From a virus (lineage: Duplodnaviria > Caudoviricetes), in IMG/VR virus record IMGVR_UViG_2671180233_000001, positions 1 to 64,000 of that record: a stretch of 64,000 nt of DNA; one strand, written 5' to 3'. The notes beneath the pieces were generated by a model that saw only the letters and a program-made list of their open reading frames with translations, was not told the origin of the DNA and searched no databases. The stretch's first letter is position 1; each line of letters begins with the position of its first letter. The translations under genes were made by a program, and so were the position numbers. Of this stretch, positions 1 to 64,000 are shown in pieces.

Positions 1-1149
1 CTAATTTGTATTCAGCTTTGACATCTCGATTTTGTTTTTATCGCCATTCATCCACTTAGCGTATCTTTTCATTAACATCTCTAAGCTATGACCAAGCTGC
101 GAGGCGACAAATACCGGATTAAGCCCATCCATCAGCATCATTGTGGCATACGTGTGCCTGGTATTGTATGCAGGGCGGTGCCGGATAAAACAGCCTTGCA
201 TGGCTTCAACCAAACGATCACGTGCGGGTTGTTCACTATAAAAAGGCTCACCAGTTTCAGGGCAATACATTACATAGTTAGGATGAAGTCTGAGATTGCG
301 TATTTCTGTCAAGGCTTGTTTAGATCTCTCATTCAGACATACATCCCTGATGGTATGTGTTTTCGTCACAGGTTTTTCAATACCTCTTACTCGGCTTTTA
401 CTGATCCGGACTGTACTGTTAAACCAATCTATATCATTCCATTTTAAGGCGAGCATTTCTGACGGCCTACAACCGGACCAGAATGCGAACTCGAAATACC
501 AATAGTAAAATCGATCCTCACTGATCATATTTTTATCAAGCCAATCCAGAAGGGCATTCATTTCTTCACGGCTGAATGGATCGGGAATGCCTATTTGTAC
601 TTTCTTATTTTCGATACCAGCCATTGGATTCTCAGTAATAATCTTACTTTTCATGGCTGTTTCAAAAACACCACGGAGGGGAATCAAGCAGTTATTTAAA
701 GTTTTGGCGGTAGTGAACTCTTTAGATACGATTAATTCCCTAAGGTCGTCGTGAGATATGGTGTGAATAGGTACTAGTGCAAGGTGAGGCATCCAGTGAA
801 AATTTAGAGTATTTACATATCCTTTTTTGGTATTAAGGTCGCCATCCCATAAACGTAAATATTTTTGAGCAACCTCTTGAAATAAAACGCCACTACCTAC
901 GATAACGCTCTCTTTTTCTACAGTAATACCTTTTGCTTTAGCAATGTCTTCATCAGTCAAAATACCCCATTCAGCCTTAGTAATTAGGTCGCTTCTAATT
1001 TTACTGGCTGCGCTAATACCTTCCGCAGTCGTGGGGTGCGGGAGTGTGATGTTGTATTCTTTTCCTTTACGTTCAAAGTAGATTTGGATTGATCCATTGC
1101 GTATCCGGACGCCTGTTGGTAACGCTTTTGGGCTTGTTCTGTCAGCCAT
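1..1149 (-). CDS. int: Tyrosine recombinase (phage integrase)
   Basis: GCRPSE, KT, YNTRHTYA, QLGHS and RY catalytic motifs; N-terminal arm-binding region. Confidence 0.95.
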   Translation of the reverse strand: MADRTSPKALPTGVRIRNGSIQIYFERKGKEYNITLPHPTTAEGISAASKIRSDLITKAEWGILTDEDIAKAKGITVEKESVIVGSGVLFQEVAQKYLRLWDGDLNTKKGYVNTLNFHWMPHLALVPIHTISHDDLRELIVSKEFTTAKTLNNCLIPLRGVFETAMKSKIITENPMAGIENKKVQIGIPDPFSREEMNALLDWLDKNMISEDRFYYWYFEFAFWSGCRPSEMLALKWNDIDWFNSTVRISKSRVRGIEKPVTKTHTIRDVCLNERSKQALTEIRNLRLHPNYVMYCPETGEPFYSEQPARDRLVEAMQGCFIRHRPAYNTRHTYATMMLMDGLNPVFVASQLGHSLEMLMKRYAKWMNGDKNKIEMSKLNTN

Positions 1150-1346
1150 TGATTATAACCCTTTATCGAAAAATATATATTTCCGTCTTGTTTTGACCAG
1201 ACTATATCTTGTGGCCATTTTTTGCGACGATGATTAAGTTTTTCCTCGGCAATGCCAGTGAGTTTAGAAAATTGACTTGCATCAACCCAGTCAATAGGTG
1301 TTAGACCCAACTCAAGCAATGCTTCTAAAATTTCATTTGGCATCAC
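984..1346 (-). CDS. Excisionase-like protein, overlapping the 5' end of int
   Basis: Small winged-helix-like ORF (WSKQDGNIYFSIKGYNQW) directly upstream of int. Confidence 0.6.
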   Translation of the reverse strand: MMPNEILEALLELGLTPIDWVDASQFSKLTGIAEEKLNHRRKKWPQDIVWSKQDGNIYFSIKGYNQWLTEQAQKRYQQASGYAMDQSKSTLNVKEKNTTSHSRTPRLRKVLAQPVKLEAT

Positions 1347-1363
1347 AGCACCTCAAAAAATAA

Positions 1364-1660
1364 TTAATTTTTTAACTCGCCACGCTCTTTTTTGAGTATT
1401 CCTACTACAGTGTCGCGTGTTGTTGTCACAAATCTTTCAAAAGACTTTGTTGGTAAAGTATCAGCCAGCATTGAAGTGCTTAACCCGAAAATATGCATCG
1501 CAAATAATCTGGCCTGTTCTGGATCTTCTTTATCCATTGCCTCTACCATTGGACCAATAATTCGATGATAAATCTGTTTCGCAACCTGATCCGGTGTACC
1601 GCTGATTTCACCAATTTGGAGATATTCTGTTTTTACTTTAGGCATCTGTATTTCCCTCAC
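1364..1660 (-). CDS. Hypothetical phage protein
   Basis: ORF coupled to its neighbours in the early-left operon. Confidence 0.6.
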   Translation of the reverse strand: MREIQMPKVKTEYLQIGEISGTPDQVAKQIYHRIIGPMVEAMDKEDPEQARLFAMHIFGLSTSMLADTLPTKSFERFVTTTRDTVVGILKKERGELKN

Positions 1661-1872
1661 TTCAACATGCCAAGTTTTTTCATTTTTTGGCGCATGGTGC
1701 CTCGGTTTAAACCAAGAATTTCAGCGGCGGCAGTTTGATTGCCACGGCATCGAATAAGAACGCTCTCAATTACGGGTTTTTCGATAATTGCAAGAACATC
1801 GCGAAAAAGGTTTTTACTATCTGATTGAATCAGTTCATCAATCTTTGCATGAGTTAAAATTGCTTCTTTCAT
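1657..1872 (-). CDS. Fis-like HTH DNA-binding protein
   Basis: RGNQTAAAEILGLNRGTMRQKMKKLG closely matches the Fis C-terminal HTH. Confidence 0.88.
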   Translation of the reverse strand: MKEAILTHAKIDELIQSDSKNLFRDVLAIIEKPVIESVLIRCRGNQTAAAEILGLNRGTMRQKMKKLGMLK

Positions 1873-1899
1873 TTTTAATACCTATCTATTTAAATTAAT

Positions 1900-2074
1900 C
1901 TGTTACCCCGTATCGCCACAGTGGGGCATGCTGCAATATGAATGCTTGGCTAACCGTTGTTCCACCTCGTTACTCTTTGCTTGCACCATTGCAGTGGTGG
2001 GCTTGGTCAGGATCACCTTTCACGATTCCTACACGGCCTAGATAGAGCCAACATCCTTTCTGGCTAACGTGGAA
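1900..2074 (-). ncRNA. Candidate structured non-coding RNA
   Basis: GC-rich gap with no long ORF and nested stems (1960-1972 with 2065-2074; 1984-1999; 2046-2065); strand inferred from the operon. Confidence 0.4.
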
Positions 2075-3580
2075 TTACTCGACCAATTCAGGGTTAAGTT
2101 TCTGAATCTTGGTACCACCAATAATTTTGAACAACGGATTTAGAGCCGTAATATCAAGCTGTTTTTTAGCTCTGGTTGCAGCGACATATAAAAGTCTTGC
2201 TTCATCGTCCGTTAAGACTTTCTCACCATCACTAGCGGATTCTTTATAGAAGAAGTCATCACCAAGTTTGACCTTGTTAAATTCCAGACCCTTAGATTTG
2301 TGGGCTGTGGTGACAATGCAGTCATAATCGCTAGAGTTGCTTTTGAGCAATGCTTCAATTAATGCATTTTCACCTACTGAATTAATCAGACTGACCAGCG
2401 GTTTAAGATCATTTCCGGTAACTTCGTTTGTGTACTCAGTGATTTCTTCCCAATTACTAAAGCCTTCAAACACGCTACCATCATGTACTTTGATACCAGA
2501 TTTAACTTTTTTGGCATCTTCAATATTTTTTAATAATGATGTTGTATCAACTTCAAGACGTGGTTCACGTCCAATTTTGACCAGCTCAACCATGTTGGAG
2601 AGGGCAGCGGCATTGGTGCGATAGATAAATGCATCGGCAATTTCATTGCCAATTTCACAAACATGGGAATCGATCTGCTTAAAACCACGTAGTGGAATTT
2701 CCTCATCCAGCACATTGAACAAAATTTTGTTGGCAAGGTCGGCAATGTTTTGACCAAAACGGAATGACTGACTTAAACGTGTTTCAGCAATTTCCAGTGA
2801 TTGCATTGCATTGACAGCACCACGAAACGCATAGATTTGCTGGTGACGATCACCTACATAGATGACTTGAGCACGTTGCTTGCTCAAAACATTCAACATG
2901 ATTGGATCAGCATCCTGTGCCTCGTCAAATAAAATGAAGTCGGCATTAATCACTGGATTGCTCAATGCCCAATATTTTAGGTAATGGTCATGTTCGAGAC
3001 GATTAATGCCAGCAGGATTTAAAATGTCATTCCAGTAATCATTAGCCTTAGGTAAAAGAATGTTGGCAAGTTCAGCACGGTATGTATCATCCATCCAGTC
3101 GGGTAGTGCAGCATAGACCTGTGCTAACTGGATCTCCACATGGTTGGAACGGCAGAAATATCCCACAGCGTTCATCATTGCGGTAGCCATATGTTTAGAA
3201 TTAAATAAACGCTTCCGGTCATCCTCACCACGTTGTTTGACCAATGCCACTGGCACCTGATAATTTTCAAGATCATGACGAGATGCCAATTGGTTTGACA
3301 TCAAGCGACGATTCTTTAATTTATTGGTCAACCATCTTGGAACTGAATTATAAGCAAGGCTATGAAAAGTTCTGCATTTTACATTTTGGTTAAACTTTGC
3401 CTGTGCTTCAGTTGCGATAGCTTTGTTAAATGCCAGGTACATGCCTGCCTGACCGGTTTTAGCATTCCCGATAAGTTTAAGCGTAGATGTTTTACCGGCA
3501 CCTGCATAGGCAGTCACTTTGCATGATTGTCCACGTAATGCCATATCTATGGCATTTTGTTGTTCAATAGTTGGGTTCAT
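2075..3580 (-). CDS. UvrD/Rep-like SF1 helicase
   Basis: AYAGAGKT, DEAQD, VGDRHQQIYAFRGA, HKSKGLE and YVAATRAK motifs. Confidence 0.93.
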   Translation of the reverse strand: MNPTIEQQNAIDMALRGQSCKVTAYAGAGKTSTLKLIGNAKTGQAGMYLAFNKAIATEAQAKFNQNVKCRTFHSLAYNSVPRWLTNKLKNRRLMSNQLASRHDLENYQVPVALVKQRGEDDRKRLFNSKHMATAMMNAVGYFCRSNHVEIQLAQVYAALPDWMDDTYRAELANILLPKANDYWNDILNPAGINRLEHDHYLKYWALSNPVINADFILFDEAQDADPIMLNVLSKQRAQVIYVGDRHQQIYAFRGAVNAMQSLEIAETRLSQSFRFGQNIADLANKILFNVLDEEIPLRGFKQIDSHVCEIGNEIADAFIYRTNAAALSNMVELVKIGREPRLEVDTTSLLKNIEDAKKVKSGIKVHDGSVFEGFSNWEEITEYTNEVTGNDLKPLVSLINSVGENALIEALLKSNSSDYDCIVTTAHKSKGLEFNKVKLGDDFFYKESASDGEKVLTDDEARLLYVAATRAKKQLDITALNPLFKIIGGTKIQKLNPELVE

Positions 3581-3633
3581 ATTCCTATCTTCCTATTGGC
3601 ACCCTCAAAACTGAGGGCACCGCATGCCAATGA

Positions 3634-4668
3634 TTAAGCCGTTAAAGCTGCTTGTTTTTGCTCATAACTCAAATTAATCGCATTAGTCTGAGGATCATTA
3701 AAGTTTGCGGAATGTGGTTCAAAGCTTTTAGCCATAACTCCATCCAATGCTTCAAGTGATTTTGCAGCTTCGATACCATCAAGCACCTGAACAAAGCGAT
3801 ATTGTGTACTGTATGTTTCTTTAATTTTGGCTTGTTGATCTTCTGCAATATCGCTAGGAATTGCTTTTGAGAACTCTTTGAGTTCGGCAATGGTATTCAA
3901 TTTTTTAATGTGATCTATTGCACCATCTACATCATAAGGTGCACTATCATGTGCCTGAGATTCCATATCAATGACAGTAGCTTCCTGTTGCTGCTCACGT
4001 TCAGCCATCTGAGCCTTGAGACCACCCGCACCTTGATGTTTTTTTACTTGTGATTGAGCAGGTGTAACATCTACTTCTTCACGTTCAACGATTTCATCAG
4101 GGGTGTAAACACCTAGGATTACATCCGGTGTATATAAACGAGACCAACGCTTAATAGCTAAATAAGCAAGTTGTTGGCGTGGATCAGCAAGCCATAATGG
4201 TGAGTTGCGAACAGGACCTACTTGTCCCATTGATAGAGTGATTTCGCGTGGTGTTGTCTCACCTTTTAATGTTGCCCAGACCTTTACACCTTTATCCCAC
4301 GACTTATCTTCTTTCCCATTAATTTTTGCCCAATCGCCGTACCACTCAAATTGCAAGCGACCTGTGACTGGTGCACGGTTAATGATTACAGCATTTACAA
4401 GCTGCGCTTCATAACCAAGGGTGCCATTGATTTGATGTGTTTTTTGCGCTACTGCAAATGGGTCCATTTGCCATTGTACGGACTGCATAATTACTGCAAG
4501 ACAGTCACTTGGGTTATTCTGAAGGTGCTTTGGTACAGAAAACTTAGACGATGCCATCGTTTCAGCCAACTTCTCGAAACGAGACATCATTTCGGGATTC
4601 ATCATAATATCGAAAGCTGTGATAGGTGCTGGCATAGTATTGTTTGGTACGCTTACTGCTGTATTCAT
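3634..4668 (-). CDS. recT: RecT-family ssDNA annealing protein
   Basis: VPKHL..NPSDC, MDPFAVAQKT, LGYEAQLVNAV and YTPDVILGVYTPDE motifs. Confidence 0.88.
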   Translation of the reverse strand: MNTAVSVPNNTMPAPITAFDIMMNPEMMSRFEKLAETMASSKFSVPKHLQNNPSDCLAVIMQSVQWQMDPFAVAQKTHQINGTLGYEAQLVNAVIINRAPVTGRLQFEWYGDWAKINGKEDKSWDKGVKVWATLKGETTPREITLSMGQVGPVRNSPLWLADPRQQLAYLAIKRWSRLYTPDVILGVYTPDEIVEREEVDVTPAQSQVKKHQGAGGLKAQMAEREQQQEATVIDMESQAHDSAPYDVDGAIDHIKKLNTIAELKEFSKAIPSDIAEDQQAKIKETYSTQYRFVQVLDGIEAAKSLEALDGVMAKSFEPHSANFNDPQTNAINLSYEQKQAALTA

Positions 4669-4679
4669 AATAAAATTCC

Positions 4680-5660
4680 TTAAATTGTTTCTTTAAATTT
4701 GTTTGAGATACGGAAAACACGGGTACTGGATGTTTTGCTGTATTTCGCAAATAAATCTGGTTCTTCCTTTTTCAACAGCGTGCTGTCAATACGGGTAGAG
4801 GATTGTTCTTTATAGGTGAATAGGGTTTTGCCTTGACTAATCATCATTTCAGCATCTTGCATGGTGGAGACGATCTTTAATTTAATTTCATCTTCACGTG
4901 CTTTATCTGCTTTTTGGCGACTTTGAACTGCAACAAATTCTTCGCCAAGTTTGATATGCTCAAAATCGGCTTCAACCTGTTTGCCGGTTATATGCTTTGA
5001 CCAACGATGTAAAACATCATCAAAACAAGTCGGGTCGGGTGGTACATCAGCAATAACATGGTTGAACCAGAATGCCTTTACTTGGCTGAAAATTGACTGA
5101 ATCAAATCTTCATCACGTTCAATGCGATACATACGAAATTTGTTGCCACCAATCAGTGTAGCAAGATGAATTTCTTTACAACCTGTAATGAGCAAATACC
5201 AAAGGCATTGTGTAAGGTAATAATCCGGAACCTGATCCGTACCTTCCTCTCCAAAAAGTTTGCTCATATATTCGCTTGCAGTCTTACATTCGAGCAGCTT
5301 GTCAGTGGTCAGTTCTCCATTTTTAAACCGTACATTGCCAGCAATTTCAGGATTAATAATTGCTCGATCAATATTTCCCAAAGCCCACGGATGCTCATCT
5401 AAAGATAATTGCTGAGTAACACGTTGAACTTTCATGCCAGTACGACGTGAAAATTCCTTGGCTACCACATCTTCGAGCAAGTTGCCAAAATGCGCTGACT
5501 CGCTTTGAGATTCTTTCTTTTCAGATCGTCCGGTCTTATCCAACCACAGGGCGTAAGGGGATTTATACGGGCTAAAACCCAGAATTGCCGCGACATCAGA
5601 ACCACCGATGCCTTTTTTACGACCTGCAAGAAATTGGTCACGATCTACTTGTGTATTCAT
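4680..5660 (-). CDS. YqaJ/lambda-exonuclease family protein
   Basis: RKKGIGGSD, GNLLE, NIDR, LECKT and QCLWYL motifs; paired with RecT. Confidence 0.92.
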   Translation of the reverse strand: MNTQVDRDQFLAGRKKGIGGSDVAAILGFSPYKSPYALWLDKTGRSEKKESQSESAHFGNLLEDVVAKEFSRRTGMKVQRVTQQLSLDEHPWALGNIDRAIINPEIAGNVRFKNGELTTDKLLECKTASEYMSKLFGEEGTDQVPDYYLTQCLWYLLITGCKEIHLATLIGGNKFRMYRIERDEDLIQSIFSQVKAFWFNHVIADVPPDPTCFDDVLHRWSKHITGKQVEADFEHIKLGEEFVAVQSRQKADKAREDEIKLKIVSTMQDAEMMISQGKTLFTYKEQSSTRIDSTLLKKEEPDLFAKYSKTSSTRVFRISNKFKETI

Positions 5661-6001
5661 CGTTCAACTCCTTTTGAAATAGAGTGAGTTCTTGTTAGTT
5701 TGCAAATAACAAGATTTTTGGCGAATTTTTCATAATTTCGCTGTGCGTCTTCTATACGATATTCAGGATGATCATCGGCTTTAGCAGCTTCCGCTTCCTT
5801 GCTTGTAAAAAATACACGGATGGTTTCAATTGCATCTTCTGCACATTCATGTGTTTGAAAGCATTTAGCAGCAGTAAGTAAACGTGTGAAAGAGGATTTA
5901 TGATTATCAGACCCAACACTGCAAACAAACTGCCCAGTCTTTAGATTCTTGATAACAAAAAATTGTTCTTTGATTTTCATGTTTAAACTCTCCGGAACCA
6001 A
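5657..6001 (-). CDS. Hypothetical phage protein
   Basis: ORF in the early-left operon; true start may be 5980. Confidence 0.55.
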   Translation of the reverse strand: MVPESLNMKIKEQFFVIKNLKTGQFVCSVGSDNHKSSFTRLLTAAKCFQTHECAEDAIETIRVFFTSKEAEAAKADDHPEYRIEDAQRNYEKFAKNLVICKLTRTHSISKGVER

Positions 6002-6342
6002 GCCGTACGACGATCATCAAAGTACGCAATCAACTCATTGTTGATCTGCTTTTCGATGACTGCATCGCCGGGATATTCGATCAGCACATACTCAACGCTT
6101 ACGTCCGTCAAATATGTGTAATCCACTGATTCAATAAGTGCTTGATATTCTTTACCCGCAATTGATATATAGGCAGTGCAAGTCACGTGATTAAGCTTGG
6201 TGTAATCCACTTGACACGGCTCTACATAGAGAGAATTTTGCGGATTGTTTGGTTCTTCGGATTTGACTTGAACAAATCCGAGCATGCACATCAACGCTAT
6301 TGCGCCTAGTGCGAGCTTGAATTGAGGTTTTATTTGTGACAT
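5983..6342 (-). CDS. Hypothetical protein with N-terminal signal/TM segment
   Basis: Hydrophobic N-terminus LALGAIALMCMLGFV. Confidence 0.6.
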   Translation of the reverse strand: MSQIKPQFKLALGAIALMCMLGFVQVKSEEPNNPQNSLYVEPCQVDYTKLNHVTCTAYISIAGKEYQALIESVDYTYLTDVSVEYVLIEYPGDAVIEKQINNELIAYFDDRRTAWFRRV

Positions 6343-6360
6343 ATTAGAGTCCTTGTTGTG

Positions 6361-6399
6361 AAAAGCCCCTTCAGATTTAGCCGTTCAGAGGGGCTTTTT
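6361..6399. terminator. Hairpin/terminator
   Basis: AAAAGCCCCT...AGGGGCTTTT inverted repeat. Confidence 0.55.
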
Positions 6400-6418
6400 A
6401 CTGCTTAAAAATTAAGAA

Positions 6419-7228
6419 TTACGCTTGGAATGTGCCGATCAGAACTTGTTGTTCTGGCAGTAAATCAATTACTTTTTGCTTAAATTCCTGGATAATTTCA
6501 TTTACCAAGATTTCTTCTTTCACAATCTGGATTGCGAAAATAGGCTCACCGCTACCGCCATTTACGATTAGGCGCAATTCGATTTCTTTTTTATCAAGAC
6601 CCACATAAGCGGTATCAGAAATTTTGAATTTTGCAGGGAGTTGGCCAAGTTTTGCTTTAGCAGCGATAGCAGTTTGTGCGGTGCGGACTTCACGGGTGTT
6701 TTCAACTTCTGCATCAGTCGATAAGTTGACATCTACTTTCATATTACGAACAGCAGTAATCGCATCTTTAATATCGATTTTATTGTCATCTGCATCAATC
6801 GCAGTCAACACAGTTGCCCAGTCTTCCAAAAAGGTTGCAAAGCGTTTTTGATCAAGCTTGGTGTCTTTAAGACCGGTTAATTTTTTCCAAACTACTGTTG
6901 GATCGAGTTGTAAAGTTGCAGTGTGGTCGCAATGGCCTTGGTCATAACCAACTTCGATGTAATTCAGCACAGCGACGGCTTTGACATCATCACGAGATAC
7001 AAAAACTGGTGTAGGTTGGTTTACTTTCGGATGATCAATGTATTGTGCAAAGTCTGCAAAAATTGGAGTGGCGAATTTGCCACGGATACGGTTACGGCCA
7101 TTTTGATACTGTTCTGCGTCCAAAATTTTGTAGTTTTGATGAACCGCTTGCAGGCTACCGCGCTCTACTTCCAGAACTGGATTGCAATGTTCAACAACTG
7201 CTGCAACTTCACTATTTTCTAATGACAT
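6419..7228 (-). CDS. DUF2303/YfdQ family phage protein
   Basis: RIRGKF, GHCDHTATL, QKRFATFLEDW and VLIGTF motifs; paired with the upstream small gene. Confidence 0.8.
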   Translation of the reverse strand: MSLENSEVAAVVEHCNPVLEVERGSLQAVHQNYKILDAEQYQNGRNRIRGKFATPIFADFAQYIDHPKVNQPTPVFVSRDDVKAVAVLNYIEVGYDQGHCDHTATLQLDPTVVWKKLTGLKDTKLDQKRFATFLEDWATVLTAIDADDNKIDIKDAITAVRNMKVDVNLSTDAEVENTREVRTAQTAIAAKAKLGQLPAKFKISDTAYVGLDKKEIELRLIVNGGSGEPIFAIQIVKEEILVNEIIQEFKQKVIDLLPEQQVLIGTFQA

Positions 7229-7271
7229 GATATTTACCTTCTAGGTTGGGTTGGTCTTGAAAACGCCTGAT

Positions 7272-7595
7272 TTAAGCGTTTTCTTCAAAAAGCTGGGCAG
7301 TGTGGTTTGCAAACAAGGTGACATCACCGTCTTTATTGACGTACATAGATGTTTTTGCACCGTGATCTTCTAATTTGCGACCATCGGCAAGTGGGGCAAT
7401 AGATGTCAGTTTGTGGTCGATAGTTACGCTGTTTGCACCCACACCTTTTGTTAATTTCAATTTGATTGTGATTTCTCCAGCTTTGTCGTTGTCTACGACA
7501 GCCGATGCAACTTCACTAATTGCATAGCCGAGCTGCTGTGCAAATACACCGCCGTCGATGTCGTCAATAAACTGGGTATGGTCTGTGGATTTCAT
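7272..7595 (-). CDS. YfdP-like phage protein (first gene of the leftward operon)
   Basis: DIDGGVF...AGEITIKL...TSMYV...G motif; typical partner of DUF2303. Confidence 0.7.
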   Translation of the reverse strand: MKSTDHTQFIDDIDGGVFAQQLGYAISEVASAVVDNDKAGEITIKLKLTKGVGANSVTIDHKLTSIAPLADGRKLEDHGAKTSMYVNKDGDVTLFANHTAQLFEENA

Positions 7596-7635
7596 GGTTA
7601 AGTCCTCTTGTGGGGGTAAGACTGGTTTTTGCTTT

Positions 7636-7695
7636 GTTCAATAAATTTAACTCATAAAGAATTTTTGGTTAATTATTTTGTTCAATAAATTTAAC
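7636..7695. promoter_or_regulatory. OL operators (two identical GTTCAATAAATTTAAC at 7636-7651 and 7680-7695)
   Basis: Match the operator consensus found between cI and cro. Confidence 0.8.
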
Positions 7696-7744
7696 AATAA
7701 TTTATTTTTATGTTTTAATAGACAAAAGAAAACCCATCACAAGG

Positions 7745-8086
7745 ATGGGTGGATTGGAGTTTATTATGCTTGCTATTAAAAGTAATGGTCACATTGTTGA
7801 GATAACAGCATCTCAACCAGTATCCGACAAAGACAAAAAGTCAAACTATGTCGCCTTTATCTTATACAAAGGTGAGACAATGCCAGATTGGGCGACTATA
7901 GTTCATCCTCACGAGTCAATGTACCCTCAACTTCCTCCTTATCTCCAAGGCGTTTTATATAAATCTCTACAGACTCTCCGTTCCTCCACAAAGGATATGA
8001 AATCTGTACTATTTCATAAACAACTTCCGTTTCATCATCGATTAAAGACAGCCATTGACCTATTAAAGGGATATAAGCAGCGCTAG
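7745..8086 (+). CDS. Possible hypothetical protein (start probably 7766)
   Basis: GGAG SD before ATG; overlaps an antisense ORF. Confidence 0.35.
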   Translation: MGGLEFIMLAIKSNGHIVEITASQPVSDKDKKSNYVAFILYKGETMPDWATIVHPHESMYPQLPPYLQGVLYKSLQTLRSSTKDMKSVLFHKQLPFHHRLKTAIDLLKGYKQR

Positions 8087-8162
8087 TTTCCTCTCGCCTT
8101 TTAACTAGAATGCCATCTGTTTCATTATTTTCAATAATTTCACGCAAGATTATTGAGTACAT
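7896..8162 (-). CDS. Hypothetical accessory protein
   Basis: AAGGA SD upstream; minus-strand terminator near 7724-7750. Confidence 0.6.
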   Translation of the reverse strand: MYSIILREIIENNETDGILVKRREETSAAYIPLIGQWLSLIDDETEVVYEIVQISYPLWRNGESVEIYIKRLGDKEEVEGTLTREDEL

Positions 8163-8275
8163 AAATTGTTCCTTATAAGTGATTTAAACAATTGAAAATG
8201 CAACTTGAGTTTAAATCACAGGATTTTGATTGGTAAAAGAAAAACCTGTAAATAGCAGGGTAATAGGAGTTTAAA

Positions 8276-8605
8276 TTGAAAATAGATAATATTATATTTA
8301 TCTCTGATCGACTTTATAAAAATTCAACCCAAATCTATATTGAGGAAATTGATATTGAGGGTGATCAGTTTTTTGTGCCTGTAGGGGATTATGTCAAACC
8401 TATTGGGTATTTAAAATTTCAACGCATAGCAAAAGGCGTTAAGAAAGGCTGCTTTGAATTATCCGAATTAGTGAACCTACATTATCCCAACCCAAATCCA
8501 CAATTTTCGTTGTCAGGTGTTTTACACTCTCGGCAGAAAGCGATCGAAGCCCATCGAGTAATTTGTGCTTATCAGCAGGAGGTAAATCAGCTGCCAAGAT
8601 TTTAG
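8276..8605 (+). CDS. Possible hypothetical protein
   Basis: AGGAG SD before TTG; overlaps an antisense ORF. Confidence 0.35.
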   Translation: MKIDNIIFISDRLYKNSTQIYIEEIDIEGDQFFVPVGDYVKPIGYLKFQRIAKGVKKGCFELSELVNLHYPNPNPQFSLSGVLHSRQKAIEAHRVICAYQQEVNQLPRF

Positions 8606-8939
8606 ATTCAAGAATAGCTTTTAGTTGATCAGCCTCAAATTTTACAGTTATAACTCCAAGTATTGCAGAAAGTCCACCATCATCTGCTAAAAAATCTAAA
8701 CCAATTTGATTAATAGTGGGTGTACCAAACTGTAAACGCTTTAAACCATCAAATGCATTTGATCTTAAGACACTTCCTGTTTCCACTAAATCATGTTGTA
8801 GTAAATAGTATAAATTTGCTACAGCTTTATTATACTCATTAGTGCCATGTGAATATTCGTGATTGAAATCATAAAATTCTGGATAAGTGGAAGCCATTTT
8901 ATTAAGCAGTTCAAGCTGTAATTTACGATCTAAAATCAT
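8439..8939 (-). CDS. Hypothetical accessory protein (winged-helix-like N-terminus)
   Basis: NLYYL..H.L and IN..GLDFL.DDGGLSAIL motifs typical of prophage immunity-region genes. Confidence 0.7.
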   Translation of the reverse strand: MILDRKLQLELLNKMASTYPEFYDFNHEYSHGTNEYNKAVANLYYLLQHDLVETGSVLRSNAFDGLKRLQFGTPTINQIGLDFLADDGGLSAILGVITVKFEADQLKAILESKILAADLPPADKHKLLDGLRSLSAESVKHLTTKIVDLGWDNVGSLIRIIQSSLS

Positions 8940-9021
8940 ATGTAATTACCTATATTGCAATTGTAAATTTAGTGCAAGAATAAACAACTATTAGGAATTG
9001 ATCACATTGTCCATGTCATCA

Positions 9022-9942
9022 TTATAGTGCTCCCCAAAATTCATTATCTACAGTTGGTAAATTATTATTTTTCAACACAGTATTCAAAAAGTTAACAGCT
9101 TCCTCTCTCAATTTGTTAAGCTTAATTGCTATTTCTGGATCCCTAATTTCAATTACACTGTGATGCTCTTGAATTATTCCTTCTTTAATAGCATTTGTTG
9201 CAATTATTCGAGCTTTTTGCAAGCATTTTTTTGCATGTTTTAATTCATTCGGCAGTGGTGAAGGAACTCTTGCTTGATCGATAGTTTTATTGCCCGAATC
9301 TTTTAGGCAACCTGTTGATATGGCAGCTTGAGTTGCAGCTAAAGCATCTATGAAATCAGTGGCTCTATTTTCTAAATGGAATGGCGTTCTGATTGATGGT
9401 CGATCAAAAGCCATGGAAAGTAATCTTAAGTAATGTTCATCAGAATTATATGAACTGCGATACTTTAATATATTTTCATAATAACGATACATTAAATCTG
9501 GGTAATCATTTAAATATTCAACATAATCTTCCCAAAACCATATTGTAATTTTAATTGATGGATTCGTATCATTAATTTTTCTAACATGTTCTTGTAAATC
9601 TTTATCTCTTGGTCCCGTGGTTGCAATAATGAATCTATCTAATTTAGGTGAGAATTCTTTTACTGCCAAATATTCATTATCTATCTCTTTATTAGTTAAT
9701 GTGTTACAAGGACTATCAGCCCCAGGCTTTAACGTCCATGTACGTTTTTTACATTGGATTCCAGTGAATTCCTTAGAGGTTTTATTACAACCATAAACAT
9801 CTACACCAGCCTGTTTTTGTCCTGATCTGCCGTTTCTTTGGGCATAGTCATCATCCCATCTTTTTTTACATATATCTAATGTGAGCTTTTCAAAATCTTG
9901 CCAATATGCTGGAGGCATAATATCAACAGCAATACTACCCAT
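9022..9942 (-). CDS. Restriction-endonuclease-like PD-(D/E)XK domain protein, candidate defence gene
   Basis: WQDFEKL...GRSGQKQAGVDV...GIQCK nuclease signature; AT-rich. Confidence 0.75.
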   Translation of the reverse strand: MGSIAVDIMPPAYWQDFEKLTLDICKKRWDDDYAQRNGRSGQKQAGVDVYGCNKTSKEFTGIQCKKRTWTLKPGADSPCNTLTNKEIDNEYLAVKEFSPKLDRFIIATTGPRDKDLQEHVRKINDTNPSIKITIWFWEDYVEYLNDYPDLMYRYYENILKYRSSYNSDEHYLRLLSMAFDRPSIRTPFHLENRATDFIDALAATQAAISTGCLKDSGNKTIDQARVPSPLPNELKHAKKCLQKARIIATNAIKEGIIQEHHSVIEIRDPEIAIKLNKLREEAVNFLNTVLKNNNLPTVDNEFWGAL

Positions 9943-10080
9943 AATTAACTCCTTATAACTTTAATATTCTAAAAATCAAATATTTTTTGCAATTGAAACT
10001 TATTTACATTTGACTAGAGTGCATATACGAAAATCTATTCCAACACCTTGAACTTAAGCCGTTTTTGGAACCTGTTAAAA

Positions 10081-10551
10081 TCAATAATCTTTATCATGGT
10101 AACCTCTTGTTGAAAAGGGCATAGGTAATTCCTTATCTTCATCAGTTGGATTTATTACATAGTATTTTTTGCATGCATTGCACCACCAATAATTTGCATC
10201 ATAATAATCTGGCAACTGGTGGGTCATTAATGTTTTGCATGTAGGGCAGAACGCATTGCCATCCTGATCATAATAGACGCAGTTTTTAATAGTGAGATTA
10301 TTTAATGGTTCATATTTGGGTTGCACTTTTTGGATATCTAATAAGTCTTTATCTTTGTTTTCACCTCGCTTCTTCAAAAGAAGAAGGAGAGTCTTTGCGA
10401 GAAGAAGTAATGATATCAACCATAATGCTAATAACCCTTTGTACGATAGCCAATGCGATAGTGCCACTACTGTGGAATCCTGATCCAAGCCAAAACCCCA
10501 TACAAGTAATCCGACAACAAAACCTGATAATCCAAGGTCTTTTAATGACAT
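10081..10551 (-). CDS. Two-TM membrane protein with C-terminal zinc ribbon
   Basis: Two hydrophobic helices, then CPTC...CNAC. Confidence 0.7.
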   Translation of the reverse strand: MSLKDLGLSGFVVGLLVWGFGLDQDSTVVALSHWLSYKGLLALWLISLLLLAKTLLLLLKKRGENKDKDLLDIQKVQPKYEPLNNLTIKNCVYYDQDGNAFCPTCKTLMTHQLPDYYDANYWWCNACKKYYVINPTDEDKELPMPFSTRGYHDKDY

Positions 10552-10737
10552 TATTCACTCCTATGGTGTTAATACTTTTAAAGAAAAATAAAAATTAATC
10601 ACAAATTAATTTTTAAAAAGTCAACCAATTTATTGATGTAGAACTTTAATCATACTGAAAATAGTATGATATTTATTGCAATTGATTTGCATTTACAAAT
10701 TTACATAATATCTTAGACTTAATCTAAAACTTTGAAG

Positions 10738-11124
10738 TTACGCCGTTTTTTGTGCTTCATCATCTGATGAATTTAATTTCTCAAACTTAGAAATGGAAAA
10801 TTCAATAAAGCCTGTAGCTTCCGAGTCTAGTTTTTGGATTTGATCCATGGATATTTTTTTTTCATGAATCAAACTATCCAATTTTCTTAAAGTTTCTTTT
10901 GTTTTTTTCATGTAAGTATCCTCGTAGCCAAAAAGAAGATAATCAGCAGATACATTATAGTAGCGAGCAAGTAAGCTTAAAGCTTTGGCTTTTGGTTCGC
11001 TATAATCTGTTTCCCAGTAATGCACAGTCGCTTTGGAAGAGTTGTCAGCAATTTTACCTACTTGTTGTAGTGTCAGTTTTTGCTCGTCTCTCAACCGTTT
11101 TAATCTAGTTCCTAATGTTTCCAT
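10738..11124 (-). CDS. cI: CI-like XRE repressor without an S24 peptidase domain
   Basis: LGTRLKRLR...TVHYWE...YYNVSADYLLFG HTH; divergent from cro; start taken at METLG. Confidence 0.85.
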   Translation of the reverse strand: METLGTRLKRLRDEQKLTLQQVGKIADNSSKATVHYWETDYSEPKAKALSLLARYYNVSADYLLFGYEDTYMKKTKETLRKLDSLIHEKKISMDQIQKLDSEATGFIEFSISKFEKLNSSDDEAQKTA

Positions 11125-11148
11125 TGTTAATTCAACTTTATTTTTTAG

Positions 11149-11214
11149 GTTCAATTATTTTAACTATTGACTAGTTCAATGTATTTAAACTAATATTGGT
11201 TCAATATATTGAAC
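11149..11214. promoter_or_regulatory. OR operators (11149-11164, 11174-11190, 11199-11214) overlapping a PR-like promoter (TTGACT 11167, TAATAT 11191)
   Basis: GTTCAAT-N2/3-ATT(G/T)AAC; the third copy GTTCAATATATTGAAC is a perfect palindrome. Confidence 0.85.
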
Positions 11215-11227
11215 ATGTGGCGACTAA

Positions 11228-11410
11228 ATGGACATTGCAGCAATTTGTCTAAAGCTAGGGTGCAATCAAACCGAATTGGCCCTAAAACTTGGTGTAGAAA
11301 AATCTCTAATTAGTATGTGGAAAACAGGACGAATAGAAGTTTCGTTATCTCGCCAATACCAAATTCGAGATCTTCTAGATGGTAAAGAACCTATCAAAAA
11401 ATCAAACTGA
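11228..11410 (+). CDS. cro: Cro-like protein
   Basis: NQTELALKLGVEKSLISMW HTH; divergent from cI. Confidence 0.85.
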   Translation: MDIAAICLKLGCNQTELALKLGVEKSLISMWKTGRIEVSLSRQYQIRDLLDGKEPIKKSN

Positions 11411-11512
11411 CTTATTTTAAGTATTTTTTTATTAGCCAAATTTTTGTACTGCATTCCATGGATACAGAGCAAATCTAAAAAGCAGCTATCAATTCCTTTA
11501 GGAAAAAATCTA

Positions 11513-11845
11513 ATGTCCGAAAAACTAACCGAGAGCATTACACATAAGTGTACTGATGAAGAAAAACGAAAACTTGAAGCGATAGCACGATCAAGAAAAA
11601 TGTCGTTATCTGAATTGGTGCGGTTTGTATGCATTGAAGAAATCTCCGAGGTAGAAGCGTTACTCAATTGTCTACAAACTGAGTTCGATCTTACCAGAGA
11701 TACCGTAGATACCTGTATTGATGTGACACCTGAATTTGCACTGGAATTAGTATCAAATCCAGAACCACACTTTTCACAAGCACAAAAAAAGCTCAGTTGT
11801 TACGACCAACTGAGCATTTTTGTCCCATCAACTAAAAGCCAATGA
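11513..11845 (+). CDS. CII-position regulator (ribbon-helix-helix-like)
   Basis: Follows cro; ITHKCT.EEK..LEAIA......SELVR pattern. Confidence 0.55.
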   Translation: MSEKLTESITHKCTDEEKRKLEAIARSRKMSLSELVRFVCIEEISEVEALLNCLQTEFDLTRDTVDTCIDVTPEFALELVSNPEPHFSQAQKKLSCYDQLSIFVPSTKSQ

Positions 11846-11857
11846 GAGATAACGAAC

Positions 11858-12184
11858 ATGACTAATTTAACAGAACATAAAAGTGCAGGCAAGTGCCCTG
11901 AATATCGTGATGAGCAATGCAAGCATTGTTTAATTGATCATTCCGTGCAACAGCACGAGATGATCACAGATAGTCCATTGGATAGAATAGAAGCTTGTTA
12001 CATTCAGAAGAAAAAACAAGTTGAACTACTGCAAACGGAAGTTACTCGTCTTAATGACAAAATTATGCAACTCGAAGATGAAAATGCACGATTGCAAAAA
12101 ATCATCGCATTACATCATGAATCTGCAATACAAGAAGCTGAACGAGTCCAAGAAATCCATGCTTTGTTTGTGGAGAATTTATGA
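11858..12184 (+). CDS. Hypothetical coiled-coil protein
   Basis: ORF coupled to the next gene. Confidence 0.6.
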   Translation: MTNLTEHKSAGKCPEYRDEQCKHCLIDHSVQQHEMITDSPLDRIEACYIQKKKQVELLQTEVTRLNDKIMQLEDENARLQKIIALHHESAIQEAERVQEIHALFVENL

Positions 12185-12750
12185 TGGAAAAATTCTCTCT
12201 CAAAAATATTGGCAAGTACCAGGACGATTGGGCGTTAGTTTATCTTGATCCAGATAATACTTATTCGGACTGTGGTGGTCGCATTACAGTGATATTAGGT
12301 GATTACGTTGGTACAGCTTTCTTTGGCCACTGTGGAACCAAAACATTTAAAGAGTTTATAGCTCAAACTAATCCATCTTATCTGATTAACAAAATGTTTA
12401 ATGGTCATAACAGTATTGATGAAGATGTATTTATTGAAAGTGGAGATGAAATTCTTAAGCGCATCTACATTAAAAAAGATGTCATTAAAGAGTTGCGCGA
12501 ATATAGAGACGAAAGGGTATCAAAAGATGCTTTAAGAAGCTTGTATAACGCACTTTTTGATCAAGAGTTTAATCACCTTGAAGGACTATATCGTCACTTG
12601 GATTCAGGTGAACAAAACACATTAGATGCTTTATATGGTGAGGAGTGGAGTTGGGGTGATTCGTTAAAGAAATCTAACCCATGCTACGAATATGTCGAAT
12701 CAATGATTCAGGCTGTGATTAATCATTTTAAAGATGAGGTGGCAGCATGA
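12181..12750 (+). CDS. Hypothetical phage protein
   Basis: ATGA-coupled ORF. Confidence 0.65.
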   Translation: MMEKFSLKNIGKYQDDWALVYLDPDNTYSDCGGRITVILGDYVGTAFFGHCGTKTFKEFIAQTNPSYLINKMFNGHNSIDEDVFIESGDEILKRIYIKKDVIKELREYRDERVSKDALRSLYNALFDQEFNHLEGLYRHLDSGEQNTLDALYGEEWSWGDSLKKSNPCYEYVESMIQAVINHFKDEVAA

Positions 12751-13349
12751 AAGAACGCCCAATCCTTTTTTCTACACCGATGGTCAGAGCGATTTTAGAA
12801 GGTCGTAAGACGCAGACTAGGCGAGTTTTAAATTGTGATCATCCTGTGGTTACAGGTTTTATCCCAAATGGAACACATTATTGGCAAGGTACAGCAATAA
12901 GTAAAGCGGTTGAACAGCAATACATATCAACATTTCCAAGAGTAGTGAAATGTCCATTCGGGGCGGTTGGAGATCGCTTATATGTTAGGGAGACATGGTC
13001 TACTCACGCTTGCTTTGATGATATTTTACCAAGAAATATACCTGTACGTTCAATCCATTACTGGGCTGACGGCGAAGTTAAAACTGGGAAGAAACGCTCG
13101 TCAATCCACATGCCACAATGGGCATCCCGCATTCTTTTAGAAATCACAAATATTCGTGTTGAACGATTGAATGATATTTCAGAAGCGGATGCGGTGGCTG
13201 AGGGCATGATTGCTGATGATGATTACTGTGCCGAAGAATATTTTTCAATGCTTTGGAACGAAATAAATGGGTGGAAAGAAAAAGGTTGGAATGCAAACCC
13301 ATGGGTTTGGTGCATCACATTCAAAGTGATTGAAGGCGGTGCAACATGA
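12747..13349 (+). CDS. ASCH/PUA-like conserved phage protein
   Basis: MKERPILFS..MVRAIL.GRKTQTRR, GDRLYVRETW, SIHMP and NPWVW motifs. Confidence 0.8.
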   Translation: MKERPILFSTPMVRAILEGRKTQTRRVLNCDHPVVTGFIPNGTHYWQGTAISKAVEQQYISTFPRVVKCPFGAVGDRLYVRETWSTHACFDDILPRNIPVRSIHYWADGEVKTGKKRSSIHMPQWASRILLEITNIRVERLNDISEADAVAEGMIADDDYCAEEYFSMLWNEINGWKEKGWNANPWVWCITFKVIEGGAT

Positions 13350-13732
13350 TCACTCTCAATACTTTAAAAAATCCGCTTGACTGGGACATAACAAATTTTC
13401 CAATTACCGAACTTGAAGGTTTTTCAGAAGTCAAACCACGGCCAGTTATAAAGCCAGTCCTGCGAAAGAAAAAAATTCATCGGCTCAATTCATATGATAT
13501 TCATCGTCTGAATGTCATTAAACAATTTTGTGATGCAAAACCAGAACGGGCGCAAAAACTTTCATTTGCCTTGGGTAGACCAGGCTATATCGAAAGTTTG
13601 CTTAAACATCAAAAATCCATAGATCTTGCCTCATGGAACATCATAAGAGATGAGATGAAGGTCATTGAGCGTTCAGAAAAACTTAAATCAATTGTTGAAA
13701 AACACTGCGGAGATAACTATGTCGAAGCTTAA
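13346..13732 (+). CDS. Hypothetical phage protein
   Basis: ATGA-coupled ORF. Confidence 0.6.
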   Translation: MITLNTLKNPLDWDITNFPITELEGFSEVKPRPVIKPVLRKKKIHRLNSYDIHRLNVIKQFCDAKPERAQKLSFALGRPGYIESLLKHQKSIDLASWNIIRDEMKVIERSEKLKSIVEKHCGDNYVEA

Positions 13733-14447
13733 AAAACGTAATAAAAAATTTAATCCAAACAAATTAGCACCGAGTAAAGTACGCGAGTTACAGCAACTTG
13801 CTGAATATCGCAAAGATATTAAATACTCATATGAAATGAGTATGAAATTTATTTCTGTAGATGTAAGGGATTATATCGAAGATAAAAAAATTCAGGAAAA
13901 GGCTTTAGTTGATCGTTTTCCTGAGGCTGGGACATTACCACATCATTTTGTAATCGGTGCTTATGGTTATCAAGATCTTGCTATTGCGTTGGTACTGGGA
14001 CATTTGAAAGATCCGGAACAGTGGAATATTGATCTTTCTATCACTTTGTATGATACGACAGGGATTGATGATCGAATATTTACTGTAAATATTCCATTTA
14101 CTGCACCTTGCATGTCTCATTACGAGCTATGGAAAGGTAAAAAGGATTGTTATATCAGCCGTGGTAATGGCCTAAAAACTAAAGGTTGGGATGGTTTGGA
14201 TAATGAAATTATAAAACAACTCGAAGATACCAAAGAAATCCCGGACAGTTTTGGCATTGAAAAAATTGAAGTCGAAATAAAGGTTGATGCCAAATTTTCA
14301 AAAGTAGCAGCATATCGTGAGTTCCTCGCAGTAGCTGAATGGGTCAATACCGGTGTTGCTGAAGATCAATTAAGGAAACTTTGGATTGCTGAACAAGTTG
14401 TGGACTCTCAGGCTAAAAGCTTTGGTATTGGGGAGGAAGCGGCATGA
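13719..14447 (+). CDS. Hypothetical phage protein
   Basis: GGAG SD before ATG 13719; coupled to the next gene. Confidence 0.65.
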   Translation: MSKLKKRNKKFNPNKLAPSKVRELQQLAEYRKDIKYSYEMSMKFISVDVRDYIEDKKIQEKALVDRFPEAGTLPHHFVIGAYGYQDLAIALVLGHLKDPEQWNIDLSITLYDTTGIDDRIFTVNIPFTAPCMSHYELWKGKKDCYISRGNGLKTKGWDGLDNEIIKQLEDTKEIPDSFGIEKIEVEIKVDAKFSKVAAYREFLAVAEWVNTGVAEDQLRKLWIAEQVVDSQAKSFGIGEEAA

Positions 14448-15307
14448 AATGGAAACATAATGAACTTGCACACGACCTCGCACAGCATTTGCAAAACTCA
14501 ACTGATCGAGTTGTATGGGAAGATATGCAACTTGGACCAGCGGGTTCTCCACGTCCAGATGTGTACACAATTCCAAAGTCATACACAAAATTTTGTCCTA
14601 TAGCTTATGAGTGCAAAATTTCTGTATCTGATTTTAGGTCTGACATCACAAAAGGCAAGTGGTCAAGCTATTTAAAATATTCTAGTGGTGTGATTTTTGC
14701 TGTACCCAAAGGTTTAATCACAAAAGATGATGTGTCAAAAGGCTGTGGGTTGATTGTTCGTAGTGAAAATGTGTGGCGAATGGTCAAGGGCCCTACATTA
14801 TTACCCTTACAGGACTTACCACGGGAAGCATGGCTGAAACTTGTTATTGATGGTGTGGATCGGTCGATTCGTGAATATAACACCAATCGTTTTTATCAAA
14901 ATGATGTTCATGACAAAATTGCGAAAGAATATGGTGAGCAATTAGCAATCGCTCTGGCTAATCGTGATACTGCACAACGTCATTTAGAACAAAAAACAGA
15001 TAACTTAAAGCAGAAAAATAAAGAACTTGATTTGGTGCGTGCTATCGAAGATGCACGTGAAGAAAAAGAGTATTTATTAAAACTTCGGACTGAGTTATGT
15101 GAACAACTTGGGTTGAAGCCTAATTCTCATCAATATGCAATTCAAACTGCATTGCGTAACAAGCTGAACCTACTTAACAGTGATGAAAATTATCTGAGAA
15201 GCCAACATGTTGTTGGAAACCTTTTAAGAGATATGGAACAGCAGGTCAAAAGCTTAAAAGAAGTTGCGGCTCCTTTGTTTGAGATAAAACAGGGGGATTT
15301 GGCATGA
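14444..15307 (+). CDS. MmcB-like PD-(D/E)XK nuclease with coiled-coil C-terminus
   Basis: RPDV...YECKISVSDFRSD...KW..YL motif. Confidence 0.7.
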   Translation: MKWKHNELAHDLAQHLQNSTDRVVWEDMQLGPAGSPRPDVYTIPKSYTKFCPIAYECKISVSDFRSDITKGKWSSYLKYSSGVIFAVPKGLITKDDVSKGCGLIVRSENVWRMVKGPTLLPLQDLPREAWLKLVIDGVDRSIREYNTNRFYQNDVHDKIAKEYGEQLAIALANRDTAQRHLEQKTDNLKQKNKELDLVRAIEDAREEKEYLLKLRTELCEQLGLKPNSHQYAIQTALRNKLNLLNSDENYLRSQHVVGNLLRDMEQQVKSLKEVAAPLFEIKQGDLA

Positions 15308-16347
15308 ATCAAATTTATTTTGGCGACTGCCGCCAGACCATGCAACAGCTTATTGAACAGGGCACCAAGGTTCAGATGTGTGTCACATCACCTCCATATT
15401 TTGGCTTACGTGACTACGGTGTTAATGGTCAACTCGGTTTAGAAGATACAATTGATGAATATATCCAGAACATGGTTGAAGTTTTTCGTCTAGTACGAGA
15501 GCTGCTGCATGATGATGGGACACTTTGGTTAAATCTTGGTGACAGTTATGCTGGTTCTGGTCGTGGCATGACTCGGACAGGCTTAAATGATGGTAAAAAT
15601 CCAAAAACGAAGGGATTAATTTTACCCAAACAAAATGCTAGCCAATCTAATTTAAAACCAAAAGATTTGATAGGCATTCCTTGGCGTGTGGCATTCGCAT
15701 TGCAAGCCGATGGCTGGTACCTGCGCCAAGACATTATCTGGCACAAACCCAATCCCATGCCTGAAAGCATCACAGATCGATGCACAAAAGCACATGAATA
15801 TATTTTCTTATTCAGTAAATCTCGTCGTTATTATTTTGATCATGAAGCGATTAAAGAACCTGTTGCTGAAAGTTCGCTAAAACGTTTGTCTCAAGACCTT
15901 GAAGAACAAGGAGGTAGTCATATAGCAGTAGGTAAACACAACGGCACGATGAAAGCTGTTTGCTCGAGATCTTCACGAGATAATTTCAAGCGTAAAAACA
16001 GTAAAAGAGCTGCTGTTATACCCAATCAGAGCACTGGTACACATCGATTACAGCGACCAGACAGTGAATATGACCTACTCACCAGAAATAAGCGCAGTGT
16101 TTGGCAAGTAGCGACAAAACCTTATAAGGGCGCACATTTTGCGACTTTCCCGCCTGATCTAATAGAACCATGCATTCTTGCAGGATCTCGAGTCAATGAT
16201 GTTGTTTTTGATCCTTTCATGGGATCCGGAACAACTGCTGCAACCGCCCTTAAACATGATCGCAACTATCTAGGATGTGAACTAAATCCAGATTATGAGC
16301 ATCTTCAAAAGCTGAGAATTGAGAAAATTTGTGGGGTGAGCGCATGA
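15304..16347 (+). CDS. Beta-class amino-DNA methyltransferase (SPPY suggests N4-cytosine)
   Basis: VTSPPY precedes DPFMGSGTT. Confidence 0.92.
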   Translation: MNQIYFGDCRQTMQQLIEQGTKVQMCVTSPPYFGLRDYGVNGQLGLEDTIDEYIQNMVEVFRLVRELLHDDGTLWLNLGDSYAGSGRGMTRTGLNDGKNPKTKGLILPKQNASQSNLKPKDLIGIPWRVAFALQADGWYLRQDIIWHKPNPMPESITDRCTKAHEYIFLFSKSRRYYFDHEAIKEPVAESSLKRLSQDLEEQGGSHIAVGKHNGTMKAVCSRSSRDNFKRKNSKRAAVIPNQSTGTHRLQRPDSEYDLLTRNKRSVWQVATKPYKGAHFATFPPDLIEPCILAGSRVNDVVFDPFMGSGTTAATALKHDRNYLGCELNPDYEHLQKLRIEKICGVSA

Positions 16348-17807
16348 ACTTATTACCACACGAATTGATCATAGACAATTTTGCCGGAGGCGGTGGTACA
16401 TCTACTGGACTAGAAAAAGCTTTTGGTCGTGCAGTTGATATTGCCATAAATCATGATCCTAAAGCTCTGGCAATGCATCGAGCAAATCATCCTAATACAC
16501 ATCACTATTGCGAGAACGTATGGGATGTAGACCCTATTAAGGTTACAAACAATCAGCCTGTGGGTTTGGTTTGGCTTTCACCTGACTGTAAGCATTTTTC
16601 AAAAGCCAAAGGTGGAAAACCAGTTGAGAAAAAAATCCGTGGATTAGCATGGATTGCGCTTCGTTGGGCGGATTTAACACGTCCACGTGTAATCATGCTT
16701 GAAAATGTTGAAGAATTTAAGACATGGGGACGTGTGGGGCACGACGGAAAACCAGATCCGAAATATAAAGGTGAAACATTTCGTTCATTTATAAGAGCAC
16801 TAAGACACCAGGGTTATGACGTTGAATGGCGTGTAATGAAAGCATGTGACTATGGTTCACCGACAATTCGTAGAAGATTTTTCTTGGTTGCTCGTCGTGA
16901 TGGTTTAGCTATTCAGTGGCCAAGACCAACACATGCAGATCCACAATCAAAAGCAGTCAAGTCTGGGAAACTTTTACCATGGCGTACTGCCGCTGAATGT
17001 GTTGATTGGTCAATACCATGTCCAAGTATATTTACACGTAAAAAACCTTTAGTTGAGGCAACTTGCCGCCGTATTGCAAATGGGCTCATGCGTTATGTGA
17101 TTAACAATCCAGAACCGTTCATTGTTCCAGTAAGTGCAGCTAATGATGTTGCACCAGTTTTAACAGAGTGTGCAAATACATCATCACCACGATCTATGCC
17201 AATTGACGAACCGTTACGAACTATTTGTGCTGGAGTAAAGGGTGGTCATCATGCCTTAGTCACAGCATTTATTGCAAAGCACTATACAGGAGTAATTGGT
17301 AGCGATATTCGAGAGCCAATCCATACGATTACTGCAAAAGATCACAATAGCATTGTTGTCGGCAATGTAGTCAAGTTGAGAAATAATAATATCGGTCAAG
17401 CTGAGAATGAGCCATTACATACAATTACATCTAGTGGAGCCCACTTTGCTCAAGTCCAAGCTTTTCTAACTGCGTTCTATGGCAATGAAAAAGATGGTAA
17501 TGACATAGCGCAACCGCTACGCACAATATCTACTCGTGATCGATTTGGATTAGTGATGGTAAAAGGTCAGCTTTATCAAATTAATGACATAGGATTTCGT
17601 ATGTGGCAACCGCATGAGTTGTTTGCGGCACAAGGGTTTCCATCAACATACATCATTGAATATGGGATCGACGAAAATGGAAATACCTTCAAACTAACTA
17701 AAACAGAACAGTGTCGAATGGTAGGTAACTCAGTTCCACCTCAATTCTCAGAATCACTTGTACGTGCCAACTTCAAACACGAATTGAAATTTCAGGGGGC
17801 AGCATGA
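16344..17807 (+). CDS. C5-cytosine DNA methyltransferase
   Basis: FAGGGG, SPDC, ENV, RRRFF and GNSV motifs; internal repeated PL.TI units. Confidence 0.92.
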   Translation: MNLLPHELIIDNFAGGGGTSTGLEKAFGRAVDIAINHDPKALAMHRANHPNTHHYCENVWDVDPIKVTNNQPVGLVWLSPDCKHFSKAKGGKPVEKKIRGLAWIALRWADLTRPRVIMLENVEEFKTWGRVGHDGKPDPKYKGETFRSFIRALRHQGYDVEWRVMKACDYGSPTIRRRFFLVARRDGLAIQWPRPTHADPQSKAVKSGKLLPWRTAAECVDWSIPCPSIFTRKKPLVEATCRRIANGLMRYVINNPEPFIVPVSAANDVAPVLTECANTSSPRSMPIDEPLRTICAGVKGGHHALVTAFIAKHYTGVIGSDIREPIHTITAKDHNSIVVGNVVKLRNNNIGQAENEPLHTITSSGAHFAQVQAFLTAFYGNEKDGNDIAQPLRTISTRDRFGLVMVKGQLYQINDIGFRMWQPHELFAAQGFPSTYIIEYGIDENGNTFKLTKTEQCRMVGNSVPPQFSESLVRANFKHELKFQGAA

Positions 17808-18109
17808 TCACCGGTGTAGCAGTGAAAGCCGGGGAGCTGATGGTTGCTCTCCCACGACCCAATCGCCATACAGATTGTATCAATATCATTCTGTCACTTG
17901 GTTTGGTACCAGATATTCAAAACCAGTGGGGAAAATCACTTCATCAGGGTTTCTATGATGAAAACGGCAAATTCTATACCCGTCCAGAAGCAGCATTACA
18001 TGCAATTGAATGCGGTCAGGATAAATGGACTGAAAATGATTTAGAACTCATAGCACTGGGCGAGATGAAATTTTCTCGCTTGGGGATATGCAGTGAAGAT
18101 TTGTGGTGA
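17804..18109 (+). CDS. Conserved hypothetical phage protein
   Basis: QGF.DE.G.FY.R.EA...A...GQ...SEDLW pattern. Confidence 0.65.
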   Translation: MITGVAVKAGELMVALPRPNRHTDCINIILSLGLVPDIQNQWGKSLHQGFYDENGKFYTRPEAALHAIECGQDKWTENDLELIALGEMKFSRLGICSEDLW

Positions 18110-18115
18110 GGTGGT

Positions 18116-19159
18116 ATGAGTAATTTAATAGGTCCACTTACACCTAAGGAGTGTGATGTTTCTAATTTCCCATTTATGCCATTAGATATAGATAGGTTAT
18201 TAAATTCTGAAACATGGATTCTTGGTGATGATTCAGAAAAAGTTGCATCAATGACTTTGTGGCTTAAAAGCTGGCATCAGATTCCTGCTGCTAGTATTCC
18301 TAATAATGACAAGATGCTTGCTCATTTATCTGGAATGGGGACGAAGTGGAAAAAGGTTAAGGAACATGCATTGCGTGGCTGGGTTGATGGTGGAGATGGT
18401 CGTTTATACCATCCGGTTGTTGCAGAGAAAGCATTGGAAGCATGGATTGAAAAGCTTGCCAGTGCAATATCTGGCGCACAAGGTAATGCTAAACGCTGGC
18501 AAATAGAGATCAATACTTCTGATTTGCAAAATCAGCTATGCGATGCAGTTTACAGACTAAAAAATATCGCCCCCCAATCCAAAGCACTAACAAAGAAAAT
18601 TGCCAAAATTATCGAATCCCAATCGCAACCCGTATCGGGGGGCGATAGCAACCCCAATCAGGTCGGGATCGCAACAGATAAGACACAGAATAGAATAGAT
18701 AATAGTAGTAGTGGTAGTAATGCGGGCGAGGAAAATTTCACACCGCAGCAAGACGTGATTGCTGGATATGCTGTTTACCAGATGCAAGATCACGGTTTGT
18801 ACTCACTGATGGAGCTTGAGCAAAAATATCCTGCATTGCAGCAGAATTTTATTGATCAAGCCAAAGCATCGTATAAATCACATACGTTGAATATGAATCA
18901 ATATCTTGAATTATTTACAGAATTACGAAAATGGTCGCTTACAAAATCAATCGGTCAAACACCGCAGAAATGGATTAATTCATGGTTAACCATTGTGAAA
19001 AACAATGCTCATGAATTTGATAAATCTACTGAAAAACCATCACATTTCAAAAACTCTCGACAACCTGAAAAACCAAAGCATAAATACGGCACAGGCGTTG
19101 TAACCTCAGCACCTGATCAAAATCAAATGCGTGATGTAAGTGAGGTGGATCATGAGTAA
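18116..19159 (+). CDS. Replication initiator (DUF1376/YdaU-like)
   Basis: FMPLDIDRL, SWHQ.PAAS.P and DGRLYHP motifs; internal iteron-like repeats. Confidence 0.75.
   Translation: MSNLIGPLTPKECDVSNFPFMPLDIDRLLNSETWILGDDSEKVASMTLWLKSWHQIPAASIPNNDKMLAHLSGMGTKWKKVKEHALRGWVDGGDGRLYHPVVAEKALEAWIEKLASAISGAQGNAKRWQIEINTSDLQNQLCDAVYRLKNIAPQSKALTKKIAKIIESQSQPVSGGDSNPNQVGIATDKTQNRIDNSSSGSNAGEENFTPQQDVIAGYAVYQMQDHGLYSLMELEQKYPALQQNFIDQAKASYKSHTLNMNQYLELFTELRKWSLTKSIGQTPQKWINSWLTIVKNNAHEFDKSTEKPSHFKNSRQPEKPKHKYGTGVVTSAPDQNQMRDVSEVDHE
18565..18680. repeat. Putative replication origin iterons inside the initiator gene
   Basis: AATCGCAACCC, GATAGCAACCC and GATCGCAACAG at ~23-bp spacing; repeated CCCAATC. 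Confidence 0.55.
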
Positions 19160-19760
19160 TTTACAAATTTTTGGAAATTTATTTCAAGTTGATTTTCCGG
19201 TTGAAATTGCCGATGGTGTCTTGGGGCGTATGCAAGCTTTGTATGGCGATGGCTTTGAAAAACACTACGGGAACATGTCACCGGCTGAGTTACAGAATCT
19301 AGCTTGTAGCGTACTGAATGGCTTGACACAGCAAGACATTGCACGTGGTTTGCTTCGCATGAACAATGAAAAGTGGTGTCCGAAATTACCAGAGTTTCGC
19401 TCATGGTGTGTTTCAGGCGGTGAATGGTGGACGGCAGACCATGCTTGGGCTAGAGCTATGATTTTTATGAATGACAGGTCAAAACCAATTACCACAATTG
19501 CCAAAGATTCACTTGATGAAGTTCGGTTGATTTTGGAAAACGAAGGCCAGAAAGCCGCTCATTTTGCATTTCGTGATATTTATCATGACTATCTTCAACG
19601 TGCAAAATTGGCAGGTGAATCACAGCAATTTTGGGAAAAAGCTAAAAAGAAAGATCAGAAAACTATCGAAAATAATCCTGAAAAGCATCATTCACCAGAA
19701 CAAAAAGTTGATGTGCATTCAATGATGGAACAGGCATACGCCAAGGTGGGTAAAGTATGA
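19152..19760 (+). CDS. Replication protein P-like (helicase loader position)
   Basis: Follows the initiator; RGL......W.PKLPEFRSWC motif. Confidence 0.6.
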   Translation: MSNLQIFGNLFQVDFPVEIADGVLGRMQALYGDGFEKHYGNMSPAELQNLACSVLNGLTQQDIARGLLRMNNEKWCPKLPEFRSWCVSGGEWWTADHAWARAMIFMNDRSKPITTIAKDSLDEVRLILENEGQKAAHFAFRDIYHDYLQRAKLAGESQQFWEKAKKKDQKTIENNPEKHHSPEQKVDVHSMMEQAYAKVGKV

Positions 19761-20158
19761 ATAGTCTGGAAGCTTGTCTATCAGAAATAGAGAAAATTGA
19801 TACTCAAAATAATTTGAGTATCAAAATGAATAGCCTATGTCAGGAAGCATTTGAACGATATGAAGCAAAAAAATGTAATGTGCCATATGAGGAACTAAAG
19901 CAAAAACTTGATGAAGCAGAAAACTTTTTTGGTTACAGATATATCCCTTCAAGCCCTCACAATAACGATTGGTTGATTTGGTTGGCATCATGGCAGACAA
20001 GGCAAAAACTTTTTGAAAAAGCCTATGAGGAAATTGATTGCAAGATTTCAACTGATTCTCAACTTGTTACTAACTCATGTGCAGATGAATTTTTGGGAGT
20101 AGATGCAAATGAGACGGCAGAATTTATTAAAAAAATCATGCTGAGTGAGGAAGAATGA
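19757..20158 (+). CDS. Hypothetical phage protein
   Basis: ATGA-coupled ORF. Confidence 0.6.
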   Translation: MNSLEACLSEIEKIDTQNNLSIKMNSLCQEAFERYEAKKCNVPYEELKQKLDEAENFFGYRYIPSSPHNNDWLIWLASWQTRQKLFEKAYEEIDCKISTDSQLVTNSCADEFLGVDANETAEFIKKIMLSEEE

Positions 20159-20346
20159 AACGAAAACTCAAACAACGTGCGAACCAGCAACGGCGGCAAC
20201 AGCGTAGCATTCAGGCAATGATGAACAAAACTCATAAAACTCATTGCCCACATGGATTTGACATTGCTTGTCTCATTTGCGGCTTTGGTGAGCAAGAAGA
20301 TAAACGGGTTTGGCATCACCAATATCGAGAGGTTGAAGTTGAGTAG
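20155..20346 (+). CDS. Small basic Cys/His protein
   Basis: CPHG....CLIC; ATGA-coupled. Confidence 0.5.
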   Translation: MKRKLKQRANQQRRQQRSIQAMMNKTHKTHCPHGFDIACLICGFGEQEDKRVWHHQYREVEVE

Positions 20347-21010
20347 AACACGGCACAATTGGACCAACTTTTTTAAATCAAAAGGCAAATCTTTGGAAGA
20401 TCCTTTTGCTGTACCCAAAACCAAACGGAATGCTCGCCAAAAAAATGCATTGAATATTAAACGGATTGTACCTTTTGAATGCACAAGTCAAGTGATAGAC
20501 GGTGATACGCACTATGTCTCTAACAACGATGCACATTTAATTTTAGGTGATAGTTTTATCATTCTCAAATTACCTTATGGTTTAAGCGTAAATGAAATCT
20601 GGCGGGCCACTATCGATGAACGAGGTGTACAACGAAACAGTTTGAGTTTATCTGCCCGTAATTATAAGCGTAATGTCCATAATATTTATAAGCCGCTACT
20701 TGATCATATTGAATTTAAGAAAATCAATGAATTATGCGAGGTACGTTTAATAGCCCAACCACCAGTTAAGACAAAGAATTACTCTGCAAAGACGTATCCA
20801 CGTTATGACATCGACAACTATCCAAAGTTGATCATAGATTCATTAAAGGATTTGGTCTTTAAAGATGACAATATTTTTATTCATGAACAAATTCAATTGG
20901 CCAAACCCATAGAAAACGGCTGTGTATGGGTTTCATGTGTATTTATGCAAGAACAATCACAGGACTGGTTAAACCGTTCTGTTGATTTCAGTTGGTTAGC
21001 GGGGCGATAA
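20252..21010 (+). CDS. rusA: RusA-family Holliday junction resolvase with N-terminal extension
   Basis: LPY..SVN..WR and DIDNYPK...DSL......DD catalytic aspartates; start uncertain. Confidence 0.8.
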   Translation: MDLTLLVSFAALVSKKINGFGITNIERLKLSRTRHNWTNFFKSKGKSLEDPFAVPKTKRNARQKNALNIKRIVPFECTSQVIDGDTHYVSNNDAHLILGDSFIILKLPYGLSVNEIWRATIDERGVQRNSLSLSARNYKRNVHNIYKPLLDHIEFKKINELCEVRLIAQPPVKTKNYSAKTYPRYDIDNYPKLIIDSLKDLVFKDDNIFIHEQIQLAKPIENGCVWVSCVFMQEQSQDWLNRSVDFSWLAGR

Positions 21011-21012
21011 AA

Positions 21013-21693
21013 ATGGCTTTTAAATCCAGTGATGAACGACGTAGATTAATCGGTTTAAAATTATCTGAGGCGAGAAAACTTGCAAAATATACTCAATCTG
21101 AAGTAATGAAAGAAATCTTTAATACTCGGAACCCAACACAAAAAAATCGGATTAGTGAAATTGAAAATGGAAAGGTTTTACCTGATGCTGAGTTATTGGT
21201 AGAGCTTTGCTTATTGTACGGCGTTTCCTGTGACTGGATTCTTGGTTTTACCGTAGAGCCTGAAATTGATATCAATGCTAGTCGAGTTGGTATCTTATAC
21301 AACGGTACACATCGTATGCTATCTGAAAGTATTCAACGCATTGTAGAGGCATTTTCTGAGATTGGTGCGGCCCATATGTCGAAATTACCTAATTCGTGTT
21401 TTCTTGAATTGGTTGAACAAGCAAGAAATGTAGTAACACAGGTCCGGACTGGGAAATTTAGAAAGGAAGATTTTGATAATTTTGCAGCACTGGTAAAAGA
21501 GTGTGACATTAAACTCGCTCAACAAGTTTCAGCCAATCTCAAGTTACTGGATAATCTGGTTGAGCGTAGTGATGAAATCGTAACGGAATCTCTTGAAGCC
21601 GGCTGTGATGCAGCAATGAAAAAAACCACTTCAAAATCTAAAGTAACTCATGAGTATGTGCAGCAATTAGACGTGTTTGAGGAAATTAATTAA
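21013..21693 (+). CDS. XRE-family HTH regulator (candidate late regulator)
   Basis: RISEIENG..LPD...LYGVSCDWILG; sits at the early/late junction. Confidence 0.75.
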   Translation: MAFKSSDERRRLIGLKLSEARKLAKYTQSEVMKEIFNTRNPTQKNRISEIENGKVLPDAELLVELCLLYGVSCDWILGFTVEPEIDINASRVGILYNGTHRMLSESIQRIVEAFSEIGAAHMSKLPNSCFLELVEQARNVVTQVRTGKFRKEDFDNFAALVKECDIKLAQQVSANLKLLDNLVERSDEIVTESLEAGCDAAMKKTTSKSKVTHEYVQQLDVFEEIN

Positions 21694-22559
21694 TGGCCTC
21701 AAAAAAAAGTTATTCTGATGAAGTTTGGAACATGCTTCACTTGGTATGGGAGTCATCACCTAAAATCACATGGCAGGCTCTTGCTGATCAGGTAAGTGAA
21801 AAACTTGGTCGTGAAGTCCCTGCATCTTCTGTAATTCGTCGCCGTGCGATTTCAGAGGGCTGGAAGAAAAATATCTCATCTTTGGTTGGCAAAGATGCTC
21901 AATCCCTTAATGATGAAATTGAAAAACAGGGTGGTCATAAAAACTCTCATGACAATGACCCTGTCAAATCTGACACTTCAAAAAATGACAGTGAATGTCA
22001 AAATGACATTAAAAATGACAATCAAAAGTCAAAAAAATCAAAAACAAAAGATAATGACATTATCGTATTTGATAAAGAATCTGCTGGCCGGGAAAAATTA
22101 ATCCACGATATCAAAGAAAGAAAACTCACAGCGGCAAAGGTCGTTCGTAAAACCCGTAATAATTTGGCAAAATTAAGCCATTTCATTACAGATACTTTAG
22201 ATAGTCTTGGGGGTGTCAGAGATGAATTGCAGTCTATGGATGTGATGACCGCTGGTGAAGCAGAGATCAATGCGATTAAATTTAAAATGTCCGTTACTTC
22301 ACAGATGATCGAGCAAAACCTTAAACAGAGTATTACCATTGCCAATGTTGCTAGAACCGAGGCCATGTTCTGGGGGCTTGAAGTTGAGGACCTAAAAGAT
22401 CAGAGCGAGCAGGAAGCCAAGCGCACGGCTGTTATGAATCAATCTACTGCCAAGTTGGAAGAAGCCAAACGACAAATGAAAGAGAAGAAGAAAGAAGCAT
22501 TCAAAAGGCAGCTTGAATACATTGAAATGGGCAAGGAAATCGAGGAAAATGGACAGTAG
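21693..22559 (+). CDS. Putative terminase small subunit (PacA-like)
   Basis: N-terminal HTH ending IRRRA..EGWKK, helical C-terminus, internal TGACA repeat cluster; function inferred. Confidence 0.55.
   Translation: MASKKSYSDEVWNMLHLVWESSPKITWQALADQVSEKLGREVPASSVIRRRAISEGWKKNISSLVGKDAQSLNDEIEKQGGHKNSHDNDPVKSDTSKNDSECQNDIKNDNQKSKKSKTKDNDIIVFDKESAGREKLIHDIKERKLTAAKVVRKTRNNLAKLSHFITDTLDSLGGVRDELQSMDVMTAGEAEINAIKFKMSVTSQMIEQNLKQSITIANVARTEAMFWGLEVEDLKDQSEQEAKRTAVMNQSTAKLEEAKRQMKEKKKEAFKRQLEYIEMGKEIEENGQ
21949..22059. repeat. TGACA/TGTCA repeat cluster, candidate pac site
   Basis: TGACA at 21950, 21971, 21986, 22004, 22016 and 22055; TGTCA at 21962 and 21996. Confidence 0.55.
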
Positions 22560-22757
22560 ATTAAGTAATAACCATATGTTAAGTACATTATCAAAAATAG
22601 TTATCAACTTTGATAAATTTGATTTCTAAAGATTTCTGATCATAGAATTAAGATTCTAAGACAAGTTCTATAATTATTAAGTTAGGTTGATAGTTCCTTT
22701 GATAAGTTGATACACATCAATATGTAATAATTAATTTAAATTTATGGAGTATTTACT

Positions 22758-23402
22758 GTGATAGTCGAGAAAATAAAACAAGCAAGCATGGTAGACTTAA
22801 TATCAATAATTACACCTATAATACTTATTATTGGTTTAATGAATAAAATTGGTATTTATACTTCTAATGAGATTAATTCAAGTTGGATTTTATCTTTTTT
22901 TTCGCCTATTGAATTTATGATTTCCGATCTCGAGGTGTACATATATTATGCTATAGCAATATTTTATTTAGAAAAAGTTATATTTACAACCGATAGAAGT
23001 TTTATGGTTGAGTTTTTAAATGCAAATCTTATGTTGATTTCCTCATTTGGTGGACTTTCTTTATTATATTTTTTTCAAGAAAAATCAATTAGTACAATAT
23101 TTAATACTTATTTGTATATTGCATTAAGCTTAAATGGAATAGGAATACTATTTCTCAGCAAAAAATTCGGTAAAATAATTGGCTTAATTTTAATACTTAT
23201 TGTTCCATACAAATTGGGTGTTGCACATGCACATAAACTATCAACTAAAAGTTTGCCAATAGTTGAGATTACAGACTCACATCAATGGTTCTTACTGGAT
23301 AAATATTCTGACAATGTAATTCTTATAAATAAATCTGATAAAGAAAATAGATTTAAATTTATTGATATAAAAGATATAGACTCTGTTAAACAAGTATTTT
23401 AG
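22758..23402 (+). CDS. AT-rich multi-TM membrane protein (moron)
   Basis: About five hydrophobic segments; GGAG SD; very low GC. Confidence 0.7.
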   Translation: MIVEKIKQASMVDLISIITPIILIIGLMNKIGIYTSNEINSSWILSFFSPIEFMISDLEVYIYYAIAIFYLEKVIFTTDRSFMVEFLNANLMLISSFGGLSLLYFFQEKSISTIFNTYLYIALSLNGIGILFLSKKFGKIIGLILILIVPYKLGVAHAHKLSTKSLPIVEITDSHQWFLLDKYSDNVILINKSDKENRFKFIDIKDIDSVKQVF

Positions 23403-23409
23403 ATTTTAA

Positions 23410-23513
23410 TAGACCTCTTGCGTAAATCAAATCTTGACCAGTAAGATTCTATGTTCTATGAGAGATTGTGAAAGTTGAAAATCGATTGAAATAACACTTT
23501 CGCAAGAGGTCTA
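23410..23513. mobile_element. MITE-like remnant with perfect 13-bp terminal inverted repeats
   Basis: TAGACCTCTTGCG (23410-23422) and CGCAAGAGGTCTA (23501-23513). Confidence 0.45.
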
Positions 23514-23604
23514 ATTTATTTTATTAAATCAGAATTTATTAAGTACAGATTCAGTTTGATTTTAATTTAAAATAAGAGTTAAGTTATAATATTAATTGTC
23601 GTTT

Positions 23605-23799
23605 CTATTCCTTAAACGTCTCATACAAAGCCTGTTGAACAGCATCAACCCTTGATTTGCAGGCTTTATATGCTTGCATGGATTCTTCAACGATTTTCAT
23701 CAGGTTATCAATGTCTGGTTCTTCCTGAGATTCAAGTAGGGCAGCATTTTTCTTTAAAATTTCGTAGCCTTCTTTAAAAGTAAGTTCTTTATTGGTCAT
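23605..23799 (-). CDS. xseB: Exodeoxyribonuclease VII small subunit
   Basis: LTF.E.Y..L......LE pattern; coupled to xseA. Confidence 0.85.
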   Translation of the reverse strand: MTNKELTFKEGYEILKKNAALLESQEEPDIDNLMKIVEESMQAYKACKSRVDAVQQALYETFKE

Positions 23800-25069
23800 T
23801 GTCGATTACCTTGTTAACTGTTGCTTGGATCTGACCATCTTGCATTTCAATTGAAATATCAGTGCCAGAAATTTGGTGAATTGATCTGATAGCTTTGCCG
23901 TTACTGCGTACGATTCCATAGCCTTTTGCCAGTACATTTCTAGGATTCTGTAGTAGTGTTTCACGCATTAAGGATTCTACGTTGCTATTAGCGATTTTGA
24001 TCTGTTGCTGGGCAAAATAATGTGTCGTACCTTTCATCAACTCCAGGTTTTTGGTTGCCATTGAAATTTGATTTTGGACCACGGTTTTGATTGTACCGAT
24101 CAATTGCTCATTCTTATTCTGGTAATTGGCAATATGATGCTGGGAAAGTAACTTTATGGACTGTATGAAAGTAATGACTTCCTGAGCACGATCAGCGATT
24201 TGATTGCGTATACCGGCAATTACCTTGCTGGGCGTGTCGAAAGAGCGATGTGCAATTTCATCTAATATTGTCCGGTCTTTCTCATGACCAATGCCGACCC
24301 AGATTGGCACAGTTCGTTTGCACAATAAAGCGGCAAGGTCATAGTCATTCAGATACGCCAAATCATTGACTGCACCGCCTCCGCGAATAATCACAATCAG
24401 GTCTGGTGGTGTACCATCATAATCTTTTACCCATTGGCGCAAGCCCGAGCTTAAGGACTCAATAATGCTGACAGCAGCTGTATTGCCTTGAAATGTGGCG
24501 GAATGATATACGAAATGACACACACCGGCTTTATCTAAAGCATCAGCATCTTTTTTGAAATCACCCAAGCCGGCGGCATTTTGTGGAGCAATGACCAAGA
24601 CATTTTGAATATCAAATGGGACAGGGAGAAGCTTATTTTTATTAATTAAACCTTCTTCCGTCAATCGAGCGACAATTTGCTGGTATCGTTTTGCAATATC
24701 GCCGAGTGTAAAACTGGAATCGATGTCCTCAATATTAAGTGAAAATCCATATTGTGGGTCAAATCGTGCTTTGACTTTAATGAGAACGTTCAAATCTTTG
24801 GATAATTCAATACCGCTTTCACGTTGAAATCTTAAAACAATCTTACTTGTATGTTTCCAGATCGTTGCCCTACAACTTGCAATAACCTTATCTGTATCTT
24901 CTTCTTTTTCTGCTAATTCCAGATAATAATGTCCACCTTTTACACTTAGATTCCGGATCTCGGCTTTAACCCATACAGCTTCATCAAATGAAATCTGAAT
25001 GACTTCCTTAATCGCGCTAAGGTATTCAGTTAATGAGAGTTGTTGATCTGGCATGTGTGTTGATGGCAT
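23789..25069 (-). CDS. xseA: Exodeoxyribonuclease VII large subunit
   Basis: OB-fold GHYYLEL, IIRGGG, GIGHEKD, TPS and LAKGY motifs. Confidence 0.95.
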   Translation of the reverse strand: MPSTHMPDQQLSLTEYLSAIKEVIQISFDEAVWVKAEIRNLSVKGGHYYLELAEKEEDTDKVIASCRATIWKHTSKIVLRFQRESGIELSKDLNVLIKVKARFDPQYGFSLNIEDIDSSFTLGDIAKRYQQIVARLTEEGLINKNKLLPVPFDIQNVLVIAPQNAAGLGDFKKDADALDKAGVCHFVYHSATFQGNTAAVSIIESLSSGLRQWVKDYDGTPPDLIVIIRGGGAVNDLAYLNDYDLAALLCKRTVPIWVGIGHEKDRTILDEIAHRSFDTPSKVIAGIRNQIADRAQEVITFIQSIKLLSQHHIANYQNKNEQLIGTIKTVVQNQISMATKNLELMKGTTHYFAQQQIKIANSNVESLMRETLLQNPRNVLAKGYGIVRSNGKAIRSIHQISGTDISIEMQDGQIQATVNKVIDNDQ

Positions 25070-25132
25070 ATAAATAATTTATCAATAGTATAAGACCTGA
25101 AAATCAGTTACAAGGATTTTGAAATAATGGGA

Positions 25133-25197
25133 TGGAACTGGCAACATTTTTCATTAAATCCATGGCTTAACCTATACCTAATTTAAACGTAGGGTAG
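25133..25197 (+). promoter_or_regulatory. Late promoter element 1 (TGGAAC-N29-TAACCT) with RBS hairpin
   Basis: TGGAAC at 25133, -10 at 25168, imperfect hairpin 25172-25197. Confidence 0.7.
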
Positions 25198-27260
25198 TGC
25201 CTTTTATGGCTATAGGTGATAGTGGTTTACAATATGATAACCAAGGCTTTCTGATTGGTGCGGTTCAGCAAAAAGTTGAAACTATTGATAAGAATATTCT
25301 GGAAATCTTAAAGCTGCTTAGGCATGACACAGTAGAACAAACACAGCGATTTAAGATTAGCCGGTTGCAGCGTGCGATGTATGAAGCTAACTCGGCTAAG
25401 AACATTGAAGATATTATAAAAGATGCAACACAAATATTAGAAAATCAGTCTAAACAACAGATCAAAGCCATTTCTAATATGGACTCATCTAAATCTGATC
25501 AAATTGATCCAGTCCGAAATAATACTAATCAAACTAAACCTGTGGAATCAACAAGAGACAATACTCAACAGTCTGATAGAAAAAGGGACAGTAACGGTCG
25601 TTTTGTTGCTGGTGATGTTCCTGAGAGTGATGAAACTGTAGACAAACGCAATCGTGATGATAAAGGGCGATTTGTCCCTGGCACCTCAACAACAATTTCA
25701 AAGTTTGGCGATATAGTTGGGAAATTTGGACAGGCAGTATCTGGATTAGGTACAGATGCACAAGGTTTTGATCCAACGGTTGATGCAATAAATGAACTAG
25801 GTACCGTTTTGTCGCCAGTTAAACGAATGGCTGGAATAGTATTTAAGCCTTTGACCGGTTTGGCGAAGATGCGTAAACGTTCTGAACCATTGCCGAAAGA
25901 GCAAACTGATCATAATAAGAAACAACTTAAGATTTTGCAGCGTATCGCAGATCGCACGGGCAATAATCAGGGTGGCTTATTATCCAAACTATTGGGATCG
26001 GGTGGTGGTTTACTTGGCGGATTGTTGGGTAAAGGAGGAAAAGTATTATCCAAGATATTAAAGTTTGGTAAAGGATTACCAATTGTTGGTGGATTGCTCA
26101 GTGCCATAAGTTTGATGGATTGGGGGGATAAATCTACTGAACAGAAAGGAGGTGCAATAGGCTCTATTGGGGGCGGTGTTGTTGGAGGTGTTTTAGGATC
26201 GGTTCTTGGTCCAGCCGGTACAATTGTAGGTGCTGGTGTTGGTGCTTGGATTGGTGACAAGCTGGGAACAACAGTTGCACCTTATTTCAAGAATTGGACT
26301 GATTCTTTGATCAAATCAGATTTAGGTCAAAAAATCGTATCTATCTGGGATGGATTTGTAGATACAATTTCTGGGTGGTTTGATAAGGCTTGGGGCGGAC
26401 TAAAATCTGGTGCTGGTGCAATTGGAGGTATGTTTAATGGTGCCTGGCAAACTGTTAAAAATATAGGCAATAAAGGACTGGATACCATTGGATTTAATGA
26501 CTATAAGGCTCTAGAGGGAGGAAATGCCCAAGAAAAGACCATGGCTTTATTGAGACAACATGAAGGTTTTCGTGAAAAAGCATATTGGGATGTGAATGCA
26601 TATCGAACTGGTTATGGCAGTGATACTGTAACAGATAAGAATGGAAATGTTCGTAAAGTTACTTCTAATACAAAGGTTTCTAGGGAAGATGCTGAGAGAG
26701 ACTTGTTAAGACGTTCAAAAATTTTTGCAGCCCAAGCAAGGCGTAAAGTTGGTGGTGAAAATTGGGATAAGCTACCAGATGATGCGAAAGCAGCTTTGAC
26801 TTCGGTTGCCTACAATTACGGAAGTTTGCCAAAAAGTGTTACTAAAGCTGTTCAAACTGGGGACTTAAAAAGAATTTCTAACTCTGTTCAATCTCTAGGT
26901 GCACATAATAAAGGCATTAATAGAAAAAGACGTAACCACGAGTCTTTATTGATTCATAATGCTAAAGATAGTTCTGTTTCTACATCTCAAGTTCAGCATG
27001 GTTTATTGGCATCGACAAATAAAACAAATACTCCATTTGTTGCAAAGGCAGATACTATGCTTGCGACTGCTAACCCAGTAAATTTGAATAACCATACAGC
27101 TAAAGCAAATACACCTAAGATTGAAACAGCCAAAACTAGATTAAATTCTACCGATCCACAAAAAGTATTGGTGGTAAATCAGTCAGATGGTAGTATTACC
27201 CAAAATTTAGGCGATCGTGCTTTAGCACACGCAATTACAGGGGGAATTGGGGAAAGATGA
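25197..27260 (+). CDS. Tape-measure-like virion protein with lysozyme domain
   Basis: Gly-rich TM-like tract; HEGFREKAYWD...TGYG and AYNYG lysozyme motifs; two RDxxGRF motifs. Confidence 0.75.
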   Translation: MPFMAIGDSGLQYDNQGFLIGAVQQKVETIDKNILEILKLLRHDTVEQTQRFKISRLQRAMYEANSAKNIEDIIKDATQILENQSKQQIKAISNMDSSKSDQIDPVRNNTNQTKPVESTRDNTQQSDRKRDSNGRFVAGDVPESDETVDKRNRDDKGRFVPGTSTTISKFGDIVGKFGQAVSGLGTDAQGFDPTVDAINELGTVLSPVKRMAGIVFKPLTGLAKMRKRSEPLPKEQTDHNKKQLKILQRIADRTGNNQGGLLSKLLGSGGGLLGGLLGKGGKVLSKILKFGKGLPIVGGLLSAISLMDWGDKSTEQKGGAIGSIGGGVVGGVLGSVLGPAGTIVGAGVGAWIGDKLGTTVAPYFKNWTDSLIKSDLGQKIVSIWDGFVDTISGWFDKAWGGLKSGAGAIGGMFNGAWQTVKNIGNKGLDTIGFNDYKALEGGNAQEKTMALLRQHEGFREKAYWDVNAYRTGYGSDTVTDKNGNVRKVTSNTKVSREDAERDLLRRSKIFAAQARRKVGGENWDKLPDDAKAALTSVAYNYGSLPKSVTKAVQTGDLKRISNSVQSLGAHNKGINRKRRNHESLLIHNAKDSSVSTSQVQHGLLASTNKTNTPFVAKADTMLATANPVNLNNHTAKANTPKIETAKTRLNSTDPQKVLVVNQSDGSITQNLGDRALAHAITGGIGER

Positions 27261-28174
27261 ATAAAAAAATACTTTTAGGTTTGATATTGGGTTGCTTAAA
27301 TTCATTTGCGGTTGGGAGCTCAAATGATATTGACCAGAGATTTTATAATAATATTTTATCAAATTTAGATAATCCATATAGAATCATTACAATCAAAAAA
27401 GAATCTTTAAACAATGTTGAAAGAACTGTAATAAATTATGCTATTCGGAACTTTAAAAAGGATTTTGTAGAGTGTAATGGTAAATCATATATTCGTGGTA
27501 TAGATAAGGTTTATTATGTTGTTGATTATAAGCCAACAATTTTATTTCGAACATTTCCTACAATCAATAAAGCTGATAAGTTGAATGGCGTGGTGTGGCG
27601 CGGGGATATATTAATATTCTTATCAGGTAATAAAGGAGAAGGAGTAGCCCAAGAAGTAAAAGCTACCGATCATCAGTCTTCTAAATGGCAAGATATGAAT
27701 AGACTTAGGTTGAGTCAATTTGGAAATTTTGAAGATGTGTATAGAGGAACCTTAGTTTTTTATAAAAATGAAATACGTACATATTATGGGGATGGGATAG
27801 GTAACACTAAATCTAATGATAATAATCAGTTGGTATGTTCAGATATTAATCAACTACTGATGCCTGAGCAAAAGCATGAAACTAATATTGAAAGTGAAAA
27901 AAAATTAAATTTGGATGGTAAAGTCAGCTGGAGAACTTACCCAAAAATAAGGCTTTCTCAGCCAGATTTATTAGGCGTAACAAACAGTAATGTGATAGTT
28001 CGTGTTGATGTTGACGTAAAGGGGCGAATAAGTGCAAAAATTCTTGAAACCAGTGGCGATGATCAGGTTGATAAAAAAATTGTAAAAGCTGTTGAGGCTG
28101 CAAAATTTAATAAATACACTGAAAATGGAGAGCCTGCAGCATTTTATATAGAATTACCATTTAATTTAAGTTAA
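27257..28174 (+). CDS. Exported protein with C-terminal TonB-C domain (moron)
   Basis: Signal peptide; V.VDVKGRI...ILETSG...VD.....AV..A.F...LPF motif. Confidence 0.75.
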   Translation: MNKKILLGLILGCLNSFAVGSSNDIDQRFYNNILSNLDNPYRIITIKKESLNNVERTVINYAIRNFKKDFVECNGKSYIRGIDKVYYVVDYKPTILFRTFPTINKADKLNGVVWRGDILIFLSGNKGEGVAQEVKATDHQSSKWQDMNRLRLSQFGNFEDVYRGTLVFYKNEIRTYYGDGIGNTKSNDNNQLVCSDINQLLMPEQKHETNIESEKKLNLDGKVSWRTYPKIRLSQPDLLGVTNSNVIVRVDVDVKGRISAKILETSGDDQVDKKIVKAVEAAKFNKYTENGEPAAFYIELPFNLS

Positions 28175-28340
28175 GAGATGGCAAAGCAATAACCTAGCTT
28201 AAAACTGATGTTTGATTGAAGCTGGAAAATCAGTTTCAAGCCAAAATTTCATTGCTAAGAGTGGATATGTTAAATTTGAGGATTCATTTATTAATTAAGA
28301 GAAAGTTATCTTGGTTTAGTCACTCAGAAAACTCTTAGTT

Positions 28341-28475
28341 TTGTTATAATATAGTAATTTTAAATTTCTAGCTTTATTTTTTCAATTACAAATAAAATAG
28401 CAGGTAGGCAAACCATTCCCGCTTAGTCGCTGTTAAAAAGCTAGAAATTTAAACCTATGGGATATCCACAGGTGC
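28341..28475 (+). promoter_or_regulatory. Extended -10 promoter (TGTTATAAT) followed by a structured leader with a perfect 17-bp stem
   Basis: TTTAAATTTCTAGCTTT (28359-28375) and AAAGCTAGAAATTTAAA (28437-28453). Confidence 0.6.
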
Positions 28476-28494
28476 AATTTTGATAGGGTGTTAA

Positions 28495-29514
28495 ATGACT
28501 TCTGAAAGCAATAGAACCGGATCTCTTGGAACGAACTATGTGGAGAAAGTCCTACTCAAATGGGGATGGGGATTTCAACCTATTTCACAAGAAAATGATG
28601 ATGGATTTGACGGCATTATATATATCCGATCGAAACATTCGAATCCAAAAGATCCTGAGAATCAAAGTAAGCAATCATGGGCTTTCACAGGTGGGTTAAT
28701 TCATGTACAAGTGAAAAGTGGAAATAGCTATATCAGTAGCCAAAATAGAAACGAGATAAAACTTAAGATAAATAAACTAGCTCAAAAGAAAGAAATATGG
28801 AAAAAATCTCCAATTCCATGTGTTCTAATATTTTTTTTTGAAGATGAAAATGAGAATGAATATTCATATTGGGCTGATCTAAAATCAAATGAATCATATT
28901 TTGAGGGTAGTAGTAGCATTATCAGTATCCCCAAAAAAAATAGATTTTCAAAATCACCAGAATGCAAAGGTCCTTTAAGACGCATAGCAAGGAAACAAGG
29001 GGATTATAGTGATAAACATTTGATTGATATGGTAAAATCAGATACCTTAAATAGTATTTTGCCATCAAGTCTTAAAGGGAATATAAACTCCTCTTTAAAA
29101 AGCAAAGCTATTGAGTTTTACCAAAAATGGAAATTGAATGGTGCAATTAACCCTTACTTTGGTCAAGTAATAATTAACAGGACCGGATGGAGTCATATCA
29201 CTCGCAAAGGCCGCCCTATAGCAAGAATTGAAGCCAGTTTTAATTTGTTACCTATTGCAGCTAGAATTATAAATGATGTATCCACATGGCGTATGCTAAC
29301 GCCCATGAGAAGATATCAAAATAGAAAGGATGGTTATGTTTGTTATACAGATTTTATTGGATTAACAGCAAAGGTTGTTTTAAGAATGAGAAATTCCACC
29401 GAAGTTATGGTTGTATTAAAAAGAGAAACAAGATTCAAAGAAAGCGAAGGTGAAAATGATCCTGAAACCAGACTCTGGTTTTATACAGTTTACGAGCCAG
29501 GACGTGGGAAGTAA
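28495..29514 (+). CDS. DUF4365 (PD-(D/E)XK-like) domain fused to an LPD3/BECR RNase-like domain
   Basis: ENDDGFDGII...HVQVKSG at the N-terminus; GQVIINRTGWSHI...LLP...WFYTVY at the C-terminus. Confidence 0.7.
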   Translation: MTSESNRTGSLGTNYVEKVLLKWGWGFQPISQENDDGFDGIIYIRSKHSNPKDPENQSKQSWAFTGGLIHVQVKSGNSYISSQNRNEIKLKINKLAQKKEIWKKSPIPCVLIFFFEDENENEYSYWADLKSNESYFEGSSSIISIPKKNRFSKSPECKGPLRRIARKQGDYSDKHLIDMVKSDTLNSILPSSLKGNINSSLKSKAIEFYQKWKLNGAINPYFGQVIINRTGWSHITRKGRPIARIEASFNLLPIAARIINDVSTWRMLTPMRRYQNRKDGYVCYTDFIGLTAKVVLRMRNSTEVMVVLKRETRFKESEGENDPETRLWFYTVYEPGRGK

Positions 29515-29515
29515 A

Positions 29516-29617
29516 TTGCGGCGGTACAATCGCGCTCAGACTGCCCCAGACGTGATATATAATCACCGGTACCAGAAAAGGTCTGGCTCCTCTATTGTGC
29601 GTGTACCGCCTTTGCAA
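29516..29617. ncRNA. Candidate ~100-nt structured RNA directly after the stop codon
   Basis: GGCGGTACA/TGTACCGCC closing stem with two internal hairpins; minus-strand TTGACA-16-TATTAT promoter points into it. Confidence 0.55.
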
Positions 29618-29707
29618 ATAATACTATAAAACTCTAAAGTGTCAATGAGTTAATTTGATTATCAAAGGTTTAAGTGGTGGTGAAAATCCACCAACCACAC
29701 CAAATTT

Positions 29708-29737
29708 AAAGTCCGTACTCATATGCGGGCTTTTTTA
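29708..29737 (+). terminator. Intrinsic terminator
   Basis: AAAGTCCGTA-CTCA-TATGCGGGCTTTTTT. Confidence 0.65.
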
Positions 29738-29903
29738 TTATTGGAAAAAGGAATTTAGGCTTTTAAATGGTTGAAAGATATTTCTTGAGTCCAGTTAAAA
29801 ACATCTAATATTTCGTGTTATTTCACTGAAATTTATATAATATAAAGTTCAAATATTTAGATATTTTACAAATTTTCATTTAAAAACGTATAGTGAGATA
29901 GTT

Positions 29904-30368
29904 GTGAAAATAAAATTAGATTGGCAAGAGCCATTGCAATTAGGTTCTTTTACAGATGATGTAAATTACCATGATGAATTGGAGTTAAATGAGATTCCAG
30001 AATCAGCAGGCATATATATTTTTTATCGTCAGCATGGTGAAACTCAACAAGCATTGTATGTTGGTCAGGCACAAAATTTAAGAAGCCGATTAAAACAACA
30101 ATTTAAGTCTTTAGAGTTAATGAAACACATCAAAAATTCTAAAAAAGGTTCAAAACACCTTGTTTTTGCATTATTAAAAACTCGTTCATCAAATTTAGTG
30201 CATGCTTTAAATCAGGCAGAGCGTGGACTTATTACACATTATATGGAAGAAAATAAACATGATTTATTTAATAAACGTGGTCTTTATGAAGAATATGATT
30301 TAGTAGAATCCATAGGAGAAAATGTACAGCCTCTTATAAACATTGAACTATGGGTCTACGCTAAATAA
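29904..30368 (+). CDS. Stand-alone GIY-YIG nuclease family protein
   Basis: GIYIF...YVGQAQNLRSRL...AE...FN. Confidence 0.85.
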   Translation: MKIKLDWQEPLQLGSFTDDVNYHDELELNEIPESAGIYIFYRQHGETQQALYVGQAQNLRSRLKQQFKSLELMKHIKNSKKGSKHLVFALLKTRSSNLVHALNQAERGLITHYMEENKHDLFNKRGLYEEYDLVESIGENVQPLINIELWVYAK

Positions 30369-30420
30369 CTTTTCAGCAGTTTGACATTTCGTTGTGGAAT
30401 ATTCTGTAAATGATCAGACT

Positions 30421-30488
30421 TGGAACTCAACACATTCAATCCAAATCAAAGCCTATAAAGTTAAAACTTCTTTAACGATATAGGCTTT
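30421..30488 (+). promoter_or_regulatory. Late promoter element 2 (TGGAAC-N29-TAAAGT) with RBS hairpin
   Basis: AAAGCCTATA (30448-30457) and TATAGGCTTT (30479-30488). Confidence 0.75.
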
Positions 30489-30492
30489 ATTA

Positions 30493-30969
30493 ATGTCTAA
30501 AAACACTGAAAATCAAATTCCAGATACCAGCTATGCTGTAATTGATATTATTGGAGAACCTTCAAATTTATCTGTACAGCATCTTGTTGCAATTTCAGAT
30601 AATGAACTCACCACAGAACAAGAAGATCAATTAAGAAATGGCCAGTCCATTGATAATGTTTTCAGCTATCCACCTGGTTACTACTACACAATCACACCTG
30701 ATTTAGAAGCACAGGATTTTGATCATGAGCGTTACTTTGAAACTCATCTGCATTTTCAGGATGGATCGGTACCAGTAGAAGGTATTAACGGTTTGACGAA
30801 TGAAGCCTTGCTTGAAGTTTTGATTCACCGGATGAATATTTTGGATGCTAAATTTCCGTGTAAAGAGAATAAAATTGCTTTGAAACATATGCAGTTGGCG
30901 TTATCAGCGTTCAAAGATCGTTCACTCTCACGTAAACTTCGAGGAGTAGAGGGTAAAAATGTCATCTAA
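30493..30969 (+). CDS. tad1: Tad1-like anti-Thoeris/anti-CBASS nucleotide sponge with acidic N-terminal extension
   Basis: HFQDG...GLTNEALLEVLIHR...FPCKEN.IAL.H...AL.....R...R..RGVEG resembles the Tad1 pattern. Confidence 0.75.
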   Translation: MSKNTENQIPDTSYAVIDIIGEPSNLSVQHLVAISDNELTTEQEDQLRNGQSIDNVFSYPPGYYYTITPDLEAQDFDHERYFETHLHFQDGSVPVEGINGLTNEALLEVLIHRMNILDAKFPCKENKIALKHMQLALSAFKDRSLSRKLRGVEGKNVI

Positions 30970-31166
30970 AATAGTGAAAATCTATTGCTATAAGCACCAC
31001 AATGATCAGCAAATTGATCTTTAAACTGTTGAGTTCGTTGAAGTAGAAGATACAGAATATTGTGGTGGAATGATTACTGGGCGTGGTAAATATAATAAAG
31101 TAACCATCGGTTTTCAAAGCGGTAATAGCTTATTAATGATTATAGATAAGATGAAATTGCCTTTGC

Positions 31167-31234
31167 TGGAACTCAGCTCAAATTAACATTCCAATACAAA
31201 GCAAAATAGCCTCAATACATCGTTGGGGCTTTTT
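31167..31234 (+). promoter_or_regulatory. Late promoter element 3 (TGGAAC-N29-CAAAAT) with RBS hairpin
   Basis: AGCCTCAA/TTGGGGCT stem with a U-G pair. Confidence 0.75.
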
Positions 31235-31235
31235 C

Positions 31236-32156
31236 ATGTCTAAAGGACGAAAAACTAAAGTTTTACAATACAACCTACATAATCGGGGGCGTAAGCATAC
31301 AGGTGTGGACAGATCAAACATTGATTTTATGAGCATGATCAATTTGATTAATGCACCAAGCACTCAGGAAATGGTTAAGACAGGGCAATTGATCGGGTTC
31401 TATGGACATCAGATTCGACAACGTTTTGGTATGGTACCGCCTGAGAGCGTACCGATCAGTGGAAAGATGGTGCACCTTGAGCCTGCTTTCAGGACCATTG
31501 AAATCAAAGCTGATAAAGATGGTACTGTAAGTCATCGTGCGGAATTTTTGGAAAATGAATCTGGGGAATTTGCTCGCACGCAGTACCTTGCCAAAGTTGG
31601 CGGTTTTAGTACCGCTGTAAACTATCGCAAAACACCACCAAATAAACTTACACCAAGTGGCTTCTTCGGGTTTGATTATGTAACCCAGCCCAACTATGCC
31701 ACCAATGTTGGTGATGGTCAGTTATTTGATGGCCTATTTGTCCCTGAAGATCCGTCTAATAATCTGATTGCATGTTTTGATAGTGCAACTGATTTATCAG
31801 CACTAGAACCTTCACAGGCTTTAATTGCAAATATGCTTGAGCAGCAAATTATCAGCACTTTTGACAGTATCCATGCCCAAATTACCTTGGGGCAAATGAA
31901 CGAACAGGCACTTGATCAAATTGATGCATTGACTCAGCAAATCAGTTTGCATGAACGTAAAAAGCAATTACAGCAGCAACGTCAACAGGATCTTTACACA
32001 GGTATGGTTGGTGAAATTCGTACATTTGATAGTGCGCTTGCTGAAGCTGAACATTATTTAGAACAACTGGAAGGTAATTTAGTTCAGGACAATACAAAGC
32101 AGCGAGGAACTGGCCTTGTTAAAACTGTCCGTAAATTCTTAACATTCGGGGGATAA
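31236..32156 (+). CDS. Putative head-processing (prohead protease-like) protein
   Basis: GFYGH, GGFS and GFDYV..PNY fit the His/Ser/Asp layout of prohead proteases; inferred. Confidence 0.55.
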   Translation: MSKGRKTKVLQYNLHNRGRKHTGVDRSNIDFMSMINLINAPSTQEMVKTGQLIGFYGHQIRQRFGMVPPESVPISGKMVHLEPAFRTIEIKADKDGTVSHRAEFLENESGEFARTQYLAKVGGFSTAVNYRKTPPNKLTPSGFFGFDYVTQPNYATNVGDGQLFDGLFVPEDPSNNLIACFDSATDLSALEPSQALIANMLEQQIISTFDSIHAQITLGQMNEQALDQIDALTQQISLHERKKQLQQQRQQDLYTGMVGEIRTFDSALAEAEHYLEQLEGNLVQDNTKQRGTGLVKTVRKFLTFGG

Positions 32157-32159
32157 TGT

Positions 32160-32966
32160 ATGGATGCAATGCCACATGATCCCCTCAAAGCGATACAAAA
32201 TGCATGGGTCCTTTTGCTTCTTGATTTTCGAGCATGGACCATGCCAGAGACTTTACAATTAGCTGAATGGAAAAGAAGGGAAGTTGCCAAGGCTATTAGA
32301 TCCTGCCGTGCACAGCTTATGGACGATTCTGAAGGTATGCTGGGTGCGTATCGTAAAAATAAAAATGATGGTAGTGAAACTGGTACATCATCTTTTTTCC
32401 CCGTGATGTTAACCGCTACTGCACCTGTCGATATGCCACCGGACACCAGTCAATTACTAGGTGTTCCATATTTTGTGGAAACTATCATTAATGAAAAGCT
32501 GGTTAAGGTTAGAGTTATACCTCAGGCAATTCGTGCGCAAGTCGCTTTTTATGCAACCAATCCTCATGATGCCCGGTCTGTGTGTTCACAATTATGTGCT
32601 TATTTGTCAGATGATTGGAAACGAAAAATTAATGTTACTTTTAATCTTGGTGGAAATGTATTTGATGAATTTAGATTTATTGTCTTTGAAAATAATTTAA
32701 TGCCTAATCCGGTTCCGAGTGAAGCCACTAATATTTCTATCTTTACAGTTGATGTCACATTGGTTGGCTACGTTCCGCACGTTCTTGGTCTAGGTGCATA
32801 TGATGAGGATACTGTAGGCAATGGCTACGATAAGAATGGTATGCCTAAAACCGGGGAAATTAATGACAGTGTTGTGATACAGGCTGATCAATATGATGAG
32901 TTGCATACTCGCATTACAGCTGATCCGGATACAGGTGTCATTGAAGTTGAAAGAATTAAGGATTAG
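32160..32966 (+). CDS. P1-like virion morphogenesis protein
   Basis: Late-operon position; no specific motif recognised. Confidence 0.5.
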   Translation: MDAMPHDPLKAIQNAWVLLLLDFRAWTMPETLQLAEWKRREVAKAIRSCRAQLMDDSEGMLGAYRKNKNDGSETGTSSFFPVMLTATAPVDMPPDTSQLLGVPYFVETIINEKLVKVRVIPQAIRAQVAFYATNPHDARSVCSQLCAYLSDDWKRKINVTFNLGGNVFDEFRFIVFENNLMPNPVPSEATNISIFTVDVTLVGYVPHVLGLGAYDEDTVGNGYDKNGMPKTGEINDSVVIQADQYDELHTRITADPDTGVIEVERIKD

Positions 32967-32968
32967 AA

Positions 32969-33178
32969 ATGAGTGATGAAATAGATAAGGCAAATGATCT
33001 GGCAGAAATGCTTTTAAAAGAACAAATACTCAATCGTGTAATTTTTAATGGTATTTCACTTTTACAATGTGAGGAATGTGGAGATGAAATACCGGAGCAA
33101 CGTAGAAATTTGGGTGGTGTACGTTTATGTGTTGAATGCCAGTCTTTAATGGAAAGAAAACCAAATAGATTCAGGTAA
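32969..33178 (+). CDS. TraR/DksA C4 zinc-finger protein
   Basis: MSDEID.A, CEECG..IP..RR and CVECQ motifs. Confidence 0.92.
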   Translation: MSDEIDKANDLAEMLLKEQILNRVIFNGISLLQCEECGDEIPEQRRNLGGVRLCVECQSLMERKPNRFR

Positions 33179-33185
33179 GTTTGTT

Positions 33186-33692
33186 ATGACCGATTTTATT
33201 CGTATTGATGCCAGAGTTGTGGGCTTTGCCAATGAGCCAGTCAGGATATTAGGGCTTTGTTTTAAAGATACTGGCGAGTTATTAATAGAAAAGCTGGAAA
33301 AATTTTCAACTCTTCCAGTACTTGAAGAATATCGTCAAACTACCATTGTGGTTACGGATGCACCTGAGTTGGTTAAAAGCTGGCATTTATCATTTAATGC
33401 CAAAGAGGATCTTGAGACTGTAATTTCAGTTTATCAAATGCGTATGCGTTCAAAATTGGTAGAGATTGCAAAAAACTTAAACAGATTTGATCCCGGTAAT
33501 ATTCTGCAAGTTCGTAAAGTGGACAAGAATGGTATCCAACAGGAATTTGACAGCAGTTCGTTGGATAATGGCCATGTTGCAACTTTACTTGCAGTCTGGG
33601 CAAGTAGCCAAGTGGCATTCAACTATAGTGCATTTGAAGCTAAAACAGTGTCAGAAGATGTCGATAACAGTATGCTGCCATTTAGTTGTTAG
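33186..33692 (+). CDS. Hypothetical late protein
   Basis: ORF in the late operon. Confidence 0.6.
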   Translation: MTDFIRIDARVVGFANEPVRILGLCFKDTGELLIEKLEKFSTLPVLEEYRQTTIVVTDAPELVKSWHLSFNAKEDLETVISVYQMRMRSKLVEIAKNLNRFDPGNILQVRKVDKNGIQQEFDSSSLDNGHVATLLAVWASSQVAFNYSAFEAKTVSEDVDNSMLPFSC

Positions 33693-33830
33693 TATCAATG
33701 TGAAATAAAGTGAAACACTGTTTAAAAAATAAACATTTGTAAGTTATTTCTTACATTCATGTAAGCTAGATCTGACATCTATGTAAGCCAAAAGCTTATA
33801 GTCTATTTTTAAAGATTTTCTATAATTAAC

Positions 33831-33972
33831 TCATGCATTTGAAATTGACTTGGTCAAGATTAAAGAGAATGGAAAACATAATTTCAACTACCATCTCAAT
33901 AATAAATTTCAATGCATGAACTATTGGAACCTTCTCCATTTCCGGGGGGAATAGGAGAAGGTTCCTTTTTTT
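33831..33972 (+). ncRNA. Candidate small RNA/attenuator leader ending in a strong terminator
   Basis: TATAAT at 33821; stem 33831-33846 with 33905-33919; 12-bp terminator stem 33926-33965 plus T7. Confidence 0.5.
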
Positions 33973-33986
33973 ATCGGGAGGAAATT

Positions 33987-34316
33987 ATGTTAAATTTAAA
34001 AGACCTTATCTTTTTTTTATTATCAACAATATGTTTTTTTATTCTTCTTGTATTATTTGATTATTTTGAGTTAGTTCAAAGTTTAAATTTATTTCTAACA
34101 TCATTTATTTATAATTTGGTCAATATTTTATATGTGATTCAATTGAAAAAATCAAAATATTACTTTGTTTTAACAATTCCTTTTTTAATCTTAATTTTTA
34201 TATTGGGAAATATAAATGAAATATTCCTGATTTATACAGGAATATTTTTTTCATATATGTCAATTTTCTTATTAAAAAATGCTGATTTTTTAATAAGATT
34301 TAAAAAATTGGAGTAA
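33987..34316 (+). CDS. Small 4-TM membrane protein (moron)
   Basis: GGGAGG SD; strongly hydrophobic and AT-rich. Confidence 0.6.
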   Translation: MLNLKDLIFFLLSTICFFILLVLFDYFELVQSLNLFLTSFIYNLVNILYVIQLKKSKYYFVLTIPFLILIFILGNINEIFLIYTGIFFSYMSIFLLKNADFLIRFKKLE

Positions 34317-34770
34317 TACCACGGTTAAAAATGCCTTTTTTAAGACGCGAGCTTGATTCCTTTTGATTGACACATATTAAGTTTTCTAAAAATAATGGTA
34401 AAATTTTCAAATCTAATACCTGTGGATCAAATTTTTCGCTACCATTCTTTTTGAAGAACATATCGATATCTGAATTTTTGTCTACATATTTCATAGACCA
34501 CTTTTTAAAACTAAACTTTTCAATATGTGTTGTTTCCAAATGTTTTAAAGAGTGATGCCTAGGATCTTTTTTTATGCTTTCAAATAAGGATTCTATGTCA
34601 CTTTTATTACCTTCAAGACATTGAAAAAAGGAATTATCAGCATAATAAAGAACGCCATAAATTTTGTTTTCCGAGTTAAATTTACGGGCTACAGTAAGAA
34701 TATCGATGATATCTTCAATTAAGTTCTCATCTTCATTTCTTCTACTAGAATAGCAAAGTCTAGCTTTCAT
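34300..34770 (-). CDS. blsA: BLUF-domain blue-light photoreceptor, BlsA-like
   Basis: RLCYSS, AR.FN, GVLYY...FFQCLEG, DPRH and F..WSM; the flavin-coupled Tyr, Gln, Trp and Met are present; 156 aa from ATG 34770. Confidence 0.9.
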   Translation of the reverse strand: MKARLCYSSRRNEDENLIEDIIDILTVARKFNSENKIYGVLYYADNSFFQCLEGNKSDIESLFESIKKDPRHHSLKHLETTHIEKFSFKKWSMKYVDKNSDIDMFFKKNGSEKFDPQVLDLKILPLFLENLICVNQKESSSRLKKGIFNRGITPIF

Positions 34771-34846
34771 TGATTTCACATTAAATTTTCCAGGGGGGAT
34801 AATTAATGTAGCACAAACATTAATTTTATTTATATATTTTGATGTT

Positions 34847-34909
34847 TGGAACATCTTAAAATTTAATCTAATTCAAATGATTACCCTATAAATCAAAGTT
34901 TATAGGGTA
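34847..34909 (+). promoter_or_regulatory. Late promoter element 4 (TGGAAC-N29-TACCCT) with RBS hairpin
   Basis: Perfect 11-bp stem TACCCTATAAA/TTTATAGGGTA. Confidence 0.8.
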
Positions 34910-34914
34910 TTTTT

Positions 34915-36453
34915 TTGGCTTTAAAACCACTTAAAGACATTCCTGAATGGTGGGAACTGTGCGAACGCTACAGATATGATATTTACGCCTTTGCTGTTGA
35001 AGCATTAGGCGTTGAACCTACATGGCAGCAAGAATTACTATTTAAATCAATTGCATTCGATGGATCCAGAACCAGTGTTGCGTCAGGTCACGGTACTGGT
35101 AAAACAGCTTCATCCGGTATAGTCGCTCTTTGGCATCTTTTATTTTTTGATGAAAGTATCATGTTGTTTACTGCACCACAGATCGGGCAGTTAAAAAAAC
35201 AAGTATGGAAAGAAATCAGTATCAATCTGGACCGTCTTAGACAAGGACCACTGGGTTGGCTTGCTGAGTATGTTGGTTATCAATCCGAATTAGTCTATAT
35301 AAAAGGCTATAAAGAAAAATGGTATGTTTTTGCCAAAACTGCCCCTAAACATCAACCAACTAATATTGCCGGTATGCACGGCGACAATTACATGGTTTGG
35401 ATTGATGAAGCCTGTGGCGTTGATGATGCCGTCATGGACGTGGTACTCGGTGCATTAACGCACGAGGACAATCGTGCAGTAATGACATCACAACCGGCTA
35501 AAAGTTCAGGTATGTTCTATGATACACACCATAAACTTAGCCATAGGGTTGGCGGTGACTGGATTTCATTGGTATTCAATGGTGAAGAGTCGCCACTGGT
35601 CAGTAAAAAATCTATCCGTGAACAATTACTCAAATATGGTTCCCGCGAAGATCCTCAATATCAAATTCGTGTACTGGGTAGATTCCCTGATCGACTTGAT
35701 GAATTTCTGGTTTCTATGCGCCAGGCAGAAGAATGTTATGTCGGTACCAGTATTTTCGATGATCATAAGTTCGGGTACGTTATAACTGTTGATGTGGGTG
35801 GTGGTGTAGGACGAGATGACAGTGTTATTGCCGTGTCCAAGGTTTTGGGGGAAGCACAGTGGGGAGATCGTGCGCGACGTGTTGAAGTCGTCGATATTCC
35901 ATTATGTAAAAACAAAGATAATATTGATGAATTGTTTGGGGTGATTAACGAATGTATCAACTATTATCCTAATGCATTACTTGTTGTTGATGACAATGGA
36001 GCTGGTAAGGGCCTAGGGCAAAAGCTTAAGAATAACGGCATTTTCTATATTCCGGTATATTGGGGCGGTGCATGTTTCAATAATGAAAATAGAAAGCAAT
36101 ATGTCAATAAACGTGCACAGGCTTATGTCTGTCTTGGCCGCGCTATATCTCAGGGTCGCTTCAAACTCAAAACCAAAAAGCATTCGGTCAAGTTTAAAGA
36201 ACAGATTATTCATATCCCATATGCTTTTGATGATCAAAGCCGATACAAAATCAAATCTAAAGAGGAAATGCGTAGAGAGGGTATTAAATCACCCGATTTG
36301 GGTGATGCATTCGCTTTCTTGTTCTTAGAAAATGTTCATTACACAGAAGCATATGACACAATTGACCAGATCGATGATACCCCTGAGGGGCAGGAACAGG
36401 CAGATAAAGCCAGTCGGTTTGCCAAATTAAGGGAGGCTGCCAAAGAAATGTGA
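34915..36453 (+). CDS. Terminase large subunit (PacB-like)
   Basis: SGHGTGKT Walker A, IDEA Walker B, VDVGGG...DDS and SPD.GDA nuclease motifs. Confidence 0.93.
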   Translation: MALKPLKDIPEWWELCERYRYDIYAFAVEALGVEPTWQQELLFKSIAFDGSRTSVASGHGTGKTASSGIVALWHLLFFDESIMLFTAPQIGQLKKQVWKEISINLDRLRQGPLGWLAEYVGYQSELVYIKGYKEKWYVFAKTAPKHQPTNIAGMHGDNYMVWIDEACGVDDAVMDVVLGALTHEDNRAVMTSQPAKSSGMFYDTHHKLSHRVGGDWISLVFNGEESPLVSKKSIREQLLKYGSREDPQYQIRVLGRFPDRLDEFLVSMRQAEECYVGTSIFDDHKFGYVITVDVGGGVGRDDSVIAVSKVLGEAQWGDRARRVEVVDIPLCKNKDNIDELFGVINECINYYPNALLVVDDNGAGKGLGQKLKNNGIFYIPVYWGGACFNNENRKQYVNKRAQAYVCLGRAISQGRFKLKTKKHSVKFKEQIIHIPYAFDDQSRYKIKSKEEMRREGIKSPDLGDAFAFLFLENVHYTEAYDTIDQIDDTPEGQEQADKASRFAKLREAAKEM

Positions 36454-36462
36454 TTTCTTCGT

Positions 36463-36527
36463 TGGAACCAACCACAAAATAACCATAGCATTATTATTAC
36501 CATGATATTTATTTTAAATATCTTGGT
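36463..36527 (+). promoter_or_regulatory. Late promoter element 5 (TGGAAC-N29-TACCAT) with RBS hairpin
   Basis: ACCATGATATTTA/TAAATATCTTGGT stem. Confidence 0.78.
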
Positions 36528-36537
36528 TTTGTATTAA

Positions 36538-37740
36538 ATGGCGACTCAATTTTATCTGACCAACGTGGGTAAACAAGCAGCGATTGATGCTGAAAATCTG
36601 AAAGTTACAATTGAACTTGCTTATATTGCTGTGGGTAGTGGTCGTTATGATGCTTCTCAAGCAGCAGAAAATCTACAATCTCTCACTAATCAATTGGCTA
36701 GATATAATTTAAGTGGTGGAAGTACACAGGGTGGAACACTAAATTTAATTGCCTCAATTGATTCTACAATTTCAGCAGATATCTATGAGATTGGTTTGCT
36801 TACAGAAGATGGAATTTTATTTGCAGTAGCGTCTACAACAGATATTGATCCATTATTTACACTTGTTAATGAGATTACAACCGTAGTCACGATCGGAATG
36901 TCACTTGCTGATGTAAATTCTGATTCGATTTCAATAGTAATTGATTCGGATGGTCAGATTGCTACGCAACTTATGAATGAACATCTTGCAGCGGATGATC
37001 CGCATCCACAATATTTTTTACGAGAAGAAAATAACCAAGTCAATGGTAACAATACTTTCAATGGCGAAAATACATTTAACAATAAAAACAGTTTTTCCAA
37101 AGAGACAAATACAACCGAGTTGAAGGTTTCCGAGAAATTGGAAGTAACTGGAGAATCAGAGCTCTCAGGAAAAACGACTATTTCAGGTGATGCCACTTTC
37201 ACTAAAAATGTAGTTGCAGAAAAGAATCTTACTGCTGAAACTTTTATTGCTACAGAATCTATAAGCATCGGTGCAGCCAATGGGGGAAGCGGTACTAAAG
37301 CCATTAATTTTAAACCCCATGGTAATGATACTGTTGCTGCAAGCATCTCAGCTGATACACAAGGAAATTTAAAACTTAATGCAACTGGTGAAGTGCAAAT
37401 AGGTCAAAGTTTAAAATCCAAAAATGGGTATACGGCCTTACCAAATGGATTTATTTTACAATGGGGTTTTGTGTCATTTAGTGAAAATGGATGGGTACGA
37501 GTACCTGGATCTTCGGATAGTAATGAACGGTATTATGAGGTTACATTTCCGTTAGCATTTCCTGAAAATATTATTAATGTTATTACTGGCTTAAATCTAA
37601 AAACACTCAATCAACAAAATGACCTAGGTTCACAAACCTACAATCCTAAATTAACAGGTGTTACTGTACTGACACAAAATATGTCTGCATCTGTAACAAG
37701 AGAATTTGATGGTATTTACTGGCAAGCAATAGGATATTAA
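36538..37740 (+). CDS. Tail fibre protein
   Basis: Tail-collar N-terminus (LT..G, EIGL...DG.LFAV), HLAADDPHPQY, and C-terminal NGY..LPNGFILQWG...YWQAIGY. Confidence 0.88.
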   Translation: MATQFYLTNVGKQAAIDAENLKVTIELAYIAVGSGRYDASQAAENLQSLTNQLARYNLSGGSTQGGTLNLIASIDSTISADIYEIGLLTEDGILFAVASTTDIDPLFTLVNEITTVVTIGMSLADVNSDSISIVIDSDGQIATQLMNEHLAADDPHPQYFLREENNQVNGNNTFNGENTFNNKNSFSKETNTTELKVSEKLEVTGESELSGKTTISGDATFTKNVVAEKNLTAETFIATESISIGAANGGSGTKAINFKPHGNDTVAASISADTQGNLKLNATGEVQIGQSLKSKNGYTALPNGFILQWGFVSFSENGWVRVPGSSDSNERYYEVTFPLAFPENIINVITGLNLKTLNQQNDLGSQTYNPKLTGVTVLTQNMSASVTREFDGIYWQAIGY

Positions 37741-37742
37741 TT

Positions 37743-38024
37743 ATGATTAATGCCTACCGTAATGCGATTAGAACTTTGCTTGAACAACGCAGGAATCAGA
37801 GTGATGTCCGGCGCATAATTGTCTGGGATGTTCAGCCGGACGAGGCCAAAGATCCTACATTACTTAGTCTGAGGGCATATGGTACCCGGATGCATGTTGA
37901 TGTTGTATTGGTTGCTTGTGGTGTTTCAGGCATATGGGAATTATTACCAGTACAACGGATAATTTTACCATTAATCAGCGATGTCATTGCTCTAAGAAAA
38001 ACATATATGAGTGATGAAATCTAA
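37743..38024 (+). CDS. Small baseplate-associated protein (LysM/gpX-like)
   Basis: DPTLLS.RAYG pattern; late position. Confidence 0.5.
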   Translation: MINAYRNAIRTLLEQRRNQSDVRRIIVWDVQPDEAKDPTLLSLRAYGTRMHVDVVLVACGVSGIWELLPVQRIILPLISDVIALRKTYMSDEI

Positions 38025-39157
38025 TGGCAGAGATCGAACCAGATCGTTTGCGTGCTGCACATCAGCATCTTAGGCAGAAAGTTGAGCAATCTGACCTAAG
38101 GGCACAAGGTAAAAGTCGATTTACCAGTGAAACCCAACAACGAAAGGAAGTTGGCAAAGGCGATTCAAAACTTACAGAACCTACTTTTCTGCGTCCTCAG
38201 GATATACAAAAAGGTGTAACTTATGATGTTGAGAAGGTCTTTTATACGACTCTTGGTAATGAAATACGCCGTGTAAATCGTGATGATCTGGTGGCTTTTC
38301 AAAAAAATATCGAGTTGTTGCAGGACCAGTATAAGCGAGGTATTACAGCAAAACAGGTTATAAATTTAAGCTTGCCATTTGATATCAAAAAATCAAATGA
38401 ACAAATCTTTATGGCGGTACCTCTAAGCATAAAAAATGGCGTTGTTCATTTTATGACAAATGCCAGTAAAGAAAGTAATGTTACTGAACACCATGTAAAT
38501 GTTGAGTTCCTTAATTATCAATCATTAATTTTACAACCCACTGCTATTACAGCGGATGCAGTGAAAAAGAAACTGATGTATGGAAAGTTGAAATTTGAAT
38601 GTGATTGTGGACGGCATACATACTGGTTTAGATATATTGCATCAATTGGTGGATATGGTTTTGGGCGTATTGAAGAAGGCTATCCAAAACTCACAAATCC
38701 ACATCTAGCCGGAGTGGCTTGTAAACATGTATTAAGAGTCATGCACTATATTCTTTCACCAGCATTTACACAGTATATTACCAAGCAATTACAGAAAGAA
38801 CGCAGTAAACAGGCAGGTCAACGACGTAAACAAACTGACAGGCAATTGATTAAAGAACTGGACCGCCAGTTTGAAATTATTGAGAGTAAAACCAATAAGG
38901 TTATCGCACGTAACGATAAGGCAGCTCAACGTGAAATGATGCGCCGGGCTAATAATTATAATAAGGCAAAACAGAGAGAGGCAGAAAAACGGCAAAAACA
39001 GGAACTTGAGAAAGTTGCTAAAGAACAGGGTAAAGATGCTGCTGATAAAATCATACAAAAGCAAAAACAGGATGCACTTCGTACTTTAGATTCTTTGCTG
39101 GCATCAAAGTTAATCACCCCAGAACAGTACGCATTCTATAAACGAGGTACAAAGTAA
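38024..39157 (+). CDS. Protein with SWIM-like zinc finger
   Basis: FECDCGRH...ACKHV; basic coiled-coil C-terminus. Confidence 0.65.
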   Translation: MAEIEPDRLRAAHQHLRQKVEQSDLRAQGKSRFTSETQQRKEVGKGDSKLTEPTFLRPQDIQKGVTYDVEKVFYTTLGNEIRRVNRDDLVAFQKNIELLQDQYKRGITAKQVINLSLPFDIKKSNEQIFMAVPLSIKNGVVHFMTNASKESNVTEHHVNVEFLNYQSLILQPTAITADAVKKKLMYGKLKFECDCGRHTYWFRYIASIGGYGFGRIEEGYPKLTNPHLAGVACKHVLRVMHYILSPAFTQYITKQLQKERSKQAGQRRKQTDRQLIKELDRQFEIIESKTNKVIARNDKAAQREMMRRANNYNKAKQREAEKRQKQELEKVAKEQGKDAADKIIQKQKQDALRTLDSLLASKLITPEQYAFYKRGTK

Positions 39158-39690
39158 TGCTTAACACAGCCGTTAATCGAGTTGCCAATGGTCGTAGACT
39201 TGTGGCTAGGCGTGTCGTAATGAATACACTTGCCAGTGTTCAGGCTCAGATTTGGCGTAAAAACATCATTTACGACAATGCAGATATTTCAGAACCTTTA
39301 GATCCATTATCGTTTGAAGCATTGGCTGTTTCTCAACAGGACGAGCCAAATTATAGCTATGAATATATTGGGATGGCCTATATTTTAGCGGATAAATTCA
39401 ATGGTGGTTATGTCCATAAAAATTTCTCAATGGTCAATCCTGATGATGTGGCGATATTTGCCCAAATTGAACCATATGATAGTTCTTATGAGCAAATATC
39501 AGATCAAATAACTAAAATTCCGGATTTCACCTTAAATGAAGGTGATCTACTGGGATTGTCTGTATATCAAGATTTTATGGTTTGGTTTGAAATTGTCAGC
39601 ATTACTGGCCAGACCATCATGGCAGATTTTGGAACCAAGTTCATTCTTAATCGACGTGATGATTTACAGTTAGACCCAATAAAAGAGTAG
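39157..39690 (+). CDS. Hypothetical virion protein
   Basis: TAATG-coupled late ORF. Confidence 0.6.
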   Translation: MLNTAVNRVANGRRLVARRVVMNTLASVQAQIWRKNIIYDNADISEPLDPLSFEALAVSQQDEPNYSYEYIGMAYILADKFNGGYVHKNFSMVNPDDVAIFAQIEPYDSSYEQISDQITKIPDFTLNEGDLLGLSVYQDFMVWFEIVSITGQTIMADFGTKFILNRRDDLQLDPIKE

Positions 39691-39702
39691 GAAATTATTA
39701 TT

Positions 39703-40011
39703 ATGGCTTATTTATTGTTCAATGAAACAGGAAAATCAGTAGGTGATGTTGGTATGAAATCTCAATGTACATCTGCAATTTTTAATTACCAGGTAATTGG
39801 CAGTGGAGCAGTTGTTGAGTTTTCTGGATCTAATGTGCCTTTGGATCAACTAGACATTGGCATTGAGGATCAATGGATCCCTATTTGCACAATTGAATCT
39901 GGTGTGGCTGATAGTGAACCTTTTAGGCAACATGTCTGGAATTCTTTGCGCTATAAAGTAACCGCAGGTGCGGAAGTAGGAATTTATGTGACCAGCGGGG
40001 TTAGTGGGTAA
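39703..40011 (+). CDS. Hypothetical virion protein
   Basis: Late ORF with SD. Confidence 0.6.
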   Translation: MAYLLFNETGKSVGDVGMKSQCTSAIFNYQVIGSGAVVEFSGSNVPLDQLDIGIEDQWIPICTIESGVADSEPFRQHVWNSLRYKVTAGAEVGIYVTSGVSG

Positions 40012-40129
40012 AATATCCAAGGAATATTTAGGAAATCAAGATTCTGCACTCTAGTTTTTTTTAATTATTATAGTAATAATGTTAGTTACTTGACTTAATT
40101 TTAAGCAAAATTACTAGGGTGTATTTTAA

Positions 40130-41080
40130 ATGTCAAAAAATCCTAAAATTGAAACAGCTTTTTATCTTGATAACTGGACATATGAAAATGGAGATATTAA
40201 AGATTTAATTGATAATTCAATCCACATAAAGGCTAATGAATTTGAGTTGAGTATGAAAGGCAATATTTTTTGCCCATCATGTAAAACACCTTTATCAAGA
40301 GTTCCAACTGATGGAAATATACTTACAAATAATAGAAATGCATTTTTTAGACATTTACCGAGATTTAAAGATGTAAAATGTAGTCTTCGAACACCAGAGG
40401 GGAATGGGAAAAAATATAGTAATGAAGAACAAGCCAAAAAAGCTATCAATGATGGTGAGCTAATAATAATTTCAAAATTTATTTCTGAACCAGTGGAAAA
40501 TAATTCAACTGATAAAACTAAACCCTATGATTTTGAGTTTATTGAGGATGAGGAAGGTGAAATAACAGGTATTCCAATATCAAGACATCAAGGCGAAAAA
40601 CTAAATTTACCGACTCGAATAATGTCTATTCAGGCACTTTGTGTAAATTTCGATAAAAAGTTGCACGCTTATATTTACTTTCCAAATATGCAAAAAGCAT
40701 TAACATTAAAAGATACTTTAATCAATATTCAAGAATTAGACGAACCCAGAATGAGGGAAATGGCTCAAGATATTGACCAGATACCTAGTTTATTTTACGG
40801 CAAGATCAAAATATCTAAATTTTTAAGAAACGCGAATGATGATTACATAAGAATGACTTTTTTAGAAAAACATGACTCCATTATTCATTTTTCTCTAAAG
40901 ATTAAATCTAAATTACAGGATCGTAGAGGAATTCGTGAAGGAGGGTGTTCAGGACGATTTGTACTTTTTTGGGGCACAATTAAAGAAAGTGGTGTTGGTT
41001 TCTCTGTTAGTCCATCTTGGGGTGAATTCGGTTTGCTTAGTGAAAAGTATAATAAGTTCTTATGTGATATTAATGAGTAA
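40130..41080 (+). CDS. AT-rich moron with CoiA-like zinc-finger N-terminus
   Basis: CPSC...FFRH......C; low GC; no late promoter motif. Confidence 0.65.
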   Translation: MSKNPKIETAFYLDNWTYENGDIKDLIDNSIHIKANEFELSMKGNIFCPSCKTPLSRVPTDGNILTNNRNAFFRHLPRFKDVKCSLRTPEGNGKKYSNEEQAKKAINDGELIIISKFISEPVENNSTDKTKPYDFEFIEDEEGEITGIPISRHQGEKLNLPTRIMSIQALCVNFDKKLHAYIYFPNMQKALTLKDTLINIQELDEPRMREMAQDIDQIPSLFYGKIKISKFLRNANDDYIRMTFLEKHDSIIHFSLKIKSKLQDRRGIREGGCSGRFVLFWGTIKESGVGFSVSPSWGEFGLLSEKYNKFLCDINE

Positions 41081-41106
41081 CTGAACATACACTTATTTTT
41101 TTATTT

Positions 41107-41176
41107 TGGAACCCACCATAAAACCCTATTTTTGCTTATGTAAAGATGCTCCCAATGAAGATTTTCTTTACATAGG
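41107..41176 (+). promoter_or_regulatory. Late promoter element 6 (TGGAAC-N29-AAAGAT) with RBS hairpin
   Basis: CTTATGTAAAGA (41135-41146) and TCTTTACATAGG (41165-41176). Confidence 0.78.
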
Positions 41177-41184
41177 TAAAAGAC

Positions 41185-42957
41185 ATGGGTGCATTAAGCA
41201 ACGAAGCACAACAACATTTTGACGCACAATCTCAGGCAATTGCAACTTGTGCAAAATATTATTTTAGTAATGGTCAAGTCGCTGGTTTCGATAGTATCAG
41301 TGTAGAACCTTCAGCACGTCCCGAACCTTTGCAGGCAATTTTTGATAGCATTGAAGAAAAATACCAAGCCAAGATTGATGATGCTGTGCGCATGGGGATT
41401 GAAGCATATCAAAGCCGAAACGGTGGGGAGTTACCGCATCCGAGCGTGATTGCTTCGGCCTTGAGTGCTGGTAAAAGTGTTGCGGAAGGAAAATATAATC
41501 AAGCTATGTTCGATGGCTTGGCACAATTTGATGATATCTCCAATGGCTCTTATGAACAGGCTGCTGTAGTTCCGGCTATGACTGTAGTGACCATTGCCAA
41601 TGTCATTGCGAATTCCTTACCAATTGTCGCGATGTTGCCAAACCCAACCAATTCTGTTCGTGTCCCTGTAGTTGCTGTTCGGTATATGACTGACTCAGCT
41701 TTTGGTGCAATGGCACAAGGTGACTATCTGGATGGTGCCAACGCAGCTCTACCATACGCCGAAGGACGTTTTGCTTTTGCATTGACTGCTGAAAGTGCTA
41801 CTCCTAATGTTTATGCGGTGACTGCTCGGACTACATACGAGGATTTTACTGCAAAAACTCCGAATGAAAATGGTGATTTACTGCCATTTCTTTCAGGCAA
41901 TGTTTCATTGCGAGTAAATGGTCGTGAATTAGCGCATACCCGTGGTGATCAAAATCTTTCAGTTGCTAAAGGTTCAGTCAGTGCAACGATCAAACGTCCA
42001 GAAATTGAAATTGCTGGTACTACTTTTACATTGAATGCTGTATCAGTAAATATTGACACACGTACTATTACTGCAACTTTTGATCAGGCATTACCGGCAA
42101 ATACAGCAATTGAAGTGCATTTGGTTGCAGATTTTGATGCAAAAGATGGTAGTAAAAAGCATTTGCTGAATCCAGTTGGTGTATCGCTAGAACCAGAATA
42201 TGACTTAATTCAGTCTGTACCGGTCGTTAACCACATTAATGTTTCTTATAACACCAATAATCAGATGGCCAATGAATTAGGTGTTGGTTTTGTGGGTGCG
42301 GCATTGGCCGCGATGCAAGGTAAATATTTCCTGGAACAAAATGTACGCCTATTGAAAGAAGCAAAAGACCGTGCGAAATATACCAGTGGCGACGGTGCTG
42401 CAAAGCGTATCTTCACTTTTGATGCTTCACGCGGGGCTACCGGTAATTTAACTGCTGCAATGAATACTACGGCAGATCTTATTCGTGAAATCCTGAAATT
42501 CATTCAGTTTGCAAAATTAAAGATTCGTCAGGCCTCCGGTGGCGCAACTGTCCGATTTGGCCTTTATGTTGGTGATTTGGGGGCTGTATTCTTTAATCAG
42601 CTTGATTCAAGCGTATTCACCAAAACTGGTGCTACTGCATCATGGGGTGAGATCGTGCGAATCGGTACACTGAATGATGGTACCGATGTTTATCACACAC
42701 CGACTGCTCAGGGGGTTGTCATTGAAGGTGTGAATGCTGCCGAAATTATGCTGGTAGGGAATGGTAATGAACCTGCACGTAATCCAATGGTTGGGACCAT
42801 TACTCAGCCACCAATTTTCCGTGAAGCTAAACCGGATACACGGGATATTCAGTTCGGCCTACATGCACAAATGGCTGCGGAATTAAATCCACTTGAGCGA
42901 TATGCAGATCAAGTGGCACTAATCGAAATGATTAACCTGCCAGCCCTTGGTGCGTAA
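41185..42957 (+). CDS. Major capsid protein (P1 gp23-like)
   Basis: 590 aa, biased codon usage, RIG.L..G..VYH and AELNP..RY motifs; followed by a terminator. Confidence 0.75.
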   Translation: MGALSNEAQQHFDAQSQAIATCAKYYFSNGQVAGFDSISVEPSARPEPLQAIFDSIEEKYQAKIDDAVRMGIEAYQSRNGGELPHPSVIASALSAGKSVAEGKYNQAMFDGLAQFDDISNGSYEQAAVVPAMTVVTIANVIANSLPIVAMLPNPTNSVRVPVVAVRYMTDSAFGAMAQGDYLDGANAALPYAEGRFAFALTAESATPNVYAVTARTTYEDFTAKTPNENGDLLPFLSGNVSLRVNGRELAHTRGDQNLSVAKGSVSATIKRPEIEIAGTTFTLNAVSVNIDTRTITATFDQALPANTAIEVHLVADFDAKDGSKKHLLNPVGVSLEPEYDLIQSVPVVNHINVSYNTNNQMANELGVGFVGAALAAMQGKYFLEQNVRLLKEAKDRAKYTSGDGAAKRIFTFDASRGATGNLTAAMNTTADLIREILKFIQFAKLKIRQASGGATVRFGLYVGDLGAVFFNQLDSSVFTKTGATASWGEIVRIGTLNDGTDVYHTPTAQGVVIEGVNAAEIMLVGNGNEPARNPMVGTITQPPIFREAKPDTRDIQFGLHAQMAAELNPLERYADQVALIEMINLPALGA

Positions 42958-42971
42958 TCACTGGAACATAG

Positions 42972-42998
42972 AAAAGGCGTAGTTTTACGCCTTTTTTT
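42972..42998 (+). terminator. Intrinsic terminator
   Basis: AAAAGGCGTA-GTTT-TACGCCTTTTTTT. Confidence 0.8.
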
Positions 42999-43019
42999 AT
43001 AAAATTTGAGGATATTCTA

Positions 43020-43586
43020 ATGACTGAAAACACAGAAACCCTAAATGATCCCGTTGCCACTTCAACCCTTTCAGATGAAAATCTAACAGGACAGCCGGAG
43101 GATAAAGCAGATGAAAGTTCAAATGATGCAGCAACAAATGGATCTGATAGCCTTGTTGTAGCTGATGAAACCAACCAATCCGAAGATACCTCCCCATCGA
43201 ATTCGACAACAGCTGAAGCAGCAAATTCGATTGATATGAAAGCGGTAAGTGCTGAAAAAACAACTACGAAGCGTAAATACACAAAAAAAGAAACAAGTAA
43301 GACTACTACAGATAAAACAGCTTTAACGACCTCTAAACCAACTGAAAATATTGTTGAAGTAGTTCCGCAAGACGAAATTAAACAGGATACCACTGTAACA
43401 AAATCGTCAGATCTTAGTATTAAGGTAACCAATTCTGGATCAATGACAGTTGTTGAACCCATGACGTGTACTTCAATTAAGCCGGGTGAAACAGTCACAA
43501 TTGAAGCGAATAGTCGTACTTATTATGATCAGATACGAAAAAATCTTGCACAATTGCAAGCCTTTGGTCGTAAATTGGAGTTTTAA
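43020..43586 (+). CDS. Hypothetical protein with low-complexity N-terminus
   Basis: GAGG SD; T/S/E-rich. Confidence 0.65.
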   Translation: MTENTETLNDPVATSTLSDENLTGQPEDKADESSNDAATNGSDSLVVADETNQSEDTSPSNSTTAEAANSIDMKAVSAEKTTTKRKYTKKETSKTTTDKTALTTSKPTENIVEVVPQDEIKQDTTVTKSSDLSIKVTNSGSMTVVEPMTCTSIKPGETVTIEANSRTYYDQIRKNLAQLQAFGRKLEF

Positions 43587-43589
43587 TTC

Positions 43590-44498
43590 ATGACAATTGC
43601 AATTAATGGTACCAATGCATTTACTGATTTATTAGGTGATGAAGCTACTGAATATGTGCTGAAGCTTGGTAATTTAGCTTCTCGTGACATTTTAGAACCT
43701 TTAACCGGTTTAGTGGTAGGGGCTTTGGGCCAAGTTGAATTTACATTAACTGGGCGTTTGGCTTATGAGCAACTACTAAAAAATATTGCACAAATTAATC
43801 ATCTACATGGATTTTCAGCTCTTAAACTCTCAGATGTGGTCGATGTATTTAATATTATCACTAAGTTTTCGATTGAATCAGAATTTTCGAATCTTGACTA
43901 CCGAAGTGTTTATCATCTTAATCCAGGTGATACGTTAAATTGTATAGTCCGTCCAGATAGTGGGCTAACGCGGCCAGTGCAAATTAAATTTGTTGAACCA
44001 GTATCTACAGGCTTGGTAGATTCCCTTGTAAATACAAATTTTACTTTACAGCCCGGTCAGGATCTTGTTATTCCTTTTAATATCAAGGAAGACATACCTG
44101 AGGGGGACAAAGCTATTTCAATAGTAGTGATGCGCTCGAATGATGAATATGGACAAGTTGCACCATTGGGAACAACCCGCGGATTTACAGTACACTCCCC
44201 AGCTATTGTACCCGCTGAACCCATTTTGAATGGCGCGCCTCAAATGAGTCAGGTGGCAGTAGCATCATATGGCATCAATGTCGTATGGTCCAATATGCCA
44301 AATAATTATCATTTTAAATCCATTAAATGGACAGTTGATAATCCAAATTTTGAAATTTCAATTGTTGACCAAAATAATTTAAGTTCTATCAAAGCATCTC
44401 TTAAAGCAGGTAGTGAAGTTGATGTTGGAGAGATTATAACCATTACACTAGAAGCAGATGAATATACCATCAAAGCTTCAACGGAAGTTATGTCATAG
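43590..44498 (+). CDS. Hypothetical virion protein with Ig-like beta-rich C-terminus
   Basis: N-terminal EPLT...NIAQI resembles the C-terminus of the preceding ORF; beta-strand pattern. Confidence 0.55.
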   Translation: MTIAINGTNAFTDLLGDEATEYVLKLGNLASRDILEPLTGLVVGALGQVEFTLTGRLAYEQLLKNIAQINHLHGFSALKLSDVVDVFNIITKFSIESEFSNLDYRSVYHLNPGDTLNCIVRPDSGLTRPVQIKFVEPVSTGLVDSLVNTNFTLQPGQDLVIPFNIKEDIPEGDKAISIVVMRSNDEYGQVAPLGTTRGFTVHSPAIVPAEPILNGAPQMSQVAVASYGINVVWSNMPNNYHFKSIKWTVDNPNFEISIVDQNNLSSIKASLKAGSEVDVGEIITITLEADEYTIKASTEVMS

Positions 44499-44525
44499 CC
44501 GACCGTCAAGTTAATTACTCCTATT

Positions 44526-44551
44526 AGGCTGCATGGTGCAGCCTACTTTTT
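44526..44551 (+). terminator. Intrinsic terminator
   Basis: AGGCTGCA-TGG-TGCAGCCT followed by a T run. Confidence 0.75.
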
Positions 44552-44618
44552 GGAACATACGGTAAATACCCAAAAAAGTATTTGCCACAATACATATATC
44601 AATGATGTTTGGTGGCAA
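44551..44618 (+). promoter_or_regulatory. Late promoter element 7 (TGGAAC-N29-CACAAT) with RBS hairpin
   Basis: TTGCCAC (44582-44588) and GTGGCAA (44612-44618). Confidence 0.75.
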
Positions 44619-44622
44619 TCCA

Positions 44623-44682
44623 ATGATCGAAAAAAGCAAATGTGAAGTTGTCCTTACCTCGTCACAAGGGGGTAATCTATGA
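44623..44682 (+). CDS. 19-aa leader ORF (MIEKSKCEVVLTSSQGGNL) coupled to the sheath gene
   Basis: ATG follows the hairpin-covered GGTGG; its stop overlaps the sheath ATG (ATGA). Confidence 0.45.
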   Translation: MIEKSKCEVVLTSSQGGNL

Positions 44683-45986
44683 CAGCAGTCGCAGTAAATC
44701 TAAATTCCAGTGGTCAAATCAGTTTAGGAAATACTGAAGGTGCTGCATTCGGAATTGACTATGATCTATACAATTATCTAGGTTCAGAAGTTGCATTAAA
44801 AATTCAGTTTTTCGGAAAAGTGGCCAATCCGACAAAAGGAAGCCAAATTGTTTGTCGATTAACATGGATTGATACACTGGCTGGTGATGAAATATATCAA
44901 GTACAAGGTAATTTAAGCTGGAATGAAGAGGATAACTCATCACTCTGGAATGTTGCTGGAGCTAAAAATATTTTCAAATCATTTGAACTGGTTTATGGCA
45001 ACAATAGTTACAGTAATATGATCGCAGCCATACTCCTAAGTGATGCGTACAATTCCGTTAACAGCTTAGGCCGAAATTCTATTCAATTGGTCCTTATTGA
45101 AGATCAACCACCTGGTTTTGATGCAGATACACTTTATAAAACTTTGATTTCTCTTGATCAGCGTCCAAGTGATATTGGCCTGAATGGTCTTGATTATTTG
45201 GAAGTATATTCTGCTTTATATCGTGTGATAGATAATCTTAATATTCCATTGATAGTCGAACTGGATCCTACTTTAGATCAGGATGTCGCCATAAGTTTGG
45301 CTCAATCACTTGATGCACAAGATCATCGAGTACAACTGATCTGGTCACCCAACACATGCCGTCCACGTGATGCAAGTTCATTAAGAGGACGTCAAAAGCC
45401 TTGTTATGTATTGGGCCATTATTTGGGCTTGAAAGCTTTACGCAATGTGAAAACTACTGCTCAATCCATTCCGATGATTGCCGACCCAGTTGCTGGTGAA
45501 CCTTATCCGTTTAAATTAAAGGCAATGACCCCACGAGATGATGTGATTTTTGATGAAGAAACCATCGAGGCACTAGCAGAAGCAAAAATCAATGTCGTGC
45601 GACGTATCAATTATGATACTGGTATCCAATTCGTGATGAGTGATGTACTTACTCAATATGTTAGTGAAACCAGCGCCTTACGTGTCGTAAATGCGGCAGA
45701 AATTGCCTGCTATACAACTAATCGTGTGACTGAAATTCTAAAACGTCATATGTTGAAAAAAACAACATCTTTTCTCGAAGATGCCGGTCGGGATATTACC
45801 AAATTTTTAAATGCCTGTTATAGCGCAGGGTTAATCGTGGATGCAGAGGATCTAGGTTACCAGCCATATCAATTCAGTCTGGTACCGGACGAATCAAAAC
45901 CATTTGAACGAGTTCGTTTATATCTTGCACGCCGCCCTGAAGGTGCTGTGCGTTCAGTCATTTTTGATGATGTCATTACTAAATAG
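44679..45986 (+). CDS. Tail sheath protein
   Basis: LA..KINVV, D.LT, S.LR.VN and C-terminal PFERV...R.P.G.VR sheath-like motifs. Confidence 0.75.
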   Translation: MTAVAVNLNSSGQISLGNTEGAAFGIDYDLYNYLGSEVALKIQFFGKVANPTKGSQIVCRLTWIDTLAGDEIYQVQGNLSWNEEDNSSLWNVAGAKNIFKSFELVYGNNSYSNMIAAILLSDAYNSVNSLGRNSIQLVLIEDQPPGFDADTLYKTLISLDQRPSDIGLNGLDYLEVYSALYRVIDNLNIPLIVELDPTLDQDVAISLAQSLDAQDHRVQLIWSPNTCRPRDASSLRGRQKPCYVLGHYLGLKALRNVKTTAQSIPMIADPVAGEPYPFKLKAMTPRDDVIFDEETIEALAEAKINVVRRINYDTGIQFVMSDVLTQYVSETSALRVVNAAEIACYTTNRVTEILKRHMLKKTTSFLEDAGRDITKFLNACYSAGLIVDAEDLGYQPYQFSLVPDESKPFERVRLYLARRPEGAVRSVIFDDVITK

Positions 45987-45998
45987 AGGAAAATAACC

Positions 45999-46787
45999 AT
46001 GAATGGTTTTGGTAGTTTACAACGTGTAAAAGGGTCATTTGCTTTATTTGACGGTGCTACAGCAGCTGAATTTGAAGATGCTGCCAAGCAATTAAGTACC
46101 AGTGAAGTTCGTGAGGCACAATCTATCATTGAACACGCCCGTTCTCTTGGTTTAGGCATTGTTTCGACTTTAATTGCAGATTTAAGTGCCGGTGATTTAG
46201 GTGATCAACTTCCTTCTGATTATCTGGATGGACTTTTGGTTGAGGCAGTAGATGATGCTGACGATGATGATAATGTTTTATTTGATTTGGTCGTAGGTGC
46301 AGTTCAAGATGCTTTTGAAAGCCTGGGTGTTGATGAGACAACGATTGCTCAAATGTTTAGTGACGATGTGACTGTAGCAGATGCAGCGATTGAAGCAGGT
46401 TCTGAATCTGCATTGGCTAATTTGCCAGATGATGGTGAGCCACTTGATGCATTTATCAGCGATTTTGTTTACGGGGAACCATATGAAGGTGAAGCCGGTT
46501 TCGATGCTGCATTATCTTCAAGTCAAATGAAACAAAAAGGTAAGGCGCGGGTAGGTAGTTTTGCAGCACGTAAAGTACATGGTAAAAAAGTGGTCTACAA
46601 AGGTGCTTGGGCTATTCGCAAAGGCCGTAAGGTTATAGTAAATAAACGTTTACCTAACCAGACTGTTCGCTTAACAGCAAAACAAAAAGTTGCAGTGAAA
46701 AAAGCAGGTTTAAAAGCCCGCACAGCCAATGCAATCAAATTACGTGTCAAATCATTTAAAAAAGGTCGGAAATTGGGATTATATTGA
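45999..46787 (+). CDS. Bipolar (acidic N-terminus, basic C-terminus) head/core protein
   Basis: D/E-rich first ~170 aa; K/R-rich last ~90 aa. Confidence 0.65.
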   Translation: MNGFGSLQRVKGSFALFDGATAAEFEDAAKQLSTSEVREAQSIIEHARSLGLGIVSTLIADLSAGDLGDQLPSDYLDGLLVEAVDDADDDDNVLFDLVVGAVQDAFESLGVDETTIAQMFSDDVTVADAAIEAGSESALANLPDDGEPLDAFISDFVYGEPYEGEAGFDAALSSSQMKQKGKARVGSFAARKVHGKKVVYKGAWAIRKGRKVIVNKRLPNQTVRLTAKQKVAVKKAGLKARTANAIKLRVKSFKKGRKLGLY

Positions 46788-46810
46788 TCCTGATTTTTTG
46801 GATGATTGAT

Positions 46811-46836
46811 AAAAAGATCGCTTAGGCGGTCTTTTT
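46811..46836 (+). terminator. Intrinsic terminator
   Basis: AAAAAGATCGC-TTAG-GCGGTCTTTTT. Confidence 0.75.
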
Positions 46837-46949
46837 GTCTAGATATTAGTTTTGAGTATTTATTTACATTGTAACAATATGTTGTAAATATTGTTTAAAT
46901 TGTAATTATAATGTTTATTAGTAAAACAATAATCAAAAGGAGTTTTGAA

Positions 46950-47588
46950 ATGAAAAATGAAATATTAAGTACATGCTTAGTGACTTTGTGTTTGAGTGGC
47001 TGTATGTCGTCCCAAATTAATAGAAATTATAAAGAAACTCGTCAAGACATAAGCGTTGAGGATGCTTTACCTCAAATTGCAATTGGTATTGCTAACATGA
47101 AAAAAAACTTAGATGCTGAAAGTGTAAAGGCAGGGGTTTATGTTGATGATATTCAGTTAGAAATTAATTTGAGTGCTAATGCATCTAAAGATGGAAAGTT
47201 GGGTATAGCGGCAGATCCACTGAGTCTAAAATCATTATCTAAAAGTGTTTTTTCATTTGATGCATCTCAAGATACGAAAATTGAGGATCTAAGAGGTAGC
47301 AAGTTAGTCATCAAATTCAAAAGTGCTAATCAATATAATTTGGAGTATCTTGAGAAATTAAAAGGGCTTGCTAGTATTAATACTGCTAAGCAATCTAATG
47401 AATCAACCAATCAAAATACTGAACCAGACAAGAAACAAGCAACAGCATCGGCCTCAAATTCTGGCTTCAATATAAATTCTGAGACTATAAATAGGATTAT
47501 TGATGAAAAAGCGGTACCTAGTAATGTGATGAATGTAATAAATTCACCTATATTCAAAATAAATACGGACGTCACTAAAACAGATTGA
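46950..47588 (+). CDS. Lipoprotein (moron)
   Basis: AAGGAG SD; signal peptide with lipobox LSGC. Confidence 0.75.
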   Translation: MKNEILSTCLVTLCLSGCMSSQINRNYKETRQDISVEDALPQIAIGIANMKKNLDAESVKAGVYVDDIQLEINLSANASKDGKLGIAADPLSLKSLSKSVFSFDASQDTKIEDLRGSKLVIKFKSANQYNLEYLEKLKGLASINTAKQSNESTNQNTEPDKKQATASASNSGFNINSETINRIIDEKAVPSNVMNVINSPIFKINTDVTKTD

Positions 47589-47732
47589 ATTCGTGGCTCT
47601 AAGGTTTGTTTACGTATTTACTTTGTCTAGTGAGAGAAACCTATTTATGATAGAGAGATTACACAACCGGAAATAGATTTACAGCCACAGTTTCCTTATT
47701 TGTTACAAGGGAAATATTTTAAACTATGACTT

Positions 47733-47755
47733 GGCCACCTTAGGGTGGCATTTTT
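47733..47755 (+). terminator. Intrinsic terminator
   Basis: GCCACC-TTAG-GGTGGC followed by a T run. Confidence 0.75.
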
Positions 47756-47760
47756 ATTTC

Positions 47761-47828
47761 TGGAACCTATAAAAATTTCACTATTTTCTATCAGCCAAAA
47801 TAACTAGATTGAAATCAATTGGTATTTG
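47761..47828 (+). promoter_or_regulatory. Late promoter element 8 (TGGAAC-N29-CAAAAT) with imperfect hairpin
   Basis: -10 at 47796; AAATAACTAGATTGA/TCAATTGGTATTT. Confidence 0.7.
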
Positions 47829-47832
47829 TGTG

Positions 47833-48357
47833 ATGGCAACTCAACTTAATTTAGCGACATTGGCTGTAACAGATCCATATATTCAAAAAATTAAAAATGC
47901 ACTTGCATCTACGACTGGTCAGGAAATCCCAATTATCAACTTAGAAAAAGTCAAGCGGGTATCTGGTGTAAGTGCAGTACCGGTAGAATTTATTTTTGCC
48001 GGTGGCCAAGCCTTAAAATTATTCATTCGGGCTGGTGCGGACGTTTTCAAAGCAGAATTGAATGGTAAATCAATCGTCTTGTCTGGGGATTTTTCCAATG
48101 ATCTTAAAATGACTTTTGATAATGGTGTAAATGGTGTAGCCAAACTAATCCGTAACGGCCAAAAGAAATTTGAGATTTCACGGACCAAAGAAAAGGTAAA
48201 AATTCCAAGTACATCAAGTCCCTCTAAATCGCTCACAAGTTTACTTAAAGAGGTAACTGAACAAGAAAATTCACTTGATCAACAGATTGCAGATAGCACA
48301 ACAGTTAGAGATCAATTGCTTGAACAAATCGAACAAGCAAAATTACTTTCAGCTTAG
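47833..48357 (+). CDS. Hdf/DarA-N-like protein
   Basis: KR..GV...V...FA.GQ.L.L pattern resembles the DarA-like domain at 62963; coiled-coil tail. Confidence 0.5.
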   Translation: MATQLNLATLAVTDPYIQKIKNALASTTGQEIPIINLEKVKRVSGVSAVPVEFIFAGGQALKLFIRAGADVFKAELNGKSIVLSGDFSNDLKMTFDNGVNGVAKLIRNGQKKFEISRTKEKVKIPSTSSPSKSLTSLLKEVTEQENSLDQQIADSTTVRDQLLEQIEQAKLLSA

Positions 48358-48365
48358 GAGCGATT

Positions 48366-48716
48366 ATGGTTCTTATCCTAGATGTAATATTGGTTGGATT
48401 CGTGACATTGCTGGCATTTTTATCTGGTTATTGGGCTAACAAGCATAAAACCATGATTCATACATTAAATTCGCATCCCTTTTTACCTATCGTTTTAAAA
48501 AAAATTATGGTGCTTTTGGCATGGGTTTTAGCATTTGTAACTTTACTTATCTTGATTTCAGCTTGGCGACTTATGCAGGTCATTATTGATCTTGGGGGAT
48601 ATGGGGTCAGTGCATGGACTCTGGTGATTCTATATTTTCTGTTTTGCATCTGGTTTATTTACATTGCGATAGGGTACCGACTACTGCACGCTGCCAAAAT
48701 GAGATTCTATCCATGA
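48366..48716 (+). CDS. Three-TM membrane protein (holin candidate)
   Basis: AGGAG SD; three hydrophobic helices; late operon. Confidence 0.5.
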   Translation: MVLILDVILVGFVTLLAFLSGYWANKHKTMIHTLNSHPFLPIVLKKIMVLLAWVLAFVTLLILISAWRLMQVIIDLGGYGVSAWTLVILYFLFCIWFIYIAIGYRLLHAAKMRFYP

Positions 48717-49048
48717 TTGTAACCAGTGATGTTATTGCCATGATCGAGCACTGGTTATTTACACCACCCAATGGCTATTTTGGATCAAGTTATGGTGCAG
48801 ATTTGAATGGTTTGTTGTTACGACCTTTAAACTCGACGGTAGCGGATGAGTTTATTGCAAAGATGAAAACAGATATTCCAATTTTAGCAGGGTTAGATAG
48901 TAGTCAATTGGCATTGTATAGCACTGCTGAAGGATTTGAAAAACGCATTATTGTTCTGAGCGTTGGAACAATCACAATTAATTTAAACAATGTTCAAAAT
49001 CAGTTATTGAGTGAACAAGGGGAAACATACGATGCTAACGCAAGCTGA
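48713..49048 (+). CDS. Baseplate wedge gp25-like protein
   Basis: WL.TP.NGY.GS.YG motif; precedes the J-like gene. Confidence 0.6.
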   Translation: MIVTSDVIAMIEHWLFTPPNGYFGSSYGADLNGLLLRPLNSTVADEFIAKMKTDIPILAGLDSSQLALYSTAEGFEKRIIVLSVGTITINLNNVQNQLLSEQGETYDANAS

Positions 49049-50486
49049 GTTTGAAACGAAACTGGTTGCCCAGTTATCTGATTCGGATATTCTGCAACGT
49101 TATAATGCTGGTGATCCTATTGTTATCCAGCAAATACGCTCAATGGCAGCATATTTGTCCCTAATGTCACGTGAAATTGATATTGCTACACTTGAACCGT
49201 TCATTAAAACTCGTGATCGTTCAATCATTGCCGATGCGAGCAACAAAAATATTTTACCAACGGCTACCGCATGTCAACATCAGATGCTGATCAACAATAA
49301 TGGAAACAATAGTGTTTCTTTATCACAAGGTAGGGAAATTGAAGATAACAGTGGGGGGCGGCCTTGGCGGTTACTGCAATCGGTAACAATTGCTGCTGGA
49401 GATAGTGCCACCGTTATTGCAGAGCAAAGTACATATCGAGAAGTGAGTTATACGGTTCCAATGACTGAAGTGTTTCATCAGGCAGAGATTCAATTACAAG
49501 ATGATATGTCATTGTGTGTGCTTTCTATATTTGATGATGATACACCTACCCCAAATCAATATGCATTACAGCCACGTTGGATGAATGTTGATATTGATGA
49601 TTATGCCGTAAATATTGTTACAGATAGTCTAAGACGATTATTTGTTCAATTTGGAGATAGTGAACGTGCTGGCCGTACTGCCAAAATTGGTGAAGTATTT
49701 ACTTTTGGAATTACAGAAACTTATGGATATGTCGATACATCAAGACTTAAAGATGCATCTTTGGTAGATATAAATAATAATGCTGAACAAAAACTGACAA
49801 TAAAGTTTATTTCAGGTGGTGTTATTCGTGCTGGGTCAGATCCCCTCAATATCAATCAATTACGTGTTTTGTCGAGTTATCCCTCACTTTATGATGAAAA
49901 TGCTGTGTATTTAGGAAATTTTGATTATTTAGTGCGTAAGAAATTCATGTCTCGTTGTCATTTTATTAGTGTTTGGAATGAAAATTTACAGGACCGATAT
50001 TATGGTGCAACTTATCAAGATATCAATCATTTACATGTTGCTGTTGTCGCGCAAAATCAAGATGAACAGAGCAGTATCATAGCCGAGATCAGCCAACTAA
50101 TAGGCCATGCTGATAATTTGTATCAGGATCGGGTGATTACTGAAACAGTCGAAGAAAAGAAATATGCACTGACAATTTCCGGTCAATTAGCAGCAGTACA
50201 TGATATTGATAGTGTTACAGCACAGATTAAGGCGCTTTTGGTAGAAAAGTATGGTCGCACGACATTATCTGCAAGCCGCTGGCTGGTGAATGGCTTCAAT
50301 AAACAAGAAATTTCCACGTTATTACGGAACAATATTTCCGCATTTCAAGATCGTATCAGTGATTTTTCACTTATCGCTTCTTCAGACAGTGTATTACCAC
50401 ATCAGTGGTTATATATGAGTGCTGAAAGTATCAATATTAATCTTGAACGAACAGCAGACAGCATAGGAACTTCATGGATATTGTAA
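49032..50486 (+). CDS. Baseplate wedge protein (J/BplA-like)
   Basis: VQFGD....G motif, size and position. Confidence 0.65.
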   Translation: MLTQAEFETKLVAQLSDSDILQRYNAGDPIVIQQIRSMAAYLSLMSREIDIATLEPFIKTRDRSIIADASNKNILPTATACQHQMLINNNGNNSVSLSQGREIEDNSGGRPWRLLQSVTIAAGDSATVIAEQSTYREVSYTVPMTEVFHQAEIQLQDDMSLCVLSIFDDDTPTPNQYALQPRWMNVDIDDYAVNIVTDSLRRLFVQFGDSERAGRTAKIGEVFTFGITETYGYVDTSRLKDASLVDINNNAEQKLTIKFISGGVIRAGSDPLNINQLRVLSSYPSLYDENAVYLGNFDYLVRKKFMSRCHFISVWNENLQDRYYGATYQDINHLHVAVVAQNQDEQSSIIAEISQLIGHADNLYQDRVITETVEEKKYALTISGQLAAVHDIDSVTAQIKALLVEKYGRTTLSASRWLVNGFNKQEISTLLRNNISAFQDRISDFSLIASSDSVLPHQWLYMSAESININLERTADSIGTSWIL

Positions 50487-52513
50487 GTTTTACTCAACCC
50501 ATCCAGCAATCTTTTGCTCAAGATGGACTTGAAACTGATTTGGTCTCAGCATTTATTGCTGTAATGGCAAATGAAATCCATGCTGATTTTCAGGATTTGG
50601 TTGATTATGGCTGTCCACATATTGGTAGTGCCCGAGTTGTTGAACGTTTCACTAAACAAGATGGTCTGGTTGTATTAAGGCGTTCAGATTCATCAGACAA
50701 GATTATGCAGGTTATTTTTGCAACATGGCAAAGTCTTGGCAGTGAGCGCGGTCTTAATTTTTTAGAATTTGTCTTAAAAATGCTTTGGGCAAATAATTGG
50801 ACTATAAAAAGGCTTTGGCATAAAACGGACCAAATAGAAAATTATCCACGTTTTTTATCAGAAATTAAGCAAAATCATCATTTCCTAACAAGTCGAATTA
50901 ACCTTGAAATTGGTGAAAATGTTGATTTATCTGAAATTGTAGAGCTATCTCCAGCTGTCAGAAAACTTGTGCCGGCAAATATTGTGCTTAAAGTGATTGC
51001 CAAAGCTCTTAATAAAGATTTGGGTGAATCTCAAATTGGTGTCGCCTGTGTAGCAAAAACCTACAACTTTGTCAGAATTGGCGTTGAATATGATCGCTAT
51101 AGCGGCTTTGCACCACCTTATTTACTGAATTTGCAAAAAATTGACGAGAAAATTATCTGTAGTTGGCAAAGTGATGATGTTGTGACAGGATTTCACATCT
51201 ATCGTTGTGAAGAAAGCTTGTTGAATCTAAGCTTGAATTCTATCGCTGAAAAATCCTTTACAGTATCAGAATATCAACAATATTTTATTGATCTTTATCA
51301 GAATTTCACACCAGATTTATTAGCAAAAAATAGTGGATTCATCTTTTCTTTAAATCAAGTGATGAATGATGAAGGTATGCTATTTATAAGTGCTACAGTA
51401 GCGTTAAACAAATCAATTCATGCCACACTCTACAACTACAGCACCGGTGCAAATACATCAATTGCCCTTGTTGATATAGTTTCGATTATTATCAATCGTT
51501 GGCAATCAGCCAAAGCCTACGATCTAGTGAACTTTAAGGGGTTAAATGCTCTTAGTAATATCTTATCGAATAATGCTTGGTCTATTTCTAATACGGGGAA
51601 TGCCTATTATTCAGAACTTAACCCAGATTACTATGAAAGTTCATATGTAATTGATGGCAAAGCTTATAGCTTCCAAAGTTTTGATAATGCAGCAGCGACA
51701 TATTATTCGCAGATTATTCAGGCAAATGCTACGGATGAAGATGACTATGGTTATTTTGATTCAATTTCTCATAGCTGTAATATCCTGGATAAAAACTGTG
51801 AAGTAACAATTCACTATTTGAGTAAATCAGATAATACAACAATAAAAACCATAACTATTGATGTAGTTAGGATAGACAATCCAAATCATTTTGCATATTT
51901 GTATCAATATGAAGACGTAATTTATAGTTATCGTGATTTTAACGAAGCTGCTCAAAACTATTATGAAAATGAACTTTTGGCCAATAGTGCTGAAAGCGAT
52001 GATTACGGTGAATTTCAGTCAGCTTCTCATAGTTGTGGTATCACGGATGCAAGTTGTGAAGTGTTGGTGACTTATTTGAGTAAAATTGATGGCACTGAAA
52101 AGACACTAACTATCAATTTAAATTGTATTGATAATCCTGATTATGTCTCCGATCCTGATGCGTATCGACAAATTACGGTCAGTAATGAGGAGGTGACAAC
52201 TTTTGTAGAGGATTATCTGCTTAATAATCTTTCGGATGAGGCGAGTCAATCTTTTATTCAACAAGCCGCTGCATATGATGAAATATATGAAAATAATGAT
52301 CTGGCATTGATCTGGTCACAAGCTTTATTGAATGTACTTACTGATCGTACCTATCAGCTTTCTCCATATCCGATTTTGAAATTAACCACTGATCAGTTGA
52401 ATTATGCAGATGATTTTGTATTACAACATGATCAACGCTATTTTTATCGGATTAGTGCCTACACTTCTACAAAAGAGAAATTGGCCGTTTCTGAGGAAAG
52501 TATAGTTTTTTAG
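50474..52513 (+). CDS. Baseplate protein (I-like N-terminus) with extended, internally duplicated C-terminus
   Basis: RGL.FL...L and VPA motifs; ~85-aa tandem repeat. Confidence 0.6.
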   Translation: MDIVSFTQPIQQSFAQDGLETDLVSAFIAVMANEIHADFQDLVDYGCPHIGSARVVERFTKQDGLVVLRRSDSSDKIMQVIFATWQSLGSERGLNFLEFVLKMLWANNWTIKRLWHKTDQIENYPRFLSEIKQNHHFLTSRINLEIGENVDLSEIVELSPAVRKLVPANIVLKVIAKALNKDLGESQIGVACVAKTYNFVRIGVEYDRYSGFAPPYLLNLQKIDEKIICSWQSDDVVTGFHIYRCEESLLNLSLNSIAEKSFTVSEYQQYFIDLYQNFTPDLLAKNSGFIFSLNQVMNDEGMLFISATVALNKSIHATLYNYSTGANTSIALVDIVSIIINRWQSAKAYDLVNFKGLNALSNILSNNAWSISNTGNAYYSELNPDYYESSYVIDGKAYSFQSFDNAAATYYSQIIQANATDEDDYGYFDSISHSCNILDKNCEVTIHYLSKSDNTTIKTITIDVVRIDNPNHFAYLYQYEDVIYSYRDFNEAAQNYYENELLANSAESDDYGEFQSASHSCGITDASCEVLVTYLSKIDGTEKTLTINLNCIDNPDYVSDPDAYRQITVSNEEVTTFVEDYLLNNLSDEASQSFIQQAAAYDEIYENNDLALIWSQALLNVLTDRTYQLSPYPILKLTTDQLNYADDFVLQHDQRYFYRISAYTSTKEKLAVSEESIVF

Positions 52514-52515
52514 AT

Positions 52516-52580
52516 TGGAACCTTGCGCAATGTACCTCTAAAGCATATTGCAAACTAGCACTATGAAATAATTATGAGTT
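52516..52580 (+). promoter_or_regulatory. Late promoter element 9 (TGGAAC-N29-CAAACT); hairpin weak or absent
   Basis: -10 at 52551. Confidence 0.7.
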
Positions 52581-52587
52581 CAGAACA

Positions 52588-53244
52588 ATGCGTCAGACCA
52601 ATCCAGTTTTATTGTCTCAACTACGCCAAGATTATGAGTCTATTCAAGCGATAGGTGCGCCTTTACTCGCTTCACAAGGAATGTTGGTTTTTGAAGATAG
52701 TAGTATTTCATTGATGCGATATCACATCAAATCATCAATGCGTCCAATTGTCAGCAATGGTGATCCAGCAGAGGTGCAGTATGCTGGTGGACTTACTGGT
52801 ATTGTTGCCGGTGTGCCCAATACAAAATATACCGGTAATATTCAGATTATCGCAACTGAGTCAGGCTATGAACAGGAACTTGCTGAATATGTAGTAAATA
52901 CACTTGGCGGGATCATTGAACAAGCCACCTATTATGATGGTCGTATGGACAGCTATACTCGTGCATATAGTCTTCATAATTTAGCTTTGCGGTTTGAACC
53001 AGGTGAATTTGATTCCGAAAGCCGCTCGCAAGTTATGACTATATCTTGTCCTTGTGATTATAACTATTTTGGACTATATGCTGATATTGGAAGTAATGGT
53101 ACTGTGTCTGTGGGGCAAAAAACTGCTGCTGCCACAAGTTTCTCAAATACTGTTCAATCAACAATCAGAGCAACTCAGGCTGCTTTATCATCTGTCGGTC
53201 AAATTGCTAATGCAGCCAATACATTAGGTTCATTATTTGGGTAG
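52588..53244 (+). CDS. Tail tube-like protein
   Basis: D.ESRSQV....C.YNYFG pattern; own late promoter. Confidence 0.55.
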   Translation: MRQTNPVLLSQLRQDYESIQAIGAPLLASQGMLVFEDSSISLMRYHIKSSMRPIVSNGDPAEVQYAGGLTGIVAGVPNTKYTGNIQIIATESGYEQELAEYVVNTLGGIIEQATYYDGRMDSYTRAYSLHNLALRFEPGEFDSESRSQVMTISCPCDYNYFGLYADIGSNGTVSVGQKTAAATSFSNTVQSTIRATQAALSSVGQIANAANTLGSLFG

Positions 53245-53250
53245 CTCAAT

Positions 53251-53712
53251 ATGACTTTTAATTTGCAGCCAGACGATGAAAATACAGCGCGCCCGGTTTA
53301 CCTCAGAGTAGATGCGGGTACGATTGAAACTTTAGCAACTCAGTTGCATGATGAATTATCCGGTGCCGGGTATTCTCTACTAATTGATGATGTAATCAAT
53401 ATTGCGCTTATGGAGGCGCAATATTATTCCGCTTGGGCAGTACTGGAAGCCCAGCGTAACGCCACGATGATCATTCCCTTTGATAAAAATATCACTCTAG
53501 AAGCTTACGAGTGGGCAGTAATTGATCCTGTATTACGTGCGCATTGTGATCTGGTTCAATCACGATTGGTCGAAGGATCTCGGTCGCTTGGTGGTGATGG
53601 TTTTGGTCTATCTGTCAGTGAAGCCAATCAAATTTATTTGGAGGCACGTAAGACTATGCAACTGGAAGCATTTGTTGAACCGCCTTTTTCTTATAAAACT
53701 ATGAGTGAGTAA
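53251..53712 (+). CDS. Hypothetical virion protein (head-tail adaptor candidate)
   Basis: Late operon; EW..I.P...E.SR.LG...FG pattern. Confidence 0.5.
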   Translation: MTFNLQPDDENTARPVYLRVDAGTIETLATQLHDELSGAGYSLLIDDVINIALMEAQYYSAWAVLEAQRNATMIIPFDKNITLEAYEWAVIDPVLRAHCDLVQSRLVEGSRSLGGDGFGLSVSEANQIYLEARKTMQLEAFVEPPFSYKTMSE

Positions 53713-53714
53713 AG

Positions 53715-54605
53715 ATGCAGATTACATTGTTGAATGAAAATTTAACGATTTCAGCATCTGATCTATTAAATGCTACGTTACGCACTGATCTTGTGCCTGT
53801 GCCAGTAAGTCTAGAATTTACGGTACAGGACACTGAACAGTTATCCGCTGCATTGGTTTTGGATGCTCAGTTGAGCATTGGTGATTTTGGTGTAATGCTG
53901 AATATCATCAAAGTTGCTCCACTAAAGACACAATTGGTCAAAAATGGCCGTCGGATTGGTGGCATTGCCTGTGTTGCAATTCCTGTAGGTTGCAATCGGC
54001 TAATTCAAGCAGCAAACAATGCGGTTATATTAGAGCAAACTTCTTTTAATTCAGCATACCGGGCATGTGGTGCAAAAATTGGACTTGGATCTGATTTGCC
54101 TCTGCCTGAATTTATTTGCCTCAAAGGATCCCTACCTACTCAACGAATTGCCTTATATATGCAACAAGAAGCAGCAGTCATTGGGTACCAGAATAAAAAA
54201 ATTTGTGCATTAAAGATTGATGCACTGTTTAAACAAGAGGCTAAACAAAAAATTGATCCAAGTGCAGTTACTTGGATCCATAGTGATCGATTGGCAAATA
54301 TTGAAAAAGCATCATATGTTTCGGTAGATGATGATGGCAGCACTGTACTTGGAGAAGATACAACATCTGATCAAAAGATCATTCAAAGGGCGAGATTGAG
54401 TAGCCGTCAGCTGAAAAATTTAAATAAGGTATTGATTCAGCGAGGTACAATAATGCGACCATTAATGACTGATCTCAATGCCGGAGATTTAATCAATATT
54501 GATAGTAAAAATTATGTGATAGTTACAGCTGCACATCTGATTAATACCGGTTCACTTGGTGGAGCATCCGCTATGGCCAGTAAATTTTGGATTGCATCAC
54601 TTTAA
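53715..54605 (+). CDS. Baseplate hub-like protein
   Basis: LR.DL.PVP.SLE motif; precedes the spike gene. Confidence 0.55.
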   Translation: MQITLLNENLTISASDLLNATLRTDLVPVPVSLEFTVQDTEQLSAALVLDAQLSIGDFGVMLNIIKVAPLKTQLVKNGRRIGGIACVAIPVGCNRLIQAANNAVILEQTSFNSAYRACGAKIGLGSDLPLPEFICLKGSLPTQRIALYMQQEAAVIGYQNKKICALKIDALFKQEAKQKIDPSAVTWIHSDRLANIEKASYVSVDDDGSTVLGEDTTSDQKIIQRARLSSRQLKNLNKVLIQRGTIMRPLMTDLNAGDLINIDSKNYVIVTAAHLINTGSLGGASAMASKFWIASL

Positions 54606-54609
54606 TTAA

Positions 54610-54674
54610 TGGAACTCTCAATAAAAGGTATATAACAAATCAATCAAAATAGGATTAATAAATCATTTTTTGGT
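54610..54674 (+). promoter_or_regulatory. Late promoter element 10 (TGGAAC-N29-CAAAAT) with hairpin
   Basis: ATCAAAA...GATT/AATC...TTTTGGT. Confidence 0.72.
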
Positions 54675-54683
54675 AGTTAGAAC

Positions 54684-54959
54684 ATGATCCGGACAAAAGT
54701 ATTAGGTGAAGCGGCAGGAATTCAGTGGTCAGGCTTACAGGATCGGACTGAAACAAATAGCGTGACAGGCTTAGGTGCACCATTAATTGTCGGTCAATTC
54801 CGCCGTGGTCGTATCGATAAGCCAATAACAATTACAAACGGCAATATTAAGGCCGAGCTAGGCTATGACCCGACCAACAAAGACTATATCGCCGTGCAAT
54901 CTATGCTTGATACCGGAGTGCCTAGTGTGCAGGTGTTACGGATTGGAAACCACAATTAG
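54684..54959 (+). CDS. 91-aa protein resembling a tail-sheath N-terminal domain
   Basis: VGQF.RG..DKP.TIT......LG......Y......L..G....VLRI. Confidence 0.6.
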   Translation: MIRTKVLGEAAGIQWSGLQDRTETNSVTGLGAPLIVGQFRRGRIDKPITITNGNIKAELGYDPTNKDYIAVQSMLDTGVPSVQVLRIGNHN

Positions 54960-54961
54960 TT

Positions 54962-55477
54962 ATGTTGCAATCCCTTTTTAGACGAGCAAAAATGCTCAGC
55001 TATGATGCATCAAACCGTACAGCGAAAGTGCATATCTTTGGTTTAACTGATGGTGCTAGTGAGGGTTTGACGGCAACTTTTGCGTATCCGGTTGGTGATG
55101 ATGATCGAGATACGGAACGGCAAATTGTTTTGCAAAATGATGTTTATGTTTTCTTTGAGGGTGGTGACGAAGCCCGACCAGTTATAGCATTTTACAGTAG
55201 CCATGGTTCGGGAAACACCACTGATATTCGACGGATACGGCAGAAAAATATTGAACTTTTAGCGACTGCCAAGGTGGCAATTGCGGCACCTGAAATCTAT
55301 TTAACAGGCCATGTCATTATTGATGGAGATATTACCCACACTGGTAATCAGACCACTATTGGAACTATTACGGCAACTGTTGATATGGTCGCAGATGGTG
55401 TTTCAACTGTAAGCCATGATCATAGTGGTGTAGAGCGAGGATCTGGTGATACCAATAAACCCAATAAGTCTAATTAA
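54962..55477 (+). CDS. Baseplate spike protein (gpV-like)
   Basis: OB-fold V.VFFEGGD...P, beta-helix repeats, C-terminal HDHSGV.RG. Confidence 0.88.
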   Translation: MLQSLFRRAKMLSYDASNRTAKVHIFGLTDGASEGLTATFAYPVGDDDRDTERQIVLQNDVYVFFEGGDEARPVIAFYSSHGSGNTTDIRRIRQKNIELLATAKVAIAAPEIYLTGHVIIDGDITHTGNQTTIGTITATVDMVADGVSTVSHDHSGVERGSGDTNKPNKSN

Positions 55478-55483
55478 TCGTAT

Positions 55484-55548
55484 TGGAACAACTCAAAAAT
55501 TGTACAATAAGTCTAAGCCAAAATAACCATTAATTGGTTTTTTGGCTT
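55484..55548 (+). promoter_or_regulatory. Late promoter element 11 (TGGAAC-N29-CAAAAT) with hairpin
   Basis: AAGCCAAAATAACCA/TGGTTTTTTGGCTT. Confidence 0.78.
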
Positions 55549-55553
55549 TTTTT

Positions 55554-57167
55554 ATGGCAGCGCAGGATATTTTAGCGATTTTACTGGGTGCTGATTCAAG
55601 CGGCATGTCCAACCTTCAACAAAATGAATTAAGTAATGCAAGTCAAGAATCTATGGCTCGTATTCAAGATTCACTAAATCCATTTTCGCTTGGAACTTTT
55701 GAAACTAAAGACAATAAAAAACGCACTCGCATGGAGATCTATAGCAAATGGGAGAAAATGCTTAGATTTGCACCTATTTCGGAAGCAATGGGGATCCACG
55801 TTACAGCTGCTTTAGGTGGTGATGCAACGACCAGTCAACAGGTTTTTATCACACCGGCCCAACGTTTACGGGGAGGTGGGGGCACAATCAATAAAGCTCA
55901 ATTGGAAAAATTAGAAAAACGTATAAAGCCCATGGAAAAGCTGATTAACAAACATATTGTTAAAATATGCCGGGATGCAATAGGATTTGGCGATGGTTAC
56001 ACACGAGTTTACGGTACCAAAGGCATGGGTATTGTTGATCTAATGGCTAATGAATTCACCTATCCACCACTTATTCAAGCCTATGAACAGGTCAATAAAA
56101 CTGTAGCGTACCAGGCATTAGATTATAAAAATTGGCAAAAAGTTGTCTCAAAATTAAATATGATCCAGATGCTTCGTTTGAAAATGCCTCGAATTTCTCA
56201 TGTGCCACAATACCATGCATCAGATAGTTTTTTTAATATCAAGACATTACAAGTTGATAATATTAATGAAGCACCTATTGTACCAGCGCCAGTAGGCGGC
56301 TCATATTGTGCTGATGTAGAACCATTTTACGATAATATTATATTGGCATTATCGACAATGAACAGTCAGCAGATCGCAGATGCTGTGAATCAGGTTTTTT
56401 TGTCGGTTAATATGTCTGCAATGCCACCGGCACAACGTGATGCATATAAAAATGGCCTTAATACCATGATGCGTGACCATGAGAAGTTCGTGCGTGATGC
56501 ATTAGAGGGTGGCGATTCAATCTGGAATACAAAATATCATTTTCTACCTACAAATAATGAGAAACAAATTTTAAATACATTGGGTGATTTAAAGGGACAA
56601 CGTACATCACCGATCAATACTGAAACTTTAATGATTAATATTCGCCTGCTGATGGGTGGACTTGGCCTTGATCCATCCATGGTAGGCTGGGCAGATATGC
56701 TGGCTGGTGGTTTAGGTGATGGTTCTGCATTTCATACATCAGCACAAATTATGCGCCGTTCGATGATGCAACGTCAGGCAACTATGGATTTTGTAAATCA
56801 GATTTTAGCTTTGGACTGGGGATATGCTTACAATGAAGAGTTCAATGAAACTAACGATTATCCATGGAAGATTGAATATTACAGTGATCAATCTGCGGCA
56901 ATGACCGAAGCAATTACAAATCAACAGCAGCGAATGAATAATTTGATGCTTAAAGCTCAAGCAATTGCATCATTAAAAGACTTGGGCCTAAGTGAAGAAA
57001 CGATCACTCGTCTTTTAGAGCGTGACGGTGGCATGGATTACGATGAAGCTATTAAATTGGCAAAAGATTTAGTACAGCAGAGAGAACAGGAACAACTCGC
57101 TGGTAGTAATAATTCAGATGATCTTCCGACTGATGATCAAAATATTGAAGAAGAGGAAGGTATTTGA
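55554..57167 (+). CDS. Portal protein (P1 Prt-like)
   Basis: ~540 aa helical; LG.D.SM.G.AD.L.GGLG.G motif; acidic tail. Confidence 0.65.
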   Translation: MAAQDILAILLGADSSGMSNLQQNELSNASQESMARIQDSLNPFSLGTFETKDNKKRTRMEIYSKWEKMLRFAPISEAMGIHVTAALGGDATTSQQVFITPAQRLRGGGGTINKAQLEKLEKRIKPMEKLINKHIVKICRDAIGFGDGYTRVYGTKGMGIVDLMANEFTYPPLIQAYEQVNKTVAYQALDYKNWQKVVSKLNMIQMLRLKMPRISHVPQYHASDSFFNIKTLQVDNINEAPIVPAPVGGSYCADVEPFYDNIILALSTMNSQQIADAVNQVFLSVNMSAMPPAQRDAYKNGLNTMMRDHEKFVRDALEGGDSIWNTKYHFLPTNNEKQILNTLGDLKGQRTSPINTETLMINIRLLMGGLGLDPSMVGWADMLAGGLGDGSAFHTSAQIMRRSMMQRQATMDFVNQILALDWGYAYNEEFNETNDYPWKIEYYSDQSAAMTEAITNQQQRMNNLMLKAQAIASLKDLGLSEETITRLLERDGGMDYDEAIKLAKDLVQQREQEQLAGSNNSDDLPTDDQNIEEEEGI

Positions 57168-57796
57168 TGGCTTCCAATCAAGGCACATTAGAAACAATTG
57201 TAGTTACAGCTACAGATGAAAATCCAGGTCCATGGGTAGGAAGGACTGCCAAAGATGCTTATGCGCTTTACAATGCTATATATGCACTTGGTACAATATC
57301 AACAGCACATTTTGGGGTGGAATTTTCGCCGTTATTTAATGATGGTAAGATTGCAAATTTAGATTTGGCCCTTTTTGATAATTCTACTTACAAAATACCA
57401 TTTTTAGCCCAAAACGTTGAAGCGTCTTTAATTGATGCAGATACAGACAGTATTAAGGTTGGTGCATTTAACCTAAATCATATAACGGGTAATGCTTCAA
57501 ATGAGGTGCAAATATCTTTTATTGAAACTAAAAATGGTGATATTTCAGAAAGCTTTCGGTTAATAAAAAACTGTACATTTAATGATGATGGCACCCAATT
57601 CCCACCAAAAGATTATTTGATGAGAGTGCAAATATATAGTTTTGATAGAAATGATTATAATTTCAGAGCAATTGAACAAGCTTATATCGTCGCACTACAA
57701 GCCGCGAGTGTGCCATTTGATGCAACAAACTTAAATGGTGTGTTAGTCGTACCTGTCACATTTACCAAAATGTTTCCTATGCTAGTCAATTTATAA
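57167..57796 (+). CDS. Tube-fold baseplate protein
   Basis: SFIET..G and DGTQ.PPKDY motifs. Confidence 0.5.
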   Translation: MASNQGTLETIVVTATDENPGPWVGRTAKDAYALYNAIYALGTISTAHFGVEFSPLFNDGKIANLDLALFDNSTYKIPFLAQNVEASLIDADTDSIKVGAFNLNHITGNASNEVQISFIETKNGDISESFRLIKNCTFNDDGTQFPPKDYLMRVQIYSFDRNDYNFRAIEQAYIVALQAASVPFDATNLNGVLVVPVTFTKMFPMLVNL

Positions 57797-57798
57797 AA

Positions 57799-57862
57799 TG
57801 GAACCCAGCTAAAAACACAATTATTAAATCTTAAATAATATGTCTATGAACAATTTAGGCAT
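57799..57862 (+). promoter_or_regulatory. Late promoter element 12 (TGGAAC-N29-AATAAT) with RBS hairpin
   Basis: ATGTCTA (57840-57846) and TAGGCAT (57856-57862). Confidence 0.72.
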
Positions 57863-57867
57863 TTTTT

Positions 57868-60800
57868 ATGATCCGGACAAAAGTATTAGGTGAAGCGGCA
57901 GGAATTCAGTGGTCAGGCTTACAGGATCGAACTGAAACAAATAGCGTGACCGGCTTGGGTGCACCATTGATTGTCGGTCAATTCCGCCGTGGTCGTATCG
58001 ATAAGCCGATGACTATTACAAATAGCAATATCAAGGCCGAACTAGGCTATGACCCGACTAATAAAGATTATATCGCTGTCCAGTCTATGCTTGATACCGG
58101 AGTGCCTAGTGTGCAGGTGTTACGGATTTCTGATTTGTGGGATGTGCAATATACACTTATCTCAACAGGGGAAGTTATACGGATATATCATGCAGGGAAT
58201 ATCCCTGCGAATGCATACCGTGGTCGTAAGGCGACTGTTGTTGAGCTAAGTGCAGAAGAACAAGCTGAACTTACGGAAGATGAATTAGAGCAATACCTAT
58301 GGGAGATGTCTTTCCCAATAATTGATGATCGAAAAGATCTAATTATTAATAAAAGTGTTCGCCACATTGGTGAATGGGCATTCGCTAATTGGCAGAATGT
58401 TGGCACCGTTACGTTATTAAGTGGTGGCATGGTAGACGAATATGCATTCGTGAACATGGATGGCGTAATAGATATATCAGTAGATAATGTTAATACTCTA
58501 GGTAAAAGCGCATTTGGGGCAGTAACTGCAATCAACGTTACAATTACAAATACCTTAATGATCGATGAGGGTGCTTTTGGTGGCTCTACGATTGAAAATC
58601 TCTCGATTGGTAAAGATTCACTAATTAAAACTATTGTTGGAATTAGAGCTTTTTCTGGTTCTAAAATTATGAATCTTAAAATTAAATCTAGCGTGGATAC
58701 TCTTAAGTCGGACTCTTTTTCAGCTACAGGGATTGGATCAATATCTATTGATGAAGGACTGCGAGTAATTGAAGGGCAAACAAAGATTATTATCTCCGAT
58801 ACACAGTTTTCAATTCTGGGAGGGGCTTTTGCTGGTGTATCTAAACTTAATGAAAATTGGGAAAAAGTATCAACTACTAATCAAGAGTATGATCCTGTTA
58901 CAGAACAATGGATTAGAACTTTTAATTACTTTGATTTAACAATTCCTTCGAGTGTTGAATATATTGGTGTTAGTGCATTCCCTTATAGTCCGATCGGTAA
59001 CTTAAAAATTATTGGGAATGAAAAATTAATTTTAGATGTAAGCTGTTTTGCCGCTGGTAATTTTAAGTCAATCGTAATTCTGCAAGTAGACCGTATTGAA
59101 CATGATGCTTTTGGAGCTGCTCATAATTATTTAGAAAGTTTCGTAATTGGTCATGCAAATGTTGTAGACGGTGCGCAATTCGCCAGTGGTAATGGTTGGG
59201 TTGTTAATTCGATATTTGATATTAACGTAGATGATCTAAGTGGTAATGCCTTACCGAAAGCTCACAACAGCTTAAAACATTTACGAATTAAAACAAAAGG
59301 TTCTATCAAAGGAGGAACTGTAAATTATCTAAGAGGATTAGAAAGCCTGGTTATTGAAGCGGAAGGAGTAATTGAACCTGGCGGTATATTAATGACCCGT
59401 TCCGATACGGCGACAATAACAGCCAAAGGGATTGAAAACGGTGGTATTGAAAGTCTAATAACTCGTATGGTGGATTACCCTAATCTAGATGCAAGAGGTT
59501 GGTCAGGAAATAGTGCAAAATGCTGGGGAACCGTAGAACTAAATGTAGATTACATTGGTGATGGTGGCTGTGTAAACTCTAGCTTTTATGAAATAAACTT
59601 AAACCCTAATAATCCAGATAAAAAAGACAAATTAATCAGTATTGGAAACGGTGCATTTATTTATGGTGGTGTATTTAAAGGAATTGATTGGGAGGTGGAT
59701 ACGGTTGGTAGTGGGGCATTCATAACCGCTTCAATGGGGAATACTAGACTTAAGGTAAATGAATCTATTGGAAACGCAGCATTTCTAGGTACTTACTACA
59801 TGGGAGATTCTCTTTCTATATCGGCACCTACCTTACCAGAAAGATGTATTGCAATGTTCAATGGCGGAAATTTGTCTAGTGATAAATTAGATATAATAAT
59901 ATCTGCGGAAACGATTGAAAATCAATCTTATGTCTGGAGAAGTTTTAGTAAAACAATATTAGATACCGTTGAAATCAAAGACGGTGCTTTTATTGTTCAA
60001 AATTTCCGTAACGGATTAGAGTTTAGTAATCGATTAGAATATATCGGTAAAGGTGCATTTAACACTGCATATATTTACCAACCTGACGGAAATTTTAATA
60101 TTCCAAAATCAACTCGAAAAATTGATGAAGCTGCTTTTGTAACTTGTAACTTTTATAAAGAAAATAATGATGGGCAGCCTATTGAAATCGTAATTGATGG
60201 TACTCAGCTTGAAATTGAAAATAGTGCTTTCGTCAGTAGTAATCCACCTGTCGGTTCTAAAGTAAAGATTATTGCTGATGTTAAACGTGTTGCCAGTCAT
60301 GCATTTTGTAATATGTATGGGATTACTGAATTTGATTTGGGTGAAGGTTGGGAAACAATTGAACCAACAACGTTCGCAGGAATACAAAATGTGTCCAAAT
60401 GGCATATTCCTGCGAACGTTAAAGTGATTAAATCAGGTGCTTTTCAGAATAATACTGGAATGACTGAGTTAACTTTTGATAAAGGGGTCGAGATAATCGA
60501 GGCAGCTTTCCTTGCTGCTGGGCCTGATCAAGGCCCTAATAAACTGGGTATTCGGCAAGTTATTTTCCCTGATTCATTAAAAGAATTTTCAGCTTCTTTT
60601 GAGGCTTCTGCACTTGAAACAGTTGTTTTACCTCGCAGCCTAGAGAAATTCTATTGGGGTGCTTATACTTCAGTAGGTGAGATTTATAGCACAATGTATA
60701 GTTTAGCACCTAGTACATTAGATACTCTATTTCTAAGAGATGGAGTGAAGCCAACTCTAATGACCATTGATGTTGCTTCCATCTCAATTAAACCGAATGT

Positions 60801-61638
60801 TTTAATTTATGTTACTGACATAAAGCAATATTACCAAGACGATCAGTGGAACAGATTTGTTCCACATATGATTCAATATCAAGAAACTGACCCTGATAAC
60901 TGGAATATGATTCCACAGGTTCCTGAGTTTAATATTCCTACTGATTTAGAGGGTTGGGATATTCAATATCTGGATATGATAGAGAATAAAATTATCAGAG
61001 TTAGTTTTGAAAATGGGGTTATTCCAGCAGGCTATCTGGCTGGTAACTCTATTTTGATAGATAACCTCATCATCAATAGCACAATTGTTACTATTATGCC
61101 TGCTGCATTTGCTGGGCATGGTGAAATCAAGAAAGTTAAATTCTTGGGTAATAATCTATTAAATATCGGTAGTAGCGCATTTGCTGCTGCCATAAGAATT
61201 CGGAATTTAGATATACCTTCTAGTGTAGAGAGAATTGGTTCAGGTGCTTTCGCTGGTATGAGTTTCCTTGAGACAGCGAGTATTTCATTGTCAGGCTATG
61301 TTTCGTTGGATACTTCGGTCTTTAGTGGATGGCCATCTTCCATTGAGACCCCTGAAAATGTATTACCTGATTCGCCTGTATTCACAACACTGACCGCTAC
61401 AATCATTGAAGGTACGGCAACTTATGGTGATACAGCCTACATAGAAAGAGAAGGGGCAATAATAGGTAGTGCACTAGTATCTGAAGACGGCAGTTTTATC
61501 ATTGATCTAACTCAAACTGAGGTAGAGGAAGGCGAAGATACCCCAATATTAATTGAGGGTGATATTGTTGATATTTACATTCGTGATATTGTCAGCAATA
61601 AATCTAAAGAAGTCACAGTTAATGTTGAATTGAATTAG
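57868..61638 (+). CDS. Sheath-N-like module fused to BspA-type leucine-rich repeats and a C-terminal Ig-like domain
   Basis: Many IP.SV..IG..AF repeats; first 87 aa duplicated at 54684. Confidence 0.85.
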   Translation: MIRTKVLGEAAGIQWSGLQDRTETNSVTGLGAPLIVGQFRRGRIDKPMTITNSNIKAELGYDPTNKDYIAVQSMLDTGVPSVQVLRISDLWDVQYTLISTGEVIRIYHAGNIPANAYRGRKATVVELSAEEQAELTEDELEQYLWEMSFPIIDDRKDLIINKSVRHIGEWAFANWQNVGTVTLLSGGMVDEYAFVNMDGVIDISVDNVNTLGKSAFGAVTAINVTITNTLMIDEGAFGGSTIENLSIGKDSLIKTIVGIRAFSGSKIMNLKIKSSVDTLKSDSFSATGIGSISIDEGLRVIEGQTKIIISDTQFSILGGAFAGVSKLNENWEKVSTTNQEYDPVTEQWIRTFNYFDLTIPSSVEYIGVSAFPYSPIGNLKIIGNEKLILDVSCFAAGNFKSIVILQVDRIEHDAFGAAHNYLESFVIGHANVVDGAQFASGNGWVVNSIFDINVDDLSGNALPKAHNSLKHLRIKTKGSIKGGTVNYLRGLESLVIEAEGVIEPGGILMTRSDTATITAKGIENGGIESLITRMVDYPNLDARGWSGNSAKCWGTVELNVDYIGDGGCVNSSFYEINLNPNNPDKKDKLISIGNGAFIYGGVFKGIDWEVDTVGSGAFITASMGNTRLKVNESIGNAAFLGTYYMGDSLSISAPTLPERCIAMFNGGNLSSDKLDIIISAETIENQSYVWRSFSKTILDTVEIKDGAFIVQNFRNGLEFSNRLEYIGKGAFNTAYIYQPDGNFNIPKSTRKIDEAAFVTCNFYKENNDGQPIEIVIDGTQLEIENSAFVSSNPPVGSKVKIIADVKRVASHAFCNMYGITEFDLGEGWETIEPTTFAGIQNVSKWHIPANVKVIKSGAFQNNTGMTELTFDKGVEIIEAAFLAAGPDQGPNKLGIRQVIFPDSLKEFSASFEASALETVVLPRSLEKFYWGAYTSVGEIYSTMYSLAPSTLDTLFLRDGVKPTLMTIDVASISIKPNVLIYVTDIKQYYQDDQWNRFVPHMIQYQETDPDNWNMIPQVPEFNIPTDLEGWDIQYLDMIENKIIRVSFENGVIPAGYLAGNSILIDNLIINSTIVTIMPAAFAGHGEIKKVKFLGNNLLNIGSSAFAAAIRIRNLDIPSSVERIGSGAFAGMSFLETASISLSGYVSLDTSVFSGWPSSIETPENVLPDSPVFTTLTATIIEGTATYGDTAYIEREGAIIGSALVSEDGSFIIDLTQTEVEEGEDTPILIEGDIVDIYIRDIVSNKSKEVTVNVELN

Positions 61639-62882
61639 TGGGAATAATCATGACTACTAATTTAAATACTGATCTTGAAAATGATCATATTCTTCATGAA
61701 CTGGCTCTCATTATCCCGGCACATAATGAAGAAAATGATTTACCAAAAACATTGCAATCAATATCAAAACAAACAGTAAAGCCGGGTTTAGTTGTGGTGG
61801 TTGCTGATAATTGTTCTGACCGAACAGTTGAGATAGCAAAGGCTTTTAATGTTACAGTTGTTGAAACTATTGACAACAAACATAAAAAAGCAGGAGCCTT
61901 AAACTATGGTTGGAATATGGTTAACGATTATGAATATGTTGCAACGTTAGATGCAGATACGATTTTAGAGGAAGAAGATTTTATTGAGAAATTACTAGCC
62001 CAATTAAAATCAGATCCTAATGTTGCCGGAATCATGCCACGATATACTGTCCAACACAGCAATCTACTTGAGAGAATGCAAATGTTAGAGTTTGCATCTA
62101 CAACACTTGAGTTACTTCGTCGAGGATGTCATACCCATACTTTAGGAGGTCAATTTTCTTTATTCAGAAATGAGATCTTAAAAGAGATTAAACTCTCTTA
62201 TGGTGTATGGTCACATGACTCTGTTGTTGAAGATATGGAGTTAACTGTGCGTTTATGGAAGCGTGGTTATCGCTGTGCCGTGTCTAGTGATACAAGGGCA
62301 GCTGCAGGAGGGATGTTTACATTAATGGGACTATGGTCTCAACGACGTAAATGGGAGGAAGGTATATTACGGATTCTGTTTGAAAATAAAATAGAGAAGT
62401 TCTTATACTTACCTTATCTTCGAACTGTGTCTTCTGTTTTTGATCTATGGATGCGGTTTATTCTATTATCAATGTGTTTTGTTAATTTTAATTATATTTG
62501 GTTATGGCTAATTACAATCATAACTTCAATTGATTATAAAGCTATTTATAAAGCACCTGATATTGAAAACCGTTGGAAGAATATGTTGTTGAGTACATGC
62601 TTTTTTGAGTTTTATACTTTTCATATTCTGTGTGTTAAGTTAGTTTCTTTATTTAGAATCATTGAGAGAAAGACTGATGATTTATGGAAGAAGCAACACA
62701 TTGCCGAGAAGAGTAAATCAAAATCGCTACCAGTAGCATATTGTGTTCTGGTTCTACTTCTCATGTTGGTTTTTGCAAGCGTTATCACGATACCAGCGCT
62801 TATTTTACAGGTTAGCGTTGTTGTACTGGTCATTCGTTTTATATATCGTTTAACCAGATCTGATAGCGGTTACATGCCATAA
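61638..62882 (+). CDS. Membrane GT2 processive glycosyltransferase (PgaC/HAS-like)
   Basis: IPAHNEE, DNCSD, KAGALN, DAD, VED and QRRKW motifs; C-terminal TM helices. Confidence 0.9.
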   Translation: MGIIMTTNLNTDLENDHILHELALIIPAHNEENDLPKTLQSISKQTVKPGLVVVVADNCSDRTVEIAKAFNVTVVETIDNKHKKAGALNYGWNMVNDYEYVATLDADTILEEEDFIEKLLAQLKSDPNVAGIMPRYTVQHSNLLERMQMLEFASTTLELLRRGCHTHTLGGQFSLFRNEILKEIKLSYGVWSHDSVVEDMELTVRLWKRGYRCAVSSDTRAAAGGMFTLMGLWSQRRKWEEGILRILFENKIEKFLYLPYLRTVSSVFDLWMRFILLSMCFVNFNYIWLWLITIITSIDYKAIYKAPDIENRWKNMLLSTCFFEFYTFHILCVKLVSLFRIIERKTDDLWKKQHIAEKSKSKSLPVAYCVLVLLLMLVFASVITIPALILQVSVVVLVIRFIYRLTRSDSGYMP

Positions 62883-62889
62883 TAACACT

Positions 62890-62957
62890 TGGAACCAAAC
62901 TCATATTCATATTTAAATCACTGTAACAATAGTTTCAAGTAATACTTTGAGGCTATT
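62890..62957 (+). promoter_or_regulatory. Late promoter element 13 (TGGAAC-N29-AACAAT) with RBS hairpin
   Basis: AATAGTTTCAA/TTGAGGCTATT with two U-G pairs over GAGG. Confidence 0.78.
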
Positions 62958-62962
62958 TAGCT

Positions 62963-64000
62963 GTGAAAAATACAAAACATTTCGTTCAAAAATATTCACC
63001 ACATACCAGCTTTAATGTGGCTAGATTTGACTCACTGGTAAATAGTGGATCCTGTTCAATTGGATATATTGCAGGGGACTACCGTCATTTGTCTGCAATA
63101 GTCACTGAAGATGCTACAGAAAATGATCTTTGGCATATCGTGAATTTCAATAAAGACAAAGCATATTTTGATTCCTGTGCTGTGCTTGGAGTTGTTGATG
63201 TAGAAGAAGCGCAGAACATAGCGCAACTCTATTTCGGGCGTATGTTTGATGGCATAGCCACGGATATTGTGGTTAGTAATGAAAATGGATTAAAACGGCA
63301 TTTGGATCATCCAGGATATCATCAAGGGAATCGGCCATTGATGAGCTGGCAATTAGAAAGATTACAGGATGTTCTTACCGGGACAATACCACAATGGGAT
63401 GGACTACAGCTTCGTTCTCACTCAGGAAGTCTTGCGAACTTAATGTTCGATATGACCGTGCACGATGATGATAATGGGTTACTGACAGACTTCGATGGCC
63501 TACCTTCATTATTGGAACATTTAGATGGTGAGTATCAGGAATTTGATGCCCTGATCGTAGATTACCAACATTTAGATAAATTCACTAGTCTGCTGCACAA
63601 AGCCATGAATACAGCATCTACAGGTGGTGTGTCTATTGCCAATGTTGAGATTTCCAAACCCTTTAAGCGCAAAAATGTCGTGAATGTGGCGGTTAGTTAC
63701 AACATGGCAGATGGTCAAAGTTTGACGGTTGTATATCATAATCCGGATAGTACACCCACAAAACTTGCTCCCAAGGATACATTGATTTCATGGAAAATCA
63801 TGCTCAATAACCGAGATATAACTGGAGCAATTCAACCCAATCAAGGCGAAGGAATTGCATTACCGATTCTTGCTGGCCGAATCATGCGGTTGGTTAATAA
63901 AAATAGTGCTCGGTTCCAGCGGACTCAAGCTAAAAAAGCCCAGAATCAACAATTATTGGCAGATGCTCAAGCTCGTATAGGTGAAAAAGAAAGAACTAAA
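62963..64000 (+). CDS. darA: DarA-like defence-against-restriction protein (5' part; missing from the ORF track)
   Basis: Open from GTG 62963 to the window end; DGQSLTVVYHNPD.TP.KL...D.LISWK.MLN.RDIT...RIM.LV.KNS.RF matches the DarA N-terminal domain. Confidence 0.8.
   Translation, partial: MKNTKHFVQKYSPHTSFNVARFDSLVNSGSCSIGYIAGDYRHLSAIVTEDATENDLWHIVNFNKDKAYFDSCAVLGVVDVEEAQNIAQLYFGRMFDGIATDIVVSNENGLKRHLDHPGYHQGNRPLMSWQLERLQDVLTGTIPQWDGLQLRSHSGSLANLMFDMTVHDDDNGLLTDFDGLPSLLEHLDGEYQEFDALIVDYQHLDKFTSLLHKAMNTASTGGVSIANVEISKPFKRKNVVNVAVSYNMADGQSLTVVYHNPDSTPTKLAPKDTLISWKIMLNNRDITGAIQPNQGEGIALPILAGRIMRLVNKNSARFQRTQAKKAQNQQLLADAQARIGEKERTK

What the first reader, a model, noticed from the sequence alone, without database searches (positions are those of the whole stretch)
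25168..62957. Phage-wide translational lock: late -10 boxes double as the 5' arm of RBS-occluding hairpins
Seen: in 12 of 13 elements an inverted repeat starts on or just before the -10 hexamer and its 3' arm covers the G-containing region just before the start codon. Examples: terminase TACCCTATAAA/TTTATAGGGTA, capsid CTTATGTAAAGA/TCTTTACATAGG, Tad1 AAAGCCTATA/TATAGGCTTT, portal AAGCCAAAA/TTTTGGCTT, DarA AATAGTTTCAA/TTGAGGCTATT. The stems are unrelated in sequence, so structure is what recurs. Several mismatches are U(5')-G(3') wobbles (elements 3, 6, 10, 12, 13), which favours plus-strand RNA over DNA cruciforms. Known: a few T4 genes (e, soc, I-TevI) are controlled this way. Inference: read-through RNA from upstream morons or early genes is untranslatable, while RNA started at the late promoter lacks most of the 5' arm and is translated. 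Used systematically, this could let the prophage carry expressed cargo throughout its structural region.
Basis: partly seen in the sequence, partly recalled or inferred. Interest (0 to 1): 0.88.

Follow-up and report, generated by a model that had tools for sequence, protein, structure and literature searches.

The report
Phage late promoters inside leader hairpins
A prophage of an Acinetobacter-type bacterium starts each block of late (virion and lysis) genes with its own special promoter, and in about half of them the promoter core is also one arm of an RNA hairpin that would hide the ribosome-binding site only on RNA arriving from upstream; phage T4 does this at a few genes, here it recurs across a phage family, but it is inferred from sequence and not measured.

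Summary
The quoted inverted repeats are real. They sit in a repeated unit: TGGAAC, a fixed 29-nt spacer, a -10-like hexamer (A at position 2, T at 6), a 17-31 nt leader, then the start codon. The window has 14 such units, all on the + strand (17 motif hits against 3.1 expected).

Thirteen related prophage regions and phage vB_AbaM_ABMM1 share the layout. One relative uses TGGTAC instead.

"12 of 13" is too generous. A loose pairing test passes 12 of 14 units, but also about 60% of controls. Hairpins clearly above chance occur in 7 of 14 window units, and in 48 of 80 across seven prophages, against 8-13% of controls.

Their 5' arms end just before the start site predicted from the -10. Modelled ribosome-site accessibility is 0.27 in long RNA and 0.55 in promoter-started RNA.

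About a third of the strong hairpins are followed by a T-run, so they also look like terminators.

No RNA data could be obtained, so the start sites are predicted, not mapped.

Verdict: partly confirmed; a new variant of a known kind.

The parts
25133..25199 (+). Late unit 1, before the 687-aa lysin-like gene. TGGAAC 25133-25138, -10 TAACCT 25168-25173, predicted +1 at 25180, GTG at 25197. Weak hairpin only (-4.7 kcal/mol).
   Evidence: PHROG 6922 and endolysin domains
30421..30495 (+). Late unit 2, before the Tad1-like gene. -10 TAAAGT 30456-30461, predicted +1 at 30468. Strong hairpin: outer arms 30448-30457 and 30479-30488, MFE -16.7. The 5' arm lies wholly upstream of +1. No T-run.
   Evidence: (swap rank 0.000); Tad1 match to PDB 8kbb, E 6.4e-10
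31167..31238 (+). Late unit 3, before a 306-aa protein (PHROG 4727). -10 CAAAAT 31202-31207, predicted +1 at 31214. Hairpin 31204-31213 with 31225-31234, MFE -11.9, followed by TTTTT: terminator-like.
   Evidence: flagged by the terminator scan; 8 orthologous leaders keep the stem
34847..34917 (+). Late unit 4, before the large terminase (TTG start at 34915). -10 TACCCT 34882-34887, predicted +1 at 34894. Perfect 11-bp stem 34882-34892 with 34899-34909, MFE -16.2, followed by seven T: terminator-like.
36463..36540 (+). Late unit 5, before a 400-aa tail-fibre-like gene. -10 TACCAT 36498-36503, predicted +1 at 36510. Hairpin 36495-36509 with 36517-36531, MFE -10.2.
   Evidence: (swap rank 0.015)
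39630..39705 (+). Late unit 6. It lies inside the 3' end of ORF 39157-39690 and precedes a 102-aa gene. -10 TACAGT 39665-39670. No hairpin above chance (-3.2). The orthologous site in the closest relative keeps TACAGT behind TGGTAC.
41107..41187 (+). Late unit 7, before the putative major capsid gene (590 aa). -10 AAAGAT 41142-41147, predicted +1 at 41154. 12-bp stem 41135-41146 with 41165-41176, MFE -15.9. SD unpaired probability is 0.01 in long RNA and 0.53 in short RNA.
   Evidence: capsid leaders of relatives
44551..44682 (+). Late unit 8, the sheath operon. -10 CACAAT 44586-44591, predicted +1 at 44598. The hairpin 44582-44595 with 44605-44618 covers the GGTGG before a 19-codon ORF (44623-44682). 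The stop of that ORF overlaps the sheath ATG at 44679.
   Evidence: an 18-codon ORF in the same place in L045
47761..47835 (+). Late unit 9, before the Hdf-like gene. -10 CAAAAT 47796-47801, predicted +1 at 47808. Marginal hairpin: -8.7 with the ATG at 47833, -4.7 with the GTG at 47830. A separate terminator, 47734-47749, lies just upstream.
52516..52590 (+). Late unit 10, before the tail tube gene. -10 CAAACT 52551-52556, predicted +1 at 52563. No SD-covering hairpin.
54610..54686 (+). Late unit 11, before a 91-aa gene. -10 CAAAAT 54645-54650, predicted +1 at 54657. Weak hairpin (-6.2).
55484..55556 (+). Late unit 12, before the portal gene (ATG at 55554). -10 CAAAAT 55519-55524, predicted +1 at 55531. 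Hairpin 55515-55529 with 55535-55548, MFE -15.6, followed by seven T: terminator-like.
   Evidence: (swap rank 0.000)
57799..57870 (+). Late unit 13, before a 1256-aa gene. -10 AATAAT 57834-57839, predicted +1 at 57846. Weak hairpin (-5.6) followed by TTTTTT.
62890..62965 (+). Late unit 14, before the DarA-like gene. -10 AACAAT 62925-62930, predicted +1 at 62937. Stem core 62928-62938 with 62947-62957, with two U-G pairs; MFE -12.4 on the plus strand and -6.6 on the minus strand.
   Evidence: (DarA_N, E 2.8e-29)

Best explanation
The window holds the late region of a temperate myovirus prophage of the vB_AbaM_ABMM1 type. The whole prophage is about 68 kb.

Promoter (shown as a sequence pattern; its function is inferred). 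Each late transcription unit starts with a phage-specific, activator-type promoter: TGGAAC at about -47..-42, a fixed 29-nt spacer with no -35 consensus, an extended -10 (t-G-n-y-A-m-m-a-T), and A at +1 seven bases after the -10.

Hairpin (shown by folding against controls). In about half of the units, the DNA of the -10 and the stretch down to +1 is also the 5' arm of an RNA hairpin of -10 to -17 kcal/mol. The 3' arm covers the Shine-Dalgarno region of the first ORF.

Mechanism (inferred). RNA that starts at the late promoter begins at the 3' edge of that arm, so it cannot form the hairpin and its ribosome site is open. RNA that enters from upstream, from lysogen-expressed cargo genes, early genes or leaky read-through, carries both arms and the ribosome site is closed. 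Where a U-tract follows, as in about one third of the strong hairpins, the same hairpin should also terminate that RNA just before the start codon.

The unit would therefore be a conditional insulator: late genes are read and translated only from their own activator-dependent promoter.
For: Motif:
- 17 hits, all on the + strand, against 3.13 +/- 1.81 expected.
- A stricter form is found 16 times in the 68.5-kb prophage, all on the coding strand, and 27 times in the other 3.72 Mb on both strands.

-10 and start-site signature:
- A at +31 in 72 of 83 and T at +35 in 68 of 83.
- The best -10 offset is exactly +31 in 64 of 83.
- In columns not used for selection: G at -14 in 52 of 122, A at -9 in 90, A at -8 in 92, A at -6 in 81, pyrimidine at -1 in 89 (G in 4), A at +1 in 89.
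- The region where a -35-paired -10 would sit, +14..+24 after TGGAAC, carries little information.

Phage-specific recognition:
- The closest relative (L045, capsid 75% identical) has TGGTAC at the same spacing at four gene-proximal sites, among 5 pattern hits. Three correspond to window units 39630, 41107 and 44551; the fourth precedes a gene that starts like the one behind 47761.
- ABMM1 has the TGGAAC layout 61-73 nt before 8 annotated CDS starts, among 13 plus-strand hits.

Hairpins above chance:
- Strict hairpins in 48 of 80, against 13.0% of swapped-arm controls, 8.4% of shuffled-arm controls and 6 of 28 internal genes. P = 8e-23 and Fisher P = 8e-4.
- Duplex energy -10.07 against -5.68 kcal/mol; 34 of 80 rank below 0.05.
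- 62 of 122 are strict in 13 prophage regions.

Position relative to the predicted start:
- SD unpaired probability is 0.265 in long RNA, 0.550 in start-site RNA and 0.399 with swapped arms.
- The rise happens between -15 and +1 and then levels off.
- Short leaders match ordinary internal genes, 0.55 against 0.54. Long leaders are more closed than internal genes in long context, 0.28 against 0.39, P 0.002.
- The capsid gene needs heavy translation, yet its SD is 0.01 unpaired in long RNA. That is hard to square with the hairpin being part of the late mRNA.

RNA level: plus-strand folds are more stable than minus-strand folds in 51 against 27 of 80, P 0.001.

Terminator shape: a run of five T within 16 nt of the start in 23 of 62 strong units, 4 of 60 weak units and 0 of 28 internal genes (P 5e-5).

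Precedent: T4 e, soc, 49 and I-TevI (PMC3014915, section 29).
Against: - No transcript 5' ends, 3' ends or translation data. Every start site is a prediction from a motif.
- 6 to 7 of the 14 window units have no hairpin above chance. The loose criterion is met by about 60% of controls.
- Formal covariation is thin. In 8 orthologous leaders, 1 of 8 pairs shows a double change and the covariation term is -0.16. Seven capsid leaders of one sub-lineage share no common structure.
- Relatives are not independent. G214, G136 and G199 have near-identical leaders, so the counts overstate the number of separate events.
- With leaders of only 17-31 nt, any hairpin anchored on the -10 must end near the SD, so SD coverage could be a by-product of geometry.
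- Of the 14 long-leader sites, six have a strong or -10-anchored hairpin that leaves the assigned SD uncovered. Four of them stay unexplained: L046 18256, the site at 75267 beyond the window end, G214 1059 and G199 5789. The other two are 44551, explained by its leader ORF, and an intragenic motif hit at 67559.
- 34 of 122 units already have a T-run terminator just upstream of TGGAAC. Strong hairpins are not significantly commoner where that is missing (odds ratio 0.58, P 0.23).
- No activator or sigma factor was identified.
Confidence: 0.5

Rival explanations
1. The hairpins are mainly punctuation for the upstream unit: intrinsic terminators or 3'-end stabilising stem-loops. They overlap the next promoter only to save space. 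Covering the ribosome site is a geometric by-product of the very short leaders and is not itself selected.
For: - 23 of 62 strong hairpins carry a run of five or more T right after the stem.
- Two window hairpins are picked up by the terminator scan (31208-31230 and 34882-34909).
- Several strong hairpins anchored on the -10 do not cover the SD.
- Leaders are only 17-31 nt long.
Against: - 39 of 62 strong hairpins have no T-run.
- In capsid leaders with 30-39 nt untranslated regions the 3' arm still ends next to the SD, with loops of up to about 27 nt.
- The end of the 3' arm follows the start codon: slope 0.65, r 0.68. The end of the folded segment may inflate this.
- In unit 44551 the arm covers the SD-like GGTGG of a conserved leader ORF.
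- 34 of 122 units already have a separate terminator-like T-run (five or more T) in front of TGGAAC.
Confidence: 0.2
2. The start site lies upstream of the 5' arm, because TGGAAC serves as a -35-like element of a phage sigma factor or because the A-N3-T motif is not a -10. The hairpin is then part of every late mRNA. It would act as a 5' stabiliser, as an attenuator that needs an antiterminator, or as a brake on translation released by a phage factor.
For: - No start site has been mapped.
- GGAAC resembles the -35 of ECF-type sigma promoters (recalled, not tested).
- Hairpin plus T-run directly behind a promoter is the layout of antitermination-controlled units such as lambda PR'-tR' (recalled).
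Against: - No conserved -10 lies 14-24 nt after TGGAAC. The A/T signature, the G at -14, the pyrimidine at -1 and the A at +1 all sit 29 nt downstream.
- Only 27 of 122 units have a T-run.
- A -16 kcal/mol hairpin over the SD of the capsid, portal and terminase genes would choke the most heavily translated late messages.
- Pfam found no sigma-factor domain, and PHROG names showed no sigma factor or antiterminator, in the early-region proteins scanned.
Confidence: 0.13
3. The inverted repeats act in DNA, as cruciforms or as protein-binding dyads over the -10. Or they are chance products of A+T-rich intergenic sequence.
For: - The weak half of the units cannot be told from controls.
- G-U counts on the two strands are nearly equal (95 of 971 against 81 of 961).
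Against: - Strong hairpins exceed all three controls about 3- to 7-fold.
- The stems share no sequence, so one protein cannot read them.
- Plus-strand RNA folds are more stable, P 0.001.
- About 9% of stem pairs are G-U, which do not pair in DNA (73 of 775 in strong stems).
Confidence: 0.07

Closest known systems
Phage T4 genes e (lysozyme), soc, 49 and I-TevI: the ribosome site is sequestered in early and middle transcripts and freed in transcripts from a late promoter that lies in the 5' arm
   Same: The promoter core lies in or on the 5' strand of a helix whose 3' strand holds the SD or AUG. Long RNA is closed and promoter-started RNA is open (PMC3014915, section 29, passages read).
   Different: - T4 does this at a handful of genes that sit in early regions of a virulent phage. 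Its late promoter is a bare TATAAATA read by gp55.
- Here it recurs at about half of roughly 14-18 late units of a temperate phage, and in relatives in 13 prophage regions.
- The promoter here has an upstream TGGAAC element.
- A third of the strong hairpins add a U-tract.
- Nothing here has been tested experimentally.
Phage P1 late promoters, activated by Lpa
   Same: - Temperate myovirus with DarA/Hdf-type genes.
- Many scattered late operons, each with its own activator-dependent promoter that has a -10 but no -35 (annotation of AF234172; PMC8198154 passages).
- P1's LPsit shows the same promoter-in-hairpin layout: -21.2 kcal/mol against -5.9 for shuffled arms, with 0 of 200 shuffles as stable.
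   Different: - P1's specific element is a 9-bp box at -22, four bases from the -10. Here the specific element is TGGAAC at -47..-42 and the -22 region is not conserved.
- No Lpa relative in this genome by tblastn (best E 1.6, on another contig).
- In P1 only 1 of 11 annotated late promoters has a clearly significant hairpin.
Intrinsic (Rho-independent) terminators
   Same: Units 31167, 34847 and 55484, and 23 of 62 strong hairpins overall, have a G+C-containing stem, a short loop and a T-run, often with an A-tract in front.
   Different: - They lie downstream of a promoter's -10 and abut a start codon.
- The predicted start site falls inside them.
- Most strong hairpins (39 of 62) lack the T-run.
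Activator-dependent late promoters of Mu (C), P2/P4 (Ogr/Delta) and lambda Q antitermination (recalled, not tested here)
   Same: Late genes are switched on by one phage factor acting at a short specific DNA element near a promoter that lacks a -35.
   Different: - The known sites are dyads or lie between -35 and -10. Here the element is an asymmetric hexamer at -47..-42.
- Lambda has one late promoter followed by a distant terminator. Here there are more than 14 promoters.

Membership tests
T4-type translational control by a late promoter inside an RBS-sequestering hairpin | The SD or start codon is paired in the long transcript | tested here: met
   By folding only. 7 of 14 window units and 48 of 80 family units pass the strict test, against 8-13% of controls. 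Long-RNA SD unpaired probability is 0.265.
T4-type translational control by a late promoter inside an RBS-sequestering hairpin | The late transcript starts inside or after the 5' arm | tested here: inconclusive
   The predicted +1 (7 nt after a conserved A-11/T-7 hexamer; A at +1 in 89 of 122) falls at the 3' edge of the arms, and accessibility levels off at +1. No 5' ends were mapped and no RNA run was listed.
T4-type translational control by a late promoter inside an RBS-sequestering hairpin | Upstream-initiated transcripts enter the gene and are poorly translated | not testable with these tools
   Needs RNA-seq or Ribo-seq of lysogens, or reporter fusions.
Intrinsic terminator | G+C-containing stem, loop of 3-8 nt, then a U-tract | tested here: met
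   Met for a subset only. 31208-31230 and 34882-34909 are flagged by the scan. A run of five T is within 16 nt of the start in 23 of 62 strong hairpins. Not met by 30421, 36463, 41107 and 62890.
P1 Lpa-type late promoter | A conserved 9-bp box centred at -22, four bases upstream of the -10 | tested here: not met
   The positions between TGGAAC and the -10 carry little information. P1's boxes read AAGTGACTn or AAGTTACTT, and nothing like them recurs here.
P1 Lpa-type late promoter | A phage-encoded Lpa homologue | tested here: not met
   tblastn of P1 Lpa against the whole genome gives a best E of 1.6, outside the prophage contig.
Sigma-70 extended -10 promoter | TGn directly upstream of a TAnnnT hexamer, with a start 6-8 nt downstream at a purine after a pyrimidine | tested here: met
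   As a statistical tendency: T at -15 in 57 of 122, G at -14 in 52, A at +1 in 89, pyrimidine at -1 in 89. The polymerase form that reads it is unknown.

The most novel reading that the evidence does not exclude
A whole family of temperate Acinetobacter/Alkanindiges myoviruses builds its late genes from modular units. A previously undescribed activator-type promoter (TGGAAC, or TGGTAC in a specificity variant, 29 nt upstream of an extended -10) is fused to a conditional hairpin. That hairpin terminates and translationally silences any RNA not started at that promoter. This would let late operons be interleaved with lysogen-expressed cargo (BLUF, GIY-YIG, DUF4365 and glycosyltransferase genes) without leak.
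Probability: 0.4. Interest if true: 0.75.

Novelty: new variant of a known kind. Interest (0 to 1): 0.6.

Why it matters
If the predicted start sites hold, this is the first case I could find in which the T4 'late promoter inside an RBS hairpin' device is used as a general building rule of a temperate phage, not at a few exceptional genes. My literature searches turned up only the T4 cases.

It would explain how prophages of this type keep lysis and virion genes silent while carrying expressed cargo between them.

It also gives a compact natural part (promoter, conditional terminator and RBS lock in about 75 bp) with many sequence-diverse versions.

The promoter motif on its own lets late operons of this phage group be annotated from sequence. 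The TGGAAC-to-TGGTAC switch offers a direct handle on the unknown activator.

An isolated, active member of the group exists (vB_AbaM_ABMM1), so all of this can be tested.

Tried and rejected
Searches that gave nothing useful:
- Megablast of 10 kb against the phage collection: no match.
- Capsid search in viral contigs: no relative.
- RNA evidence: none was listed for window 34800-44700, so read laying was never used and no start site could be mapped.
- Rfam at gathering scores and tRNA scan: nothing.

Readings considered and dropped:
- Sigma-54 type promoter: rejected by eye from the leader sequences. There is no GC doublet at the required spacing.
- ECF-type promoter with TGGAAC as the -35 and a -10 some 16-17 nt later: no conserved positions there.
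- Q-type antitermination: only 27 of 122 units have a T-run, and no regulator was found by family names.

Analyses that did not help:
- The simple sigma-70 and terminator scans are not enriched overall: 67 and 72 promoter-like sites against about 77 expected, and 14 and 9 terminator-like sites against about 11.5 expected.
- One consensus structure for capsid leaders across sub-lineages: RNAalifold found none. The stems differ by lineage, so no covariance model was built.
- Looking for the activator by conservation failed. The early genes of the window have no match in the 40-50 kb held for each of six relatives or in the first 50 kb of ABMM1, apart from one hit of the 21693 protein in G032.
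- Association of strong hairpins with a missing upstream terminator: not significant.

Papers: supplementary files were not consulted. For PMC3014915 and PMC8198154 I saw passages only; for all other papers, search listings only.

Rows dropped before counts:
- One search kept TGGAAC sites followed at 40-85 nt by an ORF of at least 70 aa and not inside it, plus 5 manual inclusions. Window sites before 25000 were dropped.
- Searches dropped 3 of 83 with predicted leaders outside 15-45 nt.
- required A-11 and T-7.
- Four of the 12 loci repeated regions already held and were left out. L043 and L045 were analysed apart.

Full report
WHAT IS THERE. The window lies in a 3.79-Mb genome. It carries a myovirus prophage of about 68 kb. 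Early genes run on the + strand at about 11.8-23.4 kb: methylases, a RusA-like protein and an HTH protein. Late genes run from 25.1 kb past the window end to about 76.5 kb.

Late genes identified:
- a lysin-like protein and a Tad1-like protein (PDB 8kbb, E 6.4e-10);
- large terminase, tail fibre, a putative major capsid protein and sheath;
- baseplate, tube and portal proteins, and Hdf-like and DarA-like proteins.

Between them sit likely cargo genes: DUF4365, GIY-YIG, a BLUF sensor on the minus strand, and a GtrB-like glycosyltransferase.

The only relatives in the phage collection are Acinetobacter phage vB_AbaM_ABMM1 (capsid 49.8% identical) and, distantly, Xanthomonas phage Rb1. Capsid relatives occur in 20 of 301 sampled genomes of the family, the window's own genome included. 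They also occur in named Acinetobacter and Alkanindiges records.

THE REPEATED UNIT. The pattern TGGAAC-N30-A-N3-T occurs 17 times, always on the + strand, against 3.13 +/- 1.81 expected. Fourteen hits lie 58-122 nt before a gene start. Four more motif hits followed by a gene lie beyond the window end. A stricter form of the motif is found 16 times in the prophage and 27 times in the remaining 3.72 Mb.

In 83 TGGAAC leaders from seven prophage regions, two positions stand out at a fixed distance: A at +31 (72 of 83) and T at +35 (68 of 83). These are the two positions that define a -10 hexamer.

In 122 units from 13 regions, aligned on that hexamer, the columns that were not selected for show:
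- T at -15 in 57 and G at -14 in 52, an extended -10;
- A at -9, -8 and -6 in 90, 92 and 81;
- a pyrimidine at -1 in 89, with G in only 4;
- A at +1 in 89.

Nothing is conserved where a -10 paired with TGGAAC as a -35 would lie. I therefore read the unit as an activator-type promoter. TGGAAC sits at -47..-42, there is an extended -10, and the start is seven bases after the -10. This is inference from sequence; no RNA run could be listed.

Two further observations support a phage-specific reader of the hexamer. ABMM1 has the layout 61-73 nt before 8 annotated genes. The closest relative (L045, capsid 75% identical) has TGGTAC at the same spacing at four gene-proximal sites.

THE HAIRPINS. To ask whether they exceed chance, I folded each leader from 10 nt before the -10 to the start codon. 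I compared it with three controls: the same leader carrying the promoter-side 21 nt of a unit from another genome, the same leader with shuffled promoter-side sequence, and leaders of 28 genes without a promoter.

The loose criterion behind '12 of 13' is met by 68 of 80 units. It is also met by 60-61% of both artificial controls and by 16 of 28 internal genes. The strict criterion (MFE <= -8 kcal/mol and at least 4 SD-window bases paired to bases upstream of +1) is met by 48 of 80. Controls meet it at 13.0%, 8.4% and 6 of 28 (P values).

In the window the strict set is 30421, 31167, 34847, 36463, 41107, 55484 and 62890, which is 7 of 14. Unit 47761 is marginal. The others are weak or lack such a hairpin. 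Arm-to-leader duplex energy is -10.07 kcal/mol for native pairs and -5.68 for swapped pairs. In the larger set of 13 regions, 62 of 122 are strict. Several genomes are close kin, so these counts overstate the number of independent events.

POSITION RELATIVE TO THE PREDICTED START. I truncated the 5' end step by step. Mean SD accessibility rises from 0.26 to 0.55 between -15 and +1 and does not rise further. The pairing partners of the ribosome site are therefore the -10 and the bases down to +1.

Promoter-started leaders are as open as ordinary internal genes (0.55 against 0.54). Long RNAs are more closed than internal genes in long context (0.28 against 0.39, P 0.002). An SD below 0.15 unpaired is seen in 26 of 83 late leaders and 1 of 28 internal genes. 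For the capsid gene the SD is 0.01 unpaired in long RNA and 0.53 in short RNA.

Plus-strand folds are more stable than minus-strand folds (51 against 27 of 80, P 0.001). About 9% of pairs in strong stems are G-U. Both points favour RNA over DNA.

CONSERVATION. The stems differ between units and between lineages, yet a hairpin is found in the same place. Capsid leaders of 15 prophage regions fold at -4.9 to -17.7 kcal/mol with lineage-specific stems. One pair of relatives differs by CGTG/CACG against CATG/CATG. Eight orthologous leaders of the 306-aa gene keep one stem, with one double change and four C-G to U-G changes. Formal covariation support is therefore thin. The argument rests on the swap controls.

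TERMINATOR SHAPE. A run of at least five T lies within 16 nt of the start codon in 23 of 62 strong units, 4 of 60 weak units and 0 of 28 internal genes. In the window this applies to 31167, 34847 and 55484, and the scan tool flags the first two. These hairpins should stop incoming transcription as well. The other strong ones (30421, 36463, 41107, 62890) have no U-tract and could only act on translation.

AN APPARENT EXCEPTION. Unit 44551 (the sheath operon) has an 81-nt leader. Its hairpin sits on the -10, far from the sheath gene's SD. It does cover the GGTGG before a 19-codon ORF, and the stop of that ORF overlaps the sheath ATG. L045 has an 18-codon ORF in the same place. A few other long-leader units have -10-anchored hairpins that cover no SD. 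This keeps the 'by-product of geometry' rival alive.

COMPARISON WITH KNOWN SYSTEMS. The logic is that of T4 e, soc, 49 and I-TevI (PMC3014915, section 29). The genome style (scattered late operons, DarA and Hdf genes) recalls P1, but the promoter is not of the P1 type. P1 has a -22 box next to the -10, and no Lpa relative is present here. Among P1's 11 annotated late promoters only LPsit shows a clearly significant promoter-in-hairpin (-21.2 against -5.9 kcal/mol); LP23, LPpac and LPdar are suggestive. Searches for TGGAAC late promoters, or for systematic use of such hairpins in prophages, found nothing beyond T4.

VERDICT. The best reading is a conditional insulator, an RBS lock that is also a terminator in a subset of units, built into a new activator-type late promoter. 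My confidence is about 0.5, because the start sites are predicted and not mapped.

Noticed in passing
L045: 2499, 9923, 12982, 19236 (Acinetobacter sp. MB5 record): The closest relative (capsid 75% identical) has TGGTAC instead of TGGAAC, at the same 29-nt spacing from the -10, at four gene-proximal sites. Three correspond to window units 39630, 41107 and 44551. This looks like a switch in the specificity of the unknown late activator.
   Followed up: partly
window 44623-44682: A 19-codon ORF lies between the late promoter and the sheath gene. Its TGA overlaps the sheath ATG (ATGA), which suggests translational coupling. L045 has an 18-codon ORF in the same place.
   Followed up: partly
window 34300-34854 (minus strand): A BLUF (blue-light sensor) domain gene sits inside the structural region. 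Its start codon overlaps the TGGAAC of the terminase promoter (34847-34852), so its own promoter must lie within the terminase leader or gene.
   Followed up: no
window 54684-54959 and 57868-58143: The 91-aa ORF repeats the N-terminal ~88 residues of the 1256-aa protein (246 of 276 nt and 85 of 92 residues identical). Both copies follow a late promoter.
   Followed up: partly
L054 46576-46626 (phage P1, LPsit, minus strand): In P1 the -10 of late promoter LPsit pairs with the SD region of pmgC: -21.2 kcal/mol against -5.9 for shuffled arms, with 0 of 200 shuffles as stable. LP23, LPpac and LPdar show weaker versions. I found no mention of this in the papers searched.
   Followed up: partly
window 23789-25069 (minus strand): A gene for an exonuclease VII large-subunit-like protein (XseA) lies between the early and late blocks of the prophage. 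It may be phage cargo or a host gene; this was not resolved.
   Followed up: no
beyond the window end at about 72759 (L040/L041), and G214 1059 and G199 5789 (in L028 and L034): A long (~86 nt) late leader shares the conserved stretch ACAGGCTAGACCGTACATCGAAA across distant relatives. It has a -10-anchored hairpin that does not cover the SD. It may be a different regulatory RNA.
   Followed up: no
window 30493-30969, 47809-48357, 62963-64000: The anti-defence-type genes (Tad1-like, Hdf-like, DarA-like) each have their own late promoter unit. They would therefore be made late and, for DarA and Hdf, probably packaged as in P1.
   Followed up: no

Follow-up and report, generated by a model that had tools for sequence, protein, structure and literature searches.

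What is a folded element with a promoter of its own doing directly behind a nuclease gene in a viral genome? The locus lies between 28341 and 29733 of the window (the whole 64,000-nucleotide stretch of DNA analysed here), and the preliminary description, made from the letters alone, read it as a candidate RNA-controlled defence system: a dual-nuclease toxin, its gene bracketed by structured RNAs, held in check by its own RNA. That reading raises several separable questions: what the protein is, whether the element is an RNA and on which strand, whether it belongs to the gene, and what it might do to the gene product.

The protein and its two domains

The gene (ORF P0001, 28495-29514, + strand, with its stop codon at 29512-29514) encodes a protein of 339 amino acids in which a DREN/DUF4365 nuclease domain is followed by a conserved C-terminal domain. 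Length and architecture are shared by 91 homologues, among which the N-terminus, MTSESNR, is conserved; many of the clade-B genes begin with GTG or TTG, which are weak start codons. The protein matches no family in PHROGs, a tblastn search with it of a phage collection gave zero matches, and the family profile found no sequence match in the PDB. PADLOC returned weak matches only (to Argonaute-associated and candidate models) and no defined system. Of the literature mentioning DUF4365 we found none dealing with a partner RNA, and the accession of the Escherichia coli member of the family (WP_021537117.1) is absent from the literature searched.

The N-terminal half (residues 1-168, 28495-28998, + strand) had been called PD-(D/E)XK-like by eye, a call that is borne out. 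Pfam PF14280 (DUF4365) matches residues 10-154 with an E of 3.6e-22 (79.3 bits against a cut-off of 24.3), as it matches all 75 of the 75 family members. The predicted structure of residues 1-167 aligns with the SPARDA DREN chain 9qcc_Y at a VIA Z of 17.8 (rmsd 2.4 over 144 residues, 24% identity) and Foldseek relates it to the SPARDA DREN fold at an E of 2.8e-11. D39, Q72 and K74 are invariant, in a set of 23 sequences and in a set of 75. Q72 and K74 are equated with Q62 and K64 of TmuRE by motif position rather than by residue-level superposition; in the portion of the TmuRE report available to us, this Q-x-K pair comprises the residues that were mutated to inactivate the enzyme (PMC10810196). 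Judged by the modelled fold and the alignment, the N-terminal half is an intact DREN-type PD-(D/E)XK nuclease, its active-site residues being present.

The C-terminal domain (residues 170-339, 29002-29511, + strand) is predicted to have an alpha/beta fold (pLDDT 89). The preliminary description took it for a BECR/LPD3-like RNase region, and signals of that kind do exist. The top VIA match is a CdiA-CT toxin (6cp9_A) at Z 4.8, and RelE, ParE or CdiA-CT chains make up about 10 of the best 50 VIA rows, each with Z<5, where the guideline for noise is 7-8; LPD3 (PF18798) comes up below threshold in 2 of 26 C-terminal domains, both of them from distant homologues (best E 0.002, 18.8 bits against a cut-off of 27), and in 0 of 75 full-length members at E<=0.1. 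The Pfam scan assigned no family to the domain, Foldseek with the domain alone found nothing at E<=0.001, and the ESM Atlas gave nothing usable for it. The resemblance is weak; Pfam, VIA and Foldseek did not establish an RNase identity, and the dual nuclease is still conjecture. No APAZ chain is among the matches listed for the domain alone by Foldseek and VIA, an absence that is compatible with an APAZ fold. Six residues of the domain (R229, W232, H234, T236, R240 and R244) are invariant. Its relatives are found fused to TIR, SIR2, CHAT or EAD11; none of the loci of the TIR- and SIR2-fused relatives was found in IMG/VR, and the domain was met in 0 of 400 other genomes of a phylum sample. It is proposed here as a putative RNA-binding or regulatory module.

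On the upstream side, a structured 5' leader (28358-28475, + strand), consisting of a 16-bp long-range stem and a hairpin before the ribosome-binding site, is local to this genome. The segment 28358-28500 folds with a z of -2.9, and an extended -10-like TGTTATAAT was picked out by eye at 28342-28350. The structure shows no conservation among homologues, so that of the two structured RNAs said to bracket the gene the downstream one stands, while the upstream one folds but is not conserved. A separate notion, that motifs in the junctions of the downstream RNA mirror the first codons of the mRNA in a form of 5'-end autoregulation, was rejected: synonymous sites there are free to vary.

The predicted small RNA and its transcription signals

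Convergent with the nuclease ORF and immediately past its stop codon lies the gene of a predicted small RNA of ~100 nt (29510-29612, - strand; covariance-model match 29518-29612, ends predicted), which would fold as a three-way junction. All of its parts are on the - strand. The closing stem, P1, pairs its 5' arm (29602-29610) with its 3' arm (29520-29528) and is continued, across a small bulge, by P1b, three pairs between 29531-29533 and 29599-29601. Hairpin P2 (29571-29587) pairs 29582-29587 with 29571-29576, and hairpin P3 (29552-29566) pairs 29562-29566 with 29552-29556. Of the unpaired strands that join the helices, J1/2 (29588-29598) is conserved in the alignment and J3/1 (29534-29551), with its invariant or near-invariant columns, is the most conserved part of the locus. 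A GC-rich fold after the stop codon had been noticed in the single sequence; its closing stem (29520-29528/29602-29610) and both inner hairpins (29552-29556/29562-29566 and 29572-29576/29582-29586) were all verified. The alternative pairing of CCAGAC (29546) with GTCTGG (29581) that was suggested at the same time is present in this genome but is not a feature of the family, the hairpin sequence being different in the other clade.

The 111 nt between 29510 and 29620 fold with -38.7 kcal/mol when read as the + strand (z -4.0, equalled by 0 of 200 shuffles) and with -38.9 kcal/mol when read as the - strand (z -3.1, equalled by 2 of 200). Comparison between loci is more telling. With the proviso that related sequences and a partly model-fitted alignment overstate the independence of such counts, P1 and P1b together have changes on both sides in 9 of 12 pairs (98.7% of cells paired), P2 has double changes in 5 of 7 model pairs (88.7%) and P3 in 7 of 7 (94.6%); the middle pair of P1b, for example, alternates between A-U (16 rows) and G-C (10 rows). 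In the model-fitted alignment as a whole, which has 26 distinct rows, pairing extends to 95.1% of cells and double changes to 21 of 26 pairs, a result that none of 500 shuffles matches, and slid controls reach only 25-40% pairing. A MAFFT alignment, which is not fitted to the structure, gives 95.3% of cells paired and 11 pairs with double changes; when it is shuffled 500 times, no shuffle reaches the observed value in four of five measures and one does in the fifth. Two further small junction helices (of 4 and 3 bp), which a single-sequence fold contains, were discarded, being broken in several loci and having at most one compensatory change.

The strand can be read from the same alignment. 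P3 mismatches on the + strand in clade B are G-U pairs on the - strand, and RNAalifold scores the - strand at -27.7, the + strand at -20.8. Because G-U outnumbers A-C by 56 to 10 in the paired columns of the - strand, we take that strand to be the functional one: by the evidence of the alignment, the functional RNA is a minus-strand transcript and not a structure of the mRNA 3' UTR. The variable parts of this RNA are its short hairpin stems and loops. Identity in its junction columns, in contrast, runs at 78%, compared with 44% for the proteins and 56% for the ORF DNA, and conservation of unpaired bases to that degree would fit recognition by a partner.

The RNA gene is equipped with signals for its own transcription. 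The predicted promoter (29618-29645, - strand) has its -35 at 29645-29640, a 16-nt spacer and its -10 at 29623-29618; it scores 11 of 12 positions and would start transcription at ~29611. This TTGACA-16-TATTAT, which had already been pointed out and is verified here, is the top promoter-like site in 28150-29900, a region that holds no excess of such sites overall (8 against a shuffle mean of 8.4). What marks it is its conserved distance from the stem. A strict fixed-distance test is passed by 15 of 26 loci, compared with 5.8% of shuffles. By eye, TTGACN-16-TATNNT stands at the same place in all 9 of 9 clade-A loci and TGnTAnnnT ends 8-10 nt before P1 in 14 of the 17 non-clade-A loci; a promoter at a fixed distance from the stem can thus be assigned, partly by eye, in 23 of 26 distinct loci, and 3 of the 26 have no motif that the eye recognises. 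At the other end, a U-rich tail (29509-29519, - strand) follows P1, overlaps the stop and last codon of the ORF and, jointly with P1, may act as an intrinsic terminator at the predicted 3' end of the RNA. At least five T fall in some 8-nt window within 14 nt past P1 in 18 of 26 rows. The earlier remark that the fold has no U tract accordingly holds for the + strand past the stem and fails for the - strand. DNA similarity between loci stops at the -35 box (29645-29664). By its promoter, its U-rich tail and the end of homology at the -35, the small RNA would be a transcription unit of its own.

The separate + strand terminator that had been reported at 29708 was verified as an intrinsic terminator at 29708-29733; it is probably that of the ORF mRNA, and it lies outside the conserved module. 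An ORF mRNA ending there would have a 3' UTR complementary to the entire small RNA. In an Rfam scan of 26000-32000 the element has no match at E<=1, the only row being a sub-threshold Leu_leader placed on the terminator (29634-29736); a scan for tRNA and tmRNA found none. No description of the RNA family was found in Rfam or in the literature searched.

Gene and RNA in company

For the covariance model R1 only clade-B loci were used, 14 of them, and the clade of the window was excluded. The model matches the element in the window on the minus strand with 50.2 bits (E 1.1e-12), and in 30 of 30 loci at which the protein is at least 39% identical and the 3' flank is present it finds one match per locus, on the opposite strand and right after the stop. 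(The remaining 32 of the 62 sources lack the 3' end, are fragments, or are <=35% identical.) Within that scope gene and RNA are always together. The RNA is likewise present in 9 of 9 IMG/VR loci at protein identities of at least 43%, and in 3 of 3 loci of E. coli and Salmonella. A second model, R2, finds a single copy in the whole genome from which the window is taken (79.9 bits). Of 150 further genomes in the genus, 0 had the RNA without the gene, and scanning IMG/VR for the motif yielded only one true RNA, which adjoins the gene. On one Salmonella plasmid the gene is broken and the RNA intact, which shows that persistence of the RNA does not depend on a functional partner. A structure conserved beside homologues had been named beforehand as a test of the proposal, and a conserved, covarying RNA is what was found; its co-occurrence with the gene and its covariation make the fold a real partner of the DUF4365 gene.

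Farther out in the family the picture is fainter. With default filters R2 has zero matches in 22 loci of distant homologues (<=35% identity); with filters off, the sole suggestive row in the same loci is L025, where the match lies after the stop and is insignificant (10.6 bits, E 1.1). Plain folding of the minus strand gives a multibranch structure of ~100 nt with a long closing stem and a U run in L025, L057, L058, L059/L062 and L065. These predicted folds are suggestive of a similar element in the distant homologues.

The module, ~1.2 kb long, occurs in E. coli, Acinetobacter, Yersinia, Serratia, Klebsiella, Pseudomonas and others, and the gene family is rare and patchy in its distribution. 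In the window it is flanked on both sides by phage genes. In E. coli, where 22 of 5426 genomes have it, it is the last gene ahead of a prophage integrase. Across 26 loci there are no conserved neighbours except an integrase in 5, and no short Argonaute (MID-PIWI) gene is found among the neighbours in the window or as a conserved neighbour across the 26. Of the defence system that was proposed at the outset, the signs typical of defence and toxin modules can be recognised: a prophage setting, integrases nearby, a rare and patchy distribution, and the TIR, SIR2, CHAT and EAD11 fusions of relatives. On these grounds the family may well be such a module.

What the RNA may do

We prefer, and give an even chance of being right, a reading along toxin-antitoxin or abortive-infection lines, with the RNA bound to the C-terminal domain and governing the activity of the nuclease. 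What we infer in this is that protein and RNA bind each other, that the effect is inhibitory, that the protein is toxic and that the module acts against phages. The module would be a self-contained unit of one protein and one RNA, a horizontally mobile cargo of prophages and integrative elements. The RNA, ~100 nt long and transcribed from its own promoter toward the 3' end of the gene, would present a three-way junction with three highly conserved unpaired strands; the C-terminal domain would bind it, and the complex would hold the nuclease off. Were the RNA lost or displaced, for example because a phage shuts off host transcription, the RNA decays or the element itself is lost, the nuclease domains might then be freed to assemble and degrade nucleic acids. 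The outcome would be abortive infection or post-segregational killing.

Known systems offer partial parallels. In type III toxin-antitoxin systems (ToxIN, CptIN, TenpIN) a tandem-repeat RNA lies upstream in the same operon as its toxin, a ToxN-type endoribonuclease that binds the RNA and processes it. The likeness is that a protein effector adjoins a dedicated structured RNA gene, that the pair is mobile and phage-related and that, as proposed here, the RNA restrains the protein. In contrast, the present loci have one RNA unit each, judged by one model match per locus, in place of a tandem repeat array; the RNA is convergent, downstream, on the opposite strand and under its own promoter; and the protein is not of the ToxN type but a DREN PD-(D/E)XK nuclease with a second domain, neither half of which was assigned to an RNase family or fold. 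Closer to the mechanism is the AbiF (Abi_2) toxin with RCd22 of a Clostridioides difficile prophage, which we count as a precedent for the proposed RNA-protein control: it too is prophage-encoded and, in the part of the report at our disposal, a structured RNA neutralises it by binding to it directly (10.1101/2025.04.15.648962). It is unlike the present pair in its protein family (Abi_2, HEPN-like), in its RNA family (the abiF motif) and in its orientation.

SPARDA shares the nuclease domain (Z 17.8, 24% identity, Q-x-K kept) and has an RNA in the system, and activation by induced oligomerisation is a plausible common step, to go by the available portions of two reports (PMC12205087, PMC10810196). 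Unlike SPARDA as it appears in those portions, the module here has no Argonaute gene near it, and its RNA is fixed, genome-encoded and structured, not a sampled guide. Divona, from a Vibrio cholerae integron, is a single protein gene with an N-terminal DUF4365 nuclease and a second domain, and integrases are found no more than 20 kb from its E. coli homologues, according to the accessible part of its description (10.1101/2024.07.02.601686); the E. coli loci of the present family are also near integrases. The comparison is by description only: the second domain of Divona is described there as Crr6 (PF08847), and the accessible part mentions no RNA (10.1101/2024.07.02.601686). PF08847 was found in 0 of 75 members of the present family at E<=0.1 and in 0 of 26 C-terminal domains at E<=1, and no named Vibrio protein is among the 122 profile matches of the family.

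Control of the nuclease by the RNA could also bypass the protein. As an antisense RNA of the type I toxin-antitoxin or cis-antisense kind, it would pair with the 3' UTR of the nuclease mRNA, or its transcription would collide with that of the gene, and mRNA stability or read-through would be lowered with no binding of protein. Antisense control alone would likewise be in keeping with the convergent layout, an mRNA ending at the + strand terminator (29708-29733), beyond the RNA gene, carries the full complement, and the weak GTG and TTG starts of many clade-B genes fit tightly limited expression. Yet strand pairing requires no conserved sequence, and the junctions are kept at 78% identity against 56% for the ORF; the 56 to 10 ratio of G-U to A-C points to selection on the minus-strand RNA's own fold; a multi-branched, tightly closed fold makes a poor antisense reagent; and the RNA appears to stop at the stop codon, with no overlap of the coding sequence. 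We consider this explanation unlikely. Among type I pairs there are some with a convergent, 3'-overlapping antisense RNA, such as txpA/RatA of Bacillus subtilis, and the toxins are small membrane peptides. There, as here, transcription of a small RNA heads for the gene from its 3' side, and the RNA is the complement of the 3' portion of the gene's transcript, but only this antisense geometry is common, the protein here being a two-domain nuclease-type protein of 339 amino acids and both the junction sequences and the RNA fold being under selection. Far less credible is that the element acts as DNA, be it as a recombination site of the integron attC sort, as a mobile-element end, or as no more than a hairpin that serves for termination or insulation. 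The core sites of attC follow a GTTRRRY-type consensus, and by eye no such core is found at the ends of the element. It does lie directly after the ORF, as an attC would, in a mobile module that is often near integrases, and Divona, a DUF4365 defence gene, is an integron cassette in the available part of its report (10.1101/2024.07.02.601686). Against this, the element forms a three-way junction with long conserved unpaired strands and not an imperfect palindrome, it has a fixed-distance promoter in 23 of 26 loci (partly by eye) and a U-rich tail in 18 of 26, its G-U pairs are strongly strand-biased with no U tract on the + strand, and its settings are prophages, not cassette arrays.

There is also the sign of the effect to consider, for activation or sensing by the RNA is as conceivable as inhibition. 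In the form that takes this furthest, the C-terminal domain and the RNA would be the sensing half of an immune effector, as APAZ is with short Argonaute and guide RNA, and the RNA would be required for activation or assembly. The domain is found joined to TIR, SIR2 and DUF4365/DREN (and to CHAT and EAD11 as well), and the first three are the effector types that are joined to APAZ in the consulted parts of two reports (PMC12205087, 10.1101/366930), one of which also has DREN activity requiring induced oligomerisation (PMC12205087). The RNA is, however, no programmable guide, since its conserved parts are identical from Acinetobacter to Pseudomonas hosts, and a positive partner of this sort seems to us improbable. 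Similarly doubtful, if the more far-reaching, is the idea that the C-terminal domain and its three-way-junction RNA constitute a new ribonucleoprotein switch mounted on interchangeable effectors (DREN, TIR, SIR2, CHAT protease), an Argonaute-free counterpart of the APAZ/short-Argonaute/guide-RNA arrangement in which the RNA would be an infection sensor or licensing factor and not merely an antitoxin.

If the RNA does bind the C-terminal domain and control the nuclease, the module would join a short list: to our knowledge, few toxins and abortive-infection effectors are under RNA control (type III toxin-antitoxin, AbiF and retron-type systems), and each is informative on how infection is sensed. 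The system is small and can be tested in E. coli. Its RNA gene, unannotated so far and covarying very strongly, would extend the catalogues by a new structured family. A 'single-gene' DUF4365 defence cassette may require a hidden RNA partner, which matters when such cassettes are cloned by their ORF alone. The only studied relatives of the DREN nuclease that we know of need Argonaute for switching on; the present module would offer a second, independent answer to the question of how DREN-type collateral nucleases are regulated.

The RNA on the 3' side of the gene

The ORF at 28495-29514 (+; stop codon at 29512-29514) encodes the 339-residue protein P0001 and is followed by a stretch with a GC content of 0.50-0.52, compared with 0.25-0.40 in its surroundings, in which a closing stem (29520-29528 with 29602-29610) encloses two inner hairpins. 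Re-reading of the sequence bore out the positions of everything that the preliminary description had listed, including stem, hairpins, promoter and terminator. The GC-rich fold is more stable than shuffled sequence whichever strand is folded (plus strand, -38.7 kcal/mol, z -4.0, 0/200 shuffles equal; minus strand, -38.9 kcal/mol, z -3.1, 2/200 equal). The element has no match in Rfam at E<=1 and none by ARAGORN. The separate terminator expected near 29708 lies at 29708-29733 (+), beyond the RNA gene, and is of the ordinary type. Of the structured RNAs proposed to flank the gene on both sides, the downstream element is conserved, and the 5' leader, which also folds, is mostly absent in homologues. 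In the window, this leader (28358-28475, +) has a 16-bp long-range stem (approximately 28360-28375 with 28437-28452) and a hairpin immediately 5' of the ribosome-binding site (fold z -2.9); as judged by eye, a small hairpin ahead of the start codon may recur in two homologous loci, L035 and L036.

In a set of 5.8 billion proteins, 91 relatives match P0001 in length, the named sources being Yersinia, Acinetobacter, Serratia, Enterobacter, Klebsiella, Citrobacter, Pseudomonas and others. The loci fetched were 19 from species genomes, 42 from metagenomes and 12 from IMG/VR, and the stretch past the stop codon is recognisably similar between them even at ~40% protein identity. A covariance model of the RNA (R1), trained on 14 loci of the distant, Pseudomonas/Rahnella-type clade with the window and its close relatives left out, was run against both strands of 62 sources (356,529 bases). 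The search yielded 30 matches, exactly one per locus, all opposite to the ORF's strand and beginning a few bases past the stop codon; the match in the window is at 29518-29612 (50.2 bits, E 1.1e-12). Conserved structure beside homologues, the check that the preliminary description had set, is thus present in 30/30 qualifying loci, that is, in every locus with a protein at least 39% identical and its 3' flank present. (Of the 62 sources, the remaining 32 either stop at or before the gene end, amount to small fragments or have a protein of no more than 35% identity.) The RNA is also present in 9/9 IMG/VR loci at 43% or higher protein identity and, by covariance search, beside the gene in E. coli and Salmonella records. 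It is single-copy in the window's own genome, and a search of 150 further genomes from the genus gave no match without the gene. When IMG/VR was scanned for the RNA motif, four places came up, of which one is a true RNA next to the gene, two are weak, chance-like matches and one lacks a model match.

Compared with eight other loci, DNA similarity to the window mostly starts 0-50 nt 5' of the start codon (225 nt upstream in one locus, and inside the ORF in one that is cut at its 5' side) and ends at 29609-29664, reaching at least 29645, in the promoter's -35 box, in 5/8. With these edges near the start codon and the -35 box, the conserved mobile unit is taken to be ORF plus RNA gene, ~1.2 kb, referred to below as the module.

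The RNA is a three-way junction made of P1 with P1b (12 pairs) and the hairpins P2 and P3, and all three helices clearly covary. In a MAFFT alignment made without structure fitting, a hand-drawn structure has 95.3% of cells paired and 11 pairs changed on both sides; 0/500 shuffles reach the observed value in four of five measures and 1/500 in the fifth, and slid controls are 22-39% paired. The model-fitted alignment (30 matches, 26 distinct rows) has 95.1% of 638 cells paired and double-sided changes in 21 of 26 pairs (128 cells); each of the five measures is reached by 0/500 shuffles, and 25-40% of cells are paired in slid controls, although these covariation figures overstate independence, since the sequences are related and the model-fitted alignment leans towards the model. 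Two extra mini-helices suggested by single-sequence folding were rejected on reading the alignment, which does not support them. The three unpaired strands that connect the helices contain the best-conserved bases of the entire locus: the 30 junction columns are 78% identical in locus pairs whose proteins are 44% and ORF DNA 56% identical. A minus-strand reading gives 56 G-U and 10 A-C pairs, and on the plus strand these numbers are swapped; the G-U excess decides for the minus strand as the functional one. RNAalifold likewise favours it (-27.7 for the minus and -20.8 for the plus strand).

The antisense promoter of the preliminary description is where it was placed: a minus-strand site at 29645-29618, matching at 11/12 positions, is the region's best promoter-like site, and TTGACN-16-TATNNT is kept in all nine window-clade loci, with 7-8 nt (12 in one locus) from the -10 box to the foot of P1. 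A strict scripted test at fixed position is passed by 15/26 loci and by 303/5200 shuffles (5.8%); in 14 of the other 17 loci, an extended -10 (TGnTAnnnT) whose end is 8-10 nt from P1 was counted by eye. The predicted RNA start in the window is ~29611. In 18/26 rows, P1's 3' arm is followed on the minus strand by a U-rich tail, which overlaps the ORF's stop codon and last codons, often Lys/Arg/Asn-rich; P1 and this tail may therefore serve as the terminator of an RNA predicted to be ~100 nt long. Among the loci L017-L050, start codons are GTG or TTG in 13/15 of the Pseudomonas/Rahnella type, which may be a means of keeping the translation of a harmful protein deliberately weak, and ATG in 8/8 of the window's clade.

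Flanks 3' of homologues 27-35% identical (L025 at 3892-3997, L057, L058, L059/L062 and L065, one of them from a Bacteroidota genome) have a minus-strand multibranch fold of ~100 nt with a long closing stem and then a run of U (six in L025). The covariance model scores them below significance, and some carry a junction motif similar to the main family's; they may constitute a diverged sister RNA family.

The two domains of the protein

The PD-(D/E)XK-like domain named in the preliminary description is a DREN/DUF4365 nuclease (residues 1-168; Pfam E 3.6e-22, Foldseek E 2.8e-11). By VIA it matches the SPARDA DREN domain (Z 17.8 over 144 residues, 24% identity), followed by Hjc resolvases and I-Ssp6803I. 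D39, Q72 and K74 are invariant among family members, and Q-x-K is reported for the DUF4365 nuclease TmuRE as the pair whose mutation abolishes activity (PMC10810196). The SPARDA DREN domain alone is described as monomeric and inactive, with tetramerisation activating it (PMC12205087).

For the C-terminal domain (residues 170-339; pLDDT 89 when predicted alone), the suggested BECR/LPD3-like RNase identity is possible, the signals for it all lying below cut-offs. Foldseek returned nothing at E<=0.001, and the best structural match among 48,161 chains is a CdiA-CT toxin (Z 4.8, below the noise guideline), with ~10 RelE, ParE or CdiA-CT chains in the top 50, every one below the tool's noise guideline. 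Pfam has no match to the window's domain, and LPD3 is matched by two distant homologues only, below threshold. An invariant block W-x-H-x-T...R...R and a C-terminal Y-E are compatible, as residue patterns, with a catalytic or RNA-binding site. A search of 1.84 billion cluster representatives with the domain profile yields 286, and most of the 150 matches listed are ~300-350 residues long with the same architecture, the rest being shorter or longer. Among 18 proteins picked for unusual length and scanned for fusions, there are N-terminal TIR (P0203, P0206, P0212), SIR2 (P0211), CHAT (P0107, P0121, P0128) and EAD11 (P0106) domains, with or without recognisable DUF4365; immune effectors typically show fusions of this kind. 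P0066, a 223-residue partial sequence labelled as a BRCT-domain protein in a Bacilli metagenome bin and 79% identical to the query's C-terminal 44%, is probably a fragment or from a mis-binned contig.

Distribution and surroundings of the module

Phage genes flank the module in the window, with an endolysin/tail-lysin-like ORF upstream and, on the downstream side, PHROG families that include tail fibre and terminase. Genes for RusA, a DNA methylase and an HTH protein lie farther upstream. A 154-residue ORF with a GIY-YIG nuclease domain directly follows (29904-30368, +), has no PADLOC or PHROG match and is not beside the module in other loci. Elsewhere in the window, a BLUF blue-light sensor gene (34300-34854, -; E 5.9e-26) lies amid phage-like genes on the strand opposite to its neighbours, and an xseA-like gene for the exonuclease VII large subunit (23789-25069, -) separates two phage-type gene blocks; the window may comprise two regions of phage origin, or a prophage may have integrated beside xseA.

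Neither gene nor RNA is present in the 60 relatives searched, the 400 other genomes of the phylum sample lack the C-terminal domain and the module was not found in the phage genome collection. It is present in 22/5426 complete E. coli genomes, always on the chromosome, and both of the inspected loci have it at the end of a lambdoid prophage, as the last gene, adjoining the integrase. No neighbouring ORF is common to more than three of 26 loci, save an integrase-like ORF in five. The module is rare on plasmids. On the Salmonella enterica IncFIB plasmid CP053577.1 (locus L077, 6001-7141), the gene is interrupted by a premature stop codon at position 128 (128 residues are annotated), and its frame is disturbed near the 3' end; an intact RNA (114 bits) occupies 7040-7141. 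Immediately downstream is a VapC/AbrB toxin-antitoxin pair.

What the RNA may do

The strict co-inheritance of a single protein with a single RNA, unpaired junction bases under tighter selection than the coding sequence, selection for the RNA fold as such, and a nuclease type that is inert until assembled, taken together, demand a partner that reads the unpaired bases. Since the protein is the RNA's only constant partner and the C-terminal domain its only unexplained part, we favour, with an even chance, an RNA-protein complex in which the RNA keeps the nuclease off. The C-terminal domain would bind the RNA and the nuclease would stay off until a short-lived RNA was no longer made, or was displaced; the released nuclease would then abort the infection or make the host addicted to the prophage. 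Release upon RNA loss is proposed by analogy with type III toxin-antitoxin systems and the AbiF/RCd22 pair (10.1101/2025.04.15.648962). We infer RNA-protein binding, the sign of the control, toxicity and an anti-phage effect.

The RNA might instead act purely as an antisense regulator of the mRNA, whose 3' UTR, with the plus-strand terminator at 29708-29733, would be complementary to it; we consider this unlikely, and the selection on the junction's unpaired bases is what the complex would account for. A positive role, in which RNA and C-terminal domain form a sensor, fits the domain's effector fusions, an APAZ-like set, and seems to us equally improbable. That the element acts at the DNA level is very unlikely, the G-U excess pointing to a functional minus-strand RNA.

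We place the module among the putative RNA-partnered toxins or abortive-infection effectors, to which it would add an RNA family and a protein-RNA pairing that are both new; the literature found on DUF4365, in its accessible text, describes no partner RNA and no such stand-alone architecture. The nearest system, possibly identical, is Divona, reported as a single-gene DUF4365 defence cassette of the V. cholerae integron, with E. coli homologues near integrases and a second domain annotated as Crr6 (10.1101/2024.07.02.601686). Crr6 is matched by none of the members here. If Divona is a member, the protein's anti-phage function has already been demonstrated experimentally, and the RNA is the new part.
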